Source: Candidatus Omnitrophota bacterium
GTDB taxonomy: Bacteria > Omnitrophota > Gorgyraeia > 2-01-FULL-45-10
DNA: 64,000 nt
NCBI GenBank assembly: GCA_028715345.1
Contig: JAQUSB010000005.1
Coordinates: 10,042-74,041 of the forward strand
Direction: 5' to 3'
Shown: one piece after another, positions 1 through 64,000 of the stretch
Numbering within the stretch: the first letter of the stretch is position 1
Layout of the letters: each line of letters starts with the position of its first letter
Made by a program: the position numbers and the translations under genes
Notes under the pieces: generated by a model
The model's input: the letters and a program-made list of their open reading frames with translations, nothing else
The model's database searches: none
What the model was told of the DNA's origin: nothing

Positions 1-504
1 AATGCGGCTACAGCCATAGGGGTGGCCGAGGCGCTGAAATTCCACGATATCGAAATAGGCCCCGACGCCGTAAGGCGCGGGATCAAAAACGCCGAATGGC
101 CGGGCAGGCTTGAGGTCGTTTCGAAAAACCCGCGCATTATCCTAGACGGCGCGCAGAACCGCGCCAGCGCGAAGGCGCTTGCCCTGTCAGTAAAGCGTAT
201 ATTCGAATACGATAAGCTCATCTTAGTATTCGGGGTTTCGAAAGACAAAGATATTAAGGGCATCCTCGACGAGCTTCTGCCTCAGGCCGATATGGCTATA
301 CTTACAAAAGCTAAGATCGTCGAAAGGGCCGCCGACCCGGGAAAAATAAAAGAATTGATGCCGCAAGGCGAAAATATCCATTTAACGGATAACGTAAAAG
401 AGGCTGTCGAAAAGGCAAAAAGCATGGCGGGCGCTAAAGACATTATTTTAATTACAGGTTCGTTATTTGTGGTGGGGGAAGCGAGACAGATTATTTATGG
501 TTAG
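1..504 (+). CDS. folC: Folylpolyglutamate synthase/dihydrofolate synthase FolC, C-terminal part (5' end outside window)
   Basis: Frame-1 ORF is open from nt 1. It carries the Mur-ligase C-terminal motifs 'WPGRLEVV' and 'ILDGAQN' typical of FolC. Confidence 0.6.
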   Translation, partial: NAATAIGVAEALKFHDIEIGPDAVRRGIKNAEWPGRLEVVSKNPRIILDGAQNRASAKALALSVKRIFEYDKLILVFGVSKDKDIKGILDELLPQADMAILTKAKIVERAADPGKIKELMPQGENIHLTDNVKEAVEKAKSMAGAKDIILITGSLFVVGEARQIIYG

Positions 505-1900
505 GCACAGCACGGAAGATACGATAGTCGCGATATCGACGCCGATGGGCGAGGGCGGAATAGGCATCGTGCGCTTGAGCGGAGATAAAGCGACCGGGAT
601 AGCTGATAAAATATTCAAGGCCAAAGACGGCCGGAAGCCGTCACGGTTTACCACATACACCGTCCATTACGGCCACGTTATCGATACGCGGTCAGGTTCC
701 GCGAAGGTGATCGACGAGGTCCTGTTGACGGTGATGAAGGCCCCGAAGAGCTACACGAAAGAAGATATCGTCGAGATAAACTGCCACGGCGGGATACAGG
801 CGGTAAAGCGCATCATGGAGCTGGCGCTGGAATGCGGCGCGCGCATGGCGGAACCCGGCGAATTCACGAAGAGGGCTTTCCTGAACGGCCGGATCGATCT
901 TGTCCAGGCAGAGGCGGTGCTCGATGTGATAAGGGCGAAGACCGAAGGCTCTCTTAAAGTCGCCGTGGGCCAGCTTGAAGGTGAGCTTTCGAAGACCGTT
1001 AACGATATCCGTGAGGAAATTATAAATATTGCCGCCGAGATAGAGGCCTCTATAGATTTTCCCGAGGAGGAACTGGAATTATCGAAGCGGAACGAACTTG
1101 CGAATAAAATGAACGATGTCACACAAAGGCTCGGCGGCCTTGTAAAGAGTTACGATAACGGCATGATATTCAGGGAAGGGGTGCTTGCGATAATATGCGG
1201 CAAGCCCAATGTCGGCAAATCGAGCCTGATGAACCTGCTTCTGAAAAGGGACAGGGTCATAGTTTCCCCTATACCCGGCACTACACGTGACGCCGTAGAA
1301 GAGATGATAAGCTTAAACGGCATACCGATACGTTTAGTCGACACGGCGGGCATATCGGACACCAAGGACATCCTGGAAAAAGAGGGAGTGAAGAAGAGTA
1401 AAAAATATCTGAAACTGTCGGACATAGTGATCCTGATGCTCGACGCCTCCGCGCCTATAGGCAAGGCGGATAAGGACATAATCGATCTGGTCGCCGGCAA
1501 AAAGAAACTGGTCGTCCTTAATAAGACCGACCTGGCGAAAAAAGAGAATATCTGCAAATTAAAAGAAAAATTCAGGGCCGACACGGTGGTCGGTATATCC
1601 GTTAAGAATAAAAATAATATCGCCGCGCTCGAGAAAACCATACATAATATGGTGCTTGGAGGCTCGTTCGGCCAGGGCGAGGGGGCAGTCGTCAGCAATG
1701 CCCGGCACAAGGATGCACTTGACAAGGCTTACAGGTCTATGTTATCTGTAAAAAGAGAATTCGATAAGGGCGGCGGCTCTTTTGAGACGGCCGCCATAGA
1801 CCTTAAGGACGCGATATTTTATCTCGGGCTGGTAATAGGCAAATCGGTCTCGGACGACATCCTCGACAGGATATTCAGCCGGTTTTGTATAGGAAAGTAA
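497..1900 (+). CDS. mnmE: tRNA modification GTPase MnmE (TrmE)
   Basis: Has a G-domain 'GKPNVGKSSLMN' and 'DTAG', and the hallmark C-terminal 'CIGK'. Start chosen at the internal Met 'MVRHSTEDTIVAISTP'. Confidence 0.85.
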   Translation: MVRHSTEDTIVAISTPMGEGGIGIVRLSGDKATGIADKIFKAKDGRKPSRFTTYTVHYGHVIDTRSGSAKVIDEVLLTVMKAPKSYTKEDIVEINCHGGIQAVKRIMELALECGARMAEPGEFTKRAFLNGRIDLVQAEAVLDVIRAKTEGSLKVAVGQLEGELSKTVNDIREEIINIAAEIEASIDFPEEELELSKRNELANKMNDVTQRLGGLVKSYDNGMIFREGVLAIICGKPNVGKSSLMNLLLKRDRVIVSPIPGTTRDAVEEMISLNGIPIRLVDTAGISDTKDILEKEGVKKSKKYLKLSDIVILMLDASAPIGKADKDIIDLVAGKKKLVVLNKTDLAKKENICKLKEKFRADTVVGISVKNKNNIAALEKTIHNMVLGGSFGQGEGAVVSNARHKDALDKAYRSMLSVKREFDKGGGSFETAAIDLKDAIFYLGLVIGKSVSDDILDRIFSRFCIGK

Positions 1901-1920
1901 ACTTAAGAAAGAGGTTATAG

Positions 1921-2478
1921 ATGGATAAGAAGCGCATAGAGAAGGCGGTAAGGGAGATATTGTCCGCGGTCGGCGAAGATGTGAAACGTAAGGACATCGT
2001 CGATACGCCGCGCCGCGTAGCGGAAATGTACGAAGAGATACTCGGCGGCACAAATAAAGACCCGGCCAAAGAGCTTGAGGTCGTCTTCGAAAAAGACCAC
2101 GATGAGATAGTCCTCTTAAAAGGCATCCCGCTCTACTCCGTATGCGAGCACCATTTACTCCCATTTATAGGGCGCGCCCACGTGGCGTACATACCCAGCA
2201 ATAACAAAGTTACGGGCTTAAGCAAACTCGCCAGGGTCGTTGATGCTTTCTCCAAAAGGCTGCAGGTCCAGGAACGCCTCACTACGGATATCGCCGATCT
2301 TATTATGCGGAAACTCTCGCCCAAGGGCGTGCTGGTCGTGATAGAAGCCGAACATCTCTGCATGTCGATGAGGGGAGTGAAGAAACCGGGGGTTTTGACG
2401 GTCACCAGCGCCGTCAGGGGCGTCTTCCGCCAGAACGAGAAGACGCGCGCCGAGGCGATGGCCCTTATAAGAGGCTAA
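1921..2478 (+). CDS. folE: GTP cyclohydrolase I
   Basis: Classic FolE motif '[25 protein letters not shown]'. An RBS 'aagaaagagg' lies upstream. Confidence 0.9.
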
Positions 2479-2490
2479 CTCAGCTAACTC

Positions 2491-2531
2491 AGTAGCGCAC
2501 CCTTAAGGGTGCGCTACTTTTGTGGATAATT
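2491..2531. repeat. REP-like palindromic element copy 1
   Basis: Sequence AGTAGCGCACCCTTAAGGGTGCGCTACT plus TTTGTGGATAA tail. It sits between convergent genes, and the same family recurs at 21060, 27187, 31231, 31768 and 47348. Confidence 0.8.
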
Positions 2532-3075
2532 AATCAGAAGGCTTGCCGAAACACTTCCATACAAAATTCGACGCGATCTTATTCGAAATGAGCGGTATAC
2601 TGTCCTCGGCGCTCATCTTTTCTTTTATGTGCGGATTGAGCAGTTCTTTCCAGACAAGTTCACCCGTATCGGTTTTTATTACGGCGAATTCGACTGCCAT
2701 CTCCGCGTAATTCATAGTCGCCGATGCCGCCATGTCCAGAAGGGTAGTGCCTAACCCCGGAGTGGGTTTGATGGGGCCTCTTTCCATGTACATGAATTTT
2801 TTAATGACCGAATAGATCTGGACGTCGCTTTCTTGCGGGGTCTTAGCCAGCTCGAATTTCACCGATTTACGGTTCAAGAGCGCCGATTCCAGAGCTTTTT
2901 TAAAGTCTATCTTTACGATCTTATTTTGCCCGGATCGATTTTCCGGTTCCCCGACATATACTTTAATGGAGCCTTTATCCTGCCCTATACGCCATAGCCC
3001 TCCTTCAGCCGTTGCCGCCGTTTGGCCCAGTGCGAGGGAAGCGATAACCGCAAAAAACAGCAACTTCTTTGCCAT
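2530..3075 (-). CDS. hypothetical secreted protein (signal peptide)
   Basis: 181-aa ORF with an N-terminal signal-like 'MAKKLLFFAVIASLALGQTAATA'. No recognisable catalytic motif. Confidence 0.5.
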   Translation of the reverse strand: MAKKLLFFAVIASLALGQTAATAEGGLWRIGQDKGSIKVYVGEPENRSGQNKIVKIDFKKALESALLNRKSVKFELAKTPQESDVQIYSVIKKFMYMERGPIKPTPGLGTTLLDMAASATMNYAEMAVEFAVIKTDTGELVWKELLNPHIKEKMSAEDSIPLISNKIASNFVWKCFGKPSD

Positions 3076-3096
3076 ATATGCTCCTTTCTTTTATCG

Positions 3097-3125
3097 TTGA
3101 ATTTCGGGAACCCTTATATTATAAT
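3097..3125 (+). promoter_or_regulatory. sigma70-like promoter TTGAAT-N17-TATAAT
   Basis: Hexamers lie 27 nt upstream of the 3152 start codon in the divergent intergenic region. Confidence 0.35.
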
Positions 3126-3151
3126 ATCCGCTAAATACATAAGCAAGGTAT

Positions 3152-3598
3152 ATGAACTATTTCGTAGAATTCAGTAAAAATTATATATTCTGGGCGTCTG
3201 CCGCCTCCTGGATAATAGCGCAGAGCATAAAGGTCGCGCTCGGCGTATTCAGGGAGAAGCGGTTCAATTTCCGCTGGTTCATAGGCACCGGCGGGATGCC
3301 GAGTTCCCATGCCGCCGGGGTTTCCGCCCTTGCCACATCGATCGGGGTCACCTACGGTTTCGATTCGGCGCTGTTCGCCATATCCCTGATATTCACCCTC
3401 ATAGTGATGTTCGACGCGCAGGGTGTCCGCCTTGCCACGGGCAAACAGGCGGAGATACTCAATAAGATGCTGGACGACATTTACTGGAAGAAGAAGCTGG
3501 ACGAAGATCAGCTGAAAGAACTTATAGGCCATACGCCCGTCGAGGTATTTGCCGGGGCGTTTCTGGGTATTGTGATATCATTACTGCTGTATAAATAA
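3152..3598 (+). CDS. divergent PAP2/DUF212 family membrane protein (YuiD-like)
   Basis: Signature 'GGMPSSHAAG' and multiple TM helices. Confidence 0.65.
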   Translation: MNYFVEFSKNYIFWASAASWIIAQSIKVALGVFREKRFNFRWFIGTGGMPSSHAAGVSALATSIGVTYGFDSALFAISLIFTLIVMFDAQGVRLATGKQAEILNKMLDDIYWKKKLDEDQLKELIGHTPVEVFAGAFLGIVISLLLYK

Positions 3599-3620
3599 AG
3601 GATAAGAAAGAAGGTACTGT

Positions 3621-4478
3621 TTGAATAAAAATGTCCTCATAATAGCTCTCATAATCGTTATGTCGGTGATCGCCGCGTTTTTAGCTTACGGGATAATCAC
3701 TCGTGCGGGCGCGCCAAAGGAAGAGGTGAGCGCGGCGGCGGAAACAAAAAGCAGCGTAGTAAAAGTGAGCGCTCGTCCCGAATCCGATTATTTAACGGAA
3801 GCTGCCGATCGCGAGAAGAAGGGAGAACTTTTAAAGGCCAAAGAGATCTATCAGGAAGTATTGGAAAAATTTCCCGGCTCCGGCAACGTATCGAAGGCCC
3901 AGGAAGCCCTGGACAATTTGAATGTGAAGATGCTCTTCTCCCCGGTCATTACTCCCGACTCTTTTTCTTACGAGATACAAAAAGGCGATACGCTGACTAA
4001 GATCGCGAAGAAATTCAACACTACTGTCGAGCTTATAATGAAAGCCAACGGCCTTAAAGACGCTAACGTAAAAGTGGGCAGGAAACTGAAGATAGCGAAA
4101 GCGAAATTCAGCATAGCGGTGGATAAATCCCAGAACATCCTGACATTGAAAGCCGACCAGGATGTATTCAAGACTTACAGGGTTTCGACAGGAAAAAACT
4201 CCTGCACTCCCGTCGGGACATTCAAAGTGACGAATAAGCTTATCGATCCTCCGTGGTATCCCTCGACAGGCGGTATGATACCCGCCAAGGACCCGAAGAA
4301 CGTCCTGGGCTCCAGGTGGATAGGCTTGTCCAAGCAGGGCTACGGCATACACGGCACCGTAGAGCCCGAATCTATAGGTAAGAGCGTCACCGAAGGCTGC
4401 GTCAGGATGAGAAATGCCGAAGTGGAAGAATTATACTCGATAATACCCGTCGGGACCGAAGTGGTCATCGTAGATTGA
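3621..4478 (+). CDS. L,D-transpeptidase (YkuD) with LysM domain
   Basis: TTG start with upstream RBS and an N-terminal TM. LysM segment is '[16 protein letters not shown]...GRKLKI'. YkuD catalytic 'HGT...EGCVRM' is present. Confidence 0.75.
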
Positions 4479-4506
4479 TCCCGTAACTAAAAAAAGAAAG
4501 TCCGAT

Positions 4507-5475
4507 ATGGCTACACGTCATATACCCGGCCTCGATTTCGAGAGGCCTATAATGGAGCTGGAGCGGAAGATAGAGGAGCTCAAAGGCTTCACTTCCCATA
4601 AGGATATCGATATATCCGGAGAGGTGACGCGGCTAGAAGCGAAGCTCGCCCATATAAAGAAAGACGTTTACGATAATCTCACGCCATGGCAGAGAGTGCA
4701 GTTGGCCAGGCACCCCAAAAGGCCTTATACCCTCGATTATATAGAATTGATGATGACCGACTTTATCGAGATACACGGCGACCGCCATTTTGCCGACGAT
4801 AAAGCAATGATATGCGGGTTCGCGAAAATTAACGGAGACAAGGTCGTCGTTATCGGCCATCAGAAGGGCAAAGACACCAAAGAGAACCTGGAGAGGAACT
4901 TCGGCAGCGCCCATCCCGAAGGTTACCGTAAGGCGATGCGCGTAATGAAGATGGCGGAGAAATTCGATGTGCCCGTCGTGGTTTTCATAGATACTCCCGG
5001 CGCTTATCCGGGGATAGGGGCCGAAGAGAGGGGCCAGGCCGAAGCCATCGCGTTCAATCTGCGCGAAATGACAGACCTCAAGACGCCGGTGATAGTGTTC
5101 GTGATAGGCGAAGGCGGGTCCGGCGGCGCCCTGGGAGTGGGGGTCGGAGATAAGGTTTATGTCCTCGAGAACGCGTACTATTCCGTCATCTCGCCCGAGG
5201 GTTGCGCTGCGATATTGTGGAAAGAGCGCTCGCGTTCACCCGATGCCGCGGCGGCGCTCAAACTTACCGCGAAAGACCTATTCGATATGGGCGTTATCGA
5301 CGGTATAGTGAAAGAGCCATTAGGCGGCGCGCACAGGAACCCGAAAGAGGTGGCGGAAAATATCAAAAAGATAATAAAAAAGGATATAGCGGCGTTAAAG
5401 GATGTGCCGAAAGACAAGCTCATAGAAGCCCGCTATAATAAGGTCAGGGCGATAGGCATATTCAAGGAGCCGTAA
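4507..5475 (+). CDS. accA: acetyl-CoA carboxylase carboxyltransferase subunit alpha
   Basis: '[17 protein letters not shown]' and 'GGSGGALG' are typical AccA. Confidence 0.9.
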
Positions 5476-5504
5476 TTTTGGGAAAAGATCGATGGTTAAA
5501 CTAA

Positions 5505-5541
5505 GCCGGCAGATATGACAATATGCCGGCTTTATTTTTTG
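5505..5541 (+). terminator. rho-independent terminator after accA
   Basis: GCCGGCA-loop-TGCCGGC hairpin followed by a T-run. Confidence 0.5.
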
Positions 5542-5556
5542 ACAATAGGGGGTGTT

Positions 5557-6084
5557 ATGAAACGTTATAAGTTCTTATCGATGATCATGGTCCTCGGATC
5601 CCTGGCAGGCTGCTGCGCCCATTCCGATAGCGGCACCTGCGAAAAAAAGAGCGTGGTCGCGAAGGTGAACGGCTACGAGCTGACCGAGAGCGATTTCCTG
5701 AACGAGGTAACGCTTATTTCGCCGAAGATCTACCAGTCCGCGGATAAAGAAAAAGCGAAAGAGCGCGCGCTGAACGAGCTCATAACCAAAAAAGTGCTCC
5801 TGCAGGAAGCCCAGAGATCTAATTTCGATAAAGACCGGAAATTCATGAGGGAGATCGAAAGGTATTGGGAGCAGGCCCTGCTTAAACTTTTGATGAAGAA
5901 GAAGATCGACGAATTCTCCAAGGCCATCTCCCCGGAGGTGCCTTTCGAAACACGGCAGCAGATATTGCGCGCGGAGATAAGTAAGTGGATAGCGGATGTC
6001 CGAAACGCCGCGAAAATAAAGATATATAAGGAAAACCTTGATAAAGTAGAGATCAAAGAGGGAGGCCTCGATGGAAGAGAATAA
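5557..6084 (+). CDS. SurA N-terminal-domain-like periplasmic chaperone lipoprotein
   Basis: Lipobox 'LAGC'. 'VVAKVNGYELTESDFLNEV...LNELITKKVLLQEA' resembles the SurA N-terminal domain. Start chosen at the internal Met. Confidence 0.45.
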   Translation: MKRYKFLSMIMVLGSLAGCCAHSDSGTCEKKSVVAKVNGYELTESDFLNEVTLISPKIYQSADKEKAKERALNELITKKVLLQEAQRSNFDKDRKFMREIERYWEQALLKLLMKKKIDEFSKAISPEVPFETRQQILRAEISKWIADVRNAAKIKIYKENLDKVEIKEGGLDGRE

Positions 6085-6619
6085 GAACAGAAGAAGGAAT
6101 TATTACATCAAGAAAGATTTCCAGAGAAATTTTATACTGAAGTTCTGTCTTCTCGTCCTTCTGGGCTCGGCCGTATCGGGAAGCATCATATACCTGATGT
6201 CGAAAGCCACCGTTACGACTTCATTCGAAAATCTCAGGCTTGTGATAAAGAGCACCGCCGACTACATCCTGCCGGCCGTATTATTGAGCGGGTTTGTCGT
6301 GATAATGATCACCGGAATAGCGGCCATATTCATAACGCTTTTCACCTCGCATAAGATCGCGGGCCCTCTTTACAGGATAGAGAAGGATATAAATGAGATA
6401 ACGTCCGGGAACCTGAGGCAGGAATTCAACTTAAGGCAGGGGGACGAGATCAGGCCCATAGCCGAAAGCTTAAACGAGATGGCCCATTTCCTGCGTGATG
6501 AAATAGGCGGGCTGAAGAAGGCGTTGGCCGACCTTGAGTCTGCCGGCGGCAGCCTTCCTCCCGAGGTGCGCGAAAAGATAAAAACGCTGAAAACAAAACT
6601 GGATAAGTTCAGAACGTAA
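6071..6619 (+). CDS. membrane protein with HAMP domain
   Basis: Two TM helices followed by a HAMP-like 'AGPLYRIEKDINEITSGNLRQEFNLRQGDEIRPIAESLNEM'. Confidence 0.5.
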   Translation: MEENKNRRRNYYIKKDFQRNFILKFCLLVLLGSAVSGSIIYLMSKATVTTSFENLRLVIKSTADYILPAVLLSGFVVIMITGIAAIFITLFTSHKIAGPLYRIEKDINEITSGNLRQEFNLRQGDEIRPIAESLNEMAHFLRDEIGGLKKALADLESAGGSLPPEVREKIKTLKTKLDKFRT

Positions 6620-6620
6620 T

Positions 6621-7211
6621 ATGATGAGAATTTTCGCGCCCGTATTAATAATAGCTTTTACGGTCATAAGCCCTTTTTCGATATTCGCGGCGGATGATGC
6701 GCCTATGCCGGCAGGAGGGGTTGAGCCGGAATGGGTTAAGCTTGAGACGGGGTACCTGACCGTCTATTATCTGCCGGGCGCCGACGTCGAGGCTATGGAA
6801 CGCCGCCTGAAAAGCCGCGCCACGTATTTCGACAGCGATATACCGGGCGACGCAGCCCCGTCGGAAGAAAAGATGCGCTATCAGCTCGACGCCTTATTCC
6901 GCCACGCGCAGGCGATCCTCGACATGAGGCCGGCCAATATACATGTGAATATAAGGATATTCAGGACCAGGGAGGCGCTCGAGGCCGAATACGCGAAGAT
7001 ATTTCCCGCAGGCACGCCTACGGAAGAAGACCTTAAGGCTTTTTACGTAAATAAATATAATACGATATATGTTTCCGAGGAAGACATTTCCGATTCCGTC
7101 ATAGCACATGAGATGGGCCACGCCATAGTGGACCACTATTTTGCGGTAGTCCCTCCCGAAAAGATAAGGGAGCTTCTGGCTTCCTATGTTGACTTGCATC
7201 TTGCGGAATGA
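6621..7211 (+). CDS. secreted protein with HExxH (zincin-like) motif
   Basis: Signal peptide 'MMRIFAPVLIIAFTVISPFSIFAADD' and motif 'HEMGHAIVDH'. Confidence 0.45.
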   Translation: MMRIFAPVLIIAFTVISPFSIFAADDAPMPAGGVEPEWVKLETGYLTVYYLPGADVEAMERRLKSRATYFDSDIPGDAAPSEEKMRYQLDALFRHAQAILDMRPANIHVNIRIFRTREALEAEYAKIFPAGTPTEEDLKAFYVNKYNTIYVSEEDISDSVIAHEMGHAIVDHYFAVVPPEKIRELLASYVDLHLAE

Positions 7212-7229
7212 TGCGAAAATTGCTATAAT
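7201..7229 (+). promoter_or_regulatory. extended -10 promoter (TTGCGG-N17-TGCTATAAT) for tRNA-Ala
   Basis: TGnTATAAT ends 14 nt upstream of the tRNA 5' end. Confidence 0.4.
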
Positions 7230-7243
7230 AAACGGCATTTCCC

Positions 7244-7317
7244 GGGGCTGTAGTGAAGAGGGATCACGACACAATGGCATTGTGTAATCACGAGTTCGAT
7301 TCTCGTCAGCTCCACCA
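7244..7317 (+). tRNA. tRNA-Ala (anticodon GGC), CCA encoded
   Basis: Cloverleaf folded by hand. Acceptor GGGGCUG/CAGCUCC has a G3:U70 pair, the Ala identity element. D stem is GUGA/UCAC. Anticodon stem ACACA/UGUGU carries loop AUGGCAU. T arm is ACGAG-UUCGAUU-CUCGU. Discriminator is A, followed by CCA. Confidence 0.8.
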
Positions 7318-7430
7318 ATTCCAAAAACGACTTCGCCGAGGTGGCGGAACTGGCATACGCGTCGGTCTCAAAAACCGATTTCCTCACGGATATGAGGGTT
7401 CAACTCCCTCCCTCGGCACCATCGGATAAT

Positions 7431-8279
7431 ATGCGGATCGGTCTGCACGTCTCCATAGCCGGACATATTTACGAATCGCTCGGCAGGGCGAAGGCGCTCG
7501 GCTGTAACGCGATGCAGATATTCAGCCGTAATCCCAGAGGCTGGCAGGTTACGGCACTCGATGAGGCCGACGTAAAAGAATTCAGGCGCCTTAAAGAGAA
7601 GTACGATATAAACCCGGTAGTTATCCATATACCGTATATAATAAATCTCGCGACGCCCGACGACAATTTATACGAAAGATCGATCGGCGCTTACATAGAA
7701 GACCTGAAACGCGCGGACACCCTCGGCGCAGAATATTTCGTAACGCACCTGGGCAGCCATGTGGGCAGCGGCGAGGATAACGGCATCAGGAGGTTCTCGG
7801 ACGCGCTCAGGCAGATAAGTAAAAAAGCGGACCCGAAGACGATGATACTTTTGGAAAATACCGCGGGTTCGGGCGACGGCATCGGCTATAGGTTCGAGCA
7901 TCTTAAACGTATCATAGAGGCCCAGCCCGATCCGGCGAAGATCGGCGTCTGTCTCGATACGGCGCACACTTTCGAAGCGGGTTATGATGTTAAAGATAAG
8001 GCGGGCCTTGAAAAGACGCTGAAAGATTTCGATAAATTGCTGGGGCTGGACAGGATAAAGGTAGTACATTTTAACGACAGCCTTTCACAAATAGATTCGC
8101 GCGTCGACAGGCACCAGCATATAGGTAAAGGCGAAATAGGCGGCGCGGGATTGAAGCGGATAATAAACCACCCCGGATTAAAGAACGCGGCCTTCATAAT
8201 GGAAACGCCGAAGGATACAGATAAAGACGATAAGAGAAATATGGCCATAGCTAAAAAAATGGCCGGAATAAAAAAGTAA
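7431..8279 (+). CDS. nfo: endonuclease IV (AP endonuclease family 2)
   Basis: 'HIPYIINLA', 'THLGSH', 'ILLENTAGSG', 'DTAHTFEAGYD' and 'HFNDS' match Nfo metal-binding motifs. Start at 'MRIGLHVS', downstream of the tRNA. Confidence 0.8.
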   Translation: MRIGLHVSIAGHIYESLGRAKALGCNAMQIFSRNPRGWQVTALDEADVKEFRRLKEKYDINPVVIHIPYIINLATPDDNLYERSIGAYIEDLKRADTLGAEYFVTHLGSHVGSGEDNGIRRFSDALRQISKKADPKTMILLENTAGSGDGIGYRFEHLKRIIEAQPDPAKIGVCLDTAHTFEAGYDVKDKAGLEKTLKDFDKLLGLDRIKVVHFNDSLSQIDSRVDRHQHIGKGEIGGAGLKRIINHPGLKNAAFIMETPKDTDKDDKRNMAIAKKMAGIKK

Positions 8280-8287
8280 AGGTTATC

Positions 8288-10774
8288 ATGGAAGACGAAA
8301 GACTTTATCCTTTTAATACGATAGAGCCGAAGTGGCAGAAATTCTGGCGCGAGCAGAGGCTCTTCAATATCGACACCAAAAATACCGCGAACAAATATTA
8401 CTGCCTTATGATGTTCCCGTACCCGTCGGCCGCTCTTCACGTGGGCCACGGACGCAACTATATCATAGGCGATGTCGTCGCGCGCTATAAGATGATGCGC
8501 GGCTTCAATGTCCTGGCGCCTATGGGATTCGATTCGTTCGGCCTCCCGGCGGAGAACGCCGCCATAAAAGGCGGTATCCATCCGAAGACATCCACTTTAA
8601 ATAATATCAGCACGATGAAGCGCCAGCTGAACCAATGGGGCGTCGAATATGACTGGGACAGGGAAGTGATATCCTGCCTGCCGGAATATTACAAGTGGAC
8701 GCAGTGGATATTCGTAAAATTATACGAGAAGGGATTGGCTTACAAGAAGAAGGCGTTCGTCAATTGGTGCCCTTCGTGCAAAACGGTCCTCGCAAATGAG
8801 CAGGTCGTTAACGGCGCCTGCGAAAGATGCTCTACGGAGGTTAGTCAGAAAGAGCTCGAGCAGTGGTTCTTTAAGATAACGGCGTATGCAGATAGGCTCC
8901 TGGCGGATCTCGGTAAACTCACCGAGTGGCCCGAACGCGTAAAGACGATGCAGGCGAACTGGATAGGGAAGTCGGAAGGCGTCGAGATAGACTTTAAGAT
9001 CGACGGTATGGACCGGACGCTTAAATGTTTTACGACGAGGGTCGACACCATCTACGGCGCGACTTTCATAGCTTTAGCCCCCGAGCACCCGCTTGTCAAT
9101 ACGCTCATTAAAGGATGTAAAGACGAGGCCGGGGTCCTGAAGGCGATCCAGAAGATGCGCAACGAATCAAAGATAGAACGCTCCCAGGCCGAGATAGCCA
9201 AGGAAGGCGTTTTCACCGGCAGGTATGTCATAAATCCGGTCAATAACAAGAAAGTGCCCATATGGATCGCGAACTATATCCTGATGGACTACGGCACAGG
9301 CGCTATAATGGCTGTTCCCGCGCACGACCAGCGTGATTTTGATTTTGCCAAACAATATAAACTTCCGATCGAGGTCGTCATAGATAATCCTAAAGAGAGC
9401 CTTAACGCCGGAACGATGAAAGAGGCTTACACCGAAGAAGGCGTCATGGTGAATTCCGCGCAGTTCGACGGCCTCACCTCGCAGGTTGCTATGAAAAAGA
9501 TCGCCGATTATTTCGAAGAGAAGGAATTCGGTAAAAAGACGACTCAATATAAGCTGAGAGACTGGCTCATTTCCCGCCAGCGTTATTGGGGCGCGCCGAT
9601 ACCTATGATATATTGCGAAAAGTGCGGCGTCATGACGGTGCCCGCCGAAGACCTGCCGGTGCTTTTGCCGGAGAGCGTGGAGTTTCGACCGACGGGAGAA
9701 TCGCCGCTGAAATTTGTCAAAGATTTCGTGAATACCAAATGCCCGAAGTGCAAAGGCCCGGCCGCAAGAGAGACCGACACGATGGATACTTTTGTCGACT
9801 CGAGCTGGTATTTTTTGCGGTATATCACTCCGAAGATGAATGACAAGCCTTTCGATACCGATCTTGTGAATAAATGGCTCCCCGTAGATCAATATATCGG
9901 CGGCATCGAGCACGCCATACTGCACCTTTTGTATTCGCGTTTCATAACGAAATTTTTATGCGATATAGGCATGGTCGGTTTCGATGAGCCGTTCAAAAAT
10001 CTGTTCACGCAAGGCATGATAATAAAAGACGGCGCAAAGATGTCGAAGTCGAAGGGGAACGTCGTGTCGCCCGACGCGCTCATAAGAGATTTCGGAGCCG
10101 ACACGGTGAGGTTATACACGTTATTCATCGGGCCTCCGGAGAAAGACGCCGAGTGGTCGGATAGGGGCGCGGAAGGCTCGTATAGATTCTTGGGAAGGGT
10201 GTGGCGGTTGGTGGAAAAACGGCCCGCAGCCAAAGGCCGGGCCGCGTCGGGCGCTAAGATATCAAAAGAAGCCGAGGATTTAAAACGCAAAGTCCACCAG
10301 ACTATAAAAAAAGTCACCGAGGATCTCGACGGAGGATTCCATTTCAATACGGCTATCAGCGCTATAATGGAACTGGTGAACGAAACTACCGACGCGATGA
10401 ATGCCGAGGCCGCCACTCCGGGCGACGGAGCAGGCGTTTTAGCCGAAGCCATAGAGAGCATCGTTATCCTTCTTTCGCCGTTCGTGCCTCACATAGCAGA
10501 GGAGATGTGGCAGTCGCTCGGTAAAGAGAACAGCATCTTTAAATGCAAATGGCCGTCTTACGACAAGGCCGCTATCGTGGAGAACGTCCTTACGATCCCC
10601 GTCCAGGTGAACGGTAGACTCCGCTCGAAGGTGGAAGTGCCTTCGGACATAAGCGAAGATAAATTGAAAGAGCTTGTCCTGGCCGATCCGAAAGTCAATA
10701 CCTGGATATCCGGCAAAGCGATAAAAAAATTCATAGTCATCCCGAAGAAATTGGTAAACCTGGTAGTCCAATAA
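8288..10774 (+). CDS. leuS: leucyl-tRNA synthetase
   Basis: HIGH-type 'HVGHGRNY' and 'KMSKSKGN', 828 aa. Confidence 0.92.
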   Translation: MEDERLYPFNTIEPKWQKFWREQRLFNIDTKNTANKYYCLMMFPYPSAALHVGHGRNYIIGDVVARYKMMRGFNVLAPMGFDSFGLPAENAAIKGGIHPKTSTLNNISTMKRQLNQWGVEYDWDREVISCLPEYYKWTQWIFVKLYEKGLAYKKKAFVNWCPSCKTVLANEQVVNGACERCSTEVSQKELEQWFFKITAYADRLLADLGKLTEWPERVKTMQANWIGKSEGVEIDFKIDGMDRTLKCFTTRVDTIYGATFIALAPEHPLVNTLIKGCKDEAGVLKAIQKMRNESKIERSQAEIAKEGVFTGRYVINPVNNKKVPIWIANYILMDYGTGAIMAVPAHDQRDFDFAKQYKLPIEVVIDNPKESLNAGTMKEAYTEEGVMVNSAQFDGLTSQVAMKKIADYFEEKEFGKKTTQYKLRDWLISRQRYWGAPIPMIYCEKCGVMTVPAEDLPVLLPESVEFRPTGESPLKFVKDFVNTKCPKCKGPAARETDTMDTFVDSSWYFLRYITPKMNDKPFDTDLVNKWLPVDQYIGGIEHAILHLLYSRFITKFLCDIGMVGFDEPFKNLFTQGMIIKDGAKMSKSKGNVVSPDALIRDFGADTVRLYTLFIGPPEKDAEWSDRGAEGSYRFLGRVWRLVEKRPAAKGRAASGAKISKEAEDLKRKVHQTIKKVTEDLDGGFHFNTAISAIMELVNETTDAMNAEAATPGDGAGVLAEAIESIVILLSPFVPHIAEEMWQSLGKENSIFKCKWPSYDKAAIVENVLTIPVQVNGRLRSKVEVPSDISEDKLKELVLADPKVNTWISGKAIKKFIVIPKKLVNLVVQ

Positions 10775-10775
10775 A

Positions 10776-11144
10776 ATGATAAAGCTTGAACGGGCCGAGC
10801 GGGCGATACTGATATTTCTCGTCTCGGCTCTTATTCTGGGCGTAGCGGTCTCCGCGATACGCAAGGCAAAACCTCCCGCCAAAATAACCGTAGAAAAATT
10901 CAATCCCGAAGACTATAAAAATATACAGAGCGATATTACTTCGCGCGGTGAAAAGATAAATATCAATACCGCGTCAGCCGAAGACCTTATGAAGTTAAAG
11001 GGCGTGGGCCTTACGCTTGCCGGCCGCATAGTGGAATACCGCTATCAGCACGGCGGTTTCGCGTCCATAGACGACCTTAAAAGTGTGAAAGGCGTCGGCG
11101 TCGAACTCTTCGAAAAGATAAAGTCCCGGGTAACCGCAGAGTAA
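10776..11144 (+). CDS. comEA: competence protein ComEA (helix-hairpin-helix DNA binding)
   Basis: N-terminal TM, then 'ININTASAEDLMKLKGVGLTLAGRIVEYR...DDLKSVKGVG' forming an HhH pair. Confidence 0.75.
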   Translation: MIKLERAERAILIFLVSALILGVAVSAIRKAKPPAKITVEKFNPEDYKNIQSDITSRGEKININTASAEDLMKLKGVGLTLAGRIVEYRYQHGGFASIDDLKSVKGVGVELFEKIKSRVTAE

Positions 11145-11146
11145 TT

Positions 11147-13558
11147 ATGAAGCGACCGATCCTTTACATCCTCATTCCGTTCTGCCTCGGAATAGCGGCG
11201 GCAAGGACGTTCCACTTTTCTTTCCTCTACAGCATTATCCCGTCCGCTATTTTTGTCATAGGTTCGATCGTCCTGTCCAAAAATAGAAAGATATCGCTCG
11301 TTTCGTTTTTCCTGGCCGTATTCTTCGCCGGCGCTGCAGTTTATATCAATTCCAATATTCTCGCCGCCGACAATATATCGAATTTCATCCCGTCCGACGA
11401 GCGCGCTAAAGTCCTGGTCAGAGGGACGATCGCGGACGATCCCGTCATAAGCATGACCCCGTATAGAGCTATAAAGACGAGCTTTACGCTCAAAGCCTCG
11501 ATGCTTAAAAGCGGGGGGTCGTGGCGCAAGACGAGCGGCCTTGTAAAGACCGACATATTTTCCAGAGGGACCCAGCCTCTCTTTTTCGGCAACGAAGTCA
11601 TTCTGCAGGGCGTTATATCCAAGCCGCACGGCCTAAAGAACCCGGGTCTTTTCGATTACGCCGAATACCTGGCCATAAAGAATATCTATTGCCGCCTCAG
11701 GGTGGGCGAAGGAAATACCGTCGAGATATTCAAAAAAGACGCGGCCGGCCCCGTGGAAACCGCAGCTTACAAAATAAGGCATAAGATGCTGGCGCTTATA
11801 GATGAATATATGGCGATGCCTTACAGCGGATTTTTGAAAGCCATCCTCGTAGGCGATAAGACAGGGCTTAAGGACGTCATACAGGATGATTTCATAAAGA
11901 CCGGGACGGTGCACGTGATCGCCGTGAGCGGCCTCCAGGTGGGGTTGATCGCCCTGGTCTTCCTGGCCATATTCAGAATATTCGGCCTGCCGAGAAAAGT
12001 CAACCTCATCGTTACCGCGTCGCTTCTTGCCGTATATGCTTTCATCGGCGGAGCGAACCCTCCCGTCGCGAGGGCCGTAATAATGTTCGCGATATACGTC
12101 ATCGGCTACCTGATAGACAGGGACAGCGATATCCTGAATTCGTTATCGCTCGCCGCACTCGCGATACTTCTGTGGAACCCGAAGGAATTATTCGACCCGA
12201 GTTTCCAGTTATCTTTCGTATCCGTGGCGAGCACGATAATATTCGCGCCGAAAATATACGCCGTTTTCCCGGAAGCCAAATTTAAAAAGAATCCATGGGA
12301 TCTTCCGGCGCGGGCGTATAAGTATATTACCGTCGGGATATCCGTTTCCGTTGCGGCGTGGATAGGGAGCTTCCCGATCATCGCTTCATACTTCAATATC
12401 CTTTCTCCCGTTTCTATAGTCGCGAACCTCATAGCCGTCCCTGCGCTATTTCTCCTCGTGGCGGTATCGTTCGTATTCTTCGCAGCCTGTTTTGTCTGGG
12501 CGGGCGCGGCCGCATTTATTGCGCAGGGGCTCGAGCTATTCGAGCGATCCATATTCGCGGCAAATAGCTTCATGGCAAATATGCCTATGGCATTTTTCAG
12601 GGTGGGCAAACTCTCGCCGGCAGCCGTCATCTTTTATTACTTTCTGGTATCTTTCATTATCGTTCCGCCGAAAAAGCGCACCGTGATCGCGGCGCTTGTT
12701 GTGCTGAATATTTTTGTATGGGCGAGCCTGATACGCGATAGCGCCGGCAGCCTTAAGGTCACGTTCCTGGATGTAGGGCAAGGGGACTCGGCGTTCGTCG
12801 AATTCCCGGGCGGTAATAATATGCTGATCGACGCAGGCCCCGGCGGTGAAGAGGACAGGGCGGATATGGGCGAATCTGTCGTAGCTCCGCTTCTGTGGAA
12901 CAAGGGCATAGGAACTATAAGCGCGGTAGTGGTGTCGCATTTCCATGATGACCACACCGGCGGCATTCCTTACGTACTGAAAAATTTCAAGATCGGGTGC
13001 GTGATCGACAGCGGCGCTTCGGGCGCTGAGAACGAAAATATTTATAACGAATACCTTCGCCTGGTGAAGGGGAAAAATATACGCAGGCTTACCGTCAGGG
13101 AAGGGGATATAATAAAATTCCCCGGCGGCGCGGAAATGTTCGTGCTGAACCCGGAAAAGGACAAAAAAATATCCGACTCCAACGACAATTCTCTCGTCCT
13201 GAAATTATCCGGCAAAAATTTCAGAGCTTTATTTTGCGGGGACATAAAAGATAGGGCCGTTTCGCGTATCATAACGTATGAAAATTTTTTAAGATCCGAT
13301 GTAATAAAGATCCCGCATCACGGCGGCGACCTTGGAAGCGCCAAGGTAATAACGCAGTTTATCGACGCTGTTTCTCCGAGCGTGTCGGTTATAAGCGTTG
13401 GCAATTTGAACAAGTACGGCATGCCGTCAAAGGAAACTTTGAATATCATAAATACCTCGAATTCAAAGACTTACATGACAAAAGAAGACGGTGCGATCGA
13501 GATTTCCGCAGTAGATAGGCCGCCCTTCATGAAAGTAAATATCGCTAATAAAAACTAA
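11147..13558 (+). CDS. comEC: DNA internalization competence protein ComEC/Rec2
   Basis: Polytopic membrane core plus a C-terminal metallo-beta-lactamase domain 'FLDVGQGDS...HFHDDHTGG'. Confidence 0.85.
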   Translation: MKRPILYILIPFCLGIAAARTFHFSFLYSIIPSAIFVIGSIVLSKNRKISLVSFFLAVFFAGAAVYINSNILAADNISNFIPSDERAKVLVRGTIADDPVISMTPYRAIKTSFTLKASMLKSGGSWRKTSGLVKTDIFSRGTQPLFFGNEVILQGVISKPHGLKNPGLFDYAEYLAIKNIYCRLRVGEGNTVEIFKKDAAGPVETAAYKIRHKMLALIDEYMAMPYSGFLKAILVGDKTGLKDVIQDDFIKTGTVHVIAVSGLQVGLIALVFLAIFRIFGLPRKVNLIVTASLLAVYAFIGGANPPVARAVIMFAIYVIGYLIDRDSDILNSLSLAALAILLWNPKELFDPSFQLSFVSVASTIIFAPKIYAVFPEAKFKKNPWDLPARAYKYITVGISVSVAAWIGSFPIIASYFNILSPVSIVANLIAVPALFLLVAVSFVFFAACFVWAGAAAFIAQGLELFERSIFAANSFMANMPMAFFRVGKLSPAAVIFYYFLVSFIIVPPKKRTVIAALVVLNIFVWASLIRDSAGSLKVTFLDVGQGDSAFVEFPGGNNMLIDAGPGGEEDRADMGESVVAPLLWNKGIGTISAVVVSHFHDDHTGGIPYVLKNFKIGCVIDSGASGAENENIYNEYLRLVKGKNIRRLTVREGDIIKFPGGAEMFVLNPEKDKKISDSNDNSLVLKLSGKNFRALFCGDIKDRAVSRIITYENFLRSDVIKIPHHGGDLGSAKVITQFIDAVSPSVSVISVGNLNKYGMPSKETLNIINTSNSKTYMTKEDGAIEISAVDRPPFMKVNIANKN

Positions 13559-13575
13559 CTTTTTTATATTTTACC

Positions 13576-13604
13576 TTGACAAACTTATGTTTATATGGTA
13601 TAGT
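13576..13604 (+). promoter_or_regulatory. sigma70-like promoter TTGACA-N17-TATAGT
   Basis: Consensus hexamers upstream of the PilZ gene. Confidence 0.4.
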
Positions 13605-13661
13605 TTGTTGAATAAATTGTGTCTTTTTACTAAAATTTTTTAAATCAGGAGCTGCCGATAT

Positions 13662-14027
13662 ATGCAAAATTATAATCAGGCGCAGGAGAATAGAAGATAT
13701 AAAAGGGTGGACGCCAGTTTAGGTTTGCAGTATAGGGATTTGCGAAAATCTGCAGAAATACCGAAAGGCTCTCTTCTCAAAAATATTGGCGAGGGCGGAG
13801 TCTGCTTCAGCTCCAAAGAATTCATGTCTTTAGCGTGCCGTCTTGTTCTTAATATAACTCTCCCGAATAATCCTAAACCCATCAAAGTCATTTCGAAAGT
13901 TGCCTGGATCAGAAGACTGCCCACCGGCGGCCAATATGAACTGGGTAACCAGTTCCTCGAGGTCGCGAAAGACGATAAGGCTCAGATAGTCGACTTCGTC
14001 AACAACGCTACAGGCGCCAGCCTGTAA
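13662..14027 (+). CDS. PilZ domain protein
   Basis: 'RRYKRVDAS' (RxxxR) and 'NIGEGGVCFSS' (DxSxxG-like). Confidence 0.55.
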   Translation: MQNYNQAQENRRYKRVDASLGLQYRDLRKSAEIPKGSLLKNIGEGGVCFSSKEFMSLACRLVLNITLPNNPKPIKVISKVAWIRRLPTGGQYELGNQFLEVAKDDKAQIVDFVNNATGASL

Positions 14028-14042
14028 AAATCTTTAATAGTT

Positions 14043-14072
14043 TTGACTAATCACTCCTCTGCGTGGTATAAT
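14043..14072 (+). promoter_or_regulatory. sigma70-like promoter TTGACT-N18-TATAAT
   Basis: Located upstream of the 14125 ORF. Confidence 0.35.
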
Positions 14073-14124
14073 CTCAAATCTGGATTTACCGAATAATATC
14101 CCGACAATATAGGAATAAATATTA

Positions 14125-16101
14125 ATGAGAAAAAATATCATCGCCAGGAACATAATAATTGCTGGTATGGCATTTCTGTTCCTATTTTCCGAGACAGCCC
14201 TTGCTTACTGGGTCTGGACCCCGGGCACGAAAAAATTCATAAATCCCAAGAATGCCGTCAAAGACAGCCCTAAGGAACAATTCGAATGGGCGATGACTTT
14301 TTATAAGGCCAAGGATTACCAGAGGGCCGCCGCCGAATTCGAAAAACTCACGAAACAATACGAATATTCCGAATACGCTTCCCGCGCGCAATACCATGTC
14401 GGCCTCTGTTACGAGAATATGAATAAATTCTATATCGCGTACCAGAATTACCAGAAGGCCATAGATAATTTCCCGCACATAGAGAATATGGACGAGATCG
14501 TGGCCAGGGAATTCAATATAGCCAATATGTTCGTGGCAAAGGAGAGCCCGAAAGTCCTGGGTGCGGACATCCTGACATCTCTCGACCGCGCTATAGAAAT
14601 ATATAAGAAGGTGGTGGAGAATGCCCCGTACGGCCGCCTGGCGGACGAAGCCCAGTTCAGGATGGGGCAGGCGCTGAAAAAAGGCGAGCGCTATGATGAA
14701 GCTATACAGGCTTTCCAGAAAGTGCTGGATGACTATCCTGCGTCGGCATTGGCCGATAAGGCTAAGTTCGAAGTTGCCGATTGCGCGAATAAGGCCGCCT
14801 TGAAGCCCGCATACGACGCCGAGCCTACCGCAAGGGCGATCAAGGCGTTCGAGGACTTCAGCCGCGAGAATAGGGACAGGACCCTGACGAGCGAAGCCGA
14901 TAAGACGATACAGAGGCTTAAGGACAGGGCCGCGGAAAAGTCGCTCCTGACCGCGCAATTTTACGAAAAACAGCACCGTTACCAGGCAGCCATAATTTAC
15001 TATAAGGATATAATTGCTACTTACCCCGAAAGTTCTTTTGTAGAAATGGCCAGGGCCAAGATAGATCATTTGACGGAGAAGCTCCAGAAGCCCAAGAGAT
15101 CCGTTCCTGTTAATTTCATCAGGCCGGCCAAGCCTAAAAAGACCGCCGAGGAGATCGCCGCGGAAAGAGCGCAGAGGCCGAAACCGGAAGGCGTGAAGCT
15201 CTGGAATCCTTTCAGCTCTAAAAAAGCGGCACAGCCCGCGGAAGCCGTATCCGAAAAGCCGAAAGCAAAAGGCTGGGCGCCATTCAGTTTTATGAAGCCT
15301 GCCAAGCCTAAAGAAACCGCCCCGGAAGCGAGCGCCGAAACTGCCGTGAAACCTAAGTCAGAAGGCATGAAGCTCTGGAATCCTTTCAAATCGTCCAAGA
15401 CTGCGCAGCCGAAAGAAGCTGTGCCGGACGCGCCGAAAGCTAAAGGCTGGAAGCCTCTCAGTTTCGATAAAGAGGCTAAGGCTAAACCCGAAGGCGAAGG
15501 CATGAAGCTCTGGAATCCTTTCAAATCGTCCAAGTCTGCGCAGCCGAAAGAAGCTGTGCCGGACGCGCCGAAAGCTAAAGGCTGGAAGCCTCTCAGTTTC
15601 GATAAAGAGGTTAAGCCTAAAGAAACTGCTCAGGAAACTGCCGCGGAAACGCCCGGGAAACCCAGATCGGAAGGTTTAAAACTTTGGAATCCTTTCGGTC
15701 GTAAGGGGTCGGCACAAACTAAACAGGCCGTAGCCGAAGCGCCTAAAACAAAAAAATGGACGCCGCTCAGTTTCGATAAGCCTAAAGCCGCGCCTACTGT
15801 AGAAACTTCACCGGCAGCGCCTGCGGAAACCGCACCCGAGGTAAAGACAGAAGAGGTTAAGGCGGAAGAAGCCAAAACAGAAGAAACTAAACCCGAAGAA
15901 ACCATAGCCGAAGAGGCTAAGGCTCCGGAAGTCCAGGAGAGCGTTACTATACCTGCCGACGATTCCGAAAAGCCCAGTGAGATAAGGGTCACTACCGACG
16001 AAAATGAGGTCAAGGCAGCGCAACCCAGGCCCGATGTAAGTACCGCTTACGAGAGCGGGGAAGAGAATAACGACGACCTGATAGAGAAAACGGAATATTA
16101 A
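14125..16101 (+). CDS. TPR-repeat (BamD/YbgF-like) secreted protein with C-terminal KLWNPF tandem-repeat and acidic tail
   Basis: Signal peptide and N-terminal TPR-like helices (similar to 'YQRAAAEFEKL...YHVGLCY'). Four 'EGxKLWNPF..AQP.EAV...PKAKGW.PLSF' repeats follow, then an E/K/T-rich tail. Confidence 0.5.
   Translation: MRKNIIARNIIIAGMAFLFLFSETALAYWVWTPGTKKFINPKNAVKDSPKEQFEWAMTFYKAKDYQRAAAEFEKLTKQYEYSEYASRAQYHVGLCYENMNKFYIAYQNYQKAIDNFPHIENMDEIVAREFNIANMFVAKESPKVLGADILTSLDRAIEIYKKVVENAPYGRLADEAQFRMGQALKKGERYDEAIQAFQKVLDDYPASALADKAKFEVADCANKAALKPAYDAEPTARAIKAFEDFSRENRDRTLTSEADKTIQRLKDRAAEKSLLTAQFYEKQHRYQAAIIYYKDIIATYPESSFVEMARAKIDHLTEKLQKPKRSVPVNFIRPAKPKKTAEEIAAERAQRPKPEGVKLWNPFSSKKAAQPAEAVSEKPKAKGWAPFSFMKPAKPKETAPEASAETAVKPKSEGMKLWNPFKSSKTAQPKEAVPDAPKAKGWKPLSFDKEAKAKPEGEGMKLWNPFKSSKSAQPKEAVPDAPKAKGWKPLSFDKEVKPKETAQETAAETPGKPRSEGLKLWNPFGRKGSAQTKQAVAEAPKTKKWTPLSFDKPKAAPTVETSPAAPAETAPEVKTEEVKAEEAKTEETKPEETIAEEAKAPEVQESVTIPADDSEKPSEIRVTTDENEVKAAQPRPDVSTAYESGEENNDDLIEKTEY
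15172..15790 (+). repeat. tandem ~135-bp coding repeats (4 copies, copies 2 and 3 near-identical)
   Basis: 15367..15475 and 15502..15610 differ by 1 nt. The flanking copies are diverged. Confidence 0.7.
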
Positions 16102-16111
16102 AGGGATATCG

Positions 16112-16660
16112 ATGAAGCCTTTATTCTCGAAAAGAATTTGTTTGCTGATGATCGCTGTATTTATTATGGCGGGCTGCGGATATACGACTCAATCGCTGCT
16201 TCCGTCGGATATCAAATCCATCAGGGTAGATAATTTTAAGAATAGAATCAATGTCGCGGCCGAACAGAGCAACGTCAGGATGTACAGGGGGTACAGGCCC
16301 GGCATGGAGATCGAGATAACGACGGCCGTCATAAATAAATTCCTTACGGACGGCACTCTTAAAATAGCCAGCGCGCAAAACGCGGACCTGATACTGACGG
16401 GCGAGCTCATAGATTTCAACAGGGGCGCCCTGCGTTATGATACGAACGAAAATATCGAAGAATACAGGATAAAACTTATAGTCAATATCGAAGTAAGGTA
16501 TGCCAAGACGGGCGAATTGATGTGGAGCGAAAAAGGATTTGCCGGTGAAACTACCTATATGACTACCGGCGGCCTGGCAAGAAGCGAAAACGCCGCTGTT
16601 GCCTCCGCCATCGAAGATCTCGCCAGAAGGATAGTGGAGAGAACCGTTGAGGTATGGTAA
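16112..16660 (+). CDS. lptE: LptE-like LPS-assembly lipoprotein
   Basis: Lipobox 'MAGCGY', about 180 aa, placed between leuS-side genes and holA (the conserved leuS-lptE-holA order). Confidence 0.45.
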   Translation: MKPLFSKRICLLMIAVFIMAGCGYTTQSLLPSDIKSIRVDNFKNRINVAAEQSNVRMYRGYRPGMEIEITTAVINKFLTDGTLKIASAQNADLILTGELIDFNRGALRYDTNENIEEYRIKLIVNIEVRYAKTGELMWSEKGFAGETTYMTTGGLARSENAAVASAIEDLARRIVERTVEVW

Positions 16661-17619
16661 ATTCGAAGCCTTCAGTTTTTTTATTCGCCGGCGCCGACAG
16701 TTATTCCAAAGAGCAGGAGATAAAGAAGCTCGGCGGTCCCATTTTTAAAGGTTCTTCGCGGGACCTGGACTACAAAGTGTTCGACTGCGGCGATGACAGC
16801 TCGCGCGACATACTCGATTACATCTCGACGGTCCCTTTCATGTCGCCGAAGAGGCTTGCAGTAGTAAAGAATTTCGAAGAACTTTCCGATGAAGATCTAT
16901 CCCGCCTTATAAGTTATATAAAAAATCCGAATAAATACACATATCTCGTCATCGACGCGGAAGACGATTCTCTTTTAAAAGATCATCCCGAAATACTGCG
17001 CCATGTAATACCGGTCAGGTTCGGAGAGCTGACCGACCAGCAGTTCCAGGCGCGCACAAAGCAGATGTTGGAGCCTTTGAAAAAGAGCATCAGTCCCGAG
17101 GGCGCGAAAGCGCTTAAAGAGCTTTACGGCCCCGATATGGGCTCTGTATCTCAGGAGCTGCAGAAACTTTCTTCTTTTGTGGGCGAACGGGGCAGGATAG
17201 AAGCCGAAGACGTAGAGGCCGCGGCCGGCAAGCATATAACCGCGTCGGCCTTCGACCTTACGGATGCGATCGAGGTAAATGACCTGAAAAAAGCGCTGTC
17301 GATAGTATCGGATCTCATTCTTTCGGGCAAAAAGCATTATGAGATAGTGGGGCTATTGTGCTGGCAGATGAAAAGGCTGTTCAGGGGCAGGGTGCTTTTC
17401 GAGAAAGGGACGTCCGGAACGCAGATCGCCGGCGCGCTCAGGATAAACAAGCGTTATTACGACAGATTCTTAAAACAGCTTAAAGCGTCCACGCTCGCGG
17501 GGATAGAGGCGAAGATAAAAACACTTTTAGAGGCCGACCTTGACATCAAACGCTCGAGGTATGATCCGGCGGTTGCCCTGGAATTCGCGGTTATAAAATT
17601 ATGCCTTGGCTTGAGGTGA
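16654..17619 (+). CDS. holA: DNA polymerase III subunit delta
   Basis: HolA-like N-terminus 'VFLFAGADSYSKEQ', a ~320-aa length and synteny after lptE. Confidence 0.7.
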   Translation: MVNSKPSVFLFAGADSYSKEQEIKKLGGPIFKGSSRDLDYKVFDCGDDSSRDILDYISTVPFMSPKRLAVVKNFEELSDEDLSRLISYIKNPNKYTYLVIDAEDDSLLKDHPEILRHVIPVRFGELTDQQFQARTKQMLEPLKKSISPEGAKALKELYGPDMGSVSQELQKLSSFVGERGRIEAEDVEAAAGKHITASAFDLTDAIEVNDLKKALSIVSDLILSGKKHYEIVGLLCWQMKRLFRGRVLFEKGTSGTQIAGALRINKRYYDRFLKQLKASTLAGIEAKIKTLLEADLDIKRSRYDPAVALEFAVIKLCLGLR

Positions 17620-17868
17620 GAGCTTCTTCATAAGGCGGGATATCTTTCTTGCTGCCGTATTCTTTTTGATGATCCCTTTCGACGCGGCCTTGTCCAGTTT
17701 CGAAATAAGAGATGACAGGGCTTTTTTAGCTTCTTCATTCTTTTTCGCTTTTACAAGGCTTTCGTAATTCTTTACCGAAGTCCTCAGGTCTGATTTTGTA
17801 GAGATATTCTTAAAATGTCTCTTTTTGGCTTTTCTGAGTTCTTTGTACGCGGTTCTTTCTCTTGGCAT
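17599..17868 (-). CDS. rpsT: 30S ribosomal protein S20
   Basis: Basic 89-aa protein ending in '...KGIIKKNTAARKISRLMKKL', typical of S20. Confidence 0.85.
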   Translation of the reverse strand: MPRERTAYKELRKAKKRHFKNISTKSDLRTSVKNYESLVKAKKNEEAKKALSSLISKLDKAASKGIIKKNTAARKISRLMKKLSPQAKA

Positions 17869-17932
17869 CTTGTTCTCCTTTTAATGAGTTTTGGATTATA
17901 GCATGTAAATAATGCGAGGTCAATATTTTTGT

Positions 17933-19465
17933 ATGAGTAAAAAAAACCTGATAAGATCGACCGGGGTCATTGGTTTTGCCACCGCTACAAGCAGGGTCCT
18001 GGGCTTTGTGAGGGATATCGTCATAGCCCGGTTCTTCGGCACGGCCATTTTTGCCCAGGCGTTCGTCATAGCTTTCCGCATACCTAACCTTTTGCGCGAT
18101 CTCGTGGGGGAGGGCGCGGCAAATTCCGCTATTGTGCCCGTCCTTACGGACGAATTGACCAAAAAAGGGAAGAAAGATTTTTTCCAGCTGGCGCAGGTTA
18201 TCCTTAATATAATGTTCGTCGTGCTCCTGGTGCTGACGGTAGCGGGCGTATTGTTATCCCCGCTCATAGTGCGGCTCATCGCGCCCGGCTTTTCAGCCGA
18301 TATCGAGAAATTCGAGATAACGGTCAAGCTTACCCGCATCCTTTTTCCGTTTCTTATCCTGGTGGGACTGTGGGCATACGCTATGGGGGTATTGAATTCG
18401 CTCCGCAGTTTCGCGGCGCCCGCTTTCGGCCCCAGCATAATGAACCTTTCTATGATACTTTGCGCCGTCTGGTTCGGCGAGAACATATTCGGGCTTGCGG
18501 CCGGCGTCCTTGCGGGCGGATTTCTGCAGCTTGCAATACAGTTCCCGCCGCTATACGCGAACGGGTGGAGGCCAAGGCTTACCGCCGAATTTTCCCATCC
18601 TCAGGCTAAAAAGATAGGGCTCCTTCTCATCCCGCGCTCCCTCGGGGCGTGCGTCTACCAGGTCAATGTATTCATCAGCACTATACTTGCCTCGCTCTCG
18701 GCTATAGCGGGCGAGGGGGCGGTGGCGGCATTGTATTACGCGAACAGGGTCTGGCAGCTGCCCCTGGCGATATTCGGCATCGCGCTGGCGCAGGCCCTGC
18801 TTCCTATGATGTCGAGGCACGTGGCGCTGAACGAGCATGATAAGCTTAAAGACACTCTCCTGTTCTCGCTCAATGTTTTATTTTTCATACTTGTGCCGTC
18901 GAGTGTGGGGCTCATAGTTTTCAGGGAACCCATCATCAGAGTATTGTTCGAGCGCGGCGCGTTCACCGCTTACTCGACCGAGATAACGTCGATAGCGCTC
19001 CTATTCTACGCGGTAGGCCTCGTTGCCTGCGGCGGAATAAAAGTCCTCGTCAACACGTTCTATTCGATGCACGACACGATGACGCCGGTAAAGACGGCGT
19101 TGGGCAGTTTGCTCTTGAACGTTGTGCTGAGCGTGATCCTGATGTTCCCGATGAAGCTCGGCGGGCTGGCCCTGGCAGCTTCCGCGTCGGCCGTCTTCAA
19201 TTTTTTCGCGCTGTATATCCTGCTTAGCAGGCGCCTGGGGGATTTCGGGACGAGGGCTGTCATCGATTCTTTTATTAGAGTGACGCTCGCCAGTATCGTA
19301 ATGGCCATTGCGCTGCAGATAGTGGTGATCCGCGCGGTGAATTTCACGTTCCTGACGCTCGCCGGGTCGATAATCATGGGGATAACGGTATTCCTCTCGG
19401 CAAGTTATATATTCGGCGTAAAAGAGATGAAAGACCTCCTCTTATGGATCTCAAAGAGAAAGTAA
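17933..19465 (+). CDS. murJ: lipid II flippase MurJ
   Basis: 'GFATATSRVLGFVRDIVIARFFG' is the MurJ N-terminal signature. About 14 TM helices. Confidence 0.85.
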   Translation: MSKKNLIRSTGVIGFATATSRVLGFVRDIVIARFFGTAIFAQAFVIAFRIPNLLRDLVGEGAANSAIVPVLTDELTKKGKKDFFQLAQVILNIMFVVLLVLTVAGVLLSPLIVRLIAPGFSADIEKFEITVKLTRILFPFLILVGLWAYAMGVLNSLRSFAAPAFGPSIMNLSMILCAVWFGENIFGLAAGVLAGGFLQLAIQFPPLYANGWRPRLTAEFSHPQAKKIGLLLIPRSLGACVYQVNVFISTILASLSAIAGEGAVAALYYANRVWQLPLAIFGIALAQALLPMMSRHVALNEHDKLKDTLLFSLNVLFFILVPSSVGLIVFREPIIRVLFERGAFTAYSTEITSIALLFYAVGLVACGGIKVLVNTFYSMHDTMTPVKTALGSLLLNVVLSVILMFPMKLGGLALAASASAVFNFFALYILLSRRLGDFGTRAVIDSFIRVTLASIVMAIALQIVVIRAVNFTFLTLAGSIIMGITVFLSASYIFGVKEMKDLLLWISKRK

Positions 19466-20700
19466 AAGCCCTCCCGGCTCTGCCCGGCGTATATATAATG
19501 AAGGGCGCCGAAGGCCGGGTCCTGTATGTAGGCAAGGCCGGGAACCTTAAAAAGCGCGTATCGAGTTATTTTTATCCGAACCGAAGGCTTAACGAACGCA
19601 TAGACCAGCTCGTTTCCTCTATAGCCGATATCGAGCATATGACCACTTCGACGGAAGCCGAAGCGCTCATCTACGAAAATAGCCTCATAAAGCAGTTAGC
19701 CCCCAGATACAATATCGCCCTGCGCGATGATAAAAGCTACCCGATGCTTAAATTGACGGTGAACGAAAAGTTCCCGCGCCTTTTTATTACCCGCAGGAAA
19801 GTGAACGACGGGTCGATGTATTACGGCCCTTACGCGAACGCGAAACTTCTTAAAGAAGCGGTGGTGTTATTGCGGCAGATGTTCCCTTTGCGGACCTGCG
19901 GGAAGATGCCGAAAAGCCTCTGCCTGAATTATCACATTAAACAATGCCTCGGGCCGTGCGCAGGCAAAGTGACCGATGCGGAATACGCCGACGTCGTGTC
20001 CGAACTCAAATTATTCCTGGAAGGACGCAAGGCGGAACTCCTGAAAGCGCTGACCGAGAGGATGACGAAAGCGTCACGCGCCGAAGATTTTGAGAAAGCG
20101 GCCGAGCTGCGCGGCAGGATCGAGGCTTTGAGCACGATAAAAGAAGACTCGGTGAGCTATAAGCCTCTGGGTGAGATGGAAGAGCTCGGGAGGATACTCG
20201 GGATAACGAAACCGCCGGAAAAAATAGAGGCGTTCGACGTTTCGAATATAATGGGACAAGAAGCCGTCGGCTCTATGGTCTACTTCTATAAAGGCAGGCC
20301 CAGGAAGAGCGAGTACAGGAGATTCAAGATCGCGACTGTCCCCGGGATAGACGATTACGCGATGATGCGCGAGATAGTCAGCAGGAGATATTCGAAACTG
20401 TCGGAGCCCGGCAGGGTGCGGCCCGACCTCATATTGATCGACGGCGGGAAAGGGCACCTGGCGGCCGCTTTGGGCGAACTCGACAAACTGGGCCTTGCGG
20501 ATATTCCGGCGATCGGCATTGCCAAGGAATTCGAACATATCTACACAAAGGACAAAAAAGATCCTATCGTATTGCCAAAAGAATCGAAGGCCTTGCATTT
20601 ATTGAAGAGGGTGAGGGACGAAGCGCACAGGTTCGCCATAGCCTACCACAGGAAACTGCGCTCTAAAAAACTTTTACCTGAAAGAAAAAGGAAAAGATGA
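19444..20700 (+). CDS. uvrC: excinuclease ABC subunit C-like (GIY-YIG + UvrBC + endonuclease domain, no C-terminal HhH)
   Basis: GIY-YIG segment 'GVYIMKGAEGRVLYVGKAGNLKKRVSSYF', a Cys cluster 'CLNYHIKQCLGPC' and a UVR domain. Ends after the RNaseH-like domain at 418 aa. Confidence 0.7.
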   Translation: MDLKEKVKALPALPGVYIMKGAEGRVLYVGKAGNLKKRVSSYFYPNRRLNERIDQLVSSIADIEHMTTSTEAEALIYENSLIKQLAPRYNIALRDDKSYPMLKLTVNEKFPRLFITRRKVNDGSMYYGPYANAKLLKEAVVLLRQMFPLRTCGKMPKSLCLNYHIKQCLGPCAGKVTDAEYADVVSELKLFLEGRKAELLKALTERMTKASRAEDFEKAAELRGRIEALSTIKEDSVSYKPLGEMEELGRILGITKPPEKIEAFDVSNIMGQEAVGSMVYFYKGRPRKSEYRRFKIATVPGIDDYAMMREIVSRRYSKLSEPGRVRPDLILIDGGKGHLAAALGELDKLGLADIPAIGIAKEFEHIYTKDKKDPIVLPKESKALHLLKRVRDEAHRFAIAYHRKLRSKKLLPERKRKR

Positions 20701-21026
20701 AAAAACGGCGCGGGATATTGTCGGTCATTTTGAAAAATAAAAATTTAAGCGATTTCGAAAAAGCGGTTTACAAGGCCCTTTTAAAGATACCAAAAGGCGA
20801 GGTGCGCAGTTACAAATGGGCGGCCTGTGCTGTCGGAAGGCCTAAAGCGGCGCGCGCGGTAGGCAACGCATTGAATAAGAACCCGTATCCTGTCGTTGTC
20901 CCGTGCCACAGGGTCATATGCTCGGACGGCTCCATAGGCGGTTTCGCGCGCGGCCTGAAGGCCAAAAGGCGCCTCCTGGCGAAGGAAGGCGTTGACTGTT
21001 TTAAGGCGCGTTGCTATAATCAATAG
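20697..21026 (+). CDS. ogt: methylated-DNA--protein-cysteine methyltransferase DNA-binding domain protein
   Basis: Active-site 'PCHRV' motif. Confidence 0.7.
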   Translation: MKKRRGILSVILKNKNLSDFEKAVYKALLKIPKGEVRSYKWAACAVGRPKAARAVGNALNKNPYPVVVPCHRVICSDGSIGGFARGLKAKRRLLAKEGVDCFKARCYNQ

Positions 21027-21067
21027 ACTGCGGGGCAGCGTTGCTATGATCAATAAGCCGTAGGGCA
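21008..21067 (+). repeat. 30-bp direct tandem repeat carrying TTGCTATAAT/TTGCTATGAT
   Basis: Units are 'gcgttgctataatcaatagactgcggggca' and 'gcgttgctatgatcaataagccgtagggca'. The second runs into REP copy 5. The first contains the extended -10 TGCTATAAT, a candidate prfB promoter. Confidence 0.6.
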
Positions 21068-21085
21068 GGTTTAAACCTGTCCTAC
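21060..21085. repeat. REP-like palindromic element copy 5
   Basis: GTAGGGCAGGTTTAAACCTGTCCTAC, with one G:T position in the stem. Confidence 0.7.
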
Positions 21086-21108
21086 GTTGTAATTTGATAA
21101 AGGAAAAT

Positions 21109-22219
21109 ATGATCGCGGAGCTTAAGGAAACAATAAATATATTAGAGGAGAAATTCAGGAACCTCAGAGGTTATCTTTGAGGTAGGCAAAAAGTGCGAAC
21201 ACATTGCCTCTCTGGAAGATGAGTCGTCCAAGGACGGATTCTGGAATGACGAAACCCGCTCTAAAGAATTATTCAAAAAATTAAAAGCGCTTAAATCGGA
21301 TATAGAGCCCTTCATAAAACTCGAAAGCGAATTTAAAGACCTTAAGGACGTGATATCCATTGCCGGGCCGGAAGACGCATCATCCTTAGAACATTTCAAA
21401 AATGACCTCGCCGGCATAATTAAGCGGCTCGACGCGCTGGAATTCAGGACGCTCCTGGACGATGAGGCCGATAGGTCCAACGCCATACTGAGCGTAAACG
21501 CGGGCGCGGGAGGGACGGAGTCGTGCGATTGGGCTGCGATGCTTTTGCGGATGTATATAAAGTGGGCGGAGTCGAAAGGTTTTAAGATCGATATCATCGA
21601 CCAGCTCTCGGGTGAAGAGGCGGGCATAAAGAACGCGACGATGCTTATAAAAGGCGAATACGCCTACGGCTTTATGAAATCCGAGACCGGAGTCCATCGT
21701 CTCGTCAGGATCTCGCCGTTCGATTCGAATAAGAGGCGCCACACTTCTTTCGCATCCATAGATATTATACCCGAAGTATCCGACGACATACAGCTCGACA
21801 TAAAAGAAGCGGACCTGAAGATAGATACGTATAGGGCGGGCGGCAAAGGCGGACAACATGTCAATAAGACCGATTCCGCCGTGCGCATTACGCATATCCC
21901 GACCGGCATCGTGGTCCAGTGCCAGAACGAGCGCTCGCAGCTTAAGAATAGATCGACGGCGATGAAGATATTGAAGGCGAAACTGTACGAGCGCGAGCGG
22001 ATGAAGAAAATGAAGGAGCAGGAGAGCGCTTACGACTCGAAAAAAGAGATAGCGTGGGGAAGCCAGATACGTTCTTACGTCCTGCACCCTTATTCGATGG
22101 TAAAAGATCACAGGACCGATTTTGAGACGGGCAAGGCGCAGGCTGTGCTAGAGGGTGAGATAGACGATTTCATCGAAGCGTATCTTAAGTGGGCAAAGGA
22201 GCAAAGGACCGGCAAATAA
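21109..22219 (+). CDS. prfB: peptide chain release factor 2, programmed +1 frameshift (21109..21177 frame 0, then 21179..22219)
   Basis: A 23-codon frame-0 ORF '[23 protein letters not shown]' ends at CUU UGA G. It is preceded by an SD-like AGAGGU. The +1 frame continues into the RF2 body with 'SPF' and '[16 protein letters not shown]'. Confidence 0.85.
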
Positions 22220-24966
22220 TGATCAACTATATACTGAAAAAGATAATCGGCACCCAGAACGAACGCGCCATACGGCATCTTAGGCCGATAGTAGAACAGA
22301 TAAATTCATTGGAGCCCCAGGTTTCCAAGCTTTCGGACGATGAATTGAAAGCGAAGACGCCTGAATTCAGGGCCAAGATCGCCGCTAAGCGCAAAGATTA
22401 TGAGGATGAGTTAAAAGAGCTCGACAATGCTTTTAAGGAGTCGACATCGCCTGCAGAGAAAGAGAAGATAAAGAAGAAGGCGCGCGATGTAAAGAATAAG
22501 ATATTCGAGGATGTCCTGCCCGAGGCCTTTGCGGTGGTACGCGAGACCGCGAAGCGCGTACTCAAGATGAGGCATTTCGACGTCCAGCTTCTGGGCGGGC
22601 TCGTCCTGCACGAGGGCAAGATCGCCGAAATGGCTACAGGCGAAGGCAAAACTCTCGTCGCCACACTTCCTGTCTACCTGAACGCGCTGACGGGCGAAGG
22701 CGTTCACGTAGTCACCGTGAACGATTACCTGGCCAACCGTGACAGGAACTGGATGGGGCCGGTGTATGAATTTCTGGGCCTCACGATCGGTGCGATACAG
22801 CACGATATGGATCCCGCGGCGAGAAAGGCGGCATACGCCTGCGATATCACATACGGGACGAATAACGAATTCGGTTTCGACTACCTGCGCGACAACATGG
22901 TCGTGAATCTGGAGGATATGGTCCAGCGTCCGCTCAATTACGCCATCGTCGACGAAGTAGATTCGATACTTATAGATGAATCGAGGACGCCGCTCATCAT
23001 ATCAGGGCCCGCCGAAGAATCTACCGATAAGTATTACATCATAAATAAAATAATCCCCCGCCTTAAGGGCAAGAAAATAACCGATAAGGACGAGATCGAC
23101 GCCAAATATAAAGGCGTAGACATAGAAAAAGATATCGACTACATGGTGAACGAGAAAAATCACACCGTGAGCCTTACCGAGCAGGGCGTCAAACGCTGTC
23201 AGGAGTTGATCGGCGTCGAAAATCTATATGACGATATCCAGTCCGAATGGGCCCACCACATAAACCAGGCCATACGCGCCCACGCGCTCTACCAGAAGGA
23301 CGTCGATTACGTGGTCAAGGACGGCGAAGTGCTGATCGTGGACGAATTTACGGGCAGGCTCATGCCGGGCAGGCGCTGGTCGGACGGACTGCACCAGGCC
23401 GTAGAGGCGAAAGAGGGCGTCAAGATCGAGCGCGAGAACCAGACGCTCGCTACCATCACATTTCAGAATTATTTCAGGATGTACAAAAAACTCGCCGGTA
23501 TGACGGGTACCGCCGAGACCGAGGCCGTGGAGTTTGGCAAGATATACGGGCTGGACGTAGTCGTCATCCCGACCAACAGGCAAATGAAGCGAGCCAATTT
23601 ATCCGACGTAATATATAAGACCGAAAGGGAAAAGTTCAACGCCGTCTGCGCCGAGATCGCCGAGCTTTACAAGGCAGGACGTCCGGTCCTCGTCGGCACC
23701 ATATCTATAGAAAAGTCCGAGCATCTATCGAATCTTTTAAAACGGATGGGCGTGCCTCACCACGTCCTGAACGCCAAATATCACGAGCAGGAAGCGCAGA
23801 TCATCGCGAAGGCGGGGGCGCCTTACGCGATCACGATAGCGACTAACATGGCCGGCCGTGGCACGGACATCGTGCTCGGCGAGGGAGTGGCCGAGAAGGG
23901 CGGGCTGCACGTCCTCGGCACAGAGCGCCACGAGGCGCGGCGCATCGACAACCAGCTGCGCGGACGTTCCGGCCGCCAGGGCGATCCGGGCTCGAGCAGG
24001 TTCTACCTGTCGCTCGAGGACGACCTGATGAGGATATTCGGCTCCGACAGGATAAAGATGGTGATGGACAAGATGGGGATGGAGGAAGGCCAGGACATCC
24101 AGCACCCTTTCATCACCAAGGCGATCGAGACCGCCCAGAAGCGCGTTGAGCAGCACAATTTCGAAGTGCGCAAGCACCTCCTCGAGTACGACAACGTGAT
24201 GAACAGGCAGAGGGAAGTGATCTACGAAGAGCGCCGGAAAATTTTGCAGGGCGCCGATCTTAAAGAATATATCTATGAAATAATGGAAGAGGTGGTCGAT
24301 TACGCGCTCGACGCGTACTTAAACGACAAGGTGAGCGTAGACCAGTGGGATCTTGACGGATTCAGGCAGTATCTCGACTCGCGTTTTTCCGTGAAGACGG
24401 ACGACATCAAGCTCGACGAGTTAAGAAGCGCCGAGATACGCGATATGGTCCTGGAGAGGATGAAAAAAGCGTATGAAGATAAAGAGAATTCCATGGGTAA
24501 AGGCCTGGCCAGGTACATGGAGAAGATGATACTCCTGCAGGTGGTCGATTCGAAATGGAAAGATCACTTATACGCTATGGACAGCCTTAAAGAGGGCATA
24601 GGCCTGAGAGCTTACGGCCAGCGCGATCCTTTGGTCGAATACCAGCACGAAGGATACGCGATGTTCATGGATATGATAAGCCGCATAAAAGAAGAAACGC
24701 TCGAGTACCTCTTCAAGATAAAGACGGTGAAAGAAGAGAAAGAGGCGCCTGTATTCAATCCTGCCCGCCAGCAGCTCCTGCACGAAGAGAAGACCCAGTT
24801 TTCGGACGTCCGCGCGATGGGAGAAGAAAGCGGCGCGGCTTCTTATAAAGGACAGCTGCCGAGGGAAAACATACCGACGTATAAAAGGGAAGAGCCTAAG
24901 GTCGGCAGGAACGACCCGTGCCCCTGCGGCAGCGGTAAAAAATATAAAAAATGCTGCGGACAATAA
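22219..24966 (+). CDS. secA: preprotein translocase subunit SecA
   Basis: DEAD-motor motifs and a C-terminal zinc-binding '[14 protein letters not shown]'. The start overlaps the prfB stop (TAATG). Confidence 0.92.
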
Positions 24967-26507
24967 AACTTAAAACATTCCTTCCTGTCTTGTCGGCCGC
25001 TCTCCTTGTGCTGTCGTTCCCCGACTTCAACTTCGAATTTCTCGCCTGGATAGGTTTTGTCCCGCTTTTCTTCGCGATCGAAAATAAAAAACCTGTAAAA
25101 GCATTTGTGATCTCTTATATTACGGGGATAATATTTTTCTTAGGCACTATTTACTGGCTTATCCATGTAACGCTGCCGGGAATGTTAATAGTAGTCCTGT
25201 ATCTCGCGCTTTATTTCGGGCTTTTCGGGCTCGCGTGCAGCCATTATTTTAAGACACCCAAGACTTACATGCTTCTATTATTGGTGCCGTCTGTATGGAC
25301 GGCGCTTGAACTTGTCCGTTCCCATTTTATAACAGGTTTCGGCTGGAACCTCCTCGGTTATTCCCAGAGTTTTACTTTGCCCGTCATCCAGATCGCCGAC
25401 CTTACAGGGCCGTACGGCGTAAGTTTTCTGGTAATGCTCGTCAATATCGCCGTATATATAACGATCAAGGAACTGCGTAAAAAAAATTACTACTTAAAGG
25501 CCGCGGCGATAGCCTTATTGGTGGTCTTTGCCGCCCTTTATTACGGGACGATGAGAGTCAGGAATGTATTTACCGGCGAGAAAGTATTCGTGGCCGTCGT
25601 CCAGGGTAATATCCCGCAGGTCAAAAAATGGGACCCTTCTTTCAGGGAAACCATAATGAATAAATACGAACGTTTGACCCGGGAGGCTGCGCTCAGGCAC
25701 CCGGAACTTATCATATGGCCGGAGACGTCCGTGCCGGGATTCATGGAATCCGAGCCCGACCTTTTCGACAGGGTGACGTCTCTTGCGCGCGAGATAAAGA
25801 TACCTATCCTGGCAGGTTCGCCCAGGGAAGATCCCGCGATAAAAGACGCCTATTATAACAGCGCCATATTTATCGATGAGAACGGCAAAATAGCCGGCCG
25901 CTACGACAAGAGCCATCTTGTGCCTTTCGGCGAATACGTTCCGTTGCGCGCGCTCCTTTCGTTCGTCGAGAACTTCGCGCCGTCGCCCATAGGCGATTTT
26001 TCCGCCGGTAAAAATTATACGGTCTTCGACTTTTTCATAAAGAGAAGCGCCAAAGATAAAGACCGCACGCTCCATTTGATAAAGAAGGCGCGCTTCTCCG
26101 CGCTCATATGCTTCGAAGACATATTCCCGGATCTGGCGCGGCGTTTCGTGTCGGCAGGGGCTAATTTTCTCGTGAACATAACGAACGACGCATGGTTCGG
26201 CAAGACCTGCGCGGCGTACCAGCACGCGCAGAGTTCCGTATTCCGGGCGGTCGAGAACAGGGTCAATGTGGTCCGCGCGGCGAATACCGGGGTATCGTGT
26301 TTTATCGACCAGAAAGGCGCCATGGTCGGCGGGGTCGGGTCGGAAAAAGGGTCTACGTTCGTCGAGGGATACGCGATACGCGAGATAACCCTTACGAAGA
26401 CGCGTACCTTTTACAACGTTTACGGCGACCTGTTCGCGTATATCTGTGTATTCATAGCTTTCGGTTATTTCTTGATAACATTGAGAGGCAAAAAATGGAA
26501 CGTTTAA
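24951..26507 (+). CDS. lnt: apolipoprotein N-acyltransferase
   Basis: N-terminal polytopic domain plus a CN-hydrolase domain (about '[10 protein letters not shown]', '[10 protein letters not shown]'). Confidence 0.8.
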
Positions 26508-26755
26508 TATTGGGGATGACGGCAGGGGCTTTGACCACTATATCTTTCGTACCGCAGGTGATAAAGATCTATAAGATGAAAGACGCCAAAGAGCTTTCGC
26601 TCGCGACTTTCGCTATTTTTTCCTGCGGTGTATTTTTATGGCTTGTGTATGGTATAATTATACGGGAATGGCCGGTCATCCTTGCGAACGGCATAACGTT
26701 CGCGCTGATCTGCCTGATAATCGCGATGAAGATAAAATATAGCGGGACGAAATAA
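26495..26755 (+). CDS. SemiSWEET / PQ-loop 3-TM transporter
   Basis: 87 aa with three TM helices and 'SFVPQVIKIYK' (PQ motif). The 26192 long form is rejected. Overlaps the lnt 3' end by 13 nt. Confidence 0.55.
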   Translation: MERLILGMTAGALTTISFVPQVIKIYKMKDAKELSLATFAIFSCGVFLWLVYGIIIREWPVILANGITFALICLIIAMKIKYSGTK

Positions 26756-26781
26756 GCCCGACCGTAAATGGGGGATCCGAA

Positions 26782-27162
26782 ATGAAAAAAGTCAAAGTTC
26801 TCCTGGTGGACGACGAGCCGGATTTTTTGAAAGTGATGAGTTTTCATATAACGGACTGGGGGTACGACCTCGTCACTGCGACCAACGGCAAAGAGTGTGT
26901 CGATATCGTTAAGGCCCAGAAGCCCGACATCGTGATCCTGGATTATGTCATGCCCGACATGGACGGCCTGAAAGCCCTGGCCCAGATCCGTAAGATAGAT
27001 AAAGAATTACCCGTAATAATGTTCACGGCAAATCCCGATATCAAATCGATAAAAGGCACTAAGAAACTGGGCGTCAGCGCCTACATACCAAAACTTTGCG
27101 TCTATACGGACGTTCCCTCGTCGGTAAAGGACGAGCTTGAAAAGATAGTGAGAACGCTGTAA
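26782..27162 (+). CDS. stand-alone response regulator receiver (CheY-like)
   Basis: 'VLLVDDEPD', 'DIVILDYVMPDMDG', and a conserved Lys in 'IKSIKGTKK'. Confidence 0.75.
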   Translation: MKKVKVLLVDDEPDFLKVMSFHITDWGYDLVTATNGKECVDIVKAQKPDIVILDYVMPDMDGLKALAQIRKIDKELPVIMFTANPDIKSIKGTKKLGVSAYIPKLCVYTDVPSSVKDELEKIVRTL

Positions 27163-27186
27163 CGGCTTTCATCCCACAAATTACGA

Positions 27187-27225
27187 TTTATACACAAAGT
27201 AGCGCACCCTTAAGGGTGCCCCAAG
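27187..27225. repeat. REP-like element copy 2 (decayed right arm)
   Basis: TTATACACAAAG tail plus TAGCGCACCCTTAAGGGTGCC. The right arm is degenerate. Confidence 0.55.
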
Positions 27226-27441
27226 CTTTGCTCTTGCCTGAGCTGGGCGGCCCTATCAATAGGACGTTGTGGACGAAATACGACGATTCCCTTCGAGATA
27301 GAGGCGGTTTTAAGATGAAATATAACCAGATATTCGGCGCTTTTCGTCGGATAATTGAAGTGCGAAGAGTTAATATTTCACGTGAAATAAATGGGCGAAG
27401 GGATAAAGGTCGAGGTAAAAATGACAGTAAAATAAACCTTG

Positions 27442-27472
27442 ACATCGAAGCTTGCCAAATGCTATAAAGTAA
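27442..27472 (+). promoter_or_regulatory. sigma70-like promoter TTGACA-N18-TATAAA for island operon
   Basis: 'ttgacatcgaagcttgccaaatgctataaag' lies about 100 nt upstream of the first island gene. Confidence 0.35.
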
Positions 27473-27570
27473 TGTAAGCTTTAAAAGAAAACATATGTTA
27501 AAACCCGCCAAAGTAGTGCATAGCCAAAAAATCCGCGGCTATTTTTATGTTATGGAGAGGAGGCGATAAG

Positions 27571-27747
27571 ATGACACGTCCGCAAACCAATAAAGAAATA
27601 CAAGAGCAGTTTATTAAAAAAGCCCAGAGTGCCGGTGTCACAGTCTATAAGAACAATATTCACACGGCTAAACCATTATCGCAAATCTGCGGATCTATCA
27701 AGACAAGGTATCCTTCCTGCACCCGGGATCTTATCTGCGGACGATGA
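27571..27747 (+). CDS. small protein (58 aa), translationally coupled upstream partner of PIN protein
   Basis: Strong SD 'GGAGAGGAGG' 8 nt upstream. Its stop overlaps the PIN start (ATGA). No recognisable fold. Confidence 0.35.
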   Translation: MTRPQTNKEIQEQFIKKAQSAGVTVYKNNIHTAKPLSQICGSIKTRYPSCTRDLICGR

Positions 27748-28430
27748 GCCCAGATAGTTCATCCTATAAGAATTTTTCTGATAGGCCTATCCCACCCATT
27801 CTATATGTTGATACTAGTTTTATTGTAGATGCCCTAGTTGATGGGCAGCTTTTCCATAAGGAATCTATGGGGTTTATCGACGAGATGGCTAAAGATGTCG
27901 ATAAGCAGCCTATTCTCATATTCTCTGATATCCTGAAGATTGAATTGAAATGCGCTGTTACTTCAATATGCATAAGAAACGACTACGGTAAAAATATTAG
28001 TATAAATAGAGTGCTTAAGCTGCATCCGGATTTAATACAAAAATATTACCCCACTGTGGAGTTGGCAGAAAAACAGTTTATGGATGTCTTGCAAAGATTT
28101 AAGAACTGGACATCCATGCCTATTGATGAAGAAATAATAAATAGAGCTGGATCGGTTATGCCAAAATACCGACTTGGGAGTTCAGACGCAATACATGTTG
28201 CTACGATGGAAAAGTGGGATATAAAAGATATATTGACATACGATTGGGGCATCGAGGATCTTCCGATGTATAAAGGGGATTGCAGTGTTTGGACCTGTAA
28301 TGGATGGCGAAGGTATCTTAGCCGATCAAAACGGCGTAGTAAGCGTGATGAGGAATTAAAGAGACTAATTGAAGAAGCCAAAGAAATACTTAAGCTAGGA
28401 TCCAGAGACGAGAATAGGTCGTTAGCGTAA
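27744..28430 (+). CDS. PIN-domain nuclease with C-terminal basic/coiled extension
   Basis: N-terminal 'ILYVDTSFIVDAL' (first Asp) and C-terminal 'SSDAIHVATM' (PIN fourth acidic motif). Confidence 0.55.
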   Translation: MSPDSSSYKNFSDRPIPPILYVDTSFIVDALVDGQLFHKESMGFIDEMAKDVDKQPILIFSDILKIELKCAVTSICIRNDYGKNISINRVLKLHPDLIQKYYPTVELAEKQFMDVLQRFKNWTSMPIDEEIINRAGSVMPKYRLGSSDAIHVATMEKWDIKDILTYDWGIEDLPMYKGDCSVWTCNGWRRYLSRSKRRSKRDEELKRLIEEAKEILKLGSRDENRSLA

Positions 28431-28463
28431 TAGTGTTACGATAAAATCAGAGGATAGATCATC

Positions 28464-29270
28464 ATGACGATTTGTATAGGTGCATTGTGTGATCAAGGTA
28501 AAAATTGCATTGTGGCGGCAGATAGGGAGATCACCGCCCCCGGTCTTAGCTTAGAATTTGATCATGAAAAGAAAATAGAACCGTTAACCGATTCTTGCGT
28601 AGTAATGTCGGCGGGAGATTCGCTTCTTGCTGCTGAAGTTATAGAAAAAACACGCTCCATCGTTACTGGCAAGTCCGGCGCTACTATTCGACAGATCGCT
28701 GAAGCGTTGAAGAATGTTTATTTTCAGGTTCATACTGAAAGGGCAGAAAACGTTATTCTACGGCCGCGCGGCCTTACTTTGGCAGAGTATAAACAAAATG
28801 GCGCGCAGCAAATTCCTTTACAGGCATATATGAACATAGACAATCTTTTCTGGACCTTCGGTATTAATGTAGTTGAGTTCATCATAGCTGGCGTTGATTC
28901 CACAGGAGCGCATCTTTTTAGAATATATTATTCTGGTATAGCTGGTGGAAACTGGTTGGAATGGTGCGATAGGATTGGCTTTAGGGCGATAGGTTCCGGT
29001 GCGTTGCATTCAGCAATATTACTTTCTCTCGACGGTCAGCATAAAAATACGGCGCTTGAGCAAACGATATACAATATTTATTCTGCAAAAAAGAGCGCTG
29101 AAGTAGCACCTGGAGTCGGCCCATCTACCGACATAGCTGTTATAACTTCTTCCAAGGTAGATTTTCTTTCTACGACGGCGATCGACAAGCTTTCAACCGT
29201 TAGATGCGAAGCTCTGAAAAATAGACTAGTAAATTCTGAAAAAATAAAAGGAATTTATGAATCAAGATAA
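28464..29270 (+). CDS. proteasome beta-subunit/HslV-like N-terminal nucleophile (Ntn) hydrolase
   Basis: Thr immediately after Met ('MTICIGAL'), 'CIVAADREIT' (Asp17 equivalent), a Lys about 33 and 'AIGSGALHSA' (the GSG motif of the T1 peptidase family). Confidence 0.55.
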   Translation: MTICIGALCDQGKNCIVAADREITAPGLSLEFDHEKKIEPLTDSCVVMSAGDSLLAAEVIEKTRSIVTGKSGATIRQIAEALKNVYFQVHTERAENVILRPRGLTLAEYKQNGAQQIPLQAYMNIDNLFWTFGINVVEFIIAGVDSTGAHLFRIYYSGIAGGNWLEWCDRIGFRAIGSGALHSAILLSLDGQHKNTALEQTIYNIYSAKKSAEVAPGVGPSTDIAVITSSKVDFLSTTAIDKLSTVRCEALKNRLVNSEKIKGIYESR

Positions 29271-29463
29271 TGCGATTAATATTGCTAATGTAATAACAAA
29301 CACAAGATATTGTCAGAATGATGATTATTATAATCTCTTTTTAAGGGCCACAGAGATCGACCTGGAAAGCATAAAGGTTGCCCTGCGAACGGGGACGATA
29401 ATTGATCTTATTAGCCCTTCGCTTAAAGAAATACTTAACGAGAAAGCGAATCAGGACTTCTAA
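29257..29463 (+). CDS. hypothetical small protein (68 aa)
   Basis: ORF overlaps the preceding gene by 14 nt in an operonic arrangement. No motifs recognised. Confidence 0.3.
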   Translation: MNQDNAINIANVITNTRYCQNDDYYNLFLRATEIDLESIKVALRTGTIIDLISPSLKEILNEKANQDF

Positions 29464-29520
29464 TTTATTGCAGGCCTTTGTTTTATTGACATCCCATCCC
29501 CATAGGTTTACAATGGCCAC

Positions 29521-30234
29521 ATGGACGGTACCAAGGCTCTCATAGACCTCGAAAACCCGAAAAGCATTGCAGAGCTACTTCGCGAACCTACCATAAAGAT
29601 ATCCGAATTCCTTACCGGGCTGATCATTTCAGATAAGAACGACTATAAATTATCTGCTGGCCACCTGGTCCAGGCGGCGATAAAGTGTAACCTTTTACAG
29701 CAATTTGGCCGCGAGATAAAGCACTACCGCGAAAAAGGCAAGATCAAAGAGGACTTTTTCTCAACCGATAAGCAGCGCGCTACATTGCGAGAGTTGCTCG
29801 AGTTCATAGATAAAGAAGCACCGGATGAGGATCGTTTCAAGGCTATGAAGTCGATATTTTTTGCAACAATTTCAAAAGATTCCACTGGCCCTGATGAAAT
29901 ACTCGGATACGAGCTCATGCAGATATGTAAAAAATTAACAAGCAATGACGTAGTTCTTTTAAAAACGGCTTATAGTGTTTACATTGGTGGAAGTTCTGCC
30001 CCCATAGAGGAAACTACAAGGCCGCGCGAAGCGACGGCATGGTTCAATATCATTGCAGAAAAAATAGGCCATAAGTTACCGGCGTTAGCCGAATTAAGTG
30101 AGCAAAACTTAATGGATCTTAAGTTAATAGGAAGGCGGCGCTATCCCGACGGGAGCGGGCTTTATAATCAAGAATCGTTTCGTTTGACAGATTTAGGAAT
30201 TAAGCTATGCGAATTTATTACTGAATATCAATAA
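29521..30234 (+). CDS. hypothetical protein (237 aa)
   Basis: Uninterrupted ORF with AT-rich codon usage matching the island. No motifs recognised. Confidence 0.45.
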   Translation: MDGTKALIDLENPKSIAELLREPTIKISEFLTGLIISDKNDYKLSAGHLVQAAIKCNLLQQFGREIKHYREKGKIKEDFFSTDKQRATLRELLEFIDKEAPDEDRFKAMKSIFFATISKDSTGPDEILGYELMQICKKLTSNDVVLLKTAYSVYIGGSSAPIEETTRPREATAWFNIIAEKIGHKLPALAELSEQNLMDLKLIGRRRYPDGSGLYNQESFRLTDLGIKLCEFITEYQ

Positions 30235-30315
30235 AGTGAACGTCATAAAGGGTATGGTATGAGTTCTGACAAATAATATAGGTAAACTGAGCAACTCCAG
30301 AGAGGGGTTGCTTTT

Positions 30316-31095
30316 TTGTTGGAGAACTTAATGGCAGATTGCAAATCTTGCGGTTACTGGATTCCTGACGGTGCTAAGAAGTGCGCGCATTGCGGCGCCG
30401 ATATTAGTCTTACGAAGCCACAAATAGCGTGGAAATGGGTATCGTTTATCACGAATCTCGGTGCGATTGCTGCAAGCTTTGCGACATGCGTGATGGCTAT
30501 TGTCATGCTTGCTCAGAGTTCATCCATGGAAAAGCAGTCGATTTCGCTCGAGGAACAGACACAAGCCTTAAAGGTCCAGGCCGCCTCTATTAAAGCTCAA
30601 ACGAAGATCCTCCAAAAGAATTTTGAACTCGAGTATATTCCGGTTATAAAAATAGGAGCGGTAGCTTTTAATTACATACCATATAGCGACCGTCCGGACC
30701 ATCGCCTGGTGATGATGTATTTTATAGTACCTATAGAAAATAAACACGGCTTCGCGGAAAATATAAAAATAATTAAGAAAGAGATCGTTCTATTGAGAGG
30801 TACATTTAACCTTCAAAACGCGGAATGTATGCGCGGTCCTTTAGTAGAACGCCCCTTTGAATTGTCGTCTGGGCAAATCAAATACGACACAATAAAGATC
30901 GATGAAGAAGCGCCCAATTTTGAAAAGGTTATGGAAGGGAAAGAAGCCTTTATTCTCGAATATAAAATAGAATATGAAGCATTGCCGGGAGTAGTTAAGG
31001 GTAGCTATATTTATAACTATGTTATAAAATTCAGTGGAGGGCGGCAAGAGGTTATTACTGAAAATACTATACCTCCAAAGGAGACAGCACAATGA
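30316..31095 (+). CDS. Zn-ribbon membrane protein with coiled-coil
   Basis: N-terminal 'CKSCGYWIPDGAKKCAHCG' (CxxC...CxxC) and a TM helix 'VSFITNLGAIAASFATCVMAIVML'. Coiled-coil 'EEQTQALKVQAASIKAQTKILQK'. Confidence 0.45.
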   Translation: MLENLMADCKSCGYWIPDGAKKCAHCGADISLTKPQIAWKWVSFITNLGAIAASFATCVMAIVMLAQSSSMEKQSISLEEQTQALKVQAASIKAQTKILQKNFELEYIPVIKIGAVAFNYIPYSDRPDHRLVMMYFIVPIENKHGFAENIKIIKKEIVLLRGTFNLQNAECMRGPLVERPFELSSGQIKYDTIKIDEEAPNFEKVMEGKEAFILEYKIEYEALPGVVKGSYIYNYVIKFSGGRQEVITENTIPPKETAQ

Positions 31096-31140
31096 AAAAG
31101 ATGATATCTGTATTAATGATTTGCCTATTCATGTCCGGCC

Positions 31141-31216
31141 CGTATCTTTTTAAGTACCATAAGGCATTTCTTGCGAGGTGCTTCTTTTTAAGCCATGTTA
31201 TCGAAAGATAAGGAGT
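31141..31216. repeat. 76-bp duplicate of an internal yraN segment (about 93 % identity to 33519..33594)
   Basis: Aligned by eye with 5 mismatches. The 33519 copy is in frame within yraN and encodes 'GPPYLSITWLKKKHLVRNALWYLKRY'. The 31141 copy is intergenic. Confidence 0.75.
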
Positions 31217-31230
31217 TAGGATAGATTAGT

Positions 31231-31270
31231 AGTAGGGCACCTTTAAAGGTGCCCTACTTTGTGGATAACT
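31231..31270 (+). repeat. REP-like element copy 3 (left flank of RAYT)
   Basis: AGTAGGGCACCTTTAAAGGTGCCCTACTTTGTGGATAACT. Confidence 0.8.
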
Positions 31271-31273
31271 TTA

Positions 31274-31778
31274 CTAATCTATCGGGTCTATCCCTAAAGC
31301 ATTCCTATTGTTGCCGAAGTAATGATCATAACTGGAATATGGATAATCTCCAGGTGATACGGCAATGTTTTTGCGGATAGGATTATTATGTATATATTCT
31401 ATTTTTTGCATTAACATTCTCGTATCTCTTATGCCCTCATCGTAAAAACGTTTTTGCCATACCTGTCCGCTGATATTGCTTAACTTATTATACTTTCTTG
31501 CAAAACTTCCTTTTTATCATCCGCATTATGTACGATAAGTCATATTTTCCGACAGGGCGTAGTATGAGATGCAAATGGTCGGGCATTATGCAGTAAGCAT
31601 ATATTTTATAGTCTAAAATCAGTTTGTAATATTCGATCGTTATCAAAAGAATTCGACACATTTTATCATCTTTAAATATAGGGTAGCGTTCTTGTGCTAT
31701 AGTTGTCACGAAATACGAATACCCTGCTTCGAAATGACGTTTAATATTTCCCATGAAAAGCCTCCGAGTTATCCACAA
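31274..31778 (-). pseudogene. REP-associated tyrosine transposase (RAYT / IS200-like Y1 HUH), frameshifted
   Basis: N-terminal frame (31488..31778) has 'YSYFVTT' and the HuH motif 'PDHLHLIL'. A different frame (31274..about 31490) encodes 'GQVWQKRFYDEGIRD...EYIHNNPIRK...YPYSSY' with the catalytic Tyr region. Confidence 0.7.
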
Positions 31779-31808
31779 TGTAGGTCACCCTTAAGGGTGA
31801 CCTACATA
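31768..31808 (-). repeat. REP-like element copy 4 (right flank of RAYT, inverted)
   Basis: GTTATCCACAATGTAGGTCACCCTTAAGGGTGACCTACAT. Confidence 0.8.
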
Positions 31809-31845
31809 TAATCAAAACAATATACATAACGATAGTTGTATATTC

Positions 31846-33375
31846 TTACCCCCACAAATTCCTATCCAGGCTCCTGTATGAGATCGCTTCCGATATGTGA
31901 TGAGCTTCGATGATCTCTTTTCCGTCGAGATCAGCGATGGTGCGGGCTACTTTCAGTATCTTGTCGTAAGCTCTCGCCGAGATGCCGAGCTCGAGGATGG
32001 CGAGCTTCAGTAATTCCTCGCTCTCTTTATCGAGAACGCAGTATTTTTCCAGTTCTTTCGATTCCAGGTGGGCATTGAAATAAACGCGGTCATTTTTATA
32101 CCGCGCTTTCTGGACTTCGCGGGCTGAGTCTACGCGTTTGCGTATCTCTTCCGAAGGCTCGCCCCGGCGCTTGTCGGTGAGGTTTTCCAGTTTCAGCCGC
32201 GGGACCTCGAGGTGCATGTCTATCCTGTCGAGAAGCGGGCCGGATATCTTCGATAGATAATTCTGTATCTGGAAAGGGGAGCAGTGGCATTCGCGTTTCG
32301 GATCGGTAAAATAACCGCACGGGCAGGGGTTCATCGCGGCTACGAGCATAAATTTAGACGGGTAAGTAAGCCGATTTGAAACCCTGGAAATGGTAATAGA
32401 ACCTTCTTCGAGTGGTTGGCGCATTACTTCGAGGACGTTACGTTTAAACTCGGGCAGCTCGTCTAAGAACAGCACGCCGTTATGGGCGAGCGATATCTCG
32501 CCCGGCATCGGGTTCGGCCCCCCGCCGACCAATGCAGCGTCGGAAATAGTATGGTGAGGCGAGCGGAACGGCCTTGTCAGCATTAAACCTTTATTCGGCG
32601 GTAAGAGCCCGGCGACGCTCTGTATCTTGGACGTCTCTAAACTTTCCTCGAGCGTCATATCGGAAAGTATGGTAGGCAGGCGCTTGGCAAGCATACTCTT
32701 GCCCGAGCCGGGCGGGCCTATCAATAAAACATTATGGCCGCCCGCGGCGGCGACTTCGAGGCCGCGCTTCACGTGCTCCTGGCCCTTCACATCGTTAAAG
32801 TCGACCCTGTATCTTGCGGCCCGCTTCATGACGGTCTCCGTGCTGCATTTTTGCGGGGCCTGGATCCTGCCGTTCAGGAAATCTATCACGTCTTTCAGCG
32901 ATTCCATAGGGTAGACGCCGATATCGTCCACGACGGCCGCTTCTTTGGAATTTACTTTAGGAAGGATGAATTTTTTCCTGCCCGTCTTTTTCAGGGCCAT
33001 CGCTATCGGCAAAGCGCCTTTAATGGGCTTCAGTTTACCGTCGAGCGAAAGTTCGCCGCAGAAGACGAAATCGGATAAAAGGGAAGAGTCGGCCACGCCT
33101 TCCGTAGCGAGAATGGATAGCGCTATAGGCAGGTCGAACGACGAGCCCTCTTTCTTTATGTCGGCGGGCGCCAAGTTCACGGTGATCTTTTTCGCCGGGA
33201 ACGAATAGCCGGAATTCTTTATGGCCGATTTTATCCTGTCGCGCGATTCCTTTACGGCGGTATCCGGTAATCCCACTATATTTATGCCGGGCAGGCCTCC
33301 TCCGGTATCTGTCTCTACGATCACTTCATGAGCTTCGACGCCTATGACGCAGCTCGAAAATATCTTCGCGATCAC
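31846..33375 (-). CDS. comM: YifB/ComM family Mg-chelatase-like AAA+ ATPase
   Basis: N-terminal Lon-like S5 fold, Walker A 'GPPGSGKS', and a C-terminal ChlI-like domain. 509 aa. Confidence 0.8.
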   Translation of the reverse strand: MIAKIFSSCVIGVEAHEVIVETDTGGGLPGINIVGLPDTAVKESRDRIKSAIKNSGYSFPAKKITVNLAPADIKKEGSSFDLPIALSILATEGVADSSLLSDFVFCGELSLDGKLKPIKGALPIAMALKKTGRKKFILPKVNSKEAAVVDDIGVYPMESLKDVIDFLNGRIQAPQKCSTETVMKRAARYRVDFNDVKGQEHVKRGLEVAAAGGHNVLLIGPPGSGKSMLAKRLPTILSDMTLEESLETSKIQSVAGLLPPNKGLMLTRPFRSPHHTISDAALVGGGPNPMPGEISLAHNGVLFLDELPEFKRNVLEVMRQPLEEGSITISRVSNRLTYPSKFMLVAAMNPCPCGYFTDPKRECHCSPFQIQNYLSKISGPLLDRIDMHLEVPRLKLENLTDKRRGEPSEEIRKRVDSAREVQKARYKNDRVYFNAHLESKELEKYCVLDKESEELLKLAILELGISARAYDKILKVARTIADLDGKEIIEAHHISEAISYRSLDRNLWG

Positions 33376-33408
33376 TTCTTACTCCTTTCGATCTATGTAA
33401 TAAATTCA

Positions 33409-33786
33409 TTATCCATTATCCTCCACGGCGTTCTCTATCAATTCTATGGATTCAGGGCCGAGCCGGGCGTTCAATTTTATTGACGCGACGTCTATCCGCC
33501 AATCGGTGCCGGACAACCCGTATCTTTTTAAATACCACAGGGCATTTCTTACGAGGTGCTTCTTTTTAAGCCATGTTATAGAAAGATAAGGAGGGCCGAG
33601 AGAAGGGGAGGAACGTGTTTTGACTTCGACGAATATCGCGATACCGTCCTTTCTCGCGACGAGATCTATCTCGCCGAAAGGCGTGCGCACATTTCGGCCC
33701 AGTATATCGCAGCCGCGCTCTTTCAAAAATCTCGCGGCCATCTCTTCGCCGATCTTCCCGATCCTCTTATTCTCCCGGCCCCGCAT
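33409..33786 (-). CDS. yraN: YraN family (UPF0102) endonuclease
   Basis: 'GEIDLVARKDGIAIFVEVKTRSS...GPPYLSIT...KKKHLVRNALWYL' matches the YraN core. Confidence 0.7.
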   Translation of the reverse strand: MRGRENKRIGKIGEEMAARFLKERGCDILGRNVRTPFGEIDLVARKDGIAIFVEVKTRSSPSLGPPYLSITWLKKKHLVRNALWYLKRYGLSGTDWRIDVASIKLNARLGPESIELIENAVEDNG

Positions 33787-33787
33787 C

Positions 33788-34048
33788 TTATCCTCCGTAC
33801 GCTTCCAGGACGACGCGCTCTATCTCGTCCTTTATTTCCCGTTTGAGCGGGAAGACGGTGTTATACCACTTGCCGTCCTTTCCTTCTTCGCGCGGCATGC
33901 TTACGAAAAGCCCGTCTTTGCCTTCTACTACCCTCAGTCCGTTTATGACAAGGCAGTCGAGTATCGACAGGTCGCAGAATGCTTTTGTAGCGCCGGTCCC
34001 GTCCAGTTTGTGCAGACGGGTAACGGTCAGCTTCAGATCTTCTGTCAT
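33788..34048 (-). CDS. spoVG: SpoVG family protein
   Basis: 'LKLTVTRLHKLDGTGATKAFCDLSILDCLVINGLRVVEGKDGLFVSMP' matches SpoVG. Confidence 0.75.
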   Translation of the reverse strand: MTEDLKLTVTRLHKLDGTGATKAFCDLSILDCLVINGLRVVEGKDGLFVSMPREEGKDGKWYNTVFPLKREIKDEIERVVLEAYGG

Positions 34049-34516
34049 CGATATCACCTCCTCTCGCCGCTGAAGACGGTTTTGTGTTTCGCGGTATTGC
34101 ACTTTATTTTAAAATAATTTCAGCGAGCCCCAAAAAACCCAAAGTTAACGATGAAAAAGTCAGTGCAATAGGTATTGCAAATGCTTAATGCGTATGGTAT
34201 TTTTAATATTAGAAGAGGGGCTTAACCTTACGGAGGAAGGGCGGCTCTTCGAGAACCGGAAGCGTCATCCGGTAGTAGGTTGGCGCTACCAAGCTGGTCG
34301 AAGATCGCCGGCGTAATGACGGCCGGGACCTTTAAGAGAAGGCCGAGATCGGGGATCTCGGCACTTAGCCACCAAGTGGCTGAATAAACTTGGAGGCGAA
34401 AGCCTGAAAGCGATCGGCGATGGTTTTCTTTCGGAAAGGTTAAACCGCTTCTTCTGTGGATCCCGGGTTGAAAGACCTGGGATTTTCCATTTATAGGGAG
34501 CCTTCCGGAGTTCTCT

Positions 34517-34951
34517 TTAAAGGCGTGTCTTCATCCGGGAATCGAATCTTTTGATAACTTCCGACGCTTCGTCCTTGCCGCCGTTCTTCCACGCTTCGTG
34601 TATCATGACAAGCATCTTTGTCGACTTGGAATCCGCCACCCACTTCGCGCCCAAAAGCAGAGTAGCCACGAGTAACTGTATGAAGTGGCGGGGGAGGATG
34701 AACGACAGCGCAAATGCAAGTATCGCGAATAGAAGATAAAAATTTATTTTTCCCACGGTTTTTGCCTTTCTCTTTTTAAATTGCTTGACCGATCTATATG
34801 CGGAAACCGCTTTATTCAGGCATTCGGCGCAGGCCGATAAATGTCTCTCGACGGACCTTCTCTCTTCGCAAGACAGAAGCCCGTCCAAGTAATCCGCGAG
34901 CATCACATCCGTCGGATGAGACGCCGCCGTATCTTTTGTCCCGTTTTTCAT
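34517..34951 (-). CDS. anti-sigma factor (zf-HC2) with TM
   Basis: 'HLSACAECLN' zinc finger plus a TM helix. Immediately downstream of the ECF sigma gene. Confidence 0.6.
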   Translation of the reverse strand: MKNGTKDTAASHPTDVMLADYLDGLLSCEERRSVERHLSACAECLNKAVSAYRSVKQFKKRKAKTVGKINFYLLFAILAFALSFILPRHFIQLLVATLLLGAKWVADSKSTKMLVMIHEAWKNGGKDEASEVIKRFDSRMKTRL

Positions 34952-35057
34952 ATTTTATCCCTCGCTATATAGACGGAAAAGCCCGTCGTTTTGTTGCAAG
35001 TTTATTCAGCCACGGGGTTAGCTAAGTGCCGCGAGTTATACGAGCGGCCAAGTTATT

Positions 35058-35636
35058 TCAAAAACCTTTAAGGTCTTTCTTTAATTTATCCTTTGCTCTC
35101 TTTACATGGCTTGCGACCGTGCCCTTCGGCATCCCGAGCATCTCCGATATTTCCCGGTACTCCATCCCGTGCAATAAGTTCAATTTTATGACCAATCGCT
35201 CTTTTTCCGCCAACGACTCAATGGCTTGTTCGATCTTCCCGGCGAGTTCCCTACGTTCAGGCGTTTCGCCTCCGGAGGCGGCAATAGCGTCTTCCGCTTC
35301 CGAGAGCGGGATGAGCCCGAAGCCCCGGCGTGCTTTTTTCCTGCGCATGTGCTCGATCGCGGCGTTCCCCGAGACTATCGCCAGCCAATAAGCTATGCTC
35401 TTCCTGTTCCGGATCTGTTCGAGTTTCCCGCCTGTCCAGATGGAGGCGAGTATATTCTGGCGTATGTCTTCGGTGTCCTCGCATAACGGGTTGAAGCCGT
35501 ATTTTTTCAGGCGGTTGGTTATGGCCGCGGAAATGAGGCCCGTATATTTTTTTACAAGCTTCGCCCACGCGGCGGCATCCTTATTTATGCACGCCTCTAC
35601 AAGAGGCGAATCGTCTTCTATGTGTTCCGGTCGCAT
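35058..35636 (-). CDS. ECF-type RNA polymerase sigma factor
   Basis: Sigma-70 regions 2 and 4, including 'MEYREISEMLGMPKGTVASHVKRAKDKL'. Confidence 0.8.
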   Translation of the reverse strand: MRPEHIEDDSPLVEACINKDAAAWAKLVKKYTGLISAAITNRLKKYGFNPLCEDTEDIRQNILASIWTGGKLEQIRNRKSIAYWLAIVSGNAAIEHMRRKKARRGFGLIPLSEAEDAIAASGGETPERRELAGKIEQAIESLAEKERLVIKLNLLHGMEYREISEMLGMPKGTVASHVKRAKDKLKKDLKGF

Positions 35637-35792
35637 CCGAAGAGGGTATCACGAAATATATAAAAAAGTCAAATACAATTTTATCTTTCATCAAATAAAA
35701 GGAAGCCTTCGACCTCGGGGGCGGATTTGACATATGTTATAAAAGATAGTATACTCTTTATTACCGGATATTATGATATAAAGGATAATTAT

Positions 35793-38700
35793 ATGGATGA
35801 GAAGACGAGGTCCGTAGAAGAGCTGGAAAGGCAGCTGGAAGAGCTGCGCAAAAAGATCAGCGAACTTGAATCCGGCGGGCCGGAACGCAAGATGATAGAC
35901 GATGTATTGAACCGCTTCTGCGAATCGACCTACAGCACCATATTCAACGCTGCCTCCGACGCCATATTCATAAGCGAGATCGAGCATGCCCGCATAATCG
36001 ACGCCAATGACAAGGCGTGTGAGATGTATTGTTACCCAAAGGAAGAGATATTAAAACTCACGATCTACGACCTCGGCATACAGCAGGACCCATTTACCCG
36101 CCAGGAAGCCGACAGGCTTATGAAGAGAGCGCTGGACGGCGAGCCGCAGCTCTTCGAATGGGTCTGTAAGGACAAGGCGGGCAGGCCTTTCTGGGTGGAA
36201 GTCAACCTCAGGCGCGCCATAGTGGGCGGCAAATACCACATATTGTCTGTAGTCCGCGACATAAGCGAACGTAAAAAACTCGAGGACAGCCTCACCAGGA
36301 TAAACGAAACATTTTTGGCTTTCGGGCCGAATCCGGCGGAAAATATAAACCATCTCACGGGCCTGTGCGGCGAACTTTTAAGCGCGGATTGCGCTTTATA
36401 TAACCGCCTCGAGGATGGCACGCTCTCGACCTGCGGCCAATGGAAAGTGCCGGAGGGCTTCAATCCCAAAAGCGACGCGGAGGGGCATATCTGCTATGAC
36501 CTGATCAGTCGCGGTGAGAACGGTGTTACCGTGATCCAGAACCTTCCCGAAACGAAATACGCGAAGACCGACCCTAACATAAGCGCCTTTGGGCTCCGGA
36601 CGTATTTAGGCTGCGCCGTAAAGTTCGGAGAACATTATGTAGGAAGCCTGTGCGTGCTTTACCAGTATGATTTCCAGCCGGAAGAAGATGACAAAAAGAT
36701 AATGGAGATCATAGCCTCTGCTATAGGCGTCGAAGAGGAGCGAAGGTCCGCGGAAGACATATCGCACCTGGCGCGTTTCTCTATCGACCACGCTTCGGAT
36801 GCCATTTTTTGGCTGGATAAAGAGGGTCACATTCTATACGTTAATGATATGACGTGCAAATATCTCGGTTACACCCAGGACGAGCTCTTATCGATGAAAG
36901 CGTGCGATATCGATCCGCGCTACTCCCCGGAATCGGCATGGCGCGAACGCTGGGAAAACGTTAAAAACAAGAAGTCTTACACGATCGAGACCCTTCATAA
37001 GAAAAAGGACGGTACTTTTTTGCCGGTGGAACTCAGCGTGAACTATCTCGAATACGAAAATAACGAATATTGTTTTGCCGCGGCCCGCGATATATCGAAG
37101 CGTAAGAAGCAGGAAGAAGCGCTCCTGAGGCGCGATTACCAGCTGGAAATACTTTCCCGCACCAGCCTGCACGTCAACGCAGTCCTGGAGATCCCGGTCA
37201 TTATGCGCACGCTGGTCACCGCGGCAATGGAGCTTGTGGATGCTTCGGGGGGTACGGCGGGACTTTTAGAAGACGGTAAGATGAAATTTACCGAATACGC
37301 CAGGGAAGGGAAGCTCGAGCAGATAAATTATACTTTCGACAGGGGGCCCGTGCTTCCCGGATGGGTCATCGACACCCTAAAGCCTTACATATCGAATGAC
37401 GCCGAGCGCGACAGCCACGTTTCGCAGGAACTCCAAAAGACGTTCGGTTTGTATAATCTGGTAAATGTCCCTATATTGAGCCGAAAAGGCGAACTATTGG
37501 GGTGTTTCGAAATTCATAATAAGAACGGTCATGCGCCGTTCGACGTAGAAGACGTATTCATGCTCCAGGGGCTTGCCGCGAGCGCCGCGATCGCGCTGGA
37601 GAACGCGAAGACGCTGGTAGAGCGTAATAAGGCCGAAGCGGAACGCATCAAATTGAACAGGGAGCTCGTCAAATCCAACGCGAGGATGAAAAAACTTGCG
37701 CTGAAAGATACCCTGACAGGCCTTTACAACCACCAGTACCTTAACGAAGTGATAGAGGCGGAATTTTACCGCGCCAGGCGCTACGGACATTCGCTTTCGG
37801 TGATAATGCTCGACATAGATTATTTCAAATCTATAAATGATGTCTATGGCCACGATTTCGGCGACATCGTCCTGAAACAGTTCGCCACATATGTCAAAAA
37901 GATGGTGCGCAAATACGATACGGTCATACGTTTCGGGGGAGAGGAATTTGTAATAATATCTCCCGCCGTCGATATGTCCAAAGCCCAGCTGATGGCCCAG
38001 AGGATACTCGATGCGGTCGGCCTTTACAATTTCGGGAACAGGGAACATATCGTAAAATTGAAACTGAGCGTGGCCGTCGCGGCTTATCCGAACGGCAGCA
38101 TAGCGCGTGGCATGGAATTGATAAATGCCGCGGACAAGATACTCTCGAAGGTGAAAGAGGCGGGAGGCAACAGGGTATTTTCCGCTTATTCGCTGTCGGC
38201 GAAAAAGAATATCGTTCCGCCGGACCTGGAGCCCACGGACGTAAGGTACCTTAAAGAGAAGATCGAAAAGCTTAACAGGAGCGGCAAACAGAGCCTGGTG
38301 GAATTCATATTCGCGTTCGCCAAAACGATAGAATTGAAGGACCACTACACCGGCGAGCACGTCGAGAATACGGTACGCTATTCCACGGACCTTGCCAGGC
38401 GCCTCCATCTTTCCCCGGAGGAAGTGGAAAATATCCGCGAGGCGTCGGTCCTGCACGACCTGGGCAAGATCGGCATAAGCGACAAGATACTCCTCAAAAA
38501 AGCCAAACTTACGAAGAAAGAATTCGACGTCATAAAACACCACCCGCAGATTGCCGCCGACATCATCCGGCCGATCCAATTCATGCACGACATAATCCCG
38601 CTCATACTTTACCACCACGAGCGATGGGACGGTAAAGGTTACCCGGCCGGTCTCAAAGGCGAAGAGATACCCGTCGGCGCGCGCATAATAGCCGTTGCCG

Positions 38701-38858
38701 ACGTGTACCAGGCGCTGACCTCGAACCGCCCTTACCGGAAAGCGTTCCCGAAAAAAGAGGCGCTGAAGATAATCAAAAAAGGCGCCGGCACACAGTTCGA
38801 CCCGACGATAGTGAATATTTTCTTACACATGATAAATAAGGATAAGGAGAAGAAGTAG
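35793..38858 (+). CDS. PAS/GAF sensor diguanylate cyclase (GGEEF) fused to HD-GYP phosphodiesterase
   Basis: Multiple PAS and GAF segments, 'RFGGEEFVII' (GGDEF active site) and 'HHERWDGKGYP' (HD-GYP). Confidence 0.75.
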   Translation: MDEKTRSVEELERQLEELRKKISELESGGPERKMIDDVLNRFCESTYSTIFNAASDAIFISEIEHARIIDANDKACEMYCYPKEEILKLTIYDLGIQQDPFTRQEADRLMKRALDGEPQLFEWVCKDKAGRPFWVEVNLRRAIVGGKYHILSVVRDISERKKLEDSLTRINETFLAFGPNPAENINHLTGLCGELLSADCALYNRLEDGTLSTCGQWKVPEGFNPKSDAEGHICYDLISRGENGVTVIQNLPETKYAKTDPNISAFGLRTYLGCAVKFGEHYVGSLCVLYQYDFQPEEDDKKIMEIIASAIGVEEERRSAEDISHLARFSIDHASDAIFWLDKEGHILYVNDMTCKYLGYTQDELLSMKACDIDPRYSPESAWRERWENVKNKKSYTIETLHKKKDGTFLPVELSVNYLEYENNEYCFAAARDISKRKKQEEALLRRDYQLEILSRTSLHVNAVLEIPVIMRTLVTAAMELVDASGGTAGLLEDGKMKFTEYAREGKLEQINYTFDRGPVLPGWVIDTLKPYISNDAERDSHVSQELQKTFGLYNLVNVPILSRKGELLGCFEIHNKNGHAPFDVEDVFMLQGLAASAAIALENAKTLVERNKAEAERIKLNRELVKSNARMKKLALKDTLTGLYNHQYLNEVIEAEFYRARRYGHSLSVIMLDIDYFKSINDVYGHDFGDIVLKQFATYVKKMVRKYDTVIRFGGEEFVIISPAVDMSKAQLMAQRILDAVGLYNFGNREHIVKLKLSVAVAAYPNGSIARGMELINAADKILSKVKEAGGNRVFSAYSLSAKKNIVPPDLEPTDVRYLKEKIEKLNRSGKQSLVEFIFAFAKTIELKDHYTGEHVENTVRYSTDLARRLHLSPEEVENIREASVLHDLGKIGISDKILLKKAKLTKKEFDVIKHHPQIAADIIRPIQFMHDIIPLILYHHERWDGKGYPAGLKGEEIPVGARIIAVADVYQALTSNRPYRKAFPKKEALKIIKKGAGTQFDPTIVNIFLHMINKDKEKK

Positions 38859-40322
38859 ATGTCTAACATAACGGAAGATAGCGAACTCATAAAACAGCGC
38901 AGGACGAAACTCGATAATATTTCTAAAAGAGGTATCTACCCTTACGGCGGCCGCTACGACACCTCCTCGACGATAAAAGCCCTGAAAGACGATTTTAGCG
39001 AAGGCAAAGTCGTGTCCGTGGCCGGCAGGATAATGGCGGTAAGGTCACACGGCAAGAGCTCATTTTACGATATCAAAGATTCGACGGGCAAGATCCAGGC
39101 GTATTTCAAGGCGGATATCGTGGGCGCGGATCTGTTTGCCCTTTTGAACGACCTCGATATAGGCGATTTTATCGGCGTGAAAGGCGATACGTTCAAGACG
39201 CGCACAGGTGAAGCTACGGTCATCGCGAAAGAATTCACGATCCTGGCGAAGTCGCTCAAACCTCTTCCCGAAAAATGGCACGGCTTAAAAGACGTCGAGA
39301 CCAGGTACCGTCAGAGGTACGTCGATCTTATCGTTAACGACGAAGTCAGAGAAGTGTTCATCACGCGCTCGCGTATAATAAGCGAGATCAGGAGATTTCT
39401 CGACGAGAAAGGGTTTACGGAGGTCGAGACGCCGATGATGCAGTCGATGCCCGGAGGAGCCGCCGGCAAACCGTTCAAGACTCACCATGAGGCGCTCGGC
39501 ATAGACCTTTACCTGAGAATAGCCCCGGAATTGTACCTGAAAAGGCTTTTAGTCGGCGGCATGGGGAAAGTGTACGAGATAAACAGGAATTTCAGGAATG
39601 AAGGCATATCGATAAAACACAATCCCGAATTCACGATGCTCGAAGTGTATGAAAATTATTCCGACTGCGAAGGTATGATGAAACTTACCGAGGATCTGGT
39701 GAAGAACCTCGCCGGGAAAGTCCTCGGCCGCACCACGATCGAGTACCAGGGAAAGACGATAGACCTTTCGAAGTGGGAGAGGGTCTCGTTCGCCGATCTA
39801 ATGAAAGAGCAATTCGGCATAACGCCGTCCGACGACCACCACAGCTGGATAAAGAAACTGAAAGCTAAAGGTATAGAGATGGAAGGAAAGGATATTACGA
39901 GGACGCAGATCATAAATATAGTCGGCGATCTCGTCGAGCCGAAGGCCGGCAGCCATCCCGTATTCGTCATAGACATGTTCAAAGAGCTCTGTCCGCTGGC
40001 GAAAGTGAAAAAGGATAACCCCGACCTTACGGATCGGTTTGAATTATACATGGGCGGCATGGAGATAGCGAACGCTTACTCGGAGCTTAACGACCCCATA
40101 GAGCAGAAGAAGCGCTTCGAAGACGAACTGGCGGGCACCAAGGGCGGCAAGCGCAATATAGACGAAGACTTCGTAAACGCGCTCGAATACGGCATGCCTC
40201 CGGCAGGCGGGCTCGGTATAGGCATCGACAGGCTCGTCATGATATTGACCAATTCACCGTCCATAAGGGACGTTATACTTTTCCCGCAGCTGAAACCCCA
40301 AAGCCCGACGGAAGAGAAATAG
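38859..40322 (+). CDS. lysS: lysyl-tRNA synthetase (class II)
   Basis: N-terminal OB fold plus class II motifs 'FRNEG' and 'GGLGIGIDRLVM'. Confidence 0.9.
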   Translation: MSNITEDSELIKQRRTKLDNISKRGIYPYGGRYDTSSTIKALKDDFSEGKVVSVAGRIMAVRSHGKSSFYDIKDSTGKIQAYFKADIVGADLFALLNDLDIGDFIGVKGDTFKTRTGEATVIAKEFTILAKSLKPLPEKWHGLKDVETRYRQRYVDLIVNDEVREVFITRSRIISEIRRFLDEKGFTEVETPMMQSMPGGAAGKPFKTHHEALGIDLYLRIAPELYLKRLLVGGMGKVYEINRNFRNEGISIKHNPEFTMLEVYENYSDCEGMMKLTEDLVKNLAGKVLGRTTIEYQGKTIDLSKWERVSFADLMKEQFGITPSDDHHSWIKKLKAKGIEMEGKDITRTQIINIVGDLVEPKAGSHPVFVIDMFKELCPLAKVKKDNPDLTDRFELYMGGMEIANAYSELNDPIEQKKRFEDELAGTKGGKRNIDEDFVNALEYGMPPAGGLGIGIDRLVMILTNSPSIRDVILFPQLKPQSPTEEK

Positions 40323-40328
40323 GCTAAA

Positions 40329-41552
40329 ATGAGCTGGAAGCTTTTCGTAAGCCTGCGTTACCTGACCGCGAAGCGTAAAGAGAAATTCATATCTCTCATA
40401 AGCCTCATCTCGATACTCGGTGTCGCTGTCGGTGTCGCCGCGCTCATCATAGTCATCTCCGTAATGAGCGGGTTCGACGAAGACCTGAAAAATAAGATAA
40501 TCGGCACTTACTCCCACATCGAAATAGTCTCCGACTACGGCGTAAAGCCGTCTCAGGAGCTTACCGGCAAAATAATGAGCGTTGAACACGTGGTCGCCGT
40601 GTCGTATTTTTTGAACGGCCAGGCGCTTATCCGCAAAGAGGGCAGCGTCGCCGGCGTGATAGTGAAAGGCATCGAGCCGCGCGACGAGGTCCGTGTCAAC
40701 TCTCTCGGCACATACATAAAGAGAGGGACGCTCGACGGCATGAAGGACGGCGGCATAGTGTTGGGCAGTGAGCTTGCGGATAAATTGGGCGTGGATATCG
40801 GAAGCGCCGTATCCTTGGTCTCTCCGGCGTATATAAGCGAGAGGAAAGCGAAACTCTCGAACCTCTTTTCGGTCGAAGGTAAAAATTTCAAGGTCACCGG
40901 CATCTTTACATCGGGAATGTACGAATACGATTCGAACCTGGCTTATATCGACCTCGCTACGGCGCGGGAACTTTTGGCGACGGGCGAGATGACGACCGGA
41001 TTGTCCGTAAAGGTGGACGACGCCTTCAACGTGGACGGCGTCAAAAAAGCGCTGCGCGTCCGTCTCGGCCCCGCCTACGACGTACGCACGTGGTTCGACC
41101 TGAACAGGAACCTTTTGGAAGCGATCAAGCTTGAGAAGACGGTGATGTTCATAATATTGACCCTGATAGTCATGGTCGCGTGTTTCAATATCGCCAGCGC
41201 TCTTATAATGACGGTCCTCGAAAAGACGAAGGACATAGGAATACTGAAGGCGATAGGCGCCAATAACGCCGACATAATGACGGTCTTCGCCCTGCAGGGA
41301 AGCTTCATCGGCATATTGGGAACGGCGCTCGGCGTGCTTTTGGGATTTACCGCGTGCTGGTGCCTTGCGACATATAAATTCATAAATCTGCCGCACGATA
41401 TTTATTATCTCGATAAACTTCCGGTAAAAATGGAGCCGTATGACATCACGGTCATAATCGTATCGAGCATATTGATAAGTTTCATAGCCGCGATCTATCC
41501 GGCTTATAAAGCATCCCGGCTCGATCCTGTGGAGGCGCTGAGATATGAGTGA
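40329..41552 (+). CDS. lolE: lipoprotein-releasing system permease LolC/LolE
   Basis: FtsX-like 4-TM permease with a large periplasmic loop, followed by lolD. Confidence 0.8.
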   Translation: MSWKLFVSLRYLTAKRKEKFISLISLISILGVAVGVAALIIVISVMSGFDEDLKNKIIGTYSHIEIVSDYGVKPSQELTGKIMSVEHVVAVSYFLNGQALIRKEGSVAGVIVKGIEPRDEVRVNSLGTYIKRGTLDGMKDGGIVLGSELADKLGVDIGSAVSLVSPAYISERKAKLSNLFSVEGKNFKVTGIFTSGMYEYDSNLAYIDLATARELLATGEMTTGLSVKVDDAFNVDGVKKALRVRLGPAYDVRTWFDLNRNLLEAIKLEKTVMFIILTLIVMVACFNIASALIMTVLEKTKDIGILKAIGANNADIMTVFALQGSFIGILGTALGVLLGFTACWCLATYKFINLPHDIYYLDKLPVKMEPYDITVIIVSSILISFIAAIYPAYKASRLDPVEALRYE

Positions 41553-42231
41553 TCATTTTCTCCTGGCCCAGGATGTCTGCAAAACATATAAAGACGAAGG
41601 CAAAAAAGTAAAAGCCGTCGACGGCGTCAGCGTCGGTTTTAAAAAGGCCCGCTCGACAGCTATTCTCGGCCCGTCGGGTGCCGGTAAATCGACCCTGCTC
41701 CACATACTGGGCGGGCTCGACAAGCCGACGTCCGGCCGTATCGTGCTGGGTGGCACCGACATCTATAAGCTTCCCGATAAACGAAGGGCTTATATAAGGA
41801 ACAAGCGCGTCGGTTTCGTATTTCAGTTCTATCATCTACTGTCGGAATTTACCGCCCTCGAGAATGTGATGATGCCGGCCCTGATCATGGGGCAGGGTGC
41901 GGCAGATAAAGGACAAAACGTAAGAGGCAGGGCTGCCGGTGCGCTGAAACTCGTGGGCCTGTCCAATAGGATGGGCCATAAGCCGTCCGAACTATCCGGG
42001 GGCGAATCCCAGCGCGTGGCCATAGCCAGAGCGATCATAAATGAACCGGAGATTTTACTGTGCGATGAGCCTACGGGCAATTTAGATTCCAAAACAAGTG
42101 AATCTATATATGAAATATTATTCGATCTCAAGTCCAGGATAGGCCTTAGCCTCGTAATCGTTACCCACGATGAGCAATTGTCCGGCAAAACCGACGATAT
42201 TATCCGCCTAAAAGACGGCAAAATAGCGTAA
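41545..42231 (+). CDS. lolD: lipoprotein-releasing system ATP-binding protein
   Basis: Walker A 'GPSGAGKST', ABC signature 'LSGGESQR' and Walker B 'LLCDEP'. Confidence 0.85.
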   Translation: MSDHFLLAQDVCKTYKDEGKKVKAVDGVSVGFKKARSTAILGPSGAGKSTLLHILGGLDKPTSGRIVLGGTDIYKLPDKRRAYIRNKRVGFVFQFYHLLSEFTALENVMMPALIMGQGAADKGQNVRGRAAGALKLVGLSNRMGHKPSELSGGESQRVAIARAIINEPEILLCDEPTGNLDSKTSESIYEILFDLKSRIGLSLVIVTHDEQLSGKTDDIIRLKDGKIA

Positions 42232-42250
42232 TTTTCGCCGCCCCAACCCC

Positions 42251-42279
42251 TTGACAACCCGTAATTTATGTGATATACT
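42251..42279 (+). promoter_or_regulatory. sigma70-like promoter TTGACA-N17-TATACT
   Basis: Consensus hexamers upstream of cvpA. Confidence 0.4.
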
Positions 42280-42315
42280 TCTTTTTCCTTTTAATAAGAT
42301 AAATTAAGGAATATT

Positions 42316-42909
42316 ATGGAGATACTGACAAAGATAAATTGGGTCGATATTATTATCCTAATTATAATAGTACGAACTAGTTACGTATCTTTGCAGGATG
42401 GCTTGAGCCATGAGATCCTTCCGCTTATCGGATCGGTATGCATGCTCGTATTCTCCCTCCATTATTACAGCAAAATAGCATTATTTTTGTATAATAACGG
42501 GCTGGCGCTGCCTATGGCTCTATTGGAGCTTTTGGGATTTGCTATTTCGGCAGTATTTATAGGCTTGTTATTCAGGTTTTTGAAGATGGTCATAGACAAG
42601 ATCATAAAGGTTAGTTGGCACCCATTAATAGAAAAATTCGGTGGGCTTGCGGCCGGCATCGTAAGGGGCACTATCCTTGCAAGCCTGATCCTTATAATGC
42701 TTATGCTGATACCGCTGTCTTATTTGCAATGGTCGGTCAGGGACCGTTCATTGACTGGGATATATTTTTTGAGGATAGGGCCTTCGATTTACGAGAAAGC
42801 CTCGGTATTTTTACCCACAGTTCCGGTCAGCGCCAAAGAATTGATGGCGGGCCTTATGTCCGATAAATCCGTTGCGTCCGGCGAAGAGAAACCTTCCGTA
42901 AAGAAATAA
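42316..42909 (+). CDS. cvpA: CvpA family membrane protein
   Basis: 'INWVDIIILIIIV...SLHYYSKIA' resembles the CvpA N-terminus. Four TM helices. Confidence 0.55.
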   Translation: MEILTKINWVDIIILIIIVRTSYVSLQDGLSHEILPLIGSVCMLVFSLHYYSKIALFLYNNGLALPMALLELLGFAISAVFIGLLFRFLKMVIDKIIKVSWHPLIEKFGGLAAGIVRGTILASLILIMLMLIPLSYLQWSVRDRSLTGIYFLRIGPSIYEKASVFLPTVPVSAKELMAGLMSDKSVASGEEKPSVKK

Positions 42910-42945
42910 AAAAGAAATTTTCATAAAATAGAGGCGAGGAAAACG

Positions 42946-43902
42946 ATGAGATTGATAGATCTTTATAAATTGGCCGTTAAGAAAGGTATCGAAAAAGATG
43001 TGCGCGGCAAGGCCGGGATAAAGAAAACGTTCGACGCGGCGCGCGCCGAATACAGGAAATTAAAAGGCGCGGACAAAAAGGCATTTGACAAGGAGAAGCT
43101 GACGAATCCATACGCCGATACGCGGATATTATACGGCGATCCCGATACGGAAGTCAGGACGGTGCTGGCAGGCATAGATATGGAAGGGCCCGAGCTTTTG
43201 CTCGCGGACAGGCTTAATCAATCCGACCGCAGGTCCATAGACCTTGTGCTGGCTCACCATCCCGAAGGCCGCGCCTGGGCGAAATTGAACGATGTGATGG
43301 CCCTCCAGGCGAACATGCTGAACAAGTTCGGTATCCCTATGGATATAGCGAGCGACCTGTTAAAGGACCGCTCCGACGAGGTATCCAGGGCGCTTGCGGG
43401 CGCTAACCATTTCAGGTCTATAGATATAGCAAGGCTTCTCGATATTCCCTTTATGTGCCTGCACACAGTCGCGGATAATCATGTAGCCTCTTATCTGCAG
43501 AAAATTTTTGACAGAACAAAGCCTAAGAAATTATCTAATGCGCTGGATATATTGAAACGCATACCCGAATACGCCGACGGCATGAAGAAGGGCGCGGGCC
43601 CGACCATATTGATCGGCGAGCCGGGTAAAAAAGCGGGCAAAATATTCGTCGACATGACGGGCGGCACCGAAGGGCCGAAGAGGGTCTATTCCAGGCTTTC
43701 GCAGGCCGGTGTAGGCACCGTAGTGGGGATGCATTTCAGCGAAGATCATTACAAGTACGCGAAAGAAGAGCATATGAATTTGATCGTGGCCGGGCACATT
43801 GCCAGCGACAACCTGGGTTTGAACCTTTTACTCGACGAGATAGGGCGTTCTGCGCGGCTGAATGTGATAGCATGTTCAGGTTTTATGCGAATAAACAGAT
43901 AG
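42946..43902 (+). CDS. hypothetical protein, possibly Nif3-like dinuclear-metal fold
   Basis: 'LVLAHHPEG', 'CLHTVADNH' and 'VAGHIASDNLG' loosely resemble Nif3 His motifs. The N-terminus is atypical. Confidence 0.3.
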   Translation: MRLIDLYKLAVKKGIEKDVRGKAGIKKTFDAARAEYRKLKGADKKAFDKEKLTNPYADTRILYGDPDTEVRTVLAGIDMEGPELLLADRLNQSDRRSIDLVLAHHPEGRAWAKLNDVMALQANMLNKFGIPMDIASDLLKDRSDEVSRALAGANHFRSIDIARLLDIPFMCLHTVADNHVASYLQKIFDRTKPKKLSNALDILKRIPEYADGMKKGAGPTILIGEPGKKAGKIFVDMTGGTEGPKRVYSRLSQAGVGTVVGMHFSEDHYKYAKEEHMNLIVAGHIASDNLGLNLLLDEIGRSARLNVIACSGFMRINR

Positions 43903-43920
43903 GACATCGATCTTTCATCT

Positions 43921-45669
43921 ATGGCGATACCCGATGATCTGATAGACAGGATCCAGGAAAAAACGGATATAGTGGAAGTTATCTCGCGCTATGTTCCGCT
44001 GAAGAAGTTCGGCAGGAATTATAAAGCGCCGTGCCCTTTTCATAACGAGAAGACGCCGTCGTTCATTGTAAGCCCGGATAAGCAGATATACCATTGTTTC
44101 GGGTGCGGGGCGGGGGGCAACGTATTCTCATTTTTAATGAAGCACGAGAACCTGCAGTTCCCGGAAGCGGTGGAGATGCTCGCCGAGAAGTGCGGTGTAG
44201 TTCTGCCGAGATCGGCCGGCGGATCGGGCAATAATGCGCTTGCCAACCAGCTGTATAAGATAAACGACGAGGCGTGCCGGTTCTTCCAGGCGTCGCTGGC
44301 AAATAACGCTGCGGCAAAAGAATATATACGGTCGCGCGGCGTAGGCGACGAAGTATTAAAGAAGTTCAAGATAGGTTTCGCGCCCAACTCATGGGACGCT
44401 TTGATAAATTTTTTCAAGGCCAGATCGGTCACCCCGGCGATGCTGGCGCAGGCCGGGCTCGTTGTGACTAACGACAAAGGCGGACATTACGACAGGTTCA
44501 GGAACAGGCTTGTCTTCCCGATCATTGACTTAAAAGACAGGGTGATAGGTTTCGGGGCGAGGGTGCTCGATTCGTCTTTGCCGAAATACCTGAATTCTCC
44601 CGAGACGCCCATATATTCCAAAGGCAGGAACCTTTACGGGCTCAATTTTTCGAAAGACGATATAAAGAAGAGCGGCCATTTTCTCGTCGTGGAAGGGTAT
44701 TTGGATTTCATAGTCCCTTACCAGGCGGGCATAAAGAATATAATCGCGACTTTGGGCACGGCGCTTACCGTCGACCAGATAAAGCTGCTTAAACGTTTCG
44801 CGAATACGGCCATTATGCTTTACGACCCGGATGAAGCGGGAGAGGCGGCCAGTTTGCGCAACCTCGATCTTTTCATAAGCGAAGACGTGAATGTCTATAT
44901 CGCGGAACTGCCGGAAGGGTTCGACCCCGACAGCTTTATAAGGAAGTTCGGGTTCGATGAATTTACGCGTCTTAAGAAATCGAGCAAGAATCTCTTCGAT
45001 TACAAGCTCGGCAAACTTACGAACAGGTTCAATATCGATACGACGCACGGCAAGATGAACATAGCCGCCGAGATGCTGCCGACGATAGCGCGTATAAATA
45101 ACGCGGTCCTGAAAGCGACATTGATAAAGAAGCTCGCCGAGAGGCTGTCGGTCGACGAGGAATCGATAAAGACGGAATTGAAGAAGGTCAAAGGCGATTA
45201 CGTCGAGCGGCGCTACGCAGAGCCGGTCGTGCAGGTAAAAAGGCATTCCTCCGGCGCGGAAATGCTGATGCTTGCTCTGATGATGGACGGAGCGAAAGTG
45301 GTCGGAAAGGTGACGCAGTCGATTTCGAGCGATGAGTTCAAAGATTCATCCATACGCGATGTGGTCGACGCGATATTCGATCTGTATAAGGCGAACAAAG
45401 AGATAACCCCGCCGCGGCTTATCAACCATTTGTCGGAAAGTCCCGAAGCGGCGGCATTGATAACTGAAGCCGTCGGCGTACTGGAAATGGTGAACGACAA
45501 GGACAAGGCCCTTACCGATTGCATTGCCAGGATAAAAAAGGACAACCTTGAAGAGCGGAAGGCTTTGATACAGGATGCCATCAAGGCGGCGCATAACCAG
45601 AAAAATGACAGCAGGGTGATGGAACTGGTCACGGAATATAACGAACTTATGAAGATGGGCAAAGCATAA
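43921..45669 (+). CDS. dnaG: DNA primase
   Basis: Zinc ribbon 'CPFHNEKTPSFIVSPDKQIYHCFGCG', RNA-pol domain 'GYLD' and a Toprim 'LYDPDEAGEAA'. Confidence 0.88.
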   Translation: MAIPDDLIDRIQEKTDIVEVISRYVPLKKFGRNYKAPCPFHNEKTPSFIVSPDKQIYHCFGCGAGGNVFSFLMKHENLQFPEAVEMLAEKCGVVLPRSAGGSGNNALANQLYKINDEACRFFQASLANNAAAKEYIRSRGVGDEVLKKFKIGFAPNSWDALINFFKARSVTPAMLAQAGLVVTNDKGGHYDRFRNRLVFPIIDLKDRVIGFGARVLDSSLPKYLNSPETPIYSKGRNLYGLNFSKDDIKKSGHFLVVEGYLDFIVPYQAGIKNIIATLGTALTVDQIKLLKRFANTAIMLYDPDEAGEAASLRNLDLFISEDVNVYIAELPEGFDPDSFIRKFGFDEFTRLKKSSKNLFDYKLGKLTNRFNIDTTHGKMNIAAEMLPTIARINNAVLKATLIKKLAERLSVDEESIKTELKKVKGDYVERRYAEPVVQVKRHSSGAEMLMLALMMDGAKVVGKVTQSISSDEFKDSSIRDVVDAIFDLYKANKEITPPRLINHLSESPEAAALITEAVGVLEMVNDKDKALTDCIARIKKDNLEERKALIQDAIKAAHNQKNDSRVMELVTEYNELMKMGKA

Positions 45670-45672
45670 AAT

Positions 45673-47331
45673 ATGGCAAGGAAAAAGATGAAGGTAAAGG
45701 TTAAGAAAATTACGGCTCCCGGCGCGGGGACGGGCACACTATTGGCTCAGAGCCTGAACAAGGCCGAATCGCAGAGCAAGAAGAAGAAGCTTAAAGGGCT
45801 TACCGAGCTGATCGCTCTCGGCAAGGAAAAGGGGCACCTGACATTCGAGGAGGTAAATAATATCCTCCCCGTGGATATAGTCTCTTCCGAAGAGATAGAC
45901 GAGATACTCGGCATACTCGGCGATGAGAATATAAAGCTTGTCGACAGCGAAGAAGAGCTGACGAAAGAGGCCGCCGAGGGTGACGAAGAAAAGCCGGAAG
46001 AGAAGAAAGAGGAAGCCGAAAAGGAAGAGACGGTGAAGCTCGCCCACATCGACGACCCCGTGAAGATGTACTTAAGGCAGATGGGGCAGATAGCCCTCCT
46101 GACCCGCAAGGAAGAGCTCGATATCGCCCAGCGCATAAAAGAGGCTGAATATAAATTCCGCGACGCGGTGCTCGCGGTCAGGATCTCCAAGTACAAAGCT
46201 ATAGAGGTGGCCGATAAGATACTCAATAACGAATTCAACGAAGAAGAGTTCATAAATACGGATATCCGGTTCAAAGGCGCTAAGCTCAGAAAGAAGCTCG
46301 CGCGCCTGATAAGCGGCCTGCAGAAGGCCAGGTCCAAAGAGGGCATAGCCGGCCTCATAAAAGAGATGAACCTCGGCATGAACGTCGTCGAGGAGATGGT
46401 CAAAAAGATCGAGGAGTACCTGGAAGAGTATTCGAAGCTTTTAGCGAAGATCGCGAGCGCGCGCAAGAGAAAAGACAGGGAAGATGTCAAAGCGCTCTCG
46501 AAGCGCAAACGTAAGATCGAGAAAGAATTCGGCGAGCCGATAACCGCCGTGAAAGAACATTTTAAGCTTGTCCGCTCGACCGAAGCCAAGTTCAATAAAG
46601 CGAAGAAAGAGCTCGTCGCCGCGAATTTAAGGCTCGTCGTCAGCATCGCGAAAAAATATACGAACAGGGGCCTCTCGTTCCTTGACCTGATACAGGAAGG
46701 CAATATAGGCCTGATGAAGGCCGTCGATAAATTCGAATATAAACGCGGATATAAGTTTTCCACTTACGCGACCTGGTGGATAAGGCAGGCCATAACGCGT
46801 TCCATAGCGGACCAGTCGAGGACGATAAGAATACCGGTTCACATGACCGAGACGATAAATAAGCTCATAAAGGTCTCGAGGGCGCTCGTCCAGCAGAACG
46901 GCAAAGAGCCGACTCCGGAAGAGATAGCGCACAAGATGCGTATGCCCGTCGACAAAGTCCGCGGCATACTGAAGATCGCGCAGGAGCCGATATCGCTGCA
47001 GACGCCGATAGGGGACGAAGGCGATACGCACTTCGGCGACTTCATCGAGGACAAGCGCGCGGTGTCGCCGGCGAACGCGACGGCGTATTCGATGCTGAGG
47101 GAGCAGATGGACGACGTGCTCGATACGCTGACGGAGCGCGAGAAGAAAGTCCTGCGCCTGAGGTTCGGCATAGGCGACGGTTATCCCAGGACATTGGAGG
47201 AAGTGGGCGCTGTTTTCAAAGTCACGCGCGAACGCGTCAGGCAGATAGAGGCGAAAGCGCTCAGGAAATTGAGGCATCCGACCCGGTCGAGGAAGCTGAA
47301 GAACTTTCTTGCTATGGGGATAGGGGAGTAG
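45673..47331 (+). CDS. rpoD: RNA polymerase sigma-70 factor
   Basis: Region 1.2 '[11 protein letters not shown]', region 2 '[12 protein letters not shown]' and region 4. Follows dnaG. Confidence 0.92.
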
Positions 47332-47347
47332 CGTTGCTTTTCCATAG

Positions 47348-47373
47348 TAGGGAAGGTTTAAACCTTCCCTACA
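47348..47373. repeat. REP-like palindromic element copy 6
   Basis: GTAGGGAAGGTTTAAACCTTCCCTAC, immediately after the rpoD stop. Confidence 0.75.
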
Positions 47374-47391
47374 TTTATTTTAAAAAATAAG

Positions 47392-47420
47392 TTGACAATT
47401 ATTGAAACGTAGTGTATACT
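47392..47420 (+). promoter_or_regulatory. sigma70-like promoter TTGACA-N17-TATACT (cspA distal promoter)
   Basis: Near-consensus hexamers about 118 nt upstream of the cspA GTG. Confidence 0.45.
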
Positions 47421-47453
47421 CGTCCCATAGTGAAGAAGGCATCAAAATCTTGG

Positions 47454-47493
47454 ACCGCATGGTAGAGAAAGCTTTCGCCTTGCGGTTTTTTTT
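47454..47493 (+). promoter_or_regulatory. hairpin plus U-run (terminator/attenuator-like) within cspA leader, followed by TGCTATAAT at 47505..47513
   Basis: CCGCAUGG...palindrome GAAAGCUUUC...CCUUGCGG followed by 9 T, then an extended -10. Confidence 0.4.
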
Positions 47494-47537
47494 ATGTCGA
47501 TATTTGCTATAATTTTTCCGAAAGGAGGTATTTACAA

Positions 47538-47738
47538 GTGCCAAAAGGAAAAGTAAAATGGTTCAATGATGCAAAGGGCTACGGCTTTATTACTCCTGAA
47601 GAGGGTAAGGATGTTTTCGTTCACCACAGCGCAATTCAGGGTGAAGGTTTTAAGACATTAAAAGAAGGCCAGGAAGTTCAGTTTGACATCACGCAGGGTC
47701 CCAAAGGGGAGCAGGCGACAAACGTTGTCAAATTGTAA
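47538..47738 (+). CDS. cspA: cold-shock protein CspA family
   Basis: GTG start with RBS 'AAAGGAGG'. '[16 protein letters not shown]' and 'VFVHHSAI' are RNP motifs. Confidence 0.88.
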
Positions 47739-47755
47739 TTATTGACACACGCTAA

Positions 47756-47790
47756 TAGGGCTCGGTGGATAACCGGGCCCTATTTTTTCG
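47756..47790 (+). terminator. rho-independent terminator after cspA (REP-related hairpin)
   Basis: TAGGGC-TCGGTGGATAACCGG-GCCCTA followed by TTTTTT. The loop contains the GGTGGATAAC motif shared with REP tails. Confidence 0.55.
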
Positions 47791-47818
47791 GTTTGTTTTG
47801 CGTTACGGAGGACGATCT

Positions 47819-48133
47819 ATGAAGATATTGTTCTTGGCTCTGGCGGTTCTGACCTTATCCTGCGCGCCTTCTTACGCGCAGGAGGGCGAAGAACGCAAAG
47901 TGACGGAAGGGAATATATCGTACATCGATTGGGTGGGCTCCGTGATCGAAGTGAATAATATGACGATATCGGTCCCTCCCGGGATGTCGATACGTAAGGG
48001 TAATAGTGGCGTGATAGGCCTGGCTGAATTGAATATGGGAGACCCCGTCGTAATTACATACTACACAAGTTCGTCGGGTGAGAACGTAGCGACGAATATA
48101 ACGGTCCAGTATTACGGTGATTTCGCCGTATAA
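47819..48133 (+). CDS. hypothetical secreted/lipo-protein
   Basis: Start at 'MKILFLALAVLTLSCAPSYAQ' (signal peptide) rather than at 47765, which overlaps the terminator. Confidence 0.45.
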   Translation: MKILFLALAVLTLSCAPSYAQEGEERKVTEGNISYIDWVGSVIEVNNMTISVPPGMSIRKGNSGVIGLAELNMGDPVVITYYTSSSGENVATNITVQYYGDFAV

Positions 48134-48149
48134 AAAGAAAGGCTAAAAT

Positions 48150-48224
48150 ATGCCGAAGAAAAATATAAGAAAGACGAGGCAGCGAGCGCTCCGCAGGCAG
48201 AAACGCCGCCGGATACGCAAGTAA
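48150..48224 (+). CDS. candidate tiny basic peptide (24 aa, MPKKNIRKTRQRALRRQKRRRIRK)
   Basis: ATG with an upstream 'AAAGAAAGG'. The terminator hairpin 48253..48284 follows. Extremely basic and ribosomal-protein-like. Below the ORF-track size cutoff. Confidence 0.3.
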   Translation: MPKKNIRKTRQRALRRQKRRRIRK

Positions 48225-48252
48225 AACTGCGGCAAAAGTCGAAAGGCTCGAA

Positions 48253-48284
48253 GAAGCAATCCGTAAGGGTTGCTTCTTTTTTTG
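48253..48284 (+). terminator. rho-independent terminator
   Basis: GAAGCAA-TCCGTAAGGG-TTGCTTC followed by a T8 run. Confidence 0.55.
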
Positions 48285-48352
48285 AGTTAAGTAGGAAAAA
48301 GATAGTTATCTTTCTATTGACTTAACAAAATATATGTTATAATTTTTCTACA

Positions 48353-51300
48353 ATGTTTATATATAAGCATAATATTATATCCAAAAGCATAATATTTGCG
48401 CTGGCATTTTCTTTCCTTTCCGACTCCGTAGTTTCCGCAAATCCCGATCTGCTTGCCCCTCAGGCAGGCAACCCTTCAGTCTATCGTCAAATCCGCACCA
48501 TGATGGAGAATAATTTTGACGAAAACAAACATATAGCAAAATTCGTAGAAGATCGCTCGGATAAAGCCAGAAAACTGTCGTATATCTCCGGCCTCGAAGA
48601 TGATTTCAGGCAATGCGTAAAGGCATCTGATGCGGAAGGCATGTTCATCAGGCTCAAAAGCACCCTCATCGCAGATGGTGGGAAGATCCAGCTCATAATT
48701 TTAGATAAAGGCGAAACGCCCCCGAAAAAATTGGGAGGGGAGAGCGTATGGGGATATGCCGATAAGGATATTACGGTCTTTGTTTCCGATGATGAGTGGG
48801 AGATACTCAAAAATGATCAAACGGCCGCGAAAGAAACTAAAAGAAAGATAATCGCCCGGCTATTTCATGAGATACGCGCGCGCTCTACAAAGGCCAAGGA
48901 ATTGTTCGAGAAAGGATACGGCAGAGATAAGCCTGACGCTTCTGCAGAAGTGCCGCAGTTCGTAAGATCCTTGCGTGAAAAATACGAAAAAAATAACCGC
49001 GAAATGGAGAAGGAAATAAAAAAGCACGGCCGGATCAAGAGCAAGGCTTTGCGCGAAGAATTCGCTGGTTTAACTTTCTTTGACGGCCGCCCCCAGCTCA
49101 TGAACCGCGACTACACGATGGCGGAAACTATCGGCATCGATGACCTGGTGGATCTATGCCGCAAAGCGGATGATCCGGTAAGCTGGATAAAAGCTTTTAA
49201 AAATTTGAGCGCTGTGGATATAAATTCCAAGGCTGACCGGAATAAGGCGATAAGGGTGTGCGAAGAGTTCCTGAATTCAAGGCGTACTACGGCCTGGCAT
49301 GTTTACGTCAATGAGTATTCGGGCTGGGGAAGCGCTTGTATGAGCGCCGAATTTTATATATCCAGATTTTTTGAGCGGATAAACCATAACAGCCAATGCC
49401 CCGGCGTATACCGATGTAAAGACAGCAGTATGTTCACCCTGCAGTCTCCTGTGTGCCCGGGAGTCGAGAATCGTTTCATCAAATCCCGGCCGCGAAATGA
49501 TACAACGCTGTTAGAATTCCGGAACGGACGCCTGGCTATGGTGGATAATGTTCCGGTGGATACGTATCTTGAGCATGTCTGGCCATCTTCGGATACGGAA
49601 GTTCTGTCCGGGATCAAAGAACAGCGGATAATACTCGAGAAAGAATATTTTATAGATTGCGACAAACCTATTTATCTGGGAGCGATAAATTACGGCAGAT
49701 ACAAGAGTTCTAAGACGACTTACGCTGTTTTGCTAAATGATCTATACGTTAGATATGAGGGAGGTAAACCCAGGTTCGATAGTAGCGGAGGCGGTCGTTC
49801 TTATAATTTAAAAGGCATGCTATTCGTATTATACGGAAGGTATAGCCTGGATAAACGTTTTCCTGCATTTAAGCTGGCCAGGCCATCCGTTGTTATCGAA
49901 AGCCTGTCGGAAAAATATCTTAAAGGCGATAGGGACAGCCTTAAGCTCCAGAAATTGTTTGCCAATCGCGAAACGGCTAGTTTGTGTGCCGGGACGCCGT
50001 CTAAAAAGCCGGTGCGCAAACCCGGCGATCCGTATTATATGGCTCATCCGGACAGCATTCCTCCCGAAGATCCCGATCAGGGGCCGGATCTCAACTATCA
50101 GCCTTTGCGCGCGCCGAAACCGCAAGAGGCGGGACAGGCTAAGCCAAGTGCGGATGAAGATTTTATTATATTTAACAAAGTTCGCATGCATTTAACCGAG
50201 GCAAAAAAAGAGCTAGAGAGTATATATCCTACAAAATCATTTTTATTCAATGCGCGTGTCAATAATGGCGTTGTTGAGATAGGTGTTGTGCCTAAAGGTA
50301 GCCCGAGGAACCACCTCTCTATTAACTATCCAGGATTCGAGGACGAAGGAGTTTACCGCGGCGCTGTGTGGGGTGACGGCGGCCTATTCGAAATGTTGCC
50401 ATATTTTGATGATACGGAATACCTTGAAGAAGACAGAACAGATGACATAGTTAAGTTGACGAGAATATTGAATGCGCAGATAGATGACCACATTTTAATA
50501 TCGAAAGCCATGATCGGGCTCGGATTATCCGAACGAACAAGCGTATTGAATGAATGGATGAAAGTCAAACTCGTGGAATGGAATAGGATAACGGGTAGGC
50601 CGAAGCTTGATACCGTAAAAGATATAGGTACGCTGAGTCGTCTCCGGCTTTCAAACCAATCCGAACCGCAAGCGGTCGAGCCGCCGAAACAGCAAGGGGC
50701 AGAGCGAAGACTGCCAGCGGAACCCGAAAATCTTACCCCTGAACCAACGGGAGATTTGTCGGGATCCGGCAGAGCGCTTACTTTATTGAAGGCAATAGAG
50801 ACGATAGAACCGGGCGCGGCAGGTGTATTTGGTTATGCCGCCGCTTTAACCATGTCGGTCATTACGATGGCTTTAGTAACGGACTTAGACCCGGTCATGT
50901 ATTTTATGCTGGGATCTATTGTGACATTGTCCACTGCTAAGATAATGACGAAGATAGCCGTGAGTTATATCAGGGCGCAGATGTGCGATGTCCTGCCTGC
51001 AGGAAGTATTGTAGGAATAGCTAAAAGATCCGGTATGAGAAGCATCTCTTCCGAAGAAGAATATGCTCTGACCAGGCTTGCGAAAACACTCCCTCCGAAT
51101 TTTGAGTTCCGTATATTTCGTAATTTGACGTATTGGAGATGGTTTACCCAGGGAGAATGGCCGTACGCCCCTGCAGGCATAGCGGAGATGATCGGTAAGC
51201 GGCACGTTGTATCCTTGATCGATTTTACTGCCACTCCGGACCGTATTGCTCACGAGCTCATACATGTGCTCCAGAGATCACAGGAGGAGCGTGACGCAGC

Positions 51301-54300
51301 CGTGCCGCTGGTCGTTCCGCTAGAACGGCTGCTGGGAGAGTTGGGCGGCGAAGAAGCGGCAGGGCTTTCTGCCGAAGTGAGACGTGTCAGGGAGGATTTC
51401 CTGGAATACTGGAAGCGTTTTAATGGTACGGACCAAACGAATGTTTCGATCGCGCTTGACTTAGAATTCGGAGCCTCTCTCTATCAGCGCATATTCGCCG
51501 CGGCTTTTGAAGGCGACGCAAGGGTGATCGACTGGGAAGATTTTGATCTCGAAAATAACGGCAGGTGGGATCCTGTGCTTGGCCGATATTTTCTCGAATT
51601 AAAAGCGCATAATCCTAAGTATTCCGATTATGTTAATTCCGTAAAAAGATTTATCGCTGCTATCGAAAAAACGGAAGATCAAAAGGTCAAACGCGCCATT
51701 CTGGATTTCCTGAGAAATTATTACATGTCGTTGCATATAGCTATCCCGCTGCCCGGTATCCTGCAGCTTCAATCGCCTGCGCTGAATGACCAGCCAGGGC
51801 GCGCGCCGAAGCCGCAAGATGCGGGGCAGACCCCCGATCCGGCCGCCGTCAAGAAGCGTTTTGAGGAATTACGCGTAAAATACGGCAGCAAGGCCGCCTG
51901 GCTTATGATATTGCAGGAGTTAGGGTTGCCGGAAAAGCTCGGTTTCAAGATACCCAACTTTGCCGTGCCTGACTCCGGTTTGATCATGAGGATCATCGAA
52001 AAGACGCAAAGGGCCCTTCGCGAATTTGACGATATAGAGCGCTCGTACGAGCGCTCGGATTTAAAATACCGCAACACAAAGCTTCATTTCGAGAAATTCA
52101 TCGAGGAGTTCATCGAGGGGAAATATGACGAGGAGGGGTTCGCGTCGATTATATCCGCGAATTACAAAGGATTTTTAAAATATGCTTCGATCGAAGAATG
52201 GAAAGAATTATTTCGTCACCTAAAAAAATCTTATTACTTAAAATTGTTCGAAAATGCCAAATATGGCGGTTCTCTCGTTCCGCCTTCTGTTTTATTAGAA
52301 ATAGCGAAACAGACCGTTACATCGGCCATGATCGATAAAATAAGTATGTATTACCTTGACGACGCGGAAAAACGCGAATTTTTCAAAATGGCAAGCGAGT
52401 TAGGAGAGCACAGGATATGGAGGTCTTCGGCATTCAATGAGGATACGTTCCTGTCGAGTATGGCGGGAAAATATCTCAGCTTGAGAACGGAAGAGTCGGC
52501 GCCGCTGGGTCCGGTATGCGACTTCGGTCCGGATCTTAGGGACAATGAAATTCGACCGCTGTATCAGGACTATATATTTGCCGAAAAATCGGGAATAGCC
52601 TTTTCGGACCTTGCCGGCATTACCACGATAGAGGCTGTGTTGGGCGAATGCGCGTCGGCAGTGATAGGGGAGAATAATACTATAATAGACATTGACCGCG
52701 AAACAGGCGTTATAAACGATATAAATTACGGTTTTTATCCTTCACCATCCGAATTTTCTATCGAGGGGGGTTCGCATGCAATATATATGGCGATGAAAAC
52801 GTCCGACATTGCCGCAAGGATGTGGAGCGAGAAGACCGTCGATGTGGTGACCGCCCGCGGCGGCAGAAAAAAATCTCCTTTATCTAAAGAAGAAATAGAG
52901 AGGGTCAGGGATGTCATTAGGGGGCTTCAAAAAGCTCTCGGCTTCCCGGTCGATATCGAATTTTCATTTGAGGGAAACGATTTCGATGTCCAACAGGTAA
53001 GGCCCATTACAGGAGACGACGACAAGAGATCGTTCGCGCTGCCGGACGCCGACTTGCCATCCGCAATAAACAGCTCTCCCATATCTATCGGATATACGGC
53101 TAATGAAGGTTTTGAAGGCAATATAGTGGAGGTTTATTCCACGCCGGAGCTTAAGGATTATTCCAAACGTTTAACGGGTAAATTATCCGAGAAGTTAAAG
53201 GAATTAGGCTATGCGCCGGATAATACCATTATAGCCATAGACCAACCGCTTCTTCTGGCAAGCGGTTACAATGTATTTATAAACACTCATAGTGCATCGC
53301 GAATTTATCACACGGGAATAAATTTTAGAGAAACAGATAAGATAATAGGCGGTATGCCAGGGTTCGATCTCTTTACTGCTCCGAAGATCGCGTGGGATGA
53401 GAAAGAAATTACTTTACAGGACTGGGAGGGTAAAGAGTATAAGGTCAGGGTAAGGGTAAGCAGGGATAAAGTACGATATTATTCGAACGGTTTCAGGGGT
53501 CTATTGGTCAGAGCGGTCGAGCCGCCGAAACCGCCTCTCGGAGGCGGGAGGGATATAGTCGGCCTCGAGGAGTTTGTTCTGGGAAATACGGCAGAGACGG
53601 TGGTCGGATACTTGATGGCGCATAGCACTGCACAGGATGAGGACGTAAGAAGGATACTTGCAAGGTCGGATCCTGTAAAGGCGGCAGAATTCGACAGGCT
53701 GATGTTGCGGGAGGCCGAACAAAATGTTACTGACGAAAAATTACAGAGAGATGATTTTCTTGGATCCGATAAGATGCCGGCGCTCAAACATATAAAAATC
53801 CGGAAATGGGTGCCGGCAAGGCAGATCTTCGAAACAGGGCAGAAGTATGCGGAAGGAAAAGATTCTAACGGCATCGCCCCTATCGGCGGCGTTCCCACAC
53901 ATTACCTTGAGGAGCTTATCCCGCACATAGTCGATGAAGTAGATAAGAAGGGGTGCGCAGTTTCATTTAAATCTGATCTCGAGGGTGCGGAAATTCTTTA
54001 TATAGGCCTTGGTTTTGATGTGACACCAATGATGCGGTTTATCCGTAAATATCCAAAAATTAAGGCGATCCATCTTTTGGATGTAAACTCAAAAACGTTC
54101 GGGGTCTTAGATATGCTTATTAACGAAAACAGGTCTGAGCTTCCCTCCGGGTTAAAGATATATGGATACCGGGCGACCGTGCTTGATATGCCGCAGGAAT
54201 TAACGGGAGCCATAGATATTGTGACAGATCGCAAAGTTTTTGATACGTGGGATGACAGAAGTTTTTCCTTGCCGCAAATAGACCGTGCCCTGGAGGAAAT

Positions 54301-57300
54301 TTACAGGGTCCTTAAGCCGGGCGGTATTCATTCTTCCTTCGGGAAGTTTGCGATAACCGAATATCCCGAAACTATCGATATGGAAGCATTGGGTAAACTT
54401 GACGCACGGGGTGAAGAGTCCTGTGTTTTTGTCAAGCCTCCCGCTGTAAACCCCGGGGAATTTAAACGCAACGAACTTACTGCGGGTGTCCGGGGAGCGC
54501 CGTCGCTTGCTATTTTGGCCGCAGGTCTGGCTTCCGGCATTATGCTTATGGCGGTCTTCTTCGTAAACGATGTCATATACGGTTTGCTTCGAAATGAAAG
54601 ATTTTACCAGTCTCTCCTGAACAAACATCCTAAGCTTTGCAGATTCCTTAAAGGCTTTTTTAACTATAGGATATTACCCGATCTTTGTTCTTCCTGGGCC
54701 GTAAGGCTGATACTTTCCGGACATGCCGAAAATAGTCCGCAGAAGGCGTCCTCCGCAGAAACTTCGTTAGTACCCGGCGATATAGACACGCTTATAACCG
54801 CTTTACAGGGCGGAGCCGATGAACTGGAATTTTATCGTCCGGCAGTCGCGCGGTTCCTGAATATAATTTTGTCACCCCATCTTATAAATGTTCCCGCCAG
54901 CCCCCATTCGGTATCGGAGGGCGATTATGAATCGGCTAAAAAACTGCATGCCTTTTTAGGGTTATGCGGCCCTGTTGTATATTCAAAATTTATAAAAATA
55001 GTGAATCAAATGGGATTTCAGGAAAAAGAGTTGTTCCTGGATCGGCCGTTAATTTCCGGCGTATTCAATTACGGCCATACCGTTGTACCCGATCCTTTAA
55101 TGGCGCATCAGGCTTTATATCCCGGTCTTTCCAGGGAAAGTCGGCGCGAACCTCTGGAATCGCTCGCCGGGCCGTGGTTAATGCTTGCAGGGGCCGATGA
55201 GTCTCAGTTGAAGGCGATTTTTGACGGCTGGCTGCATGGTGATGGCACAGTTGTTAATGAGGCGTGGTTTGGCGGCCTTATTGAAAGGGCAAAAGATAAC
55301 ATACGAAGGGCATTACCGGAAGGTAAAAGCTTATCACCCGTCGTTAATTTCTTTAGTAAACGCTCCAGACTAGATCCCATGGTGCCGACAGAGTCCAGGA
55401 TAATGTTTGGCTATATGGCCATAGGAGAGCTTGAAAAATTGCGCGGACAAGTGCCGAGAAAAGCTTTAACGCACGAAGGCGGAAAGGTAAGGAGGCTGCC
55501 CCCAGAAACAAAGCCTGCGAAAGAGGGGAAAGATTATGGAGACGACATACCCGAAGATTGGCTGGCCGGCGACGCCATTAAGTATCGCCCGCTGCCGGAT
55601 GATCCGGATCAGACCGGATGGGGCGGCATAGGCGAGCCCGGCCTTATCGAATACTTAAAGGACGGAACGATCCCGCCGGAGAGAGTCGCGAGACTTGCTT
55701 TGCAGGATATCAAAGAACATTTTATAGACGCCGACGGTTTTGTGTCAAGGCTGGACGATATGGCCAATGAAGCTAAAAAAGGCGGGAACCGCGATCTTGC
55801 GGGGGCATGCCGTGAAGTGATCGATATAATACGCGCCGGAAGGTCGTCGGAAGGTTTGTCGCCCGGTTCAGACGGGAACGGTGATGCGGGAAGAATTTCG
55901 AAGTTTTTCAAATGGGCAAAGCGGCTGTTTTCCGCCGCCGCAAGTTCGATTTCCAAAAACTTATCCATGCGGAAAAACGGCGCAGCGAATACAGTAAGCG
56001 TACTAAGGAGCCACCGCTGTATTTACTACAATATAAATATTAAAACGGCGGCGAAGATCCTGCTCGATGACGACACTAACGGCATACTCAATTTCCGGGC
56101 TAAAGGCGCATATTCGAAAATATCCTTTTACATGGATCGCAATGCCGCTCTTGCCCAATGCAAAGGAAATGGTGAAGAGTTTGTGCTTGAGTTCGACCTG
56201 TGGGAATGTTTGGACGCGAGGATTAAATTTACCGGTTCAACACAACCCGAAACGCACCACAAAGTGCCGCTGGAATTTCTTACCTATAACTGCAAAAAAG
56301 ATCTTGTAGCTAAAATGTGCGCGGTGCCGGAACTTAAAAAAGCCATTCTCGCCAAACAGCAGATTGTCGCGGAGAGGCTGGATTATACGTCATGGGAACA
56401 TCTGGCGGAGGAGATGGGTATTGCAGGCGACGGAGATCTCTGGGAGAATGCGTGGAATATGCCTATAATTACTTTTCGGGCAGTCCTGGGGGCCGGCGAA
56501 GACTTCGCGGCTTCGGCTTTTGACGGACATACTTATTTCATGCCGCGGGAGTTTGTCGCCGGAGATCTCGAAGGCGACGATCAGAGGACTCCTAGCTTGC
56601 GTAATCCTTATCGTCTCCCGGATGAACTTATCAATGAATTAAAATACAGGGCATTTTTGAAATATACGGAAAAAGATATCGCTGCCGATGAGATCACCCG
56701 GCGCTGCCGCGAAATATTTCCCGGGAATTATATCCCCGACCCGTACGGCAATATCGTGAGCAGGGTCGATACGGAGATAGAAACACTGCGCCTTAAATGC
56801 AAATCCGCCGCGAGATTTGTCGAAAAGCCTGTAAGGATATACGAGGTCAATGTGGCGGTCAGGATAAACGAATTGAAGAAAAGCCGGGGCGGCGCAAATC
56901 TGGCGGACCCCGATTTCCTGACGGATGAGAAACTCGAGGAGCTTAAAGCCCTCGGCTATACCCACGTCTGGCTTATGGGCGAGAAGGAAAGGGACGCGGC
57001 TGCGGCAGAGATCGCGGCATGGTTCGGCAAGGAAGGACCGTCCCCGTATGCGCTTAAATCGAACAACATCGACGAGGAATGGGGCGGAGAGGCCGCGCGT
57101 AATATACTTGCGGCCAGGCTAAAGAAATTCGGCCTTGAATTGGCAGGCGATCATGTAACCAACCATTTTGGGTTTGTCGGCGACATCATGCGCCGCTATC
57201 CTCAACTTTTCGTTATCAGGGACAAGAATCCCGCATTAATATCAGATTACTGGTTCGATTACGATGAATGGAAAAACCGGCATCCTGAAGTCCGGCCCAT

Positions 57301-60300
57301 TCCGGCATTGCAGGGCAAAGTAGTGCTGCGCGCGCAGGAAAGGCGCTGGGGCGGCGGGACGAAGACGCTGGGCACAGGCGACGTCGCGCAGATATCCATC
57401 CACTCGCCGGACGCGATCGATATAATTACGTCGCTTGTCGATGAGGCCGCGTCCAAAGTATGCGGCCCGGACGGACAGGGCGCAGGACTTCTCCGCTTCG
57501 ATCTCGCGCATTGCCTCTGGAGGAACGATCTGCTCGACCGCGTAGGAGGATTTTTAAGCTACGAAGAGTGGATGCGATTTAATAATAATTACCGCGGCAT
57601 AGAGCCGTGGAAAGTGATATTGAACCGGATAAGAAAAAAATACCCCAATCTTATTGCCGTGGCGGAAGTTTACGGAGGGGCTCAAAGTAACGCCGACCTC
57701 CTGGCTCTCGGTTTCGATTTCGCATACGATAAAGAGAGGGGTTTTTATGATATGGCGGTATTGCGGAAGGATGCGCTTAGCCTGAATGTGCATATGCGGC
57801 AATTGGAACTTATGAGGCGCGCGGGATTGTATTCGGTCCTTTTAGATGAGACTCATGACGAACACAGCATAGCAGGAATATGCCCCCGAGCGCAGCATGC
57901 CGCGATCCTTTTCCTGCGCCGTTTGAGCGGCCATGCCGAACTTATGTTCTCCGGGGAAGAATCGGGTATGGATTGGGGCAAACATAACGCCGAAGACAAG
58001 TGGCCAAGGGATTTTAAGGGAGACTTGTCGAGAAGAGCTATGTATGAGCATCCCTTATTGAAGCACCCCGCTCTTATGCACGGCAGACGGAAGCCTCTTG
58101 CCGCTTTGAACGGCAACGGCCAGGAAGGCGCTATTGCCGCGTATATTCTGGAGCATGAAGGGAAGCGCTACCTTGGAATGGCCAATATAAGTAATTCGGT
58201 CGCAAAGGGAAGGGTCAACCTGGATCCCGATTCGATATTTGACAACAAGTCGACGTTCTTCAGGTTCAGGGACATTGTCGGTGATTACAATAAATGGGCG
58301 GCTCAAAGCGGCTATGCTCCGGCGCATACCGAAGAAACCGCCCACGTTCACCGTCGGCAGGAACTTAAGTCCCTGTACGTGGAGCTCGAGCCGAATAATG
58401 TCCAATTATTCGAAATTGCTCCGTCTGAAAACGCCCGGCCTACCGGTAAGGTTGTCCCCGACGGAGATGTCGCGGTGAAAGGATTTGCCGATTTCTATCC
58501 GAAGCTGACAAATGACAATACGCAGCCTCTTAAGGAGAACAGGGTCGTATATGTGACGGTCGATTTTACGGATCGCGTCGCAGGAAAAGATGTCAGGCTA
58601 ATAATGCACTGCGCAGGCGCGGACGGAAGAAGTCATTCTTCCGTCGAAGGTCGGTATGCGGACGATTTTAAAGAAAGCCACAGGTTTAAATTTGTCGTTC
58701 CCGAGGGCACGGGGGAGTACACTCTGGAAACATCTTTTGATAGAGGCGCAACTTGGTATCCGATGGGATGGAACATAAAGATAGCCGGAGCGCAGCCTAT
58801 CGGCGGCGGCAGGGATATAGTAAGCCTCGAGGATTTCGCCCGGGATCACACGGCGGCGCAGATAGTAGGATATTTGAAGGCGCATGGTGTCGATCAGGCA
58901 GATGATATCAGACAGATACTGGCATCGTCGGATCCGGAAAAAGCTAAGGAATTCGATAAGCTCCTCGGTCTTGCGGGGTCACAGGCCGGTATGGTGCAGA
59001 TCGCGCCTGCCGGCGCGAAATTCTACAAGATGCCGGAGGATAGACTGCCGAAGCCTGCTGTGCTGCAGCCCTCCGCACAAAAAACGCAGACAGACGAAGA
59101 GGCCGCCGTGATAAGTGATGCGATAATAAATAAAGGCGAAATGTATCCGATGGGCGGAGAGGCGATGAGCGCCATAGAAGGGGATGATATATATATCGTA
59201 ACGAGGGTGCCGGATGAGTTTTTGAATAAAGAAGGTCTTGAGGTATGGATATGTTCCGATTTAAACGGCGGCTGGGAAAATACGGTAAGGATGGAGAAAG
59301 TTATTAAAGAAAATCCCGGTGAAGATAGATTTGTGGGAAAGATCAGACTTAACAGGGCAGGGACTGTGCAATACAAATGCCGCTGGTTGATACGCGAAAA
59401 CGGCCGCATAAGTTCCCAGGGGTGGGCGACGCCGCCATCGAAGAACTGTTGTATTCTCGTAAGGCAGAAGAATGACTCGCGGGAAGAAGGCGTTAGCACG
59501 GAAGAAAGATCCGTAATGCTCCGGGCCTTCAGGCGTGCGCTGGCGGGTGAGAGAATGGACCCGCGATACTTCGAGCGCAGGATAAATTATAAATTTATTA
59601 AGGACGCCCTTGAAAATCGCAGAGGCTTGAGCACTAAGAACCTGCCTGAGGATTTTGAAGAAGCCGTTTATAATATTTTCTTATCCCGGGTAATCTCGAA
59701 TAATGCCGAGTGGGACATCGTAGACCGCAGTTATCAGCCATCGCAGGCGCAAAACGAGGCTGTGCAGGAGGCAGGAGCCCTGTTAACGGAATTTTATGGG
59801 TTTAAGATAGATCTTTTGCCTCTGGTTTTATGGGGCGATCCCAAGAGGCAAACTAATAATGGGGAGGCCCTTACCATACATGATTTTATTATTATAAATA
59901 GTAAAGAGCACGTTAAAGCTCAATTGCGGCATCATCTTGTGCATGAATTTTTACATCAATTCGAAGGACGACCGAAACTTTATTGTCCTTCTCTGGAAGA
60001 GTCCGTAGTGGATTATCTCACAATGGTTATTTGTAAAGATTACAACCTGGGGAATTACTACTACAGGGAAGGCATGAAACTTGTAGGCATTCTTGTCGAT
60101 CTGGTCGGTTTTGAAAAAGTGTACAGATTTTTCCGGGACACAGACTTTAAAGGCATGGAGGAGTCGCTGGGAGATAGCGGAGAAAGGGTTTTAAGGATCT
60201 TGATGTCGTATTATTTTGCTACAGATGCTGATATATTCCCCGAACCGATAAAAGATGCCCAGGAAGATCCGGAGAGCGCAAAAATAAGCTTCAGGGAATT

Positions 60301-63300
60301 TTTAGCTAACAGGAATAACACAGCCTATCTGGACTCATTCGAACAGGAGACGGAGGTTAAGCGTGAAGGTGATCTGGTATTAGAAGCAGGTATTAGGAAT
60401 ATGCGTTCAAGGGCTTTGGGTATCGGAGTACAGCCGATGGATGTCCTGGGCCAATTGCTTAATAATATATTTGAAAGGAGCGCGATCAAATCGGATCGGG
60501 AGAGGATCGAAAAAAATCCGCCGCTGTCTTTACCCGACCTGGAAGCCCAGGTAAATAGAATAAGGGAAGAGTGGCTCAATACCCATTCCATGCCTGCCGC
60601 ATCCGGAGTTGCCGAGGAGGTTAACTTTTCATATAACTTCTCTCCGGAATTGTTTAGGCGCATGGATGCTTTAGCGCGCCCTGTGAAGTTGATAGATGAA
60701 GCCGTAGATGAGTCGGCAACGCCGAACAGCATAGATATCGAAGATTTCGATTCCTTAGACCGCGAGATCAAAGCCCAAGCGGATGGGGTGTCCATCGAGA
60801 AGATGGCAATGGAGATATTGGGTAATGCGAAGGGCGGAATATGCAGGGCTAAAGGAGCGCTGGAGCCCGGGAATATTCGCTGGAAAATGGAAGAGTTCAG
60901 GTTATCCGACCAGACGGTGCTGAAGATAACTATCACCCAATCGGCTTGCAAGAACGATGATTGGGTGTATCTAAAAGAAAACGCGGCCGTTGCGGATAAG
61001 GAAGGTATAGGATTTTTGACTGACACAGGGAACGCCAGACAGCTGTCAAAACATTTTTTTGAAAAAGGCAACGGCCTGAGCTATTTCGCATCGGTCGCAA
61101 AGCGGCACGGCGGCTGGCTGCGTTTTAGAAGAGGCGCCGAAGGCGACAATCCTATGACAACGGAATTATTCTTACGCATAAGAGAACGTGTTCCCGAAAA
61201 GCTCCGTCTGCCGGTTTTGAACGCATTAAAGAATGAGCCGGCCGGCTCCGTATGGGAATTTACGGCTCAAATATCCGAAGTTTTCAAAGAGGCCGCATCT
61301 CTTTTTGTCAAATATCCGTTTGGAGGCAGGCCTCCCGAAATCTGGGCGGCGAATGAAGACTGGTTTTTTGAGCCGTGGGGAAGGGATGAATTCATTTCTC
61401 TGCCGGGACTTCTTATCACTACGGGGAAGCTTGAGGACGCAAAAAAGATATTCCGGCTGTTCGGCTCGTTCCAGAAGGACGGGCTCATCCCGAACCGTAT
61501 ATTCGATACCTCGAAAAAAGAATCGGCTATGTATAATACTTCGGATGCCTCGTTATGGTTTATACAAGCGCTTAAAAAATATGCGGTGTCTACCGGCGAT
61601 TGGGATTTTGCCGTCGAGATGCTTCCCGCCGTGCAGGCCGTGATCAGCGGCTACGAAAACGGCACGGGATATATGCATTATAATCGATTTAACAGTATTA
61701 AAATGGACCCTTCCGACGGTCTCGTAGTAACTCCGGCCCAGTCGACCTGGATGGACGCCGATCCTTATGGAGCGGACCACCCGGTGACGCCCCGTAACGG
61801 CAAGGCGGTCGAGATAAATGCCTTGTGGTATTCGAATTTAAGGTTCTTTGCCGGGCTATTAGAAAAGTCCGGAAAAGATAAGGCAATGTCGGAGCATTAC
61901 GCCAAGCTTGCCGATAAGGTCAAGGTCAGTTTCAACGATAAATTCTGGAACGACAAGCCTAAATCTTCCGGCATTTCGGATGAAAAAGAGGGCGCGCTCT
62001 TCGATGTTATCGAAGGCGATCCTCATGGCGGAGCAATACGCCCGAACATGATCTTTGCCGTAAGTAACGGCGATGACATCCTCTCCCCGGAAAGGCAGAG
62101 ATCGGTCCTGAAGGCAGTGACGGCCGACCTGCTTACGCCTTATGGGCTCAGGACTTTATCTCCGAGAGACTCTCATTACAAAGGCTATTATTTTACGGAC
62201 CTGCCGATGCATGAAAAGGATCAGGCTTATCACCAGGGGCCTGCATGGCCGTGGCTTATAGGAGCGTATGTCGATGCTCTTTGCACGGTAATGAAAAATG
62301 AAGGAGCGTCAAATGACGAAATAGAGGCAAAGACGCGCGAAATACTCGAGCCCTTAACGCTATTTATGTTTAAATTCGGATCTTTGCCGGAACTTTTTGA
62401 CGGCAATTTACCGCAGTGTCCCGGCGGCACGCATTCGCAGGCTTGGAGCGTCGCCGAAGTCTTCCGCGCGCTCGTCGAGCACGGCGGCATAAGTATAAAA
62501 CCCGAGAGTTCGGCCGACGGCGTCGAAAACGGCCCGCGCACCCAACCAGACGACGGTTTTACCGCGCCTCCCGGCGAAGCACGAGTTTTTACGCGTCAAA
62601 TAACCGTGAAGCCGGGCCGTGTCATTCATGCGAATCCGGGGTGGGTATTAAATCGTTTAAAGTACGAGATAGACAGGAAGGCAGGCGGAAAAGTAGCTAT
62701 GTCTCTTAATGCCACAGGAGATATAAAATACACGGCCGATTTTGATCATTTTACTCAGTTTACATCATTCCCGGAAGTAGAAGAGGTGAGCCCCTATATC
62801 CTGGTATCGATCTCGAGTGTCAGCGAAGATCTTGCCAACCGGGTCCTGGAGTTATTTGATCGGCTTTTAAAAGATACCGATGTACTTGAACAGCGCAAAC
62901 CCGCAACGCCGGACGACTACGTGCTAGACGACTACATAAATGAAATAAGGGCCTGGCCCGCCGAAAATGCAGCAGCTTTGGCCGCAGATGAGGCGCTGGA
63001 AGAGATACTTAAAATTATTCCGGGTGCGCTGAATTTTACCGATTTTATGGCAGAGCTGGCGCTGATACTGCAAATAGCCGATATTTTCCGGCAAGATAAC
63101 TCAACCTTTATATTTTCCGAAAAAATTGCATTCGATAACAGGTTGGCAGCATTTTTGCCGAAGCTGATAGATCAAAAGAAAGGCGCCAAGGTTGGCGTTC
63201 TACTCAGCAGTGAAGATAATCAAAAAGCGGAAAGAGAAAAAGCTTTGATCGATATATTGAATAAAGGCAAGCCCAGGGCTGAATGGATAGAGTGCGCGAC

Positions 63301-63526
63301 GACAATAGCCGAGCTAAGAGCCAACACTCCTTCGGCAAGATATTATTATTTCCGAATGCGCGGCGATCCTGAAGATCCGGGATTGGCAGGTGTCTCTACA
63401 ATGCCCGAGCTGACGCCTGATATGGTCAAAAGGATAATAGATTCTATATGTAAGGCCTGCCGAGTCGAGCTCGAGAAGCTTCCTCTTCTGCACGAACTTG
63501 CCAGAATATTCGCGGAGGCCGCGTAA
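48353..63526 (+). CDS. giant multidomain secreted/membrane protein (5057 aa)
   Basis: Uninterrupted 15,174-nt ORF with a signal-like N-terminus and hydrophobic TM segments near 50815..50965 and 54490..54590. HExxH 'HELIHVLQ' lies at about 51247 and 'HEFLHQFE' at about 59925. A PPDK_N/dikinase-like ATP-grasp spans about 52150..53015 ('RSSAFNEDTFLSSMAGKYLS' to 'PVDIEFSFEGNDFDVQQVRPIT'). A SAM-MTase-like segment spans about 53985..54335 ('ILYIGLGFD', 'VLKPGGI'). The GH13-like regions I-IV at about 56900..58150 are 'DHVTNH', 'LLRFDLAHC', 'AVAEVYGG' and 'LLDETHDEH'. A GDE/GH133-like domain spans about 61380..62480 ('VEINALWYSN', 'LRTLSP...AYHQGPAWPWLIGAY'). Confidence 0.8.
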   Translation: MFIYKHNIISKSIIFALAFSFLSDSVVSANPDLLAPQAGNPSVYRQIRTMMENNFDENKHIAKFVEDRSDKARKLSYISGLEDDFRQCVKASDAEGMFIRLKSTLIADGGKIQLIILDKGETPPKKLGGESVWGYADKDITVFVSDDEWEILKNDQTAAKETKRKIIARLFHEIRARSTKAKELFEKGYGRDKPDASAEVPQFVRSLREKYEKNNREMEKEIKKHGRIKSKALREEFAGLTFFDGRPQLMNRDYTMAETIGIDDLVDLCRKADDPVSWIKAFKNLSAVDINSKADRNKAIRVCEEFLNSRRTTAWHVYVNEYSGWGSACMSAEFYISRFFERINHNSQCPGVYRCKDSSMFTLQSPVCPGVENRFIKSRPRNDTTLLEFRNGRLAMVDNVPVDTYLEHVWPSSDTEVLSGIKEQRIILEKEYFIDCDKPIYLGAINYGRYKSSKTTYAVLLNDLYVRYEGGKPRFDSSGGGRSYNLKGMLFVLYGRYSLDKRFPAFKLARPSVVIESLSEKYLKGDRDSLKLQKLFANRETASLCAGTPSKKPVRKPGDPYYMAHPDSIPPEDPDQGPDLNYQPLRAPKPQEAGQAKPSADEDFIIFNKVRMHLTEAKKELESIYPTKSFLFNARVNNGVVEIGVVPKGSPRNHLSINYPGFEDEGVYRGAVWGDGGLFEMLPYFDDTEYLEEDRTDDIVKLTRILNAQIDDHILISKAMIGLGLSERTSVLNEWMKVKLVEWNRITGRPKLDTVKDIGTLSRLRLSNQSEPQAVEPPKQQGAERRLPAEPENLTPEPTGDLSGSGRALTLLKAIETIEPGAAGVFGYAAALTMSVITMALVTDLDPVMYFMLGSIVTLSTAKIMTKIAVSYIRAQMCDVLPAGSIVGIAKRSGMRSISSEEEYALTRLAKTLPPNFEFRIFRNLTYWRWFTQGEWPYAPAGIAEMIGKRHVVSLIDFTATPDRIAHELIHVLQRSQEERDAAVPLVVPLERLLGELGGEEAAGLSAEVRRVREDFLEYWKRFNGTDQTNVSIALDLEFGASLYQRIFAAAFEGDARVIDWEDFDLENNGRWDPVLGRYFLELKAHNPKYSDYVNSVKRFIAAIEKTEDQKVKRAILDFLRNYYMSLHIAIPLPGILQLQSPALNDQPGRAPKPQDAGQTPDPAAVKKRFEELRVKYGSKAAWLMILQELGLPEKLGFKIPNFAVPDSGLIMRIIEKTQRALREFDDIERSYERSDLKYRNTKLHFEKFIEEFIEGKYDEEGFASIISANYKGFLKYASIEEWKELFRHLKKSYYLKLFENAKYGGSLVPPSVLLEIAKQTVTSAMIDKISMYYLDDAEKREFFKMASELGEHRIWRSSAFNEDTFLSSMAGKYLSLRTEESAPLGPVCDFGPDLRDNEIRPLYQDYIFAEKSGIAFSDLAGITTIEAVLGECASAVIGENNTIIDIDRETGVINDINYGFYPSPSEFSIEGGSHAIYMAMKTSDIAARMWSEKTVDVVTARGGRKKSPLSKEEIERVRDVIRGLQKALGFPVDIEFSFEGNDFDVQQVRPITGDDDKRSFALPDADLPSAINSSPISIGYTANEGFEGNIVEVYSTPELKDYSKRLTGKLSEKLKELGYAPDNTIIAIDQPLLLASGYNVFINTHSASRIYHTGINFRETDKIIGGMPGFDLFTAPKIAWDEKEITLQDWEGKEYKVRVRVSRDKVRYYSNGFRGLLVRAVEPPKPPLGGGRDIVGLEEFVLGNTAETVVGYLMAHSTAQDEDVRRILARSDPVKAAEFDRLMLREAEQNVTDEKLQRDDFLGSDKMPALKHIKIRKWVPARQIFETGQKYAEGKDSNGIAPIGGVPTHYLEELIPHIVDEVDKKGCAVSFKSDLEGAEILYIGLGFDVTPMMRFIRKYPKIKAIHLLDVNSKTFGVLDMLINENRSELPSGLKIYGYRATVLDMPQELTGAIDIVTDRKVFDTWDDRSFSLPQIDRALEEIYRVLKPGGIHSSFGKFAITEYPETIDMEALGKLDARGEESCVFVKPPAVNPGEFKRNELTAGVRGAPSLAILAAGLASGIMLMAVFFVNDVIYGLLRNERFYQSLLNKHPKLCRFLKGFFNYRILPDLCSSWAVRLILSGHAENSPQKASSAETSLVPGDIDTLITALQGGADELEFYRPAVARFLNIILSPHLINVPASPHSVSEGDYESAKKLHAFLGLCGPVVYSKFIKIVNQMGFQEKELFLDRPLISGVFNYGHTVVPDPLMAHQALYPGLSRESRREPLESLAGPWLMLAGADESQLKAIFDGWLHGDGTVVNEAWFGGLIERAKDNIRRALPEGKSLSPVVNFFSKRSRLDPMVPTESRIMFGYMAIGELEKLRGQVPRKALTHEGGKVRRLPPETKPAKEGKDYGDDIPEDWLAGDAIKYRPLPDDPDQTGWGGIGEPGLIEYLKDGTIPPERVARLALQDIKEHFIDADGFVSRLDDMANEAKKGGNRDLAGACREVIDIIRAGRSSEGLSPGSDGNGDAGRISKFFKWAKRLFSAAASSISKNLSMRKNGAANTVSVLRSHRCIYYNINIKTAAKILLDDDTNGILNFRAKGAYSKISFYMDRNAALAQCKGNGEEFVLEFDLWECLDARIKFTGSTQPETHHKVPLEFLTYNCKKDLVAKMCAVPELKKAILAKQQIVAERLDYTSWEHLAEEMGIAGDGDLWENAWNMPIITFRAVLGAGEDFAASAFDGHTYFMPREFVAGDLEGDDQRTPSLRNPYRLPDELINELKYRAFLKYTEKDIAADEITRRCREIFPGNYIPDPYGNIVSRVDTEIETLRLKCKSAARFVEKPVRIYEVNVAVRINELKKSRGGANLADPDFLTDEKLEELKALGYTHVWLMGEKERDAAAAEIAAWFGKEGPSPYALKSNNIDEEWGGEAARNILAARLKKFGLELAGDHVTNHFGFVGDIMRRYPQLFVIRDKNPALISDYWFDYDEWKNRHPEVRPIPALQGKVVLRAQERRWGGGTKTLGTGDVAQISIHSPDAIDIITSLVDEAASKVCGPDGQGAGLLRFDLAHCLWRNDLLDRVGGFLSYEEWMRFNNNYRGIEPWKVILNRIRKKYPNLIAVAEVYGGAQSNADLLALGFDFAYDKERGFYDMAVLRKDALSLNVHMRQLELMRRAGLYSVLLDETHDEHSIAGICPRAQHAAILFLRRLSGHAELMFSGEESGMDWGKHNAEDKWPRDFKGDLSRRAMYEHPLLKHPALMHGRRKPLAALNGNGQEGAIAAYILEHEGKRYLGMANISNSVAKGRVNLDPDSIFDNKSTFFRFRDIVGDYNKWAAQSGYAPAHTEETAHVHRRQELKSLYVELEPNNVQLFEIAPSENARPTGKVVPDGDVAVKGFADFYPKLTNDNTQPLKENRVVYVTVDFTDRVAGKDVRLIMHCAGADGRSHSSVEGRYADDFKESHRFKFVVPEGTGEYTLETSFDRGATWYPMGWNIKIAGAQPIGGGRDIVSLEDFARDHTAAQIVGYLKAHGVDQADDIRQILASSDPEKAKEFDKLLGLAGSQAGMVQIAPAGAKFYKMPEDRLPKPAVLQPSAQKTQTDEEAAVISDAIINKGEMYPMGGEAMSAIEGDDIYIVTRVPDEFLNKEGLEVWICSDLNGGWENTVRMEKVIKENPGEDRFVGKIRLNRAGTVQYKCRWLIRENGRISSQGWATPPSKNCCILVRQKNDSREEGVSTEERSVMLRAFRRALAGERMDPRYFERRINYKFIKDALENRRGLSTKNLPEDFEEAVYNIFLSRVISNNAEWDIVDRSYQPSQAQNEAVQEAGALLTEFYGFKIDLLPLVLWGDPKRQTNNGEALTIHDFIIINSKEHVKAQLRHHLVHEFLHQFEGRPKLYCPSLEESVVDYLTMVICKDYNLGNYYYREGMKLVGILVDLVGFEKVYRFFRDTDFKGMEESLGDSGERVLRILMSYYFATDADIFPEPIKDAQEDPESAKISFREFLANRNNTAYLDSFEQETEVKREGDLVLEAGIRNMRSRALGIGVQPMDVLGQLLNNIFERSAIKSDRERIEKNPPLSLPDLEAQVNRIREEWLNTHSMPAASGVAEEVNFSYNFSPELFRRMDALARPVKLIDEAVDESATPNSIDIEDFDSLDREIKAQADGVSIEKMAMEILGNAKGGICRAKGALEPGNIRWKMEEFRLSDQTVLKITITQSACKNDDWVYLKENAAVADKEGIGFLTDTGNARQLSKHFFEKGNGLSYFASVAKRHGGWLRFRRGAEGDNPMTTELFLRIRERVPEKLRLPVLNALKNEPAGSVWEFTAQISEVFKEAASLFVKYPFGGRPPEIWAANEDWFFEPWGRDEFISLPGLLITTGKLEDAKKIFRLFGSFQKDGLIPNRIFDTSKKESAMYNTSDASLWFIQALKKYAVSTGDWDFAVEMLPAVQAVISGYENGTGYMHYNRFNSIKMDPSDGLVVTPAQSTWMDADPYGADHPVTPRNGKAVEINALWYSNLRFFAGLLEKSGKDKAMSEHYAKLADKVKVSFNDKFWNDKPKSSGISDEKEGALFDVIEGDPHGGAIRPNMIFAVSNGDDILSPERQRSVLKAVTADLLTPYGLRTLSPRDSHYKGYYFTDLPMHEKDQAYHQGPAWPWLIGAYVDALCTVMKNEGASNDEIEAKTREILEPLTLFMFKFGSLPELFDGNLPQCPGGTHSQAWSVAEVFRALVEHGGISIKPESSADGVENGPRTQPDDGFTAPPGEARVFTRQITVKPGRVIHANPGWVLNRLKYEIDRKAGGKVAMSLNATGDIKYTADFDHFTQFTSFPEVEEVSPYILVSISSVSEDLANRVLELFDRLLKDTDVLEQRKPATPDDYVLDDYINEIRAWPAENAAALAADEALEEILKIIPGALNFTDFMAELALILQIADIFRQDNSTFIFSEKIAFDNRLAAFLPKLIDQKKGAKVGVLLSSEDNQKAEREKALIDILNKGKPRAEWIECATTIAELRANTPSARYYYFRMRGDPEDPGLAGVSTMPELTPDMVKRIIDSICKACRVELEKLPLLHELARIFAEAA

Positions 63527-63530
63527 CGCA

Positions 63531-64000
63531 GATGAGTATATACAAAAATAGATACGGTGGATTATTCAAGGCGATAGCCGCGATACTACTGTGCGCGTTT
63601 TTGCTCAGCGACATCGCCTGGGCGATGCCGCAGGGCCGTGATCCGTCCATACACGCTACACTTGCCACGGAATCGAGATTTAACAGGATAACGGACTTCT
63701 TCAATGGGAACAGGCTCGATTTCAAGATGAGGGCGGATGTCCTCTACGCGGCCGTCCGTTTAAGAGAATTGATCTTAGGACAAGGCGCGCTTAATGAAGA
63801 CAAAGTCATCGCGATAAAGCGCGAGATCAATACGCTCAACAGGAGATTTCCCGGAGGCGCCGCAAAAATAAGCGAAGACGTAAAACTTTATAAAGAGCTG
63901 GAATCGAGCGGCCGTAAATATCATTCGGTAACTTTTGAATTTAGAAGAGAGGGCGAAGAGCCATACCCCGTAGACCTGCTTTTATTCCCCGATTACTCGC
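63531..64000 (+). CDS. hypothetical secreted protein, 3' end beyond window
   Basis: ATG 4 nt after the giant-gene stop, with GGAGG about 12 nt upstream. Signal-like 'LFKAIAAILLCAFLLSDIAWA'. Open to the window end. Confidence 0.4.

Follow-up and report, generated by a model that had tools for sequence, protein, structure and literature searches.

A family of short palindromic repeats and a transposase gene, found in a 64-kb stretch of Omnitrophota DNA (the window, 64,000 nucleotides), very probably represent the GTAG-tagged REP superfamily with its RAYT locus, or 'REPtron'. This is a well-known bacterial repeat type, here in a little-studied candidate phylum. The window was scanned with the core pattern GTAG-N3-A-...-T-N3-CTAC, which gave five exact matches (Table 1) against a chance expectation of 0.08 in dinucleotide-preserving shuffles of the window. 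An unbiased scan for 26-mers in which 11 or more of the 13 pairs are palindromic recovered the same five copies and one unrelated site. Permitting two mismatches in the core pattern revealed one more, decayed copy (GTAGCGCACCCTTAAGGGTGCCCCAA), and beyond the five intact copies and this one a looser scan of the 64-kb window found none. The family of at least six copies proposed in an earlier note on this DNA is therefore real; of its coordinates, 27187 and 31768 mark the starts of tails, not hairpins, and 47348 should be 47347.

Every intact core has the form GTAG-N7-TTAA-N7-CTAC, so that the entire 26-mer is palindromic and centred on TTAA. When perfect, such a palindrome can fold on either strand into a hairpin of 11 bp that has TTAA as its loop and displays a 5' GTAG. 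The stems differ among all five intact copies, which is not what a population centred on a single master sequence would show. The earlier note had quoted the stems correctly, but the perfect complementarity that it described holds for four copies, with copy 2 having one G.T pair and the decayed copy having lost three of its 11 pairs. The stable hairpins in the window have predicted folding energies of -25 to -27.6 kcal/mol (z -4.5 to -5.7; copy 1 as RNA, -27.5 kcal/mol, z -4.7), and the decayed copy folds weakly (-18.7 kcal/mol, z -2.2).

Table 1. Positions of the repeat copies, their flanking motifs and the transposase gene in the window.
Feature	Position	Strand	Remarks
REP copy 1	2492..2517	none	core GTAGCGCACCC-TTAA-GGGTGCGCTAC, perfect palindrome
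Tail of copy 1	2518..2530	+	TTT-TGTGGATAA-T
Candidate 5' flank motif, GGT-type subfamily	21037..21045	+	AGCGTTGCT; low confidence
REP copy 2, GGT type, without tail	21060..21085	none	GTAGGGCAGGT-TTAA-ACCTGTCCTAC, one G.T pair
Decayed REP copy with tail	27186..27224	-	tail 27186-27198, core 27199-27224, 8/11 pairs left
REP copy 3, 3' side of RAYT gene	31232..31257	none	core GTAGGGCACCT-TTAA-AGGTGCCCTAC
Tail of copy 3	31258..31271	+	TT-TGTGGATAA-CTT
RAYT (REP-associated tyrosine transposase) pseudogene	31274..31754	-	HUH motif HLH, catalytic tyrosine in YIHNNP
Frameshift site	31511..31515	-	five-A run (T5 on + strand), four A in the L127 orthologue (ATG ATA AAA GGA)
Tail of copy 4	31767..31779	-	+ strand reads AGTTATCCACAAT
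REP copy 4, 5' side of RAYT gene	31780..31805	none	core GTAGGTCACCC-TTAA-GGGTGACCTAC
Second exact AGCGTTGCT	47330..47338	+	overlaps rpoD stop codon, 8 nt ahead of core 5; low confidence
REP copy 5, GGT type, without tail	47347..47372	none	GTAGGGAAGGT-TTAA-ACCTTCCCTAC, then ATTTATTTTA

The copies lie at gene ends, as had been observed before. Copy 1 separates folE (1921-2478, +) from a convergent ORF (2530-3075, -); it lies 13 nt past the folE stop, and the last base of its tail is the first base of that ORF, stop codon included. The corresponding distances are 33 nt past ogt for copy 2, 36 nt past the response regulator for the decayed copy, 40 nt past comM for copy 4 and 15 nt past rpoD for copy 5. 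Copy 2 has a promoter-like site upstream (20992-21020, 11/12 match) and the prfB ATG (21109) 23 nt further on, and it probably sits in the prfB 5' leader.

Some copies carry, on one side of the core, a conserved tail of the form N2-3-TGTGGATAA(C/G)TT. Exact TGTGGATAA is present in the window at 2521 and 31260 (+) and at 31769-31777 (-). The fourth tail previously listed, at 27188-27196 in the decayed copy, reads TTATACACA, which departs from the 9-mer at one position and from the 11-mer of the earlier note at two. The tail of copy 3 ends 2 nt short of the RAYT stop codon (31274-31276), and that of copy 4 reads AT-TGTGGATAA-CT on the RAYT sense strand, followed by a GGAGG ribosome-binding site and then the ATG. 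The E. coli model leaves the role of this tail unexplained. Both copies with the GGTTTAAACC variant, 2 and 5, are tail-less, and the two sub-variants recognised in the window (CCC/CGT-type and GGT-type) hold family-wide, with tails on 26 of 48 cores of the former and 13 of 73 of the latter (p=5e-5). Exact copies of AGCGTTGCT occur only twice in the window, each just 5' of a GGT-type core, and are possibly a flank motif of that subfamily, a suggestion of low confidence.

The RAYT gene reported alongside the repeats was also found, although in frameshifted form. It comes immediately after comM, and the tailed REP copies 3 and 4 enclose it in inverted orientation. A 1-nt insertion in an A-run splits its frame into an 88-aa ORF (31488-31754) and a downstream part. 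The identical broken gene is present in two Logan assemblies, 100% identical to the window and from two independent sequencing runs, and we therefore regard it as a pseudogene in this genome. The repaired protein scores 128 bits against the NCBIfam REP_Tyr_transpos equivalog NF047646 (cut-off 80), 34 bits against the NCBIfam IS200 model (cut-off 55) and 3.6e-13 against Pfam Y1_Tnp. Among solved structures its top match is that of E. coli TnpA-REP, 4ER8 (1.2e-11), in an alignment that brings together the HUH, WQ and catalytic Y motifs, and some of its 90 homologues are named 'REP-associated tyrosine transposase [Candidatus Omnitrophota]'. Since this RAYT is inactivated, the four tailed 'CACC'-type copies (1, 3, 4 and the decayed copy) are probably immobile relics of its activity. 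The tail-less 'AGGT'-type copies (2 and 5) belong to a second subfamily, with its enzyme outside the window.

The family scan matched at least 118 stretches, spread over at least 69 assemblies, and 44 of the 69 assemblies listed are labelled Omnitrophota or Omnitrophica. Family cores are intergenic in 78% of cases, compared to 9% of random 26-mers (p=4e-93), and are mainly singletons, with only eight close pairs among 167 cores. RAYT orthologues with an unbroken frame and flanking REPs of this family are present in L034, L075, L083, L118, L121, L123, L125 and L127, and the REPtron with an intact RAYT follows comM in 8/8 other assemblies. The flanking hairpins were inverted, not direct, in three of the first five loci examined. 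Comparison of RAYT with ComM gives incongruent identities (for L118 and L083, 81% in RAYT and 54% in ComM), implying exchange of RAYT lineages at one and the same locus. At the loci compared, the inner stem bases track the RAYT clade, which fits co-evolution of enzyme and repeat.

If the HUH/Y1 enzyme works like E. coli TnpA-REP and the IS200/IS605 enzymes, it would bind the folded hairpin and GTAG in single-stranded stretches such as those of the lagging-strand template. The A and G of this tag would guide pairing with a CT dinucleotide, here within the CTAC at the opposite foot of the stem, following the rule that AG is the guide and CT the cleavage site (PMC3479197). Cleavage and rejoining at CT, reactions known in vitro (PMC3333891), would then copy the unit into intergenic DNA. 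Effects on neighbouring genes (3' exonuclease block, weak termination or leader structure) would be secondary and copy-specific.

The palindromy itself might have arisen in another way. Perfect palindromes make up 145 of 154 cores (94%) among the matches listed. In 56 distinct cores, 99.2% of the pair cells are paired, compared to 73.9% when shuffled and 31-40% with the partners slid, and 7/7 variable stem pairs have changed on both sides (147 doubly changed cells). The covariation claimed earlier is thus confirmed, but it does not alone prove the selection that the earlier note took it to indicate, because palindromy could also be obtained by hairpin-templated correction. Template-switch correction of quasi-palindromes is established. 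It is possible, though less likely than not, that the near-perfect complementarity comes from mutation, ie from hairpin-templated strand switching that copies one arm to the other and extends into the flanks. Such copying would account for the perfection of most cores despite 56 different sequences, and for complementarity that continues into unrelated flanks, with at least four extra pairs in 49/153 cores (0.6 expected), at least eight in 18/153, and run lengths that decay roughly geometrically. The residual mismatches in the cores, half wobble and half non-pairs with no bias to an RNA-specific pattern, are likewise consistent with it. However, REPs nested in longer palindromes are explained in PMC3733652 as insertions into target palindromes; long flanks recur in some genomes (L022, L010, L057, L001/L006), a sign of longer repeat units; and selection by a hairpin-requiring enzyme would leave the same pattern. 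That the palindromes are instead double-stranded operators of a dimeric DNA-binding protein, unconnected with transposition, is hardly credible. The perfect dyad symmetry, TTAA centre included, and the conserved outer and central blocks would suit an operator, but its half-sites need no mutual complementarity at variable positions, where pairing is nonetheless almost complete. Divergent, promoter-bearing gaps are not favoured either (11/107, compared to 17% of background gap length), and a RAYT is bracketed by copies both in the window and in eight further assemblies.

The earlier note had further suggested that the hairpins act as terminators or mRNA stabilisers, and we consider it unlikely that they are mainly terminators or 3'-end protectors of the upstream genes, made alike by selection for that role. 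The window copies do lie 13-36 nt past a stop codon (40 nt for copy 4), the hairpins are predicted to be highly stable, copies 2 and 5 are caught by a terminator-like scan, and TTTT follows copy 1. In addition, E. coli REPs are reported to affect mRNA turnover and published REPs to lie mostly after coding regions (PMC3479197 and PMC3733652, respectively). Across the family, however, a U-tract (at least five T in eight) follows the hairpin in 10/88 tandem gaps on the sense strand and in 15/88 on the antisense strand; without such enrichment a terminator role is unsupported as a family property. Inside tandem gaps the 3' bias is weak (52 vs 35, p=0.086); the distribution of cores over gap types is near background (p=0.078). 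Copy 2, below a promoter-like site and just ahead of prfB, is in leader territory, and termination leaves the GTAG, the TTAA centre, the tail and the RAYT linkage unexplained. The motif earlier seen in the cspA terminator loop, GTGGATAAC, is indeed present (47765), but the stem of that terminator (47754-47784) is unrelated to the REP stem, and the other GGTGGATAA matches in the window are in coding sequence. One extra 9-mer per 128 kb of two-strand sequence is about the chance level, so the match is probably a coincidence. For the tail, a different proposal can be made, since TGTGGATAA, when read on the opposite strand, is exactly TTATCCACA, a DnaA box that agrees with the high-affinity consensus TT[AT]TNCACA (PMC6006769). 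It is conceivable, but improbable, that the tail is a working DnaA box through which host DnaA controls RAYT, aids opening or loading at the hairpin, or is titrated. Such a role would add to the REP/RAYT explanation, not replace it. The box is located between hairpin and RAYT start codon; the tail is present on 44/153 family cores (about 29%) at a fixed 2-3 nt offset (chance 7e-4 per side); and of 54 exact 9-mers in 911 kb, 41 touch a core, the remainder matching base-composition expectation. The two main branches of the RAYT tree, with about 50% identity between their proteins, have both retained the tail even as the stems varied freely, TTATACACA of the decayed copy still lies within the DnaA consensus, and some TnpA-REP relatives have a DnaA C-terminal DNA-binding domain (PMC6006769). 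Two RAYT lineages do not have this tail, L123 having none and L125 another conserved flank, which is better explained by an element- or enzyme-specific recognition module than by a host site in universal use. The box's position 5, free in the consensus, is as conserved as the others, a weak point given the 1-mismatch filter.

The REP/RAYT assignment agrees with the hallmarks of the GTAG superfamily (Di Nocera, De Gregorio, Rocco 2013, PMC3733652): intergenic location, short palindromic form, GTAG at the end and 6-13 bp stems, subfamilies separated by complementary stem changes with occasional G.T pairs, flanking of RAYT genes, and some members nested in longer palindromes. There the tag is said to be unpaired at one end, whereas in Omnitrophota GTAG is paired with CTAC and present on both strands; the Omnitrophota unit is also a perfect palindrome with a near-invariant TTAA centre, mostly single, and in about a third of copies bears a conserved 12-nt tail. 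Omnitrophota is absent from the eight phyla of that survey, and the repeat, compared by description, may equal one of its 24 families. Rho-independent terminators share the GC-rich hairpin just past stop codons, and copies 2 and 5 pass a simple scan for them, but the REP family has no family-wide U-tract, and conserved blocks and transposase linkage are not terminator features. As in the Pseudomonas REPIN-RAYT system (Bertels and Rainey 2011, PMC3116915; Bertels 2017, PMC5581495), a single-copy RAYT at a conserved position is flanked by its own repeat, which is dispersed in intergenic DNA. There the mobile unit is an inverted REP doublet and RAYTs are described as vertically inherited, whereas Omnitrophota doublets are rare and RAYT lineages have been exchanged; singletons stand in place of the inverted doublets (REPINs) or BIMEs of the best-studied systems. 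With IS200/IS605 (IS608, ISDra2) the Omnitrophota system has in common a Y1 HUH enzyme, subterminal hairpins, single-stranded DNA chemistry and a guide that pairs with the cleavage site, but the protein falls well below the IS200 cut-off and above that for RAYT, the gene is not multicopy, and the hairpins flanking it are inverted rather than direct at three of the first five loci examined. Another similar system is E. coli REP/BIME with TnpA-REP (Ton-Hoang 2012, PMC3333891; Messing 2012, PMC3479197; PDB 4ER8), which has the best-matching solved enzyme structure, a recognition unit of 5' GTAG and hairpin, the REPtron layout, and a single-copy transposase that looks domesticated. E. coli REPs differ in having bulged, imperfect stems, asymmetric loops and BIME clusters with IHF or gyrase sites, and no DnaA-box-like tail has been described for them. 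Their CT cleavage site is outside the hairpin at a variable distance, whereas the Omnitrophota CT lies in the stem, opposite the guide AG.

The six hairpins of the window share the frame GTAG-N7-TTAA-N7-CTAC, a unit of 26 nt with an 11-bp stem and a 4-nt loop, which falls within the range for short REP palindromes (20-40 bp). The REP tag (GT[AG]G at the 5' foot) reads GTAG in all six. Five exact matches to the pattern were found in the window against 0.08 expected; a scan not biased towards the pattern, asking only for 11 or more palindromic pairs out of 13 in any 26-mer, returned the same five together with one unrelated site. A decayed copy (the relic) was gained once two mismatches were allowed, giving six copies at five separate loci in 64 kb; a looser scan of the window added no further copies. 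Folded as RNA, the intact copies gave -25 to -27.6 kcal/mol (z -4.5 to -5.7) and the relic -18.7 kcal/mol (z -2.2). Rfam has no family for the hairpins, its sole matches in the window being two tRNAs.

Hairpin copies and the transposase gene in the window (RAYT, REP-associated tyrosine transposase)
Feature	Position	Setting	Stem	Tail or flank
Copy 1	2492	between convergent folE and an ORF	perfect	TGTGGATAA exact
Copy 2	21060	33 nt after the short ogt gene, 23 nt before the prfB start; 11-of-12 promoter-like site just upstream	one G.T pair	GGTTTAAACC copy, no tail; exact AGCGTTGCT a few bases 5'
Relic	27199	after a response-regulator gene	8 of 11 pairs left	TTATACACA
Copy 3	31232	brackets the RAYT gene	perfect	TGTGGATAA exact
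RAYT gene	31274-31754	minus strand, downstream of comM		
Copy 4	31780	brackets the RAYT gene	perfect	TGTGGATAA exact
Copy 5	47347	15 nt after rpoD	perfect	GGTTTAAACC copy, no tail; exact AGCGTTGCT a few bases 5'

Several small features lie at the borders of these copies. The unit CTAACTCAG occurs twice in tandem at 2475-2492, directly abutting copy 1; the folE stop codon is within the first unit, and the second shares its final G with the start of GTAG. Copy 2 probably sits in the prfB leader, because the promoter-like site lies just upstream of it. A 30-nt tandem direct repeat (21008-21067, 80% identity) spans the -10 box of that site and reaches into the left arm of copy 2, suggesting a local duplication across the REP border. 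The prfB gene has a programmed +1 frameshift site (21109-21180), where a short ORF0, opened by the ATG at 21109, is closed by an in-frame TGA (21178-21180) within CTT TGA (21175-21180), with AGAGG before it, and the RF2 main frame goes on to 22219 (PCRF and RF-1 domains). Copy 3 and its tail are bracketed by a 12-bp inverted repeat, GATAGATTAGTA / TACTAATCTATC, at 31220-31231 and 31272-31283, one arm of which comprises the final codons of the RAYT with its stop. The interval from rpoD to the cspA-like gene contains an 11-of-12 promoter-like site (47392-47420) and, about 45 nt on, a hairpin with a run of eight T (about 47463-47495); the stretch 47392-47495 may be a small transcript or leader, and has no Rfam match. 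The last quarter of the window is taken up by a single ORF of 5057 aa (48353-63526).

The earlier note had proposed a family with compensatory stem changes, and the search of other genomes bears this out. Scanning species-representative genomes with GTAGSNNASSNTTAANSSTNNSCTAC gave at least 118 stretches in at least 69 assemblies; the labels among the 69 assemblies listed include 44 Omnitrophota or Omnitrophica, 11 'Planctomycetia' MAGs and 7 Chloroflexota. In the listed loci and the window, 145 of 154 cores (the 26-nt palindromes) are perfect, with a search pattern that left six stem positions free or half-free. When the 56 distinct cores were aligned, 99.2% of the pair cells were paired, compared with 73.9% in shuffles and 31-40% with slid partners, and all seven variable pairs (147 cells) change on both sides. 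Perfect-stem GTAG...CTAC hairpins with a centre other than TTAA numbered 3 against 145, in loci chosen for TTAA-centred cores. The constancy of GTAG in the other loci was imposed by search patterns that fixed the tag; the sole variant, GCAG...CTGC in the upstream copy of L121 (a syntenic relative), came from a tag-free search, and is a compensated change that retains both AG and CT.

Most cores (120/154, 78%) lie outside crude gene calls, compared with 9% of random 26-mers (p=4e-93). They are seldom paired: only 8 close pairs within 150 nt were seen among 167 cores in 0.99 Mb of related loci, each locus chosen for containing a core, and in the window every copy away from the RAYT locus stands alone, so that the inverted doublets with a short spacer known as REPINs are not the rule here. 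Complementarity often continues past GTAG/CTAC into flanks that are otherwise unrelated, with at least four extra pairs in 49 of 153 cores (0.6 expected). These extended palindromes could be due to template-switch extension or, in some genomes, to longer repeat units; REPs nested in palindromes are described by Di Nocera et al. (PMC3733652 section 7). At L022 (3107 and 6394), L010 (4010) and L057 (2410) the core is central in a longer inverted repeat, and the outer arms of this repeat (GGGGACGGTTCTATTTTT ... AAAAATAGAACCGTCCCC) are found again in several species, which suggests longer MITE-like units in some genomes. Logan contigs break in the middle of the palindrome (...CCTTAAGG...) at the starts of L119 and L120 and the end of L122; perfect palindromes cause such breaks during assembly, and Omnitrophota assemblies will fragment at these repeats. 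A separate Chloroflexota family with the same frame has the constant stem GTAGCACAGG-N-TTAA-N-CCTGTGCTAC (L040, L056, L030, L082), its hosts being Chloroflexus sp. MS-G and Anaerolineae MAGs, with a weak RAYT match near the L056 copy.

A frameshift interrupts the ORF bracketed by copies 3 and 4. Deletion of one A from the five-A run at 31511-31515 yields a protein of 159 aa that matches Pfam Y1_Tnp (PF01797). This frame-repaired query scored 128.3 bits against the NCBIfam equivalog model for REP-associated tyrosine transposases (NF047646, cut-off 80) and failed the IS200 model (NF033573) with 34 bits, the cut-off being 55. Its best solved relative is E. coli TnpA-REP (4ER8), to which the HLH (HUH), VWQKRFYD (WQ) and YIHNNP (catalytic Tyr) motifs align, placing it among the Y1 HUH RAYTs. 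The association with a RAYT claimed in the earlier note is thus confirmed, for a gene whose frame is broken by a 1-nt insertion. The frameshift is real, which makes the RAYT of this lineage a pseudogene: an 88-aa fragment (database protein P0071) is found on two Logan contigs from different runs, both 100% identical to the window and with the same two-ORF structure, and the orthologue at L127 has four A where the window has five. Homologues (n=90) are mostly intact and about 160 aa long. Programmed +1 frameshifting on a hungry codon (AAA-AGG) is unlikely because AGG, the codon after the A-run, is the commonest arginine codon in the window; the orthologues, moreover, are single ORFs.

NCBI already gives orthologues the name REP-associated tyrosine transposase. 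Intact orthologues are present in L034, L075, L083, L118, L121, L123, L125 and L127. All of these eight are downstream of comM and flanked by family cores, so the REPtron arrangement (a RAYT between its cognate REPs) is found in the window and at eight orthologous loci. Read on the sense strand of the RAYT, a typical locus has a hairpin followed by 2 nt, TGTGGATAAC and the start codon; at the other end, the stop codon is followed by TTATCCACA, 2-3 nt and a second hairpin. Comparison of the loci showed that the inner stem varies by RAYT clade: CACC(C/T) accompanies the lineage of the window, L121, L127 and L034, GACGT that of L118 and L083, GAGCC that of L075, C(A/G)GGT that of L123, and GCACGT that of L125. 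The tailed window copies are of the CACC type and would be cognate to the local RAYT, and the two without a tail are similar to the L123 type. The identities of ComM and RAYT are incongruent, at 87% and 52% respectively for the window and L118, 54% and 81% for L118 and L083, and 76% and 52% for L075 and L123. Distant hosts have therefore exchanged RAYT cassettes, the position just downstream of comM staying constant.

The 3' end of comM itself (CTG TGG GGN TAA) bears a loose resemblance to the tail. A 4.5-kb segment of the window that abuts copy 3 (26742-31231) is missing from L121 (GCA_041643075.1, 73-75% nt identity); besides the decayed REP, the segment carries the response regulator, a PIN-domain gene, two further ORFs and a zinc-ribbon ORF. 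As an insert bounded by REPs it was rejected, the decayed REP being inside the segment and not at its edge. The ogt gene with copy 2 (20694-21118) is likewise missing from L121.

The earlier note also placed the hairpins at gene ends as probable terminators or mRNA stabilisers. Within tandem gaps, cores tend only slightly towards the upstream stop (52 vs 35, p=0.086). A U-tract follows the hairpin in 10 of 88 cases on the sense strand and 15 of 88 on the antisense strand (tandem gaps, family-wide), and the type of gap occupied by family cores is near background (p=0.078). Among the window copies a simple terminator scan was passed by copies 2 and 5 only. Because gap type is near background, the 3' bias weak and the sense strand without a U-tract excess, the repeats, extragenic as they are, are not terminators as a class, and default annotation of the window hairpins as terminators is not warranted. 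The cspA terminator, whose loop motif had been linked to the family, does contain the 9-mer, but one extra match is about what chance would give and its stem is unrelated. Other GGTGGATAA matches in the window fall in coding sequence.

The two sub-variants held up, and they differ in the tail, which across the family is borne far more often by CCC and CGT cores than by GGT cores (p=5e-5). In the form N2-3-TGTGGATAA(C/G)TT it is found on 44 of 153 cores, chance being 7e-4 per side; the exact 9-mer occurs 54 times in 911 kb, 41 times touching a core, and the other occurrences equal the number expected from composition. Both main RAYT branches have the tail; L123 lacks it, and in L125 another conserved flank takes its place. 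There (9923-9971 and 10530-10578), and also in L126, the RAYT-flanking REPs carry the 5' flank CACACTAAGGACRGSACACTAAC in direct orientation and no TGTGGATAA tail. The family consensus TGTGGATAA is the reverse complement of TTATCCACA, which is exact at three window copies, with TTATACACA at the fourth, and fits the high-affinity DnaA-box consensus TT[AT]TNCACA quoted in PMC6006769. A sigma-70 -10 or extended -10 element fits the tail poorly by inspection, and the promoter scan calls none there. The match to the consensus, on about a third of the REPs and at both RAYT ends while the RAYTs diverged to about 50% protein identity, could mean that the tail is a genuine high-affinity DnaA box and that the Omnitrophota system is wired to the replication initiator; we consider this unlikely. 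RAYT relatives with a DnaA C-terminal domain exist, and their flanking repeats are not DnaA boxes (PMC6006769). A search for the boxes used at Omnitrophota origins found no dnaA locus among the loci compared. Were the tail read by DnaA, RAYT expression might be gated by it, the hairpin extruded or loaded with its help, or DnaA titrated by dispersed REP-borne boxes, and any of these would be a link of REPs to replication control without earlier description. The tail may be read by DnaA, the RAYT or another factor.

Repeat anatomy, covariation, extragenic location, enzyme family, REPtron layout and the pseudogene state of the local RAYT are established here, which shows a REP/RAYT system in the uncultured phylum Candidatus Omnitrophota. 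To our knowledge such systems have been studied almost entirely in Proteobacteria, and a literature search of partial coverage found no paper on REP or RAYT in Omnitrophota, nor on DnaA boxes in REPs. The practical value for annotation of the window is small (six hairpins and one pseudogene explained). A single repeat architecture across dozens of species-level assemblies, with the RAYT always behind comM, provides a broad comparative data set for three questions: how RAYTs recognise their repeats, the inner stem tracking the enzyme lineage and the guide AG and CT target being in the same stem; whether RAYT inheritance is strictly vertical, lineages having been swapped here at a fixed locus; and what purpose sequence-conserved flanks serve.

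By analogy with E. coli TnpA-REP, which cleaves and rejoins DNA in vitro (PMC3333891) under an AG guide / CT cut rule (PMC3479197), the RAYT would bind the hairpin with its 5' GTAG in single-stranded DNA, and the A and G of the tag would pair with the CT that defines the cut. In this family the CT directly faces the AG across the stem, and the structure is the same on either strand. Apart from local gene intactness and the REPIN doublet structure, the testable defining features are all present, and the system is a new member of the GTAG REP/RAYT family, with three unusual traits: a perfect palindrome that carries the tag on both strands, a tail that matches a DnaA box exactly, and cassette exchange at a fixed locus.

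Follow-up and report, generated by a model that had tools for sequence, protein, structure and literature searches.

The closest described relatives of the genes considered here are found among the proteasome-like Ntn hydrolases and the VapBC-type toxin-antitoxin modules, and the DNA around these genes resembles REP/RAYT elements. The Ntn fold is common to the β subunit of the 20S proteasome (archaeal, actinobacterial and eukaryotic; MEROPS T1) and to HslV, Anbu, BPH and connectase. The 20S β subunit belongs to a core operon, has a propeptide and is associated with an α subunit and an AAA+ unfoldase; Anbu and BPH have neither a propeptide nor a dedicated unfoldase. The Anbu operon is said to join the Anbu gene to transglutaminase-like, ATP-grasp and alpha-E genes. 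To our knowledge, none of the defence systems described so far relies on an enzyme of the proteasome fold. Among new proteasome homologs, Fuchs et al. (2021) described PHI, which has a long helical insertion after H1/H2, at the site of the pore loop, and which lacks the insertion between H3 and H4 seen in PMI-3 and PMI-4. They found no informative gene contexts for the new homologs and suggested that orphan proteasome homologs clear unfolded proteins.

We analysed a 64-kb stretch of DNA from a Candidatus Omnitrophota genome, here called the window, in which a low-GC segment carries six genes, A to F (Table 1). A first-pass annotation had read these genes as one operon encoding a six-component cassette of toxin or defence type that matched no named system. 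The six plus-strand reading frames, the ATGA coupling of the small gene to the PIN gene and the 14-nt overlap of C and D were all confirmed by coordinates, and a search of PADLOC-DB v2 for anti-phage systems gave no genuine match for any component. A match of the Zn-ribbon to DruE (PADLOC, E 0.011) was judged spurious. Overall, we consider it quite probable that the segment is a horizontally acquired accessory or defence island in which A-B, C-D, E and F lie adjacent in one genome as independent modules, at least four in number, and do not form one system.

Table 1. Features of the low-GC island and its edges (window coordinates)
Feature	Position	Strand	Remarks
REP-type palindrome GTAGCGCACCCTTAAGGGTGCCC with conserved 5' flank	27184..27221	.	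left island edge, 22 nt past response-regulator stop
comM Walker-A region fragment, 45 nt, encodes HNVLLIGPPSSGKS	27231..27275	-	just within left island edge
A, 58-aa protein, PIN-gene partner, putative antitoxin	27571..27747	+	GGAGG-type SD upstream; stop overlaps B start (ATGA)
B, PIN-domain protein of 228 aa with basic C-terminal tail, putative RNase toxin	27744..28430	+	PF01850 E 1.7e-10
C, 268-aa proteasome-beta-like Ntn (threonine) hydrolase, no propeptide (M-T-ICI...)	28464..29270	+	two-helix insertion and C-terminal helix
D, 68-aa acidic protein, conserved small partner of C	29257..29463	+	14-nt overlap with C
Sigma-70-like promoter TTGACA-17-TACAAT	29486..29514	+	consensus scan, 11/12 matches; ends 6 nt before E start
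E, 237-aa helical protein, C-terminal winged-helix-like domain, solo accessory gene	29521..30234	+	ORF
Intrinsic-terminator-like hairpin, 10-bp stem and T-run	30289..30313	+	between E and F; consensus scan
F, 254-aa protein, very rare family	30331..31095	+	Zn_Ribbon_1 E 7e-5
REP palindrome, inner arm of pair around RAYT gene	31224..31270	.	right end of A-F segment
IS200-like Y1 (HUH) transposase, RAYT type	31274..31778	-	Y1_Tnp E 5e-9 (Pfam); one frameshift
REP palindrome, outer arm	31767..31813	.	33 nt from comM stop codon (31846)

The GC statistics agreed with the composition shift that the first-pass annotation had described by eye, and the shift was large. Between 27222 and 31845 the GC content was 0.402, compared with 0.498 ± 0.013 in 501 windows of the same size elsewhere in the 64 kb (minimum 0.467), and GC3 was about 0.2 lower in the island (0.36–0.45 for genes A to F, 0.58–0.65 for the flanking genes). 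These values support the horizontal acquisition proposed earlier. The island extends further right than the 27440–31095 given at that stage, reaching 31845, and includes the frameshifted IS200-like/RAYT gene.

Both edges of the island carry REP palindromes. The left copy is 84% identical to positions 31765–31802 and 88% complementary to 31235–31268, and four REP sites were seen in the 64 kb, where none was expected by chance. The comM fragment next to it is 82% identical to positions 32696–32740 (E 2.8e-7), and 13 of the 14 amino acids of its peptide are identical to ComM residues 214–227. On the right, the RAYT gene has to be read in two frames; the HLHLIL and YIHNNP motifs are both retained, although the transposase is probably inactive because its reading frame is broken. 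As in REP/RAYT elements, a 23-nt palindrome stands in inverted orientation on either side of this Y1 HUH transposase gene, with more copies dispersed in the genome. The arrangement differs from such elements in the frameshift and in the third REP copy, which lies 4 kb off at the far edge of the low-GC island, so that the cargo genes lie between REP copies. L054/L055 has a REP copy at the matching position beside comM. The REP-bracketed island is a candidate mobile unit, and the region at 27.2–31.8 kb, bracketed by palindromes and adjoining a decayed RAYT transposase, is probably an accessory island of defence or toxin-antitoxin type gained horizontally at a variable spot beside comM.

The proteasome-like assignment first made for C from the letters alone was upheld by its catalytic residues, its fold and profile comparison. 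Proteasome-like Ntn hydrolases (MEROPS T1/Pfam PF00227) are recognized by Thr1, Asp17, Lys33 and the Gly47 oxyanion hole, and C has the corresponding set in T2, D20, K37 and G51, with G177-S-G179 also conserved; across 30 homologs, M1-T2, D20, K37 and G51 show little or no variation. All 30 begin with M-T-(I/V)-C-I, so that removal of the Met would expose the Thr nucleophile. The score of C itself against PF00227 was 21.8 bits, at a gathering cutoff of 22.4. Many of its homologs carry PF00227, and the family profile matched β subunits in the PDB with E 1.3e-10. C has the α-β-β-α sandwich fold of 20S subunits, and Anbu was a weaker structural match than the 20S β subunit. Helix H2 (residues 75–102) is followed by a two-helix insertion at about residues 106–131 (helices 106–116 and 119–131) and then by a strand (137–145), H3 (180–189) and H4 (198–214) are separated by an 8-residue loop, and the chain has a C-terminal helix at 237–254.

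This anatomy places C in a rare, patchy family that is most consistent with PHI as described by Fuchs et al. (2021). The two share the long helical insertion after H1/H2, the lack of an insertion between H3 and H4, the C-terminal helix, tight sequence links to genuine 20S subunits, and the absence of both a propeptide and an AAA+ partner; the likeness to PHI (representative WP_012956871.1) is one of described structural criteria. PHI has few members, spread among PVC bacteria, Proteobacteria, other bacteria and Euryarchaeota, and the family of C likewise comprises just 118 clusters in 5.8e9 proteins, from Omnitrophota, CPR, Planctomycetota, Acidobacteriota, Proteobacteria and one methanogen. 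C differs from the 20S β subunit in having no α subunit, propeptide or AAA+ unfoldase and in being a single mobile gene. A further difference is its additional two-helix insertion where the pore loop lies; speculatively, this insertion may block ring formation. In the lack of a propeptide and a dedicated unfoldase C resembles Anbu and BPH. The island contains no AAA+ gene, and a generic AAA match was found in only 2 of 108 neighbours of C homologs, with none recurrent. Neighbours of C homologs matched 90 Pfam families, and neither the 25 of these that were listed nor the window itself included an Anbu-operon family. These results agree with the earlier statement that C lacks an AAA+, Anbu-operon or HslU partner.

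The one gene that does accompany C is D. In 12 loci a D homolog overlaps the 3' end of the C gene. Five of these copies, all outside the training set, were recovered by an HMM built from 6 D sequences (L005, L028, L029, L033 and L035; the match in L026 was already known and is not counted), each directly 3' of a C homolog. In the distant C clade the overlapping small ORF is of another type, with the core LW.AQ.EW....G, and was seen in 6–8 loci from at least four phyla. The locus tags of C and E in the public MAG are consecutive, so D appears to have been left unannotated there. The overlap suggests that D would be translationally coupled to C. C would most likely act as a protease or transpeptidase under the control of D, which would set its activity, assembly or choice of target.

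The neighbourhoods of close C relatives are of a recurrent kind. They include type I RM and HNH genes (L027), a type IIG RM (L062), a type III RM (L002), an OLD-family nuclease with CARF-wHTH, methylase and VapBC genes (L031), and HipA, HIRAN and Panacea TA genes (L061). Serine recombinases and tRNA were found in L001, L003 and L059, and phage genes in L006, L013, L040 and L069. IS1 genes also recur beside close relatives. The defence association of the family, drawn from these neighbourhoods, is qualitative; it supports the defence-type setting that had been proposed. Neither the coupled small 3' ORF nor the RM, TA and mobile-element neighbourhoods have a counterpart in the description of PHI, for which no informative context was given, and both appear to be unreported. 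The family would ride on mobile elements, among restriction-modification and TA genes.

Could C, with or without D, instead be a host housekeeping or stress protease, an orphan proteasome homolog that clears unfolded proteins and has no relation to conflict systems, its location here being accidental? The uninformative contexts in Fuchs et al. (2021), the many distant C homologs found among housekeeping genes and the lack of a PADLOC match all point that way. The extreme patchiness of the family, the foreign GC content and the repeated placement of close relatives beside RM, TA, recombinase, IS1 and phage genes argue against it, and we regard this explanation as unlikely. At the other extreme, C-D may be an unrecognised two-gene conflict module, anti-phage or toxin-antitoxin-like, in which a proteasome-type threonine protease or transpeptidase is checked or targeted by its coupled small protein and which mobile elements would spread among uncultivated bacteria and archaea; this we put forward tentatively, as a possibility that falls well short of an even chance.

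A and B form the other pair. The SD-preceded ATG of A gives 58 aa, whereas the longest ORF begins at 27547, and A had no match in Pfam, NCBIfam or the PDB. The PIN assignment of B stood up to profile comparison with Pfam (PF01850, 41.9 bits at a cutoff of 23.6), and the acidic residues D23, E67, D148 and D167 were invariant among 8 aligned homologs; its sole PDB link was VapC, at a marginal E of 0.16. A small ORF of 57–66 aa precedes the PIN homolog in seven loci (L050, L052, L053 and L063–L066), mostly with a 4-nt overlap with the PIN start, and in the first three of these it is 60–71% identical to A, with the C-terminal LICGR invariant. The earlier view of a TA-like pair is borne out in that a partner of 57–59 aa is kept with the stop/start overlap in at least six other loci. 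The likeness to VapBC-type modules lies in the ATGA overlap of a small gene with the PIN gene downstream of it, in the conservation of all four acidic PIN residues and in the location of the pair within accessory islands. Unlike those modules, B has 228 residues, with an insert and the basic tail, where VapC has about 130, A is better conserved than the toxin, and the B family is tiny, with only 8 clusters found. The Pfam, NCBIfam and PDB searches recognised no DNA-binding domain of the RHH, AbrB, Phd or HTH kinds in A. The pair most likely works in the manner of a type II toxin-antitoxin module: B would cleave RNA, and A would neutralise B.

Because the gap between B and C is only 33 nt and contains an SD, A-B-C-D may be one transcript, and their products could interact functionally in this genome. 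A pair followed by a protease occurs both here and in L053 (n=2), which might point to a logic that combines PIN and protease. Defence systems often swap analogous effectors. In a four-gene unit of this kind, the PIN pair would sense or addict and the downstream protease would be an exchangeable effector, proteasome-like here and trypsin-like in L053, where the pair precedes a 269-aa Trypsin_2 protease of the unrelated trypsin fold. Among the A-B loci that were resolved, at least 5 in number, a protease follows in only 2, the genes 3' of the pair being otherwise helicase-WYL, AbiGi or unknown; in L053 a gap of 340 nt separates protease and pair, and the B-type PIN family adjoins C in none of more than 50 C loci. 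We therefore consider the four-gene unit very unlikely and treat A-B and C-D as separate modules.

E resembles Abi_alpha (PF14337) weakly, with a score below the Pfam gathering threshold. Its homologs adjoin a type II CBASS in one locus and DUF3800/HTH_17 in another, and another Omnitrophota genome has a further one in the syntenic stretch comM-UPF0102-SpoVG, where the downstream genes differ. E would be a solo protein of helical/winged-helix type that is transcribed from a promoter of its own, and F, past a terminator, a solo and very rare Zn-ribbon membrane protein; both signals are matches to a consensus, in a phylum for which promoters have yet to be characterised. The Zn-ribbon membrane protein named in the first-pass annotation was recovered in F, which has an N-terminal CxxC..CxxC Zn-ribbon, one hydrophobic TM helix, a coiled segment and, at the C terminus, a domain of ~150 aa that is conserved. 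Its start candidates are 30316 and 30331, and the ATG at 30331 is most likely, because homologs align from residue 6. The search for F homologs gave 22 matches among 1.84e9 representatives, and half of the relatives lack the Zn-ribbon.

All six genes are co-oriented and separated by short gaps, an observation that runs against independent modules. Shared strand, tight spacing, overlaps, uniformly low GC and component types that are all known from defence islands would suit a single multi-component abortive-infection or defence cassette, in which a PIN nuclease and its partner, a self-compartmentalising protease and two accessory proteins act with a membrane Zn-ribbon sensor or effector. The context analysis largely refutes this arrangement, which we hold to be highly improbable. 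When A, B, D, E and F were searched with tblastn against 49 C-homolog loci (25 GTDB genomes and 24 metagenome contigs), D alone was found next to C, and 4–5 loci looked up later had no PIN-, E- or F-type neighbours of C, so B, E and F are never beside C in over 50 loci. In addition, both the A-B pair and E have wholly different neighbours in other loci, F is nearly an orphan, and the promoter-like site before E and the terminator-like hairpin before F speak against a single operon.

The chief value of this result is corrective, in that an apparently novel six-component system becomes a hotspot of independent cassettes, so that neither cloning nor modelling should treat them as a single unit. 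With the A-B pair comes a small and atypical family of PIN proteins and partners upstream of variable genes, several of them of defence type. The family of C, published without a functional clue, now has a consistent anatomy: it lacks a propeptide, carries a helical insertion at the site of the pore loop and is overlapped by a small 3' gene of two types. C-D offers experimenters a two-gene construct and, for a family so far without one, the hypothesis that it may be a conflict-system protease.

Six co-oriented genes, A to F, were present between 27.5 and 31.1 kb of the window, as the first-pass annotation had described, and both the ATGA overlap joining A to B and the 14-nt overlap of C with D were seen as claimed. 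They encode a small putative partner of B (A), a PIN protein (B), a proteasome-β-like protein (C), a small partner of C (D), a helical/winged-helix protein (E) and a Zn-ribbon membrane protein (F). The proposed shift in composition was strong: GC was 0.402 across 27222-31845 against 0.498±0.013 elsewhere, the background being 501 equal-length windows from the rest of the 64 kb (minimum 0.467). Likewise, GC3 was 0.36-0.45 in A to F against 0.58-0.65 in the genes for Lnt, the response regulator, ComM, YraN, SpoVG, ComEC and LolD. The low-GC block extends to 31845, farther than the previously assigned end at 31095, and in its right part lies a gene for an IS200-like Y1 transposase, interrupted by a single frameshift. 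The other low-GC 1-kb bins, at 13-14 and 42-43 kb, were rejected as islands, since they hold ordinary membrane or PilZ genes. No tRNA gene was found at the island borders, and no Rfam family matched within 26.5-32.5 kb. C and E match proteins PHI58_01935 and PHI58_01940 of a Candidatus Omnitrophica MAG at 100% identity, which places the window in that MAG; because these locus tags are consecutive, D was apparently left unannotated in the public MAG record.

A 23-nt palindrome, GTAG(C/G)GCACC(C/T)TTAA(A/G)GGTGCCC, is present four times in the window, against 0 expected by chance. The copy at 27199 coincides with the GC drop, 37 nt past the response-regulator stop, and the frameshifted Y1 transposase lies between two copies in inverted orientation, a REP/RAYT arrangement. 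The left-border copy and the transposase-flanking pair together indicate that the A–F cargo is enclosed by REP copies, and REP/RAYT activity is a candidate for having moved it. Just within the left border lies a 45-nt copy of the Walker-A region of comM (82% identity; 13 of 14 residues), encoding HNVLLIGPPSSGKS, at a distance of 4.5 kb from the intact gene. This fragment resembles a scar and points to a past insertion event or rearrangement in a hotspot associated with comM. In another member of the Omnitrophota (contigs L054 and L055), a homolog of E with 63% identity occupies the syntenic locus upstream of comM-UPF0102-SpoVG, corresponding to 29521-34102 of the window, with two different small genes downstream of it in place of F and a REP-type palindrome adjoining comM in both contigs. 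Both contigs end just upstream of E, as would be expected if the hotspot were strain-variable.

Coordinates of island genes, border elements and related features in other loci (L numbers)
Feature	Locus	Position	Strand	Remark
A	window	27571-27747	+	58 aa from ATG downstream of GGAGG-type SD
B	window	27744-28430	+	ORF
C	window	28464-29270	+	ORF
D	window	29257-29463	+	68 aa
E	window	29521-30234	+	ORF
F	window	30316-31095	+	ORF as listed; likelier 30331-31095
comM fragment	window	27231-27275	-	copy of 32696-32740
REP-type palindrome	window	2492-2517		family GTAGSGCACCYTTAARGGTGCCC
REP-type palindrome	window	27184-27221		same family
REP-type palindrome	window	31224-31270		same family
REP-type palindrome	window	31767-31813		same family
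REP-type palindrome	L054	1666-1681		
REP-type palindrome	L055	1560-1575		
Upf1-like helicase	L050	1458-6059		1533 aa, WYL domain; after A-B pair
Trypsin_2 protease	L053	1461-2270		after A-B pair
AbiGi-family protein	L065	1044-1775		after A-B pair
CARF/Csa3-like protein	L031	6940-7728		L032 identical
Second small-ORF type	L007	8770-8985		3' of distant C
Second small-ORF type	L012	~8788-8991		3' of distant C
Second small-ORF type	L013	~8788-8958		3' of distant C
Second small-ORF type	L014	8788-8985		3' of distant C
Second small-ORF type	L016	~8797-8979		3' of distant C
Second small-ORF type	L018	4318-4494		3' of distant C
IS1-family transposase	L007	8989-9801		
IS1-family transposase	L009	10571-11392		
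IS1-family transposase	L014	8982-9839		
IS1-family transposase	L019	9026-9907		
IS1-family transposase	L021	8301-9155		
IS1-family transposase	L023	8822-9658		
IS1-family transposase	L024	8790-9644		
IS1-family transposase	L039	8978-10039		

The six genes had been proposed to form one multi-component defence system. We collected loci of C relatives, 25 from GTDB genomes by a search based on an alignment of 11 sequences and 24 from JGI metagenomes, and queried them by tblastn with the other five proteins. Across these 49 loci D was the sole query to turn up beside C, with no match to B, E or F in any of them; five additional look-ups around close C relatives gave the same picture. Scans of all six proteins with PADLOC, NCBIfam and PHROGs returned nothing usable.

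The A-B pair was traced on its own. The assignment of B to the PIN family was confirmed (PF01850, E 1.7e-10), and D23, E67, D148 and D167 are invariant across its eight known relatives. Every PIN homolog examined is immediately preceded by a small ORF of 57-66 aa, which ends in LICGR and in the aligned cases shows 60-71% identity to A, with a 4-nt overlap at the PIN start in most loci. Profiles of A and B gave no informative match in the PDB. The pair is most likely type II toxin-antitoxin-like, in which B would act as an RNase and A as its inhibitor. The gene 3' of the pair varies among loci, encoding a WYL-domain helicase, a Trypsin_2 protease, a member of the AbiGi family or an unknown protein, so that the pair itself marks variable defence-type loci.

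E was found elsewhere alone beside a type II CBASS operon and beside DUF3800/HTH_17 genes, and has one distant relative in viral contigs. By consensus matching, a TTGACA-17-TACAAT site ends 6 nt upstream of its start and a 10-bp hairpin with a T-run separates it from F. The CxxC..CxxC ribbon reported for F was recovered (Zn_Ribbon_1, E 7e-5), together with one hydrophobic helix and a conserved C-terminal domain of ~150 aa. Only 22 relatives of F exist among 1.84 billion representatives, half of them without the ribbon, and none was found in viral contigs; since their alignments to the listed ORF begin at its residue 6, translation likely starts at ATG 30331. The separate tracing of A-B and of E, the finding of D alone beside C, and the promoter and hairpin signals indicate independent cassettes that are adjacent in this genome. 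Overall, the original observation was largely correct, but its interpretation as a six-gene system is unsupported, because B, E and F did not lie beside C in the loci searched and because A-B and E occur elsewhere with other neighbours. The region is an accessory/defence island with a mosaic structure.

Several lines of evidence upheld the description of C as a proteasome-β-like Ntn hydrolase. C scored 21.8 bits against Pfam Proteasome, just below the cutoff of 22.4; phmmer retrieved human β7 (E 3e-4); and a 30-sequence family profile retrieved the Methanocaldococcus jannaschii 20S β subunit with both halves in the alignment (E 1.3e-10). The family keeps M1-T2, D20, K37, G51 and G177-S-G179, equivalent to Thr1, Asp17, Lys33, Gly47 and the GSG loop. 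All members start M-T-(I/V)-C-I and so have no propeptide, and by the known MetAP rule removal of the initiator Met would expose the nucleophile. The AlphaFold model (pLDDT 90.5) has two additional helices past H2 (106-116 and 119-131) and a C-terminal helix (237-254), with no insertion separating H3 from H4. Most likely, C is catalytically active, either as a threonine peptidase or as a transpeptidase resembling connectase.

The D homologs share 35-54% identity and the core Y..(L/F)LRA.E(I/L)D.E...G....L.SP, and their overlap with the end of the C gene measures 14 or 4 nt (L001, L026, L061, L062, L068 and L069). An HMM built from six sequences found five new copies outside the training set (L005, L028, L029, L033 and L035), all located immediately 3' of C and on its strand, and D is conserved across 12 loci. 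A D profile gave no informative match in the PDB. Fusion of D to C in distant homologs was considered and rejected, as the C-terminal tails in the alignment do not resemble D. In a distant C clade (33-39% identity; Acidobacteriota, Stellaceae, Binatus and Gemmatimonadaceae), the C stop is overlapped by a second type of small ORF, unrelated to D, with the core LW.AQ.EW....G and found in at least four phyla; its HMM additionally matched L010 and L011 weakly (E about 8e-4). With these two types of overlapping ORF, the anatomy that recurs in the family is an Ntn hydrolase with a translationally coupled small protein. Held in a fixed ratio to C by this coupling, D would most likely serve as its regulator, inhibitor or adaptor.

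The C family is rare, with 118 clusters at 90% identity among 5.8 billion proteins, and is spread over Omnitrophota, CPR, Planctomycetota, Acidobacteriota, Proteobacteria and one Methanoregulaceae archaeon. It was absent from the IMG/VR viral contigs, GenBank phages and PLSDB plasmids searched. Conflict and mobility genes dominate the close-clade neighbourhoods: restriction-modification genes of type I with HNH (L027), type III (L002) and type IIG (L062); HipA, HIRAN and a Panacea toxin-antitoxin system (L061); a tRNA remnant, HTH_17 and a serine recombinase (L059); serine recombinases (L001 and L003); and phage structural, lysis or terminase genes (L006, L013, L040 and L069). No AAA+ partner recurs among the neighbours, in agreement with its reported absence from the island. 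It is genomic context alone that hints at an anti-phage or addiction role.

In L031, a 226-kb metagenome contig, a CARF/Csa3-like Rossmann and winged-helix protein (HFX_2341_N, DUF6293_C) is encoded directly upstream of the C homolog, so that its gene lies between a restriction-modification methylase gene and that homolog; genes for an OLD-family nuclease and a VapBC pair are close by. This C homolog is ~55% identical to that of the window and also resembles that of the Methanoregulaceae MAG.

An IS1-family DDE transposase gene adjoins the C-family gene in eight loci from several phyla (six Pfam-confirmed). The C copies beside it are themselves highly diverged, and in L023 and L024, from one MAG, the transposase alone is shared at the DNA level. 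Terminal inverted repeats that would bound an insertion sequence with C as cargo were looked for and none was detected. The association may reflect an insertion sequence with cargo, a site favoured for insertion or a transposase domesticated as a partner.

In their catalogue of 22 new proteasome-like families, Fuchs, Alva and Lupas (2021) reported no informative genomic contexts (PMC8665760). C resembles their PHI group in carrying a helical insertion after H1/H2 without an H3-H4 insertion, in its tight links to genuine 20S subunits, and in a phyletic spread like the one tabulated for PHI. These features, matched to the published description, make PHI the best fit for C. The pore-loop insertion may alter or block ring assembly, an effect on which Fuchs et al. 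speculated for PHI (PMC8665760). Among the top-ranked literature results, no paper joined 'proteasome homolog' with defence terms. The C-D pair is the noteworthy remainder of the island, and offers a small but tangible entry point to a family of proteasome homologs that is still uncharacterised.

Follow-up and report, generated by a model that had tools for sequence, protein, structure and literature searches.

A proteasome-beta-like N-terminal-threonine hydrolase, probably of the PHI type, and a small overlapping companion gene in an accessory island of an Omnitrophota bacterium

A gene for a proteasome-like N-terminal-threonine hydrolase occupies positions 28464 to 29270 on the forward strand of the window, by which we mean the whole 64,000-nucleotide stretch of Candidatus Omnitrophota DNA analyzed here. 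According to the list of open reading frames (ORFs) and the sequence, its product is 268 amino acids long and begins with MTICIGALCDQGK, and a Shine-Dalgarno-like GAGGA was read at 28450 to 28454 (+ strand), 9 nucleotides 5' of the ATG. A preliminary description of this DNA had listed a threonine at position 2, an AADREIT motif, a lysine near position 33 and an AIGSGALHSA motif in a protein of about 268 residues, longer than HslV; each of these is found in the ORF, as Thr2, D20, K37 and G177-S178-G179, and the length stands as given. The catalytic positions are Thr1 (T2), Asp17 (D20), Lys33 (K37), Gly47 (G51) and Ser129 (S178). A helical insertion extends over approximately residues 68 to 131, and C-terminal helices are located at residues 237 to 254 and 258 to 266. 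The 3' end of the gene is overlapped by 14 nucleotides, starting from the ATG of a small ORF (29257 to 29463, + strand) that encodes a predicted helical protein of 68 amino acids, belonging to a sequence family that we call S1.

This protease cassette is held in a low-GC accessory island of 4.6 kb (27184 to 31813), which was delimited by GC content and repeats. GC content is 0.36 to 0.44 over about 27.1 to 31.9 kb, versus about 0.47 to 0.59 in the flanks, where the genes are housekeeping genes (secA, lnt, a response regulator and yifB/comM). Copies of the REP-like palindrome GTAGCGCACCCTTAAGGGTGCCC are present at both island edges (27184 to 27221, 31217 to 31254 and 31765 to 31802). The right edge also carries an IS200/RAYT-type Y1 transposase gene (31296 to 31778, - strand) that is interrupted by TAATAA and is surrounded by inverted 47-nucleotide arms of the REP-like palindromes (31224 to 31270 and 31767 to 31813). 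The 96-amino-acid N-terminal part of the transposase matches Pfam Y1_Tnp (E=4.8e-9), and the C-terminal part was assigned by reading the sequence. The low-GC stretch agrees with the earlier proposal of a mobile island, and horizontal acquisition of the island is supported.

A PIN-domain protein of 228 amino acids (27744 to 28430, + strand; Pfam PIN, E=1.7e-10) is encoded 33 nucleotides upstream of the protease gene, and a 66-amino-acid ORF (27547 to 27747) overlaps its start. The PIN nuclease was correctly noted before as adjoining the protease, but it is not a conserved neighbor of other family members. An unrelated VapC-type PIN protein, part of a VapBC pair, is located 1.5 kb from the homologue in locus L050. 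Downstream of the small ORF are a 237-amino-acid ORF (29521 to 30234, + strand) with a weak Pfam resemblance to Abi_alpha (E=0.037, well short of the cut-off) and a zinc-ribbon and transmembrane protein of 259 amino acids (30316 to 31095, + strand; Pfam Zn_Ribbon_1, E=7e-5). A scan for promoters and terminators placed a promoter-like site of the 237-amino-acid ORF at 29486 to 29514 and a terminator-like hairpin at 30289 to 30313. We considered the zinc-ribbon membrane protein as a recurrent neighbor and rejected it, as it is a common protein type and occurs in three loci only (including L050 and L039).

These genes could be read as one multi-gene system comprising an antitoxin-like ORF, the PIN protein, the protease, the small ORF, the Abi_alpha-like ORF and the zinc-ribbon membrane protein, in which the protease activates or regulates the PIN nuclease. 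The tight same-strand packing (33 nucleotides between PIN and protease genes, 57 between the small ORF and the next gene), the location of all the genes within one low-GC island, the Abi_alpha match and the VapBC pair near the L050 homologue are in keeping with such a system. However, no island gene other than the small ORF has a counterpart beside any related protease, and the PIN protein was therefore rejected as a partner. The closest relative, in locus L012 (78% identity), is accompanied instead by methyltransferases and a zeta-toxin-like ATPase, and the 237-amino-acid ORF, for which we found no counterpart in related protease loci, has its own strong promoter-like site. In the island, PADLOC returned no convincing match and no system, with the zinc-ribbon ORF alone matching a model (DruE, E=0.011), and among 148 neighbor proteins of protease relatives its matches were scattered over one to three proteins each (methyltransferases, a dGTPase and MzaA are examples); a defined defense system around the protease is thus not supported by PADLOC. 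A whole-island system is largely refuted by the missing synteny, and we regard it as very improbable.

Taken alone, the single-sequence evidence that relates the protease to proteasomes is weak: the window protein scores 21.8 bits against Pfam PF00227, whose cut-off is 22.4, and its best match in the PDB has E=3e-4. A profile of 32 homologues, when compared with the PDB, matches the Methanocaldococcus jannaschii 20S beta subunit at E=2e-13, with T2 aligned on Thr1, D20 on Asp17 and K37 on Lys33, and matches a 20S alpha subunit at E=1.4e-10; both alignments are full-length, with the catalytic residues aligned. The best 60 PDB profile matches of the family are all 20S subunits. With hhalign, the family aligned to the Thermoplasma acidophilum beta subunit with 91% probability, versus 36% for Escherichia coli HslV.

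Catalytic residues are conserved throughout the family. Among 434 aligned members, Thr1 is retained in 417 of 418, Asp17 (D20) in 422 of 423, Lys33 (K37) in 430 of 430 and Gly47 (G51) in 427 of 431, and the serine of the GSG motif (S178) is a serine in 349 of the 434 relatives and a threonine in 28. The triad is therefore intact and nearly invariant in a proper alignment. Exact Met-Thr starts are observed in 346 of 417 sequences. In homologues with an apparent N-terminal extension, which might have been taken for fusions, V or L directly precedes the threonine, and these cases are GTG or TTG start codons that were miscalled; the family therefore has no propeptide, as had been surmised. At the sites of Asp166 and Ser169 the two alignments disagree, one giving A215 and V218 and the other V214 and G217. 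E213, K209 or G217-V218-G219, which are invariant in the family and near this site, could stand in for Asp166 and Ser169.

The AlphaFold2 model of the protease (pLDDT 90.8, pTM 0.87) has the alpha-beta-beta-alpha Ntn fold and superposes on 20S subunits. All 50 Foldseek matches listed from the PDB are 20S subunits, with target-normalized TM-scores of 0.6 to 0.79 among them, and the best are 20S beta subunits at E-values of about 1e-12 (TM-scores of 0.7 to 0.79). In the profile alignment, protease residues 68 to 120 correspond to beta residues 64 to 82, leaving about 34 extra residues. The model places H1 at residues 53 to 67, H2 at 75 to 102, extra helices at 106 to 116 and 119 to 131, and a strand at 137 to 145, followed by H3 (180 to 189) and H4 (198 to 214), which are separated by an 8-residue loop with no H3-H4 insertion. 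The S3-S4 region (residues 21 to 44) is short and modeled with low confidence. The protease thus keeps an insertion after H1/H2, at the site of the pore loop, and a C-terminal helix of the H5 type.

Profile and fold comparison therefore group the protease with 20S alpha and beta subunits, and its earlier description as a proteasome-beta-type (T1) Ntn hydrolase is borne out by these matches and by the conserved triad. It might instead be an inactive, alpha-like scaffold, or might belong to another Ntn family (DmpA, asparaginase or penicillin acylase type) that shows a superficial resemblance in its motifs. Such a view could draw on the Pfam score just under the gathering threshold, on the profile matches to alpha subunits, and on the lack of clear conservation at Asp166 and Ser169. 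However, the nucleophile and triad are nearly invariant in 434 sequences that typically start with Met-Thr, whereas 20S alpha subunits have an extended N-terminus and no Thr1, and no other Ntn family is represented among the 50 listed Foldseek matches or the top 60 profile matches. At the level of sequence and fold, an inactive or unrelated protein is refuted, and it seems to us scarcely credible.

The family is large, patchily distributed and almost wholly derived from uncultured lineages, with at least 1,764 matches at E<=1e-30 among representatives of 50%-identity clusters. Its 36 genome loci are from bacteria (Omnitrophota, Patescibacteria, Acidobacteriota, Chloroflexota and Spirochaetia) and archaea (Methanoregulaceae, ANME-1, Bathyarchaeia, Thermoplasmata, Micrarchaeota and Woesearchaeota). 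When cultured phages and plasmids were searched by tblastn, neither the window protein nor homologues from a phage contig and from Reyranellaceae retrieved a match. The heterogeneous neighbors of 102 non-redundant related loci include no AAA+ family, no alpha-subunit gene and no universal partner. No HslU- or ClpX-type gene is present within about 17 kb on either side of the protease, and the earlier remark that no hslU or AAA+ gene is nearby is correct with respect to an unfoldase partner. It needs qualifying for AAA+ genes in general, because a yifB/comM-type Mg-chelatase-like gene (31846 to 33375, - strand) is present as the sole AAA+ gene within that distance; this is a housekeeping gene that is outside the low-GC island and is missing from related loci.

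Members of the family are cargo of accessory islands, insertion sequence (IS) elements and tailed-phage contigs. In locus L005, perfect 24-nucleotide terminal inverted repeats and a target duplication enclose a protease gene and an IS1-type transposase gene, and the element splits mlaC. In L011, 13-nucleotide inverted repeats and an 8-bp duplication, GCGTGTGG, surround the protease and a SWIM/DDE transposase, and L033 has 17-nucleotide inverted repeats. Phage contigs that carry relatives encode a portal protein (3e-155) and a tape-measure protein. Close homologues adjoin integrases, recombinases and Rep genes and also occur in a defense island. Repeated capture by two different IS families and presence on tailed-phage contigs argue for a benefit to mobile elements rather than a role in general proteostasis.

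Uncharacterized proteasome relatives have been catalogued previously. A survey by Fuchs, Alva and Lupas (2021) added 22 proteasome-like subfamilies, none with an AAA+ partner, and reported no informative gene context for them (PMC8665760). The preliminary description held that, HslV aside, proteasome homologues are rare in bacteria, which is outdated in view of these subfamilies and of the 1,764 matches detected here. One of the subfamilies is PHI (proteasome homologue with helical insertion), which has a long insertion after H1/H2, no H3-H4 insertion and a C-terminal H5-type helix, and is among the groups nearest to 20S alpha and beta. The published PHI set comprised 53 nr sequences, none of them from phages; its hosts were archaea as well as bacteria, with the PVC group and "other bacteria" among the latter, and its representative is WP_012956871.1 (KEGG OC.1181028) (PMC8665760). 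We consider it likely that the window protease is a proteasome-beta-like N-terminal-threonine hydrolase of a large, horizontally mobile and uncharacterized family, which is most probably PHI, an assignment made by matching described features. The window protease is a member of an already catalogued but uncharacterized kind of proteasome homologue.

Alternatively, the protease may be an ATP-independent, self-compartmentalizing ring protease of the BPH, Anbu or uncapped-20S type, in which stacked rings degrade unfolded proteins or peptides non-specifically, the insertion serves as a cap or gate, and the small ORF encodes an assembly or gating factor or is irrelevant. The subunits nearest to the protease, 20S alpha and beta, form rings, all of the ring-contact helices H1 to H4 are present in its model, and its H5-type C-terminal helix is of the kind that stabilizes Anbu double rings (PMC8665760). 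In an ANME-1-like archaeal clade the protease gene adjoins dnaJ, dnaK and hsp20, which fits the cooperation with housekeeping chaperones that has been suggested for uncapped homologues. On the other hand, the PHI-type insertion, as oriented in models, would clash with ring assembly (PMC8665760), and carriage by IS elements and phages together with a patchy distribution is unusual for a general proteostasis protease. Ring formation is therefore a possibility that we entertain tentatively.

AAAGGAA is located 4 nucleotides upstream of the ATG of the small ORF (29257), whose translation is probably coupled to that of the protease gene. An S1 ORF is found at the same place in eight non-redundant loci (the window, L012, L052, L001, L049, L051, L055 and L059), with its called ATG at -3 to -13 nucleotides from the protease stop codon. 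Between the window and L012, differences at the three codon positions number 17, 14 and 42, with 23 synonymous codon changes, which is a signature of coding sequence. The small protein evolves much faster than the protease, with 55% versus 78% identity to L012 and 28% versus 56% to L001. An AlphaFold2 prediction for the 68-amino-acid protein from its single sequence had a pLDDT of 52 and is uninformative. In part of the clade of the window protease, the protease and its small overlapping ORF constitute a two-gene cassette; roughly half of this closest clade (L048, L013, L014, L050, L003, L056 and others) lacks the small ORF. The protease had been called stand-alone, which holds for the missing ATPase partner but is probably not quite accurate, given the small 3'-overlapping ORF that is conserved with it.

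Across the family, a small ORF on the same strand is present at the protease stop codon in 54 of 90 loci (60%), compared with 81 of 350 control genes (23%); this enrichment (odds ratio 5, p=8e-11) is based on crude ORF calls and on loci that are related and hence not independent. Several unrelated sequence families fill this slot. A single superfamily comprising S1, S2 and S3 was considered and rejected, since hhalign probabilities between families are below 1%. Common ancestry is therefore unproven and, without detectable homology among the families, a shared function is conjecture.

These data also bear on the idea that the protease is a connectase-like, sequence-specific protease or transpeptidase, monomeric or of low oligomeric order, which works with the small ORF in a mobile two-gene module of addiction, defense or counter-defense. 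The enzyme would be dedicated to a single target, either the co-encoded small protein, which it might process, activate or inactivate, or one host or phage protein. A positionally conserved, probably coupled and much faster-evolving small ORF, the occupation of one slot by several small-ORF families, and the carriage of relatives by IS elements, phages and defense or accessory islands all speak for such a module. The insertion may block ring formation (PMC8665760), and connectase demonstrates that the proteasome fold is able to evolve specificity for a single target (PMC7980362). However, the features that define connectase (no H1/H2, an S3-S4 insertion) are missing here, the window genes have no convincing PADLOC match, defense genes are merely sporadic neighbors, and the small ORF is missing in half of the close homologues, so that we consider a specific enzyme of this kind doubtful. 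That the module is carried by IS elements, phages and genomic islands because it acts in genetic conflict (addiction, anti-phage defense or counter-defense), and that in it the small-ORF families are interchangeable cognate partners, acting as inhibitor or antitoxin, adaptor or substrate, is a speculation that we judge unlikely, although it would imply a new role and architecture for a proteasome-fold enzyme.

A mechanism can be outlined for the putative PHI protease and its companion. Methionine that precedes threonine is removed by methionine aminopeptidase, which would expose Thr1. The Thr1 hydroxyl would then attack peptide bonds, assisted by Lys33 and Asp17, and, by analogy with other T1 peptidases, peptides or proteins might be cleaved independently of ATP. 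The insertion and C-terminal helix may govern oligomerization and access of substrates, and the small co-translated protein could be a cognate regulator (inhibitor or adaptor) or a substrate. Protease and small protein would then be a self-contained module that mobile elements carry between hosts. The enzymatic activity and substrates considered here are what we infer.

To our knowledge, no substrate, partner or quaternary structure is known for any of the 22 proteasome-like subfamilies. The probable coupling of a small ORF, the presence of relatives as passengers of IS elements and phages, and the 4.6-kb low-GC island appear to be new. They offer testable handles on orphan proteasome relatives: a translationally coupled small protein as candidate partner or substrate, repeated capture by IS elements together with phage presence, and a very large family that is almost entirely from uncultured lineages. 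Should the two proteins prove to work as a pair, they would be the first functional entry into these orphan relatives.

Like PHI, the window protease has Thr1, Asp17 and Lys33, no propeptide, a helical insertion after H1/H2 and an H5-type helix, and it lacks both the H3-H4 insertion of PMI-2 to PMI-6 and the S3-S4 insertion of connectase, PMI-5 and PMI-6. Its family is similarly related to both 20S alpha and beta, occurs in bacteria and archaea, and has no AAA+ partner. Unlike PHI as published, it is far larger and includes phage contigs, IS passengers and a frequent small overlapping downstream ORF. Subunits of the 20S beta type (archaeal PsmB and eukaryotic beta2/PSMB7) are the best match in sequence and structure and share Thr1, Asp17, Lys33, Gly47 and Ser129 with the protease. 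However, the protease is only about 17 to 20% identical to them, has the ~34-residue helical insertion, lacks a propeptide and a clear Asp166/Ser169, and is mobile and patchily distributed; no alpha-subunit gene, second proteasome-like gene or PAN/Mpa/ARC ATPase gene is nearby.

HslV (ClpQ), a T1 threonine peptidase of bacteria, shares the fold and likewise has a mature N-terminus that begins with threonine, but it is compact (~175 amino acids), without H5 and with a pore loop that is very short, and is encoded with hslU and dependent on it, whereas the protease has 268 amino acids, an insertion and a C-terminal helix. Judged by sequence, the protease is clearly further from HslV than from 20S beta. 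Anbu and BPH resemble it as orphan proteasome-like proteins that lack a propeptide and an unfoldase partner, and Anbu has a long C-terminal helix. The gene for Anbu, however, belongs to a conserved operon that also contains ATP-grasp, alpha-E and transglutaminase-like genes, and Pfam families of these types are missing from the island, its flanks and the 25 most common of the 109 Pfam families matched by the 148 neighbor proteins. BPH is compact (about 200 amino acids) with an acidic pore loop, neither protein is among the best 60 PDB profile matches, and neither has been reported as cargo of IS elements or phages. Connectase, an archaeal DUF2121 protein ligase, shares the proteasome fold, an N-terminal threonine and action without an ATPase, and the window protease has no Pfam match to DUF2121. 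H1/H2 are missing from connectase, whose two-helix insertion separates S3 from S4, whereas in the window protease H1/H2 are retained and the insertion follows H2.

The ORF at 28464-29270 on the + strand encodes a protein of 268 amino acids, as the preliminary description had placed it, with the N-terminus MTICIGALCDQGKNCIVAADREIT and a ribosome-binding site, GAGGA, nine bases 5' of its start. Taken by itself, the window sequence gives matches that would be called only borderline: the single sequence scores 21.8 bits (E=1.7e-4) against the Pfam Proteasome family (PF00227), whose gathering score is 22.4, and its best PDB match is human beta7 (E=3e-4). Searches of NCBIfam, PHROGs and PADLOC with the protease returned no useful match. 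An identical hypothetical protein is present in a Candidatus Omnitrophica MAG; that record's locus tag starts with PHI58_, a coincidence unconnected with the PHI family (proteasome homologue with helical insertion).

A first search recovered 118 homologues, and a profile of 32 of them aligns over its full length with the M. jannaschii 20S beta subunit (E=2.2e-13) and also matches the 20S alpha subunit (E=1.4e-10). In the alignment to M. jannaschii beta, T2, D20 and K37 correspond to Thr1, Asp17 and Lys33, and the equivalents of Asp166 and Ser169 are ambiguous there and in hhalign. An AlphaFold2 model based on the 32-homologue alignment (pLDDT 90.8, pTM 0.87) retrieved 20S subunits in 50 of the 50 PDB matches listed by Foldseek, with E about 1e-12. 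Across 434 aligned family members, retention is 417/418 for Thr1, 422/423 for Asp17, 430/430 for Lys33 and 427/431 for Gly47. At the GSG serine, 349 members have S and 28 have T; K209, E213 and G217-V218-G219 are further invariants. The protease is therefore a proteasome-type Ntn hydrolase with an intact T1 active site. Profile and Foldseek comparison and a proper alignment of the triad, the checks that the preliminary description had named for its proteasome-beta-like hydrolase, both bear it out. As far as sequence and fold tell, a different Ntn family is excluded, all listed matches being 20S subunits, as is an inactive alpha-like protein. The protease is further from E. coli HslV than from T. 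acidophilum beta (hhalign probabilities of 36% and 91%).

The protein also lacks a propeptide, as had been proposed. An exact Met-Thr start is found in 346 of 417 sequences, and V or L precedes the Thr in N-terminally "extended" members, which are therefore GTG or TTG start miscalls; it follows that a propeptide is absent from the family. Methionine preceding threonine is removed by methionine aminopeptidase, and the nucleophile would thereby be exposed.

In the profile alignment to 20S beta, residues 68-120 stand in place of beta residues 64-82. The AlphaFold2 model has H1 at residues 53-67, a long H2 (75-102), a further pair of helices (106-116 and 119-131) followed by a strand at 137-145, a short H3-H4 loop, and C-terminal helices at 237-254 and 258-266. 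This helical insertion and the C-terminal helix would set assembly and access. A gated ring protease is one tentative reading of the enzyme.

About 17 kb on each side of the protease is occupied by housekeeping genes (comEC, lptE, holA, murJ, uvrC, prfB, secA, lnt, a response regulator, yraN, spoVG, lysS, lolCDE, dnaG and rpoD). In prfB, which encodes release factor 2 (21094-22219, + strand), a 28-codon ORF ending in LRGYL-stop precedes a gene body in the +1 frame, the classic programmed +1 frameshift. The only AAA+ gene within this distance is of the ubiquitous yifB/comM type (31846-33375), on the strand opposite the protease and outside its island. Our set of 130 related loci (with handles such as L001), drawn from genomes, metagenomes and viral contigs, comprises 102 that are non-redundant; clustering the neighbours of these 102 revealed no ATPase and no universal partner, in agreement with the earlier view that an ATPase partner is missing. 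Cleavage would be Thr1-dependent and ATP-independent. In an archaeal clade (L018-L025; ANME-1, Methanosarcinales and Bathyarchaeia MAGs), the protease gene adjoins dnaJ/dnaK or hsp20, and also a secreted SNase plus a lamin-tail-domain protein; this chaperone context is unlike the mobile contexts of other relatives.

The window protease resides in a 4.6-kb low-GC island, which supports the mobile setting described earlier. REP-like palindromes with the core GCACCCTTAAGGGTGC occur at both island edges; the four window copies (27184-27221, 31217-31254, 31765-31802 and 2497-2512) compare with 0.08 expected by chance. Two inverted copies flank a disrupted IS200/RAYT-type Y1 transposase gene at the right edge (31296-31778, - strand), which is the classic RAYT/REP arrangement. 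Its reading frame meets TAATAA after 96 codons that include the HUH motif PDHLHL, and the C-terminal part, WQKRFYDEG...IEYIHNNPIRKN, goes on downstream; a pseudogene or an assembly error is the probable explanation. The neighbouring PIN nuclease, once thought relevant, is not, since the small companion ORF is the only island gene with a counterpart beside any related protease. The PIN-domain protein (228 aa) is unusually long, with a basic C-terminal tail, and a 66-aa ORF overlaps its start by 4 nt in a VapBC-like order (27547-28430, + strand). A near-consensus sigma-70-type promoter, TTGACA-17-TACAAT (29486-29514), directly 5' of the 237-aa ORF and a terminator-like hairpin with a 10-bp stem after it (30289-30313) suggest a transcription unit apart from the protease cassette.

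Members of this family travel as mobile-element cargo, and for three of the relatives the carrier is clearly an IS element. The one in L005 (5641-7920), a complete IS1-type element of 2.28 kb, interrupts mlaC and is bordered by a target duplication of about 8 bp; its inverted repeats, perfect over 24 nt (5641-5664 and 7897-7920), enclose the protease, an IS1-type transposase and, as a fellow passenger, a 75-aa KGG-motif ORF ("GGLKGGKARA...RW"). The same three genes lie within 17-nt inverted repeats in L033. This KGG-type ORF is found immediately 5' of the protease at four loci, namely L005, L030, L033 and L068, and at other nearby positions in L046 and L084. The L011 element (7853-10789), also present in L044, is a second IS type unrelated to the first, with 13-nt inverted repeats and an 8-bp duplication, GCGTGTGG, around the protease and a SWIM zinc finger/DDE_Tnp_1 transposase. 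IS1-like or SWIM-DDE transposases lie directly 3' of the protease in 17/102 loci, and the SWIM-DDE type does so in 9 loci. On two IMG/VR contigs that carry relatives there are genes for a portal protein (3e-155) and a tape-measure protein, and close homologues adjoin integrase, serine recombinase, Rep, restriction-modification and zeta-toxin genes. At L050 569-7705, a 55%-identical homologue shares an archaeal island of defence type with an OLD-family nuclease, a MjaV-type restriction-modification pair, a CARF/Card1-like protein and a VapBC pair; after it comes a zinc-ribbon membrane protein similar in general type to the one at 30316-31095 in the window.

The small companion ORF (29257-29463, + strand, 68 aa) overlaps the last 14 nt of the protease gene, with an AAAGGAA site upstream, and is probably coupled to that gene in translation. 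Homologues occupy the same overlapping slot in seven loci (L012, L052, L001, L049, L051, L055 and L059), where the protease shares 52-78% identity with that of the window. Comparison of the window with L012 gives 17/14/42 nucleotide differences at codon positions 1/2/3 and 23 synonymous codon changes, which marks the small ORF as a genuine coding gene. Its evolution outpaces that of the protease (55% vs 78% identity in the same pair), and about half of the closest clade lacks it. Counting same-strand ORFs of 45-120 aa that start between -70 and +30 nt of the stop codon, we found one at the protease in 54/90 loci and at 81/350 control genes of the same loci (odds ratio 5, p=8e-11; the loci are related, hence not independent). 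These downstream ORFs form at least seven sequence families plus singletons, and hhalign detected no similarity among S1 (the window's family), S2 and S3. AF2 on the 68-aa peptide alone was uninformative. A second family, present at 10 loci (L027, L069, L073, L082, L084-L086 and L089-L091), overlaps the 3' end of the protease gene and has a conserved helix, "L.EFIKADWEAK..AF...SPFP", before a variable proline-rich tail; a third, in the same slot in 7 loci, is basic, ~50 aa long and contains "LK.RIIKCKRQYITKAMEFRR". The small protein may be a regulator or a substrate. A specific enzyme of low oligomeric order, paired with this small protein as its cognate, is a reading only slightly less favoured than the gated ring.

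In a 2021 study (PMC8665760), Fuchs, Alva and Lupas added 22 proteasome-like subfamilies from prokaryotes and phages; every one of them lacks a propeptide, and none has a co-occurring AAA+ protein or informative gene context. PHI, then 53 sequences, is among the groups nearest the 20S clusters, with a long insertion after H1/H2 and, in some cases, a coiled-coil H5, and ranges over Proteobacteria, Firmicutes, the PVC group, other bacteria and three archaeal groupings (PMC8665760). The window protein has every feature described for PHI and, compared by description only, probably belongs to it; it has none of the H3/H4 or S3/S4 insertions seen in connectase and the PMI groups. A literature search found no later paper characterising any of the 22 subfamilies. 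Among 1.84 billion cluster representatives, family matches number 5,802 at E<=1e-3, 4,185 at E<=1e-10 and 1,764 at E<=1e-30, the tiers weaker than 1e-30 probably including canonical subunits. Nearly all are from uncultured lineages, and none was found in cultured-phage or plasmid collections. Bacterial homologues, in view of the 22 subfamilies and the 1,764 matches, are not rare as had been supposed, and the family is far larger than the PHI of 2021. The window protease is of a kind already known and uncharacterised, and some of its contextual leads are new.
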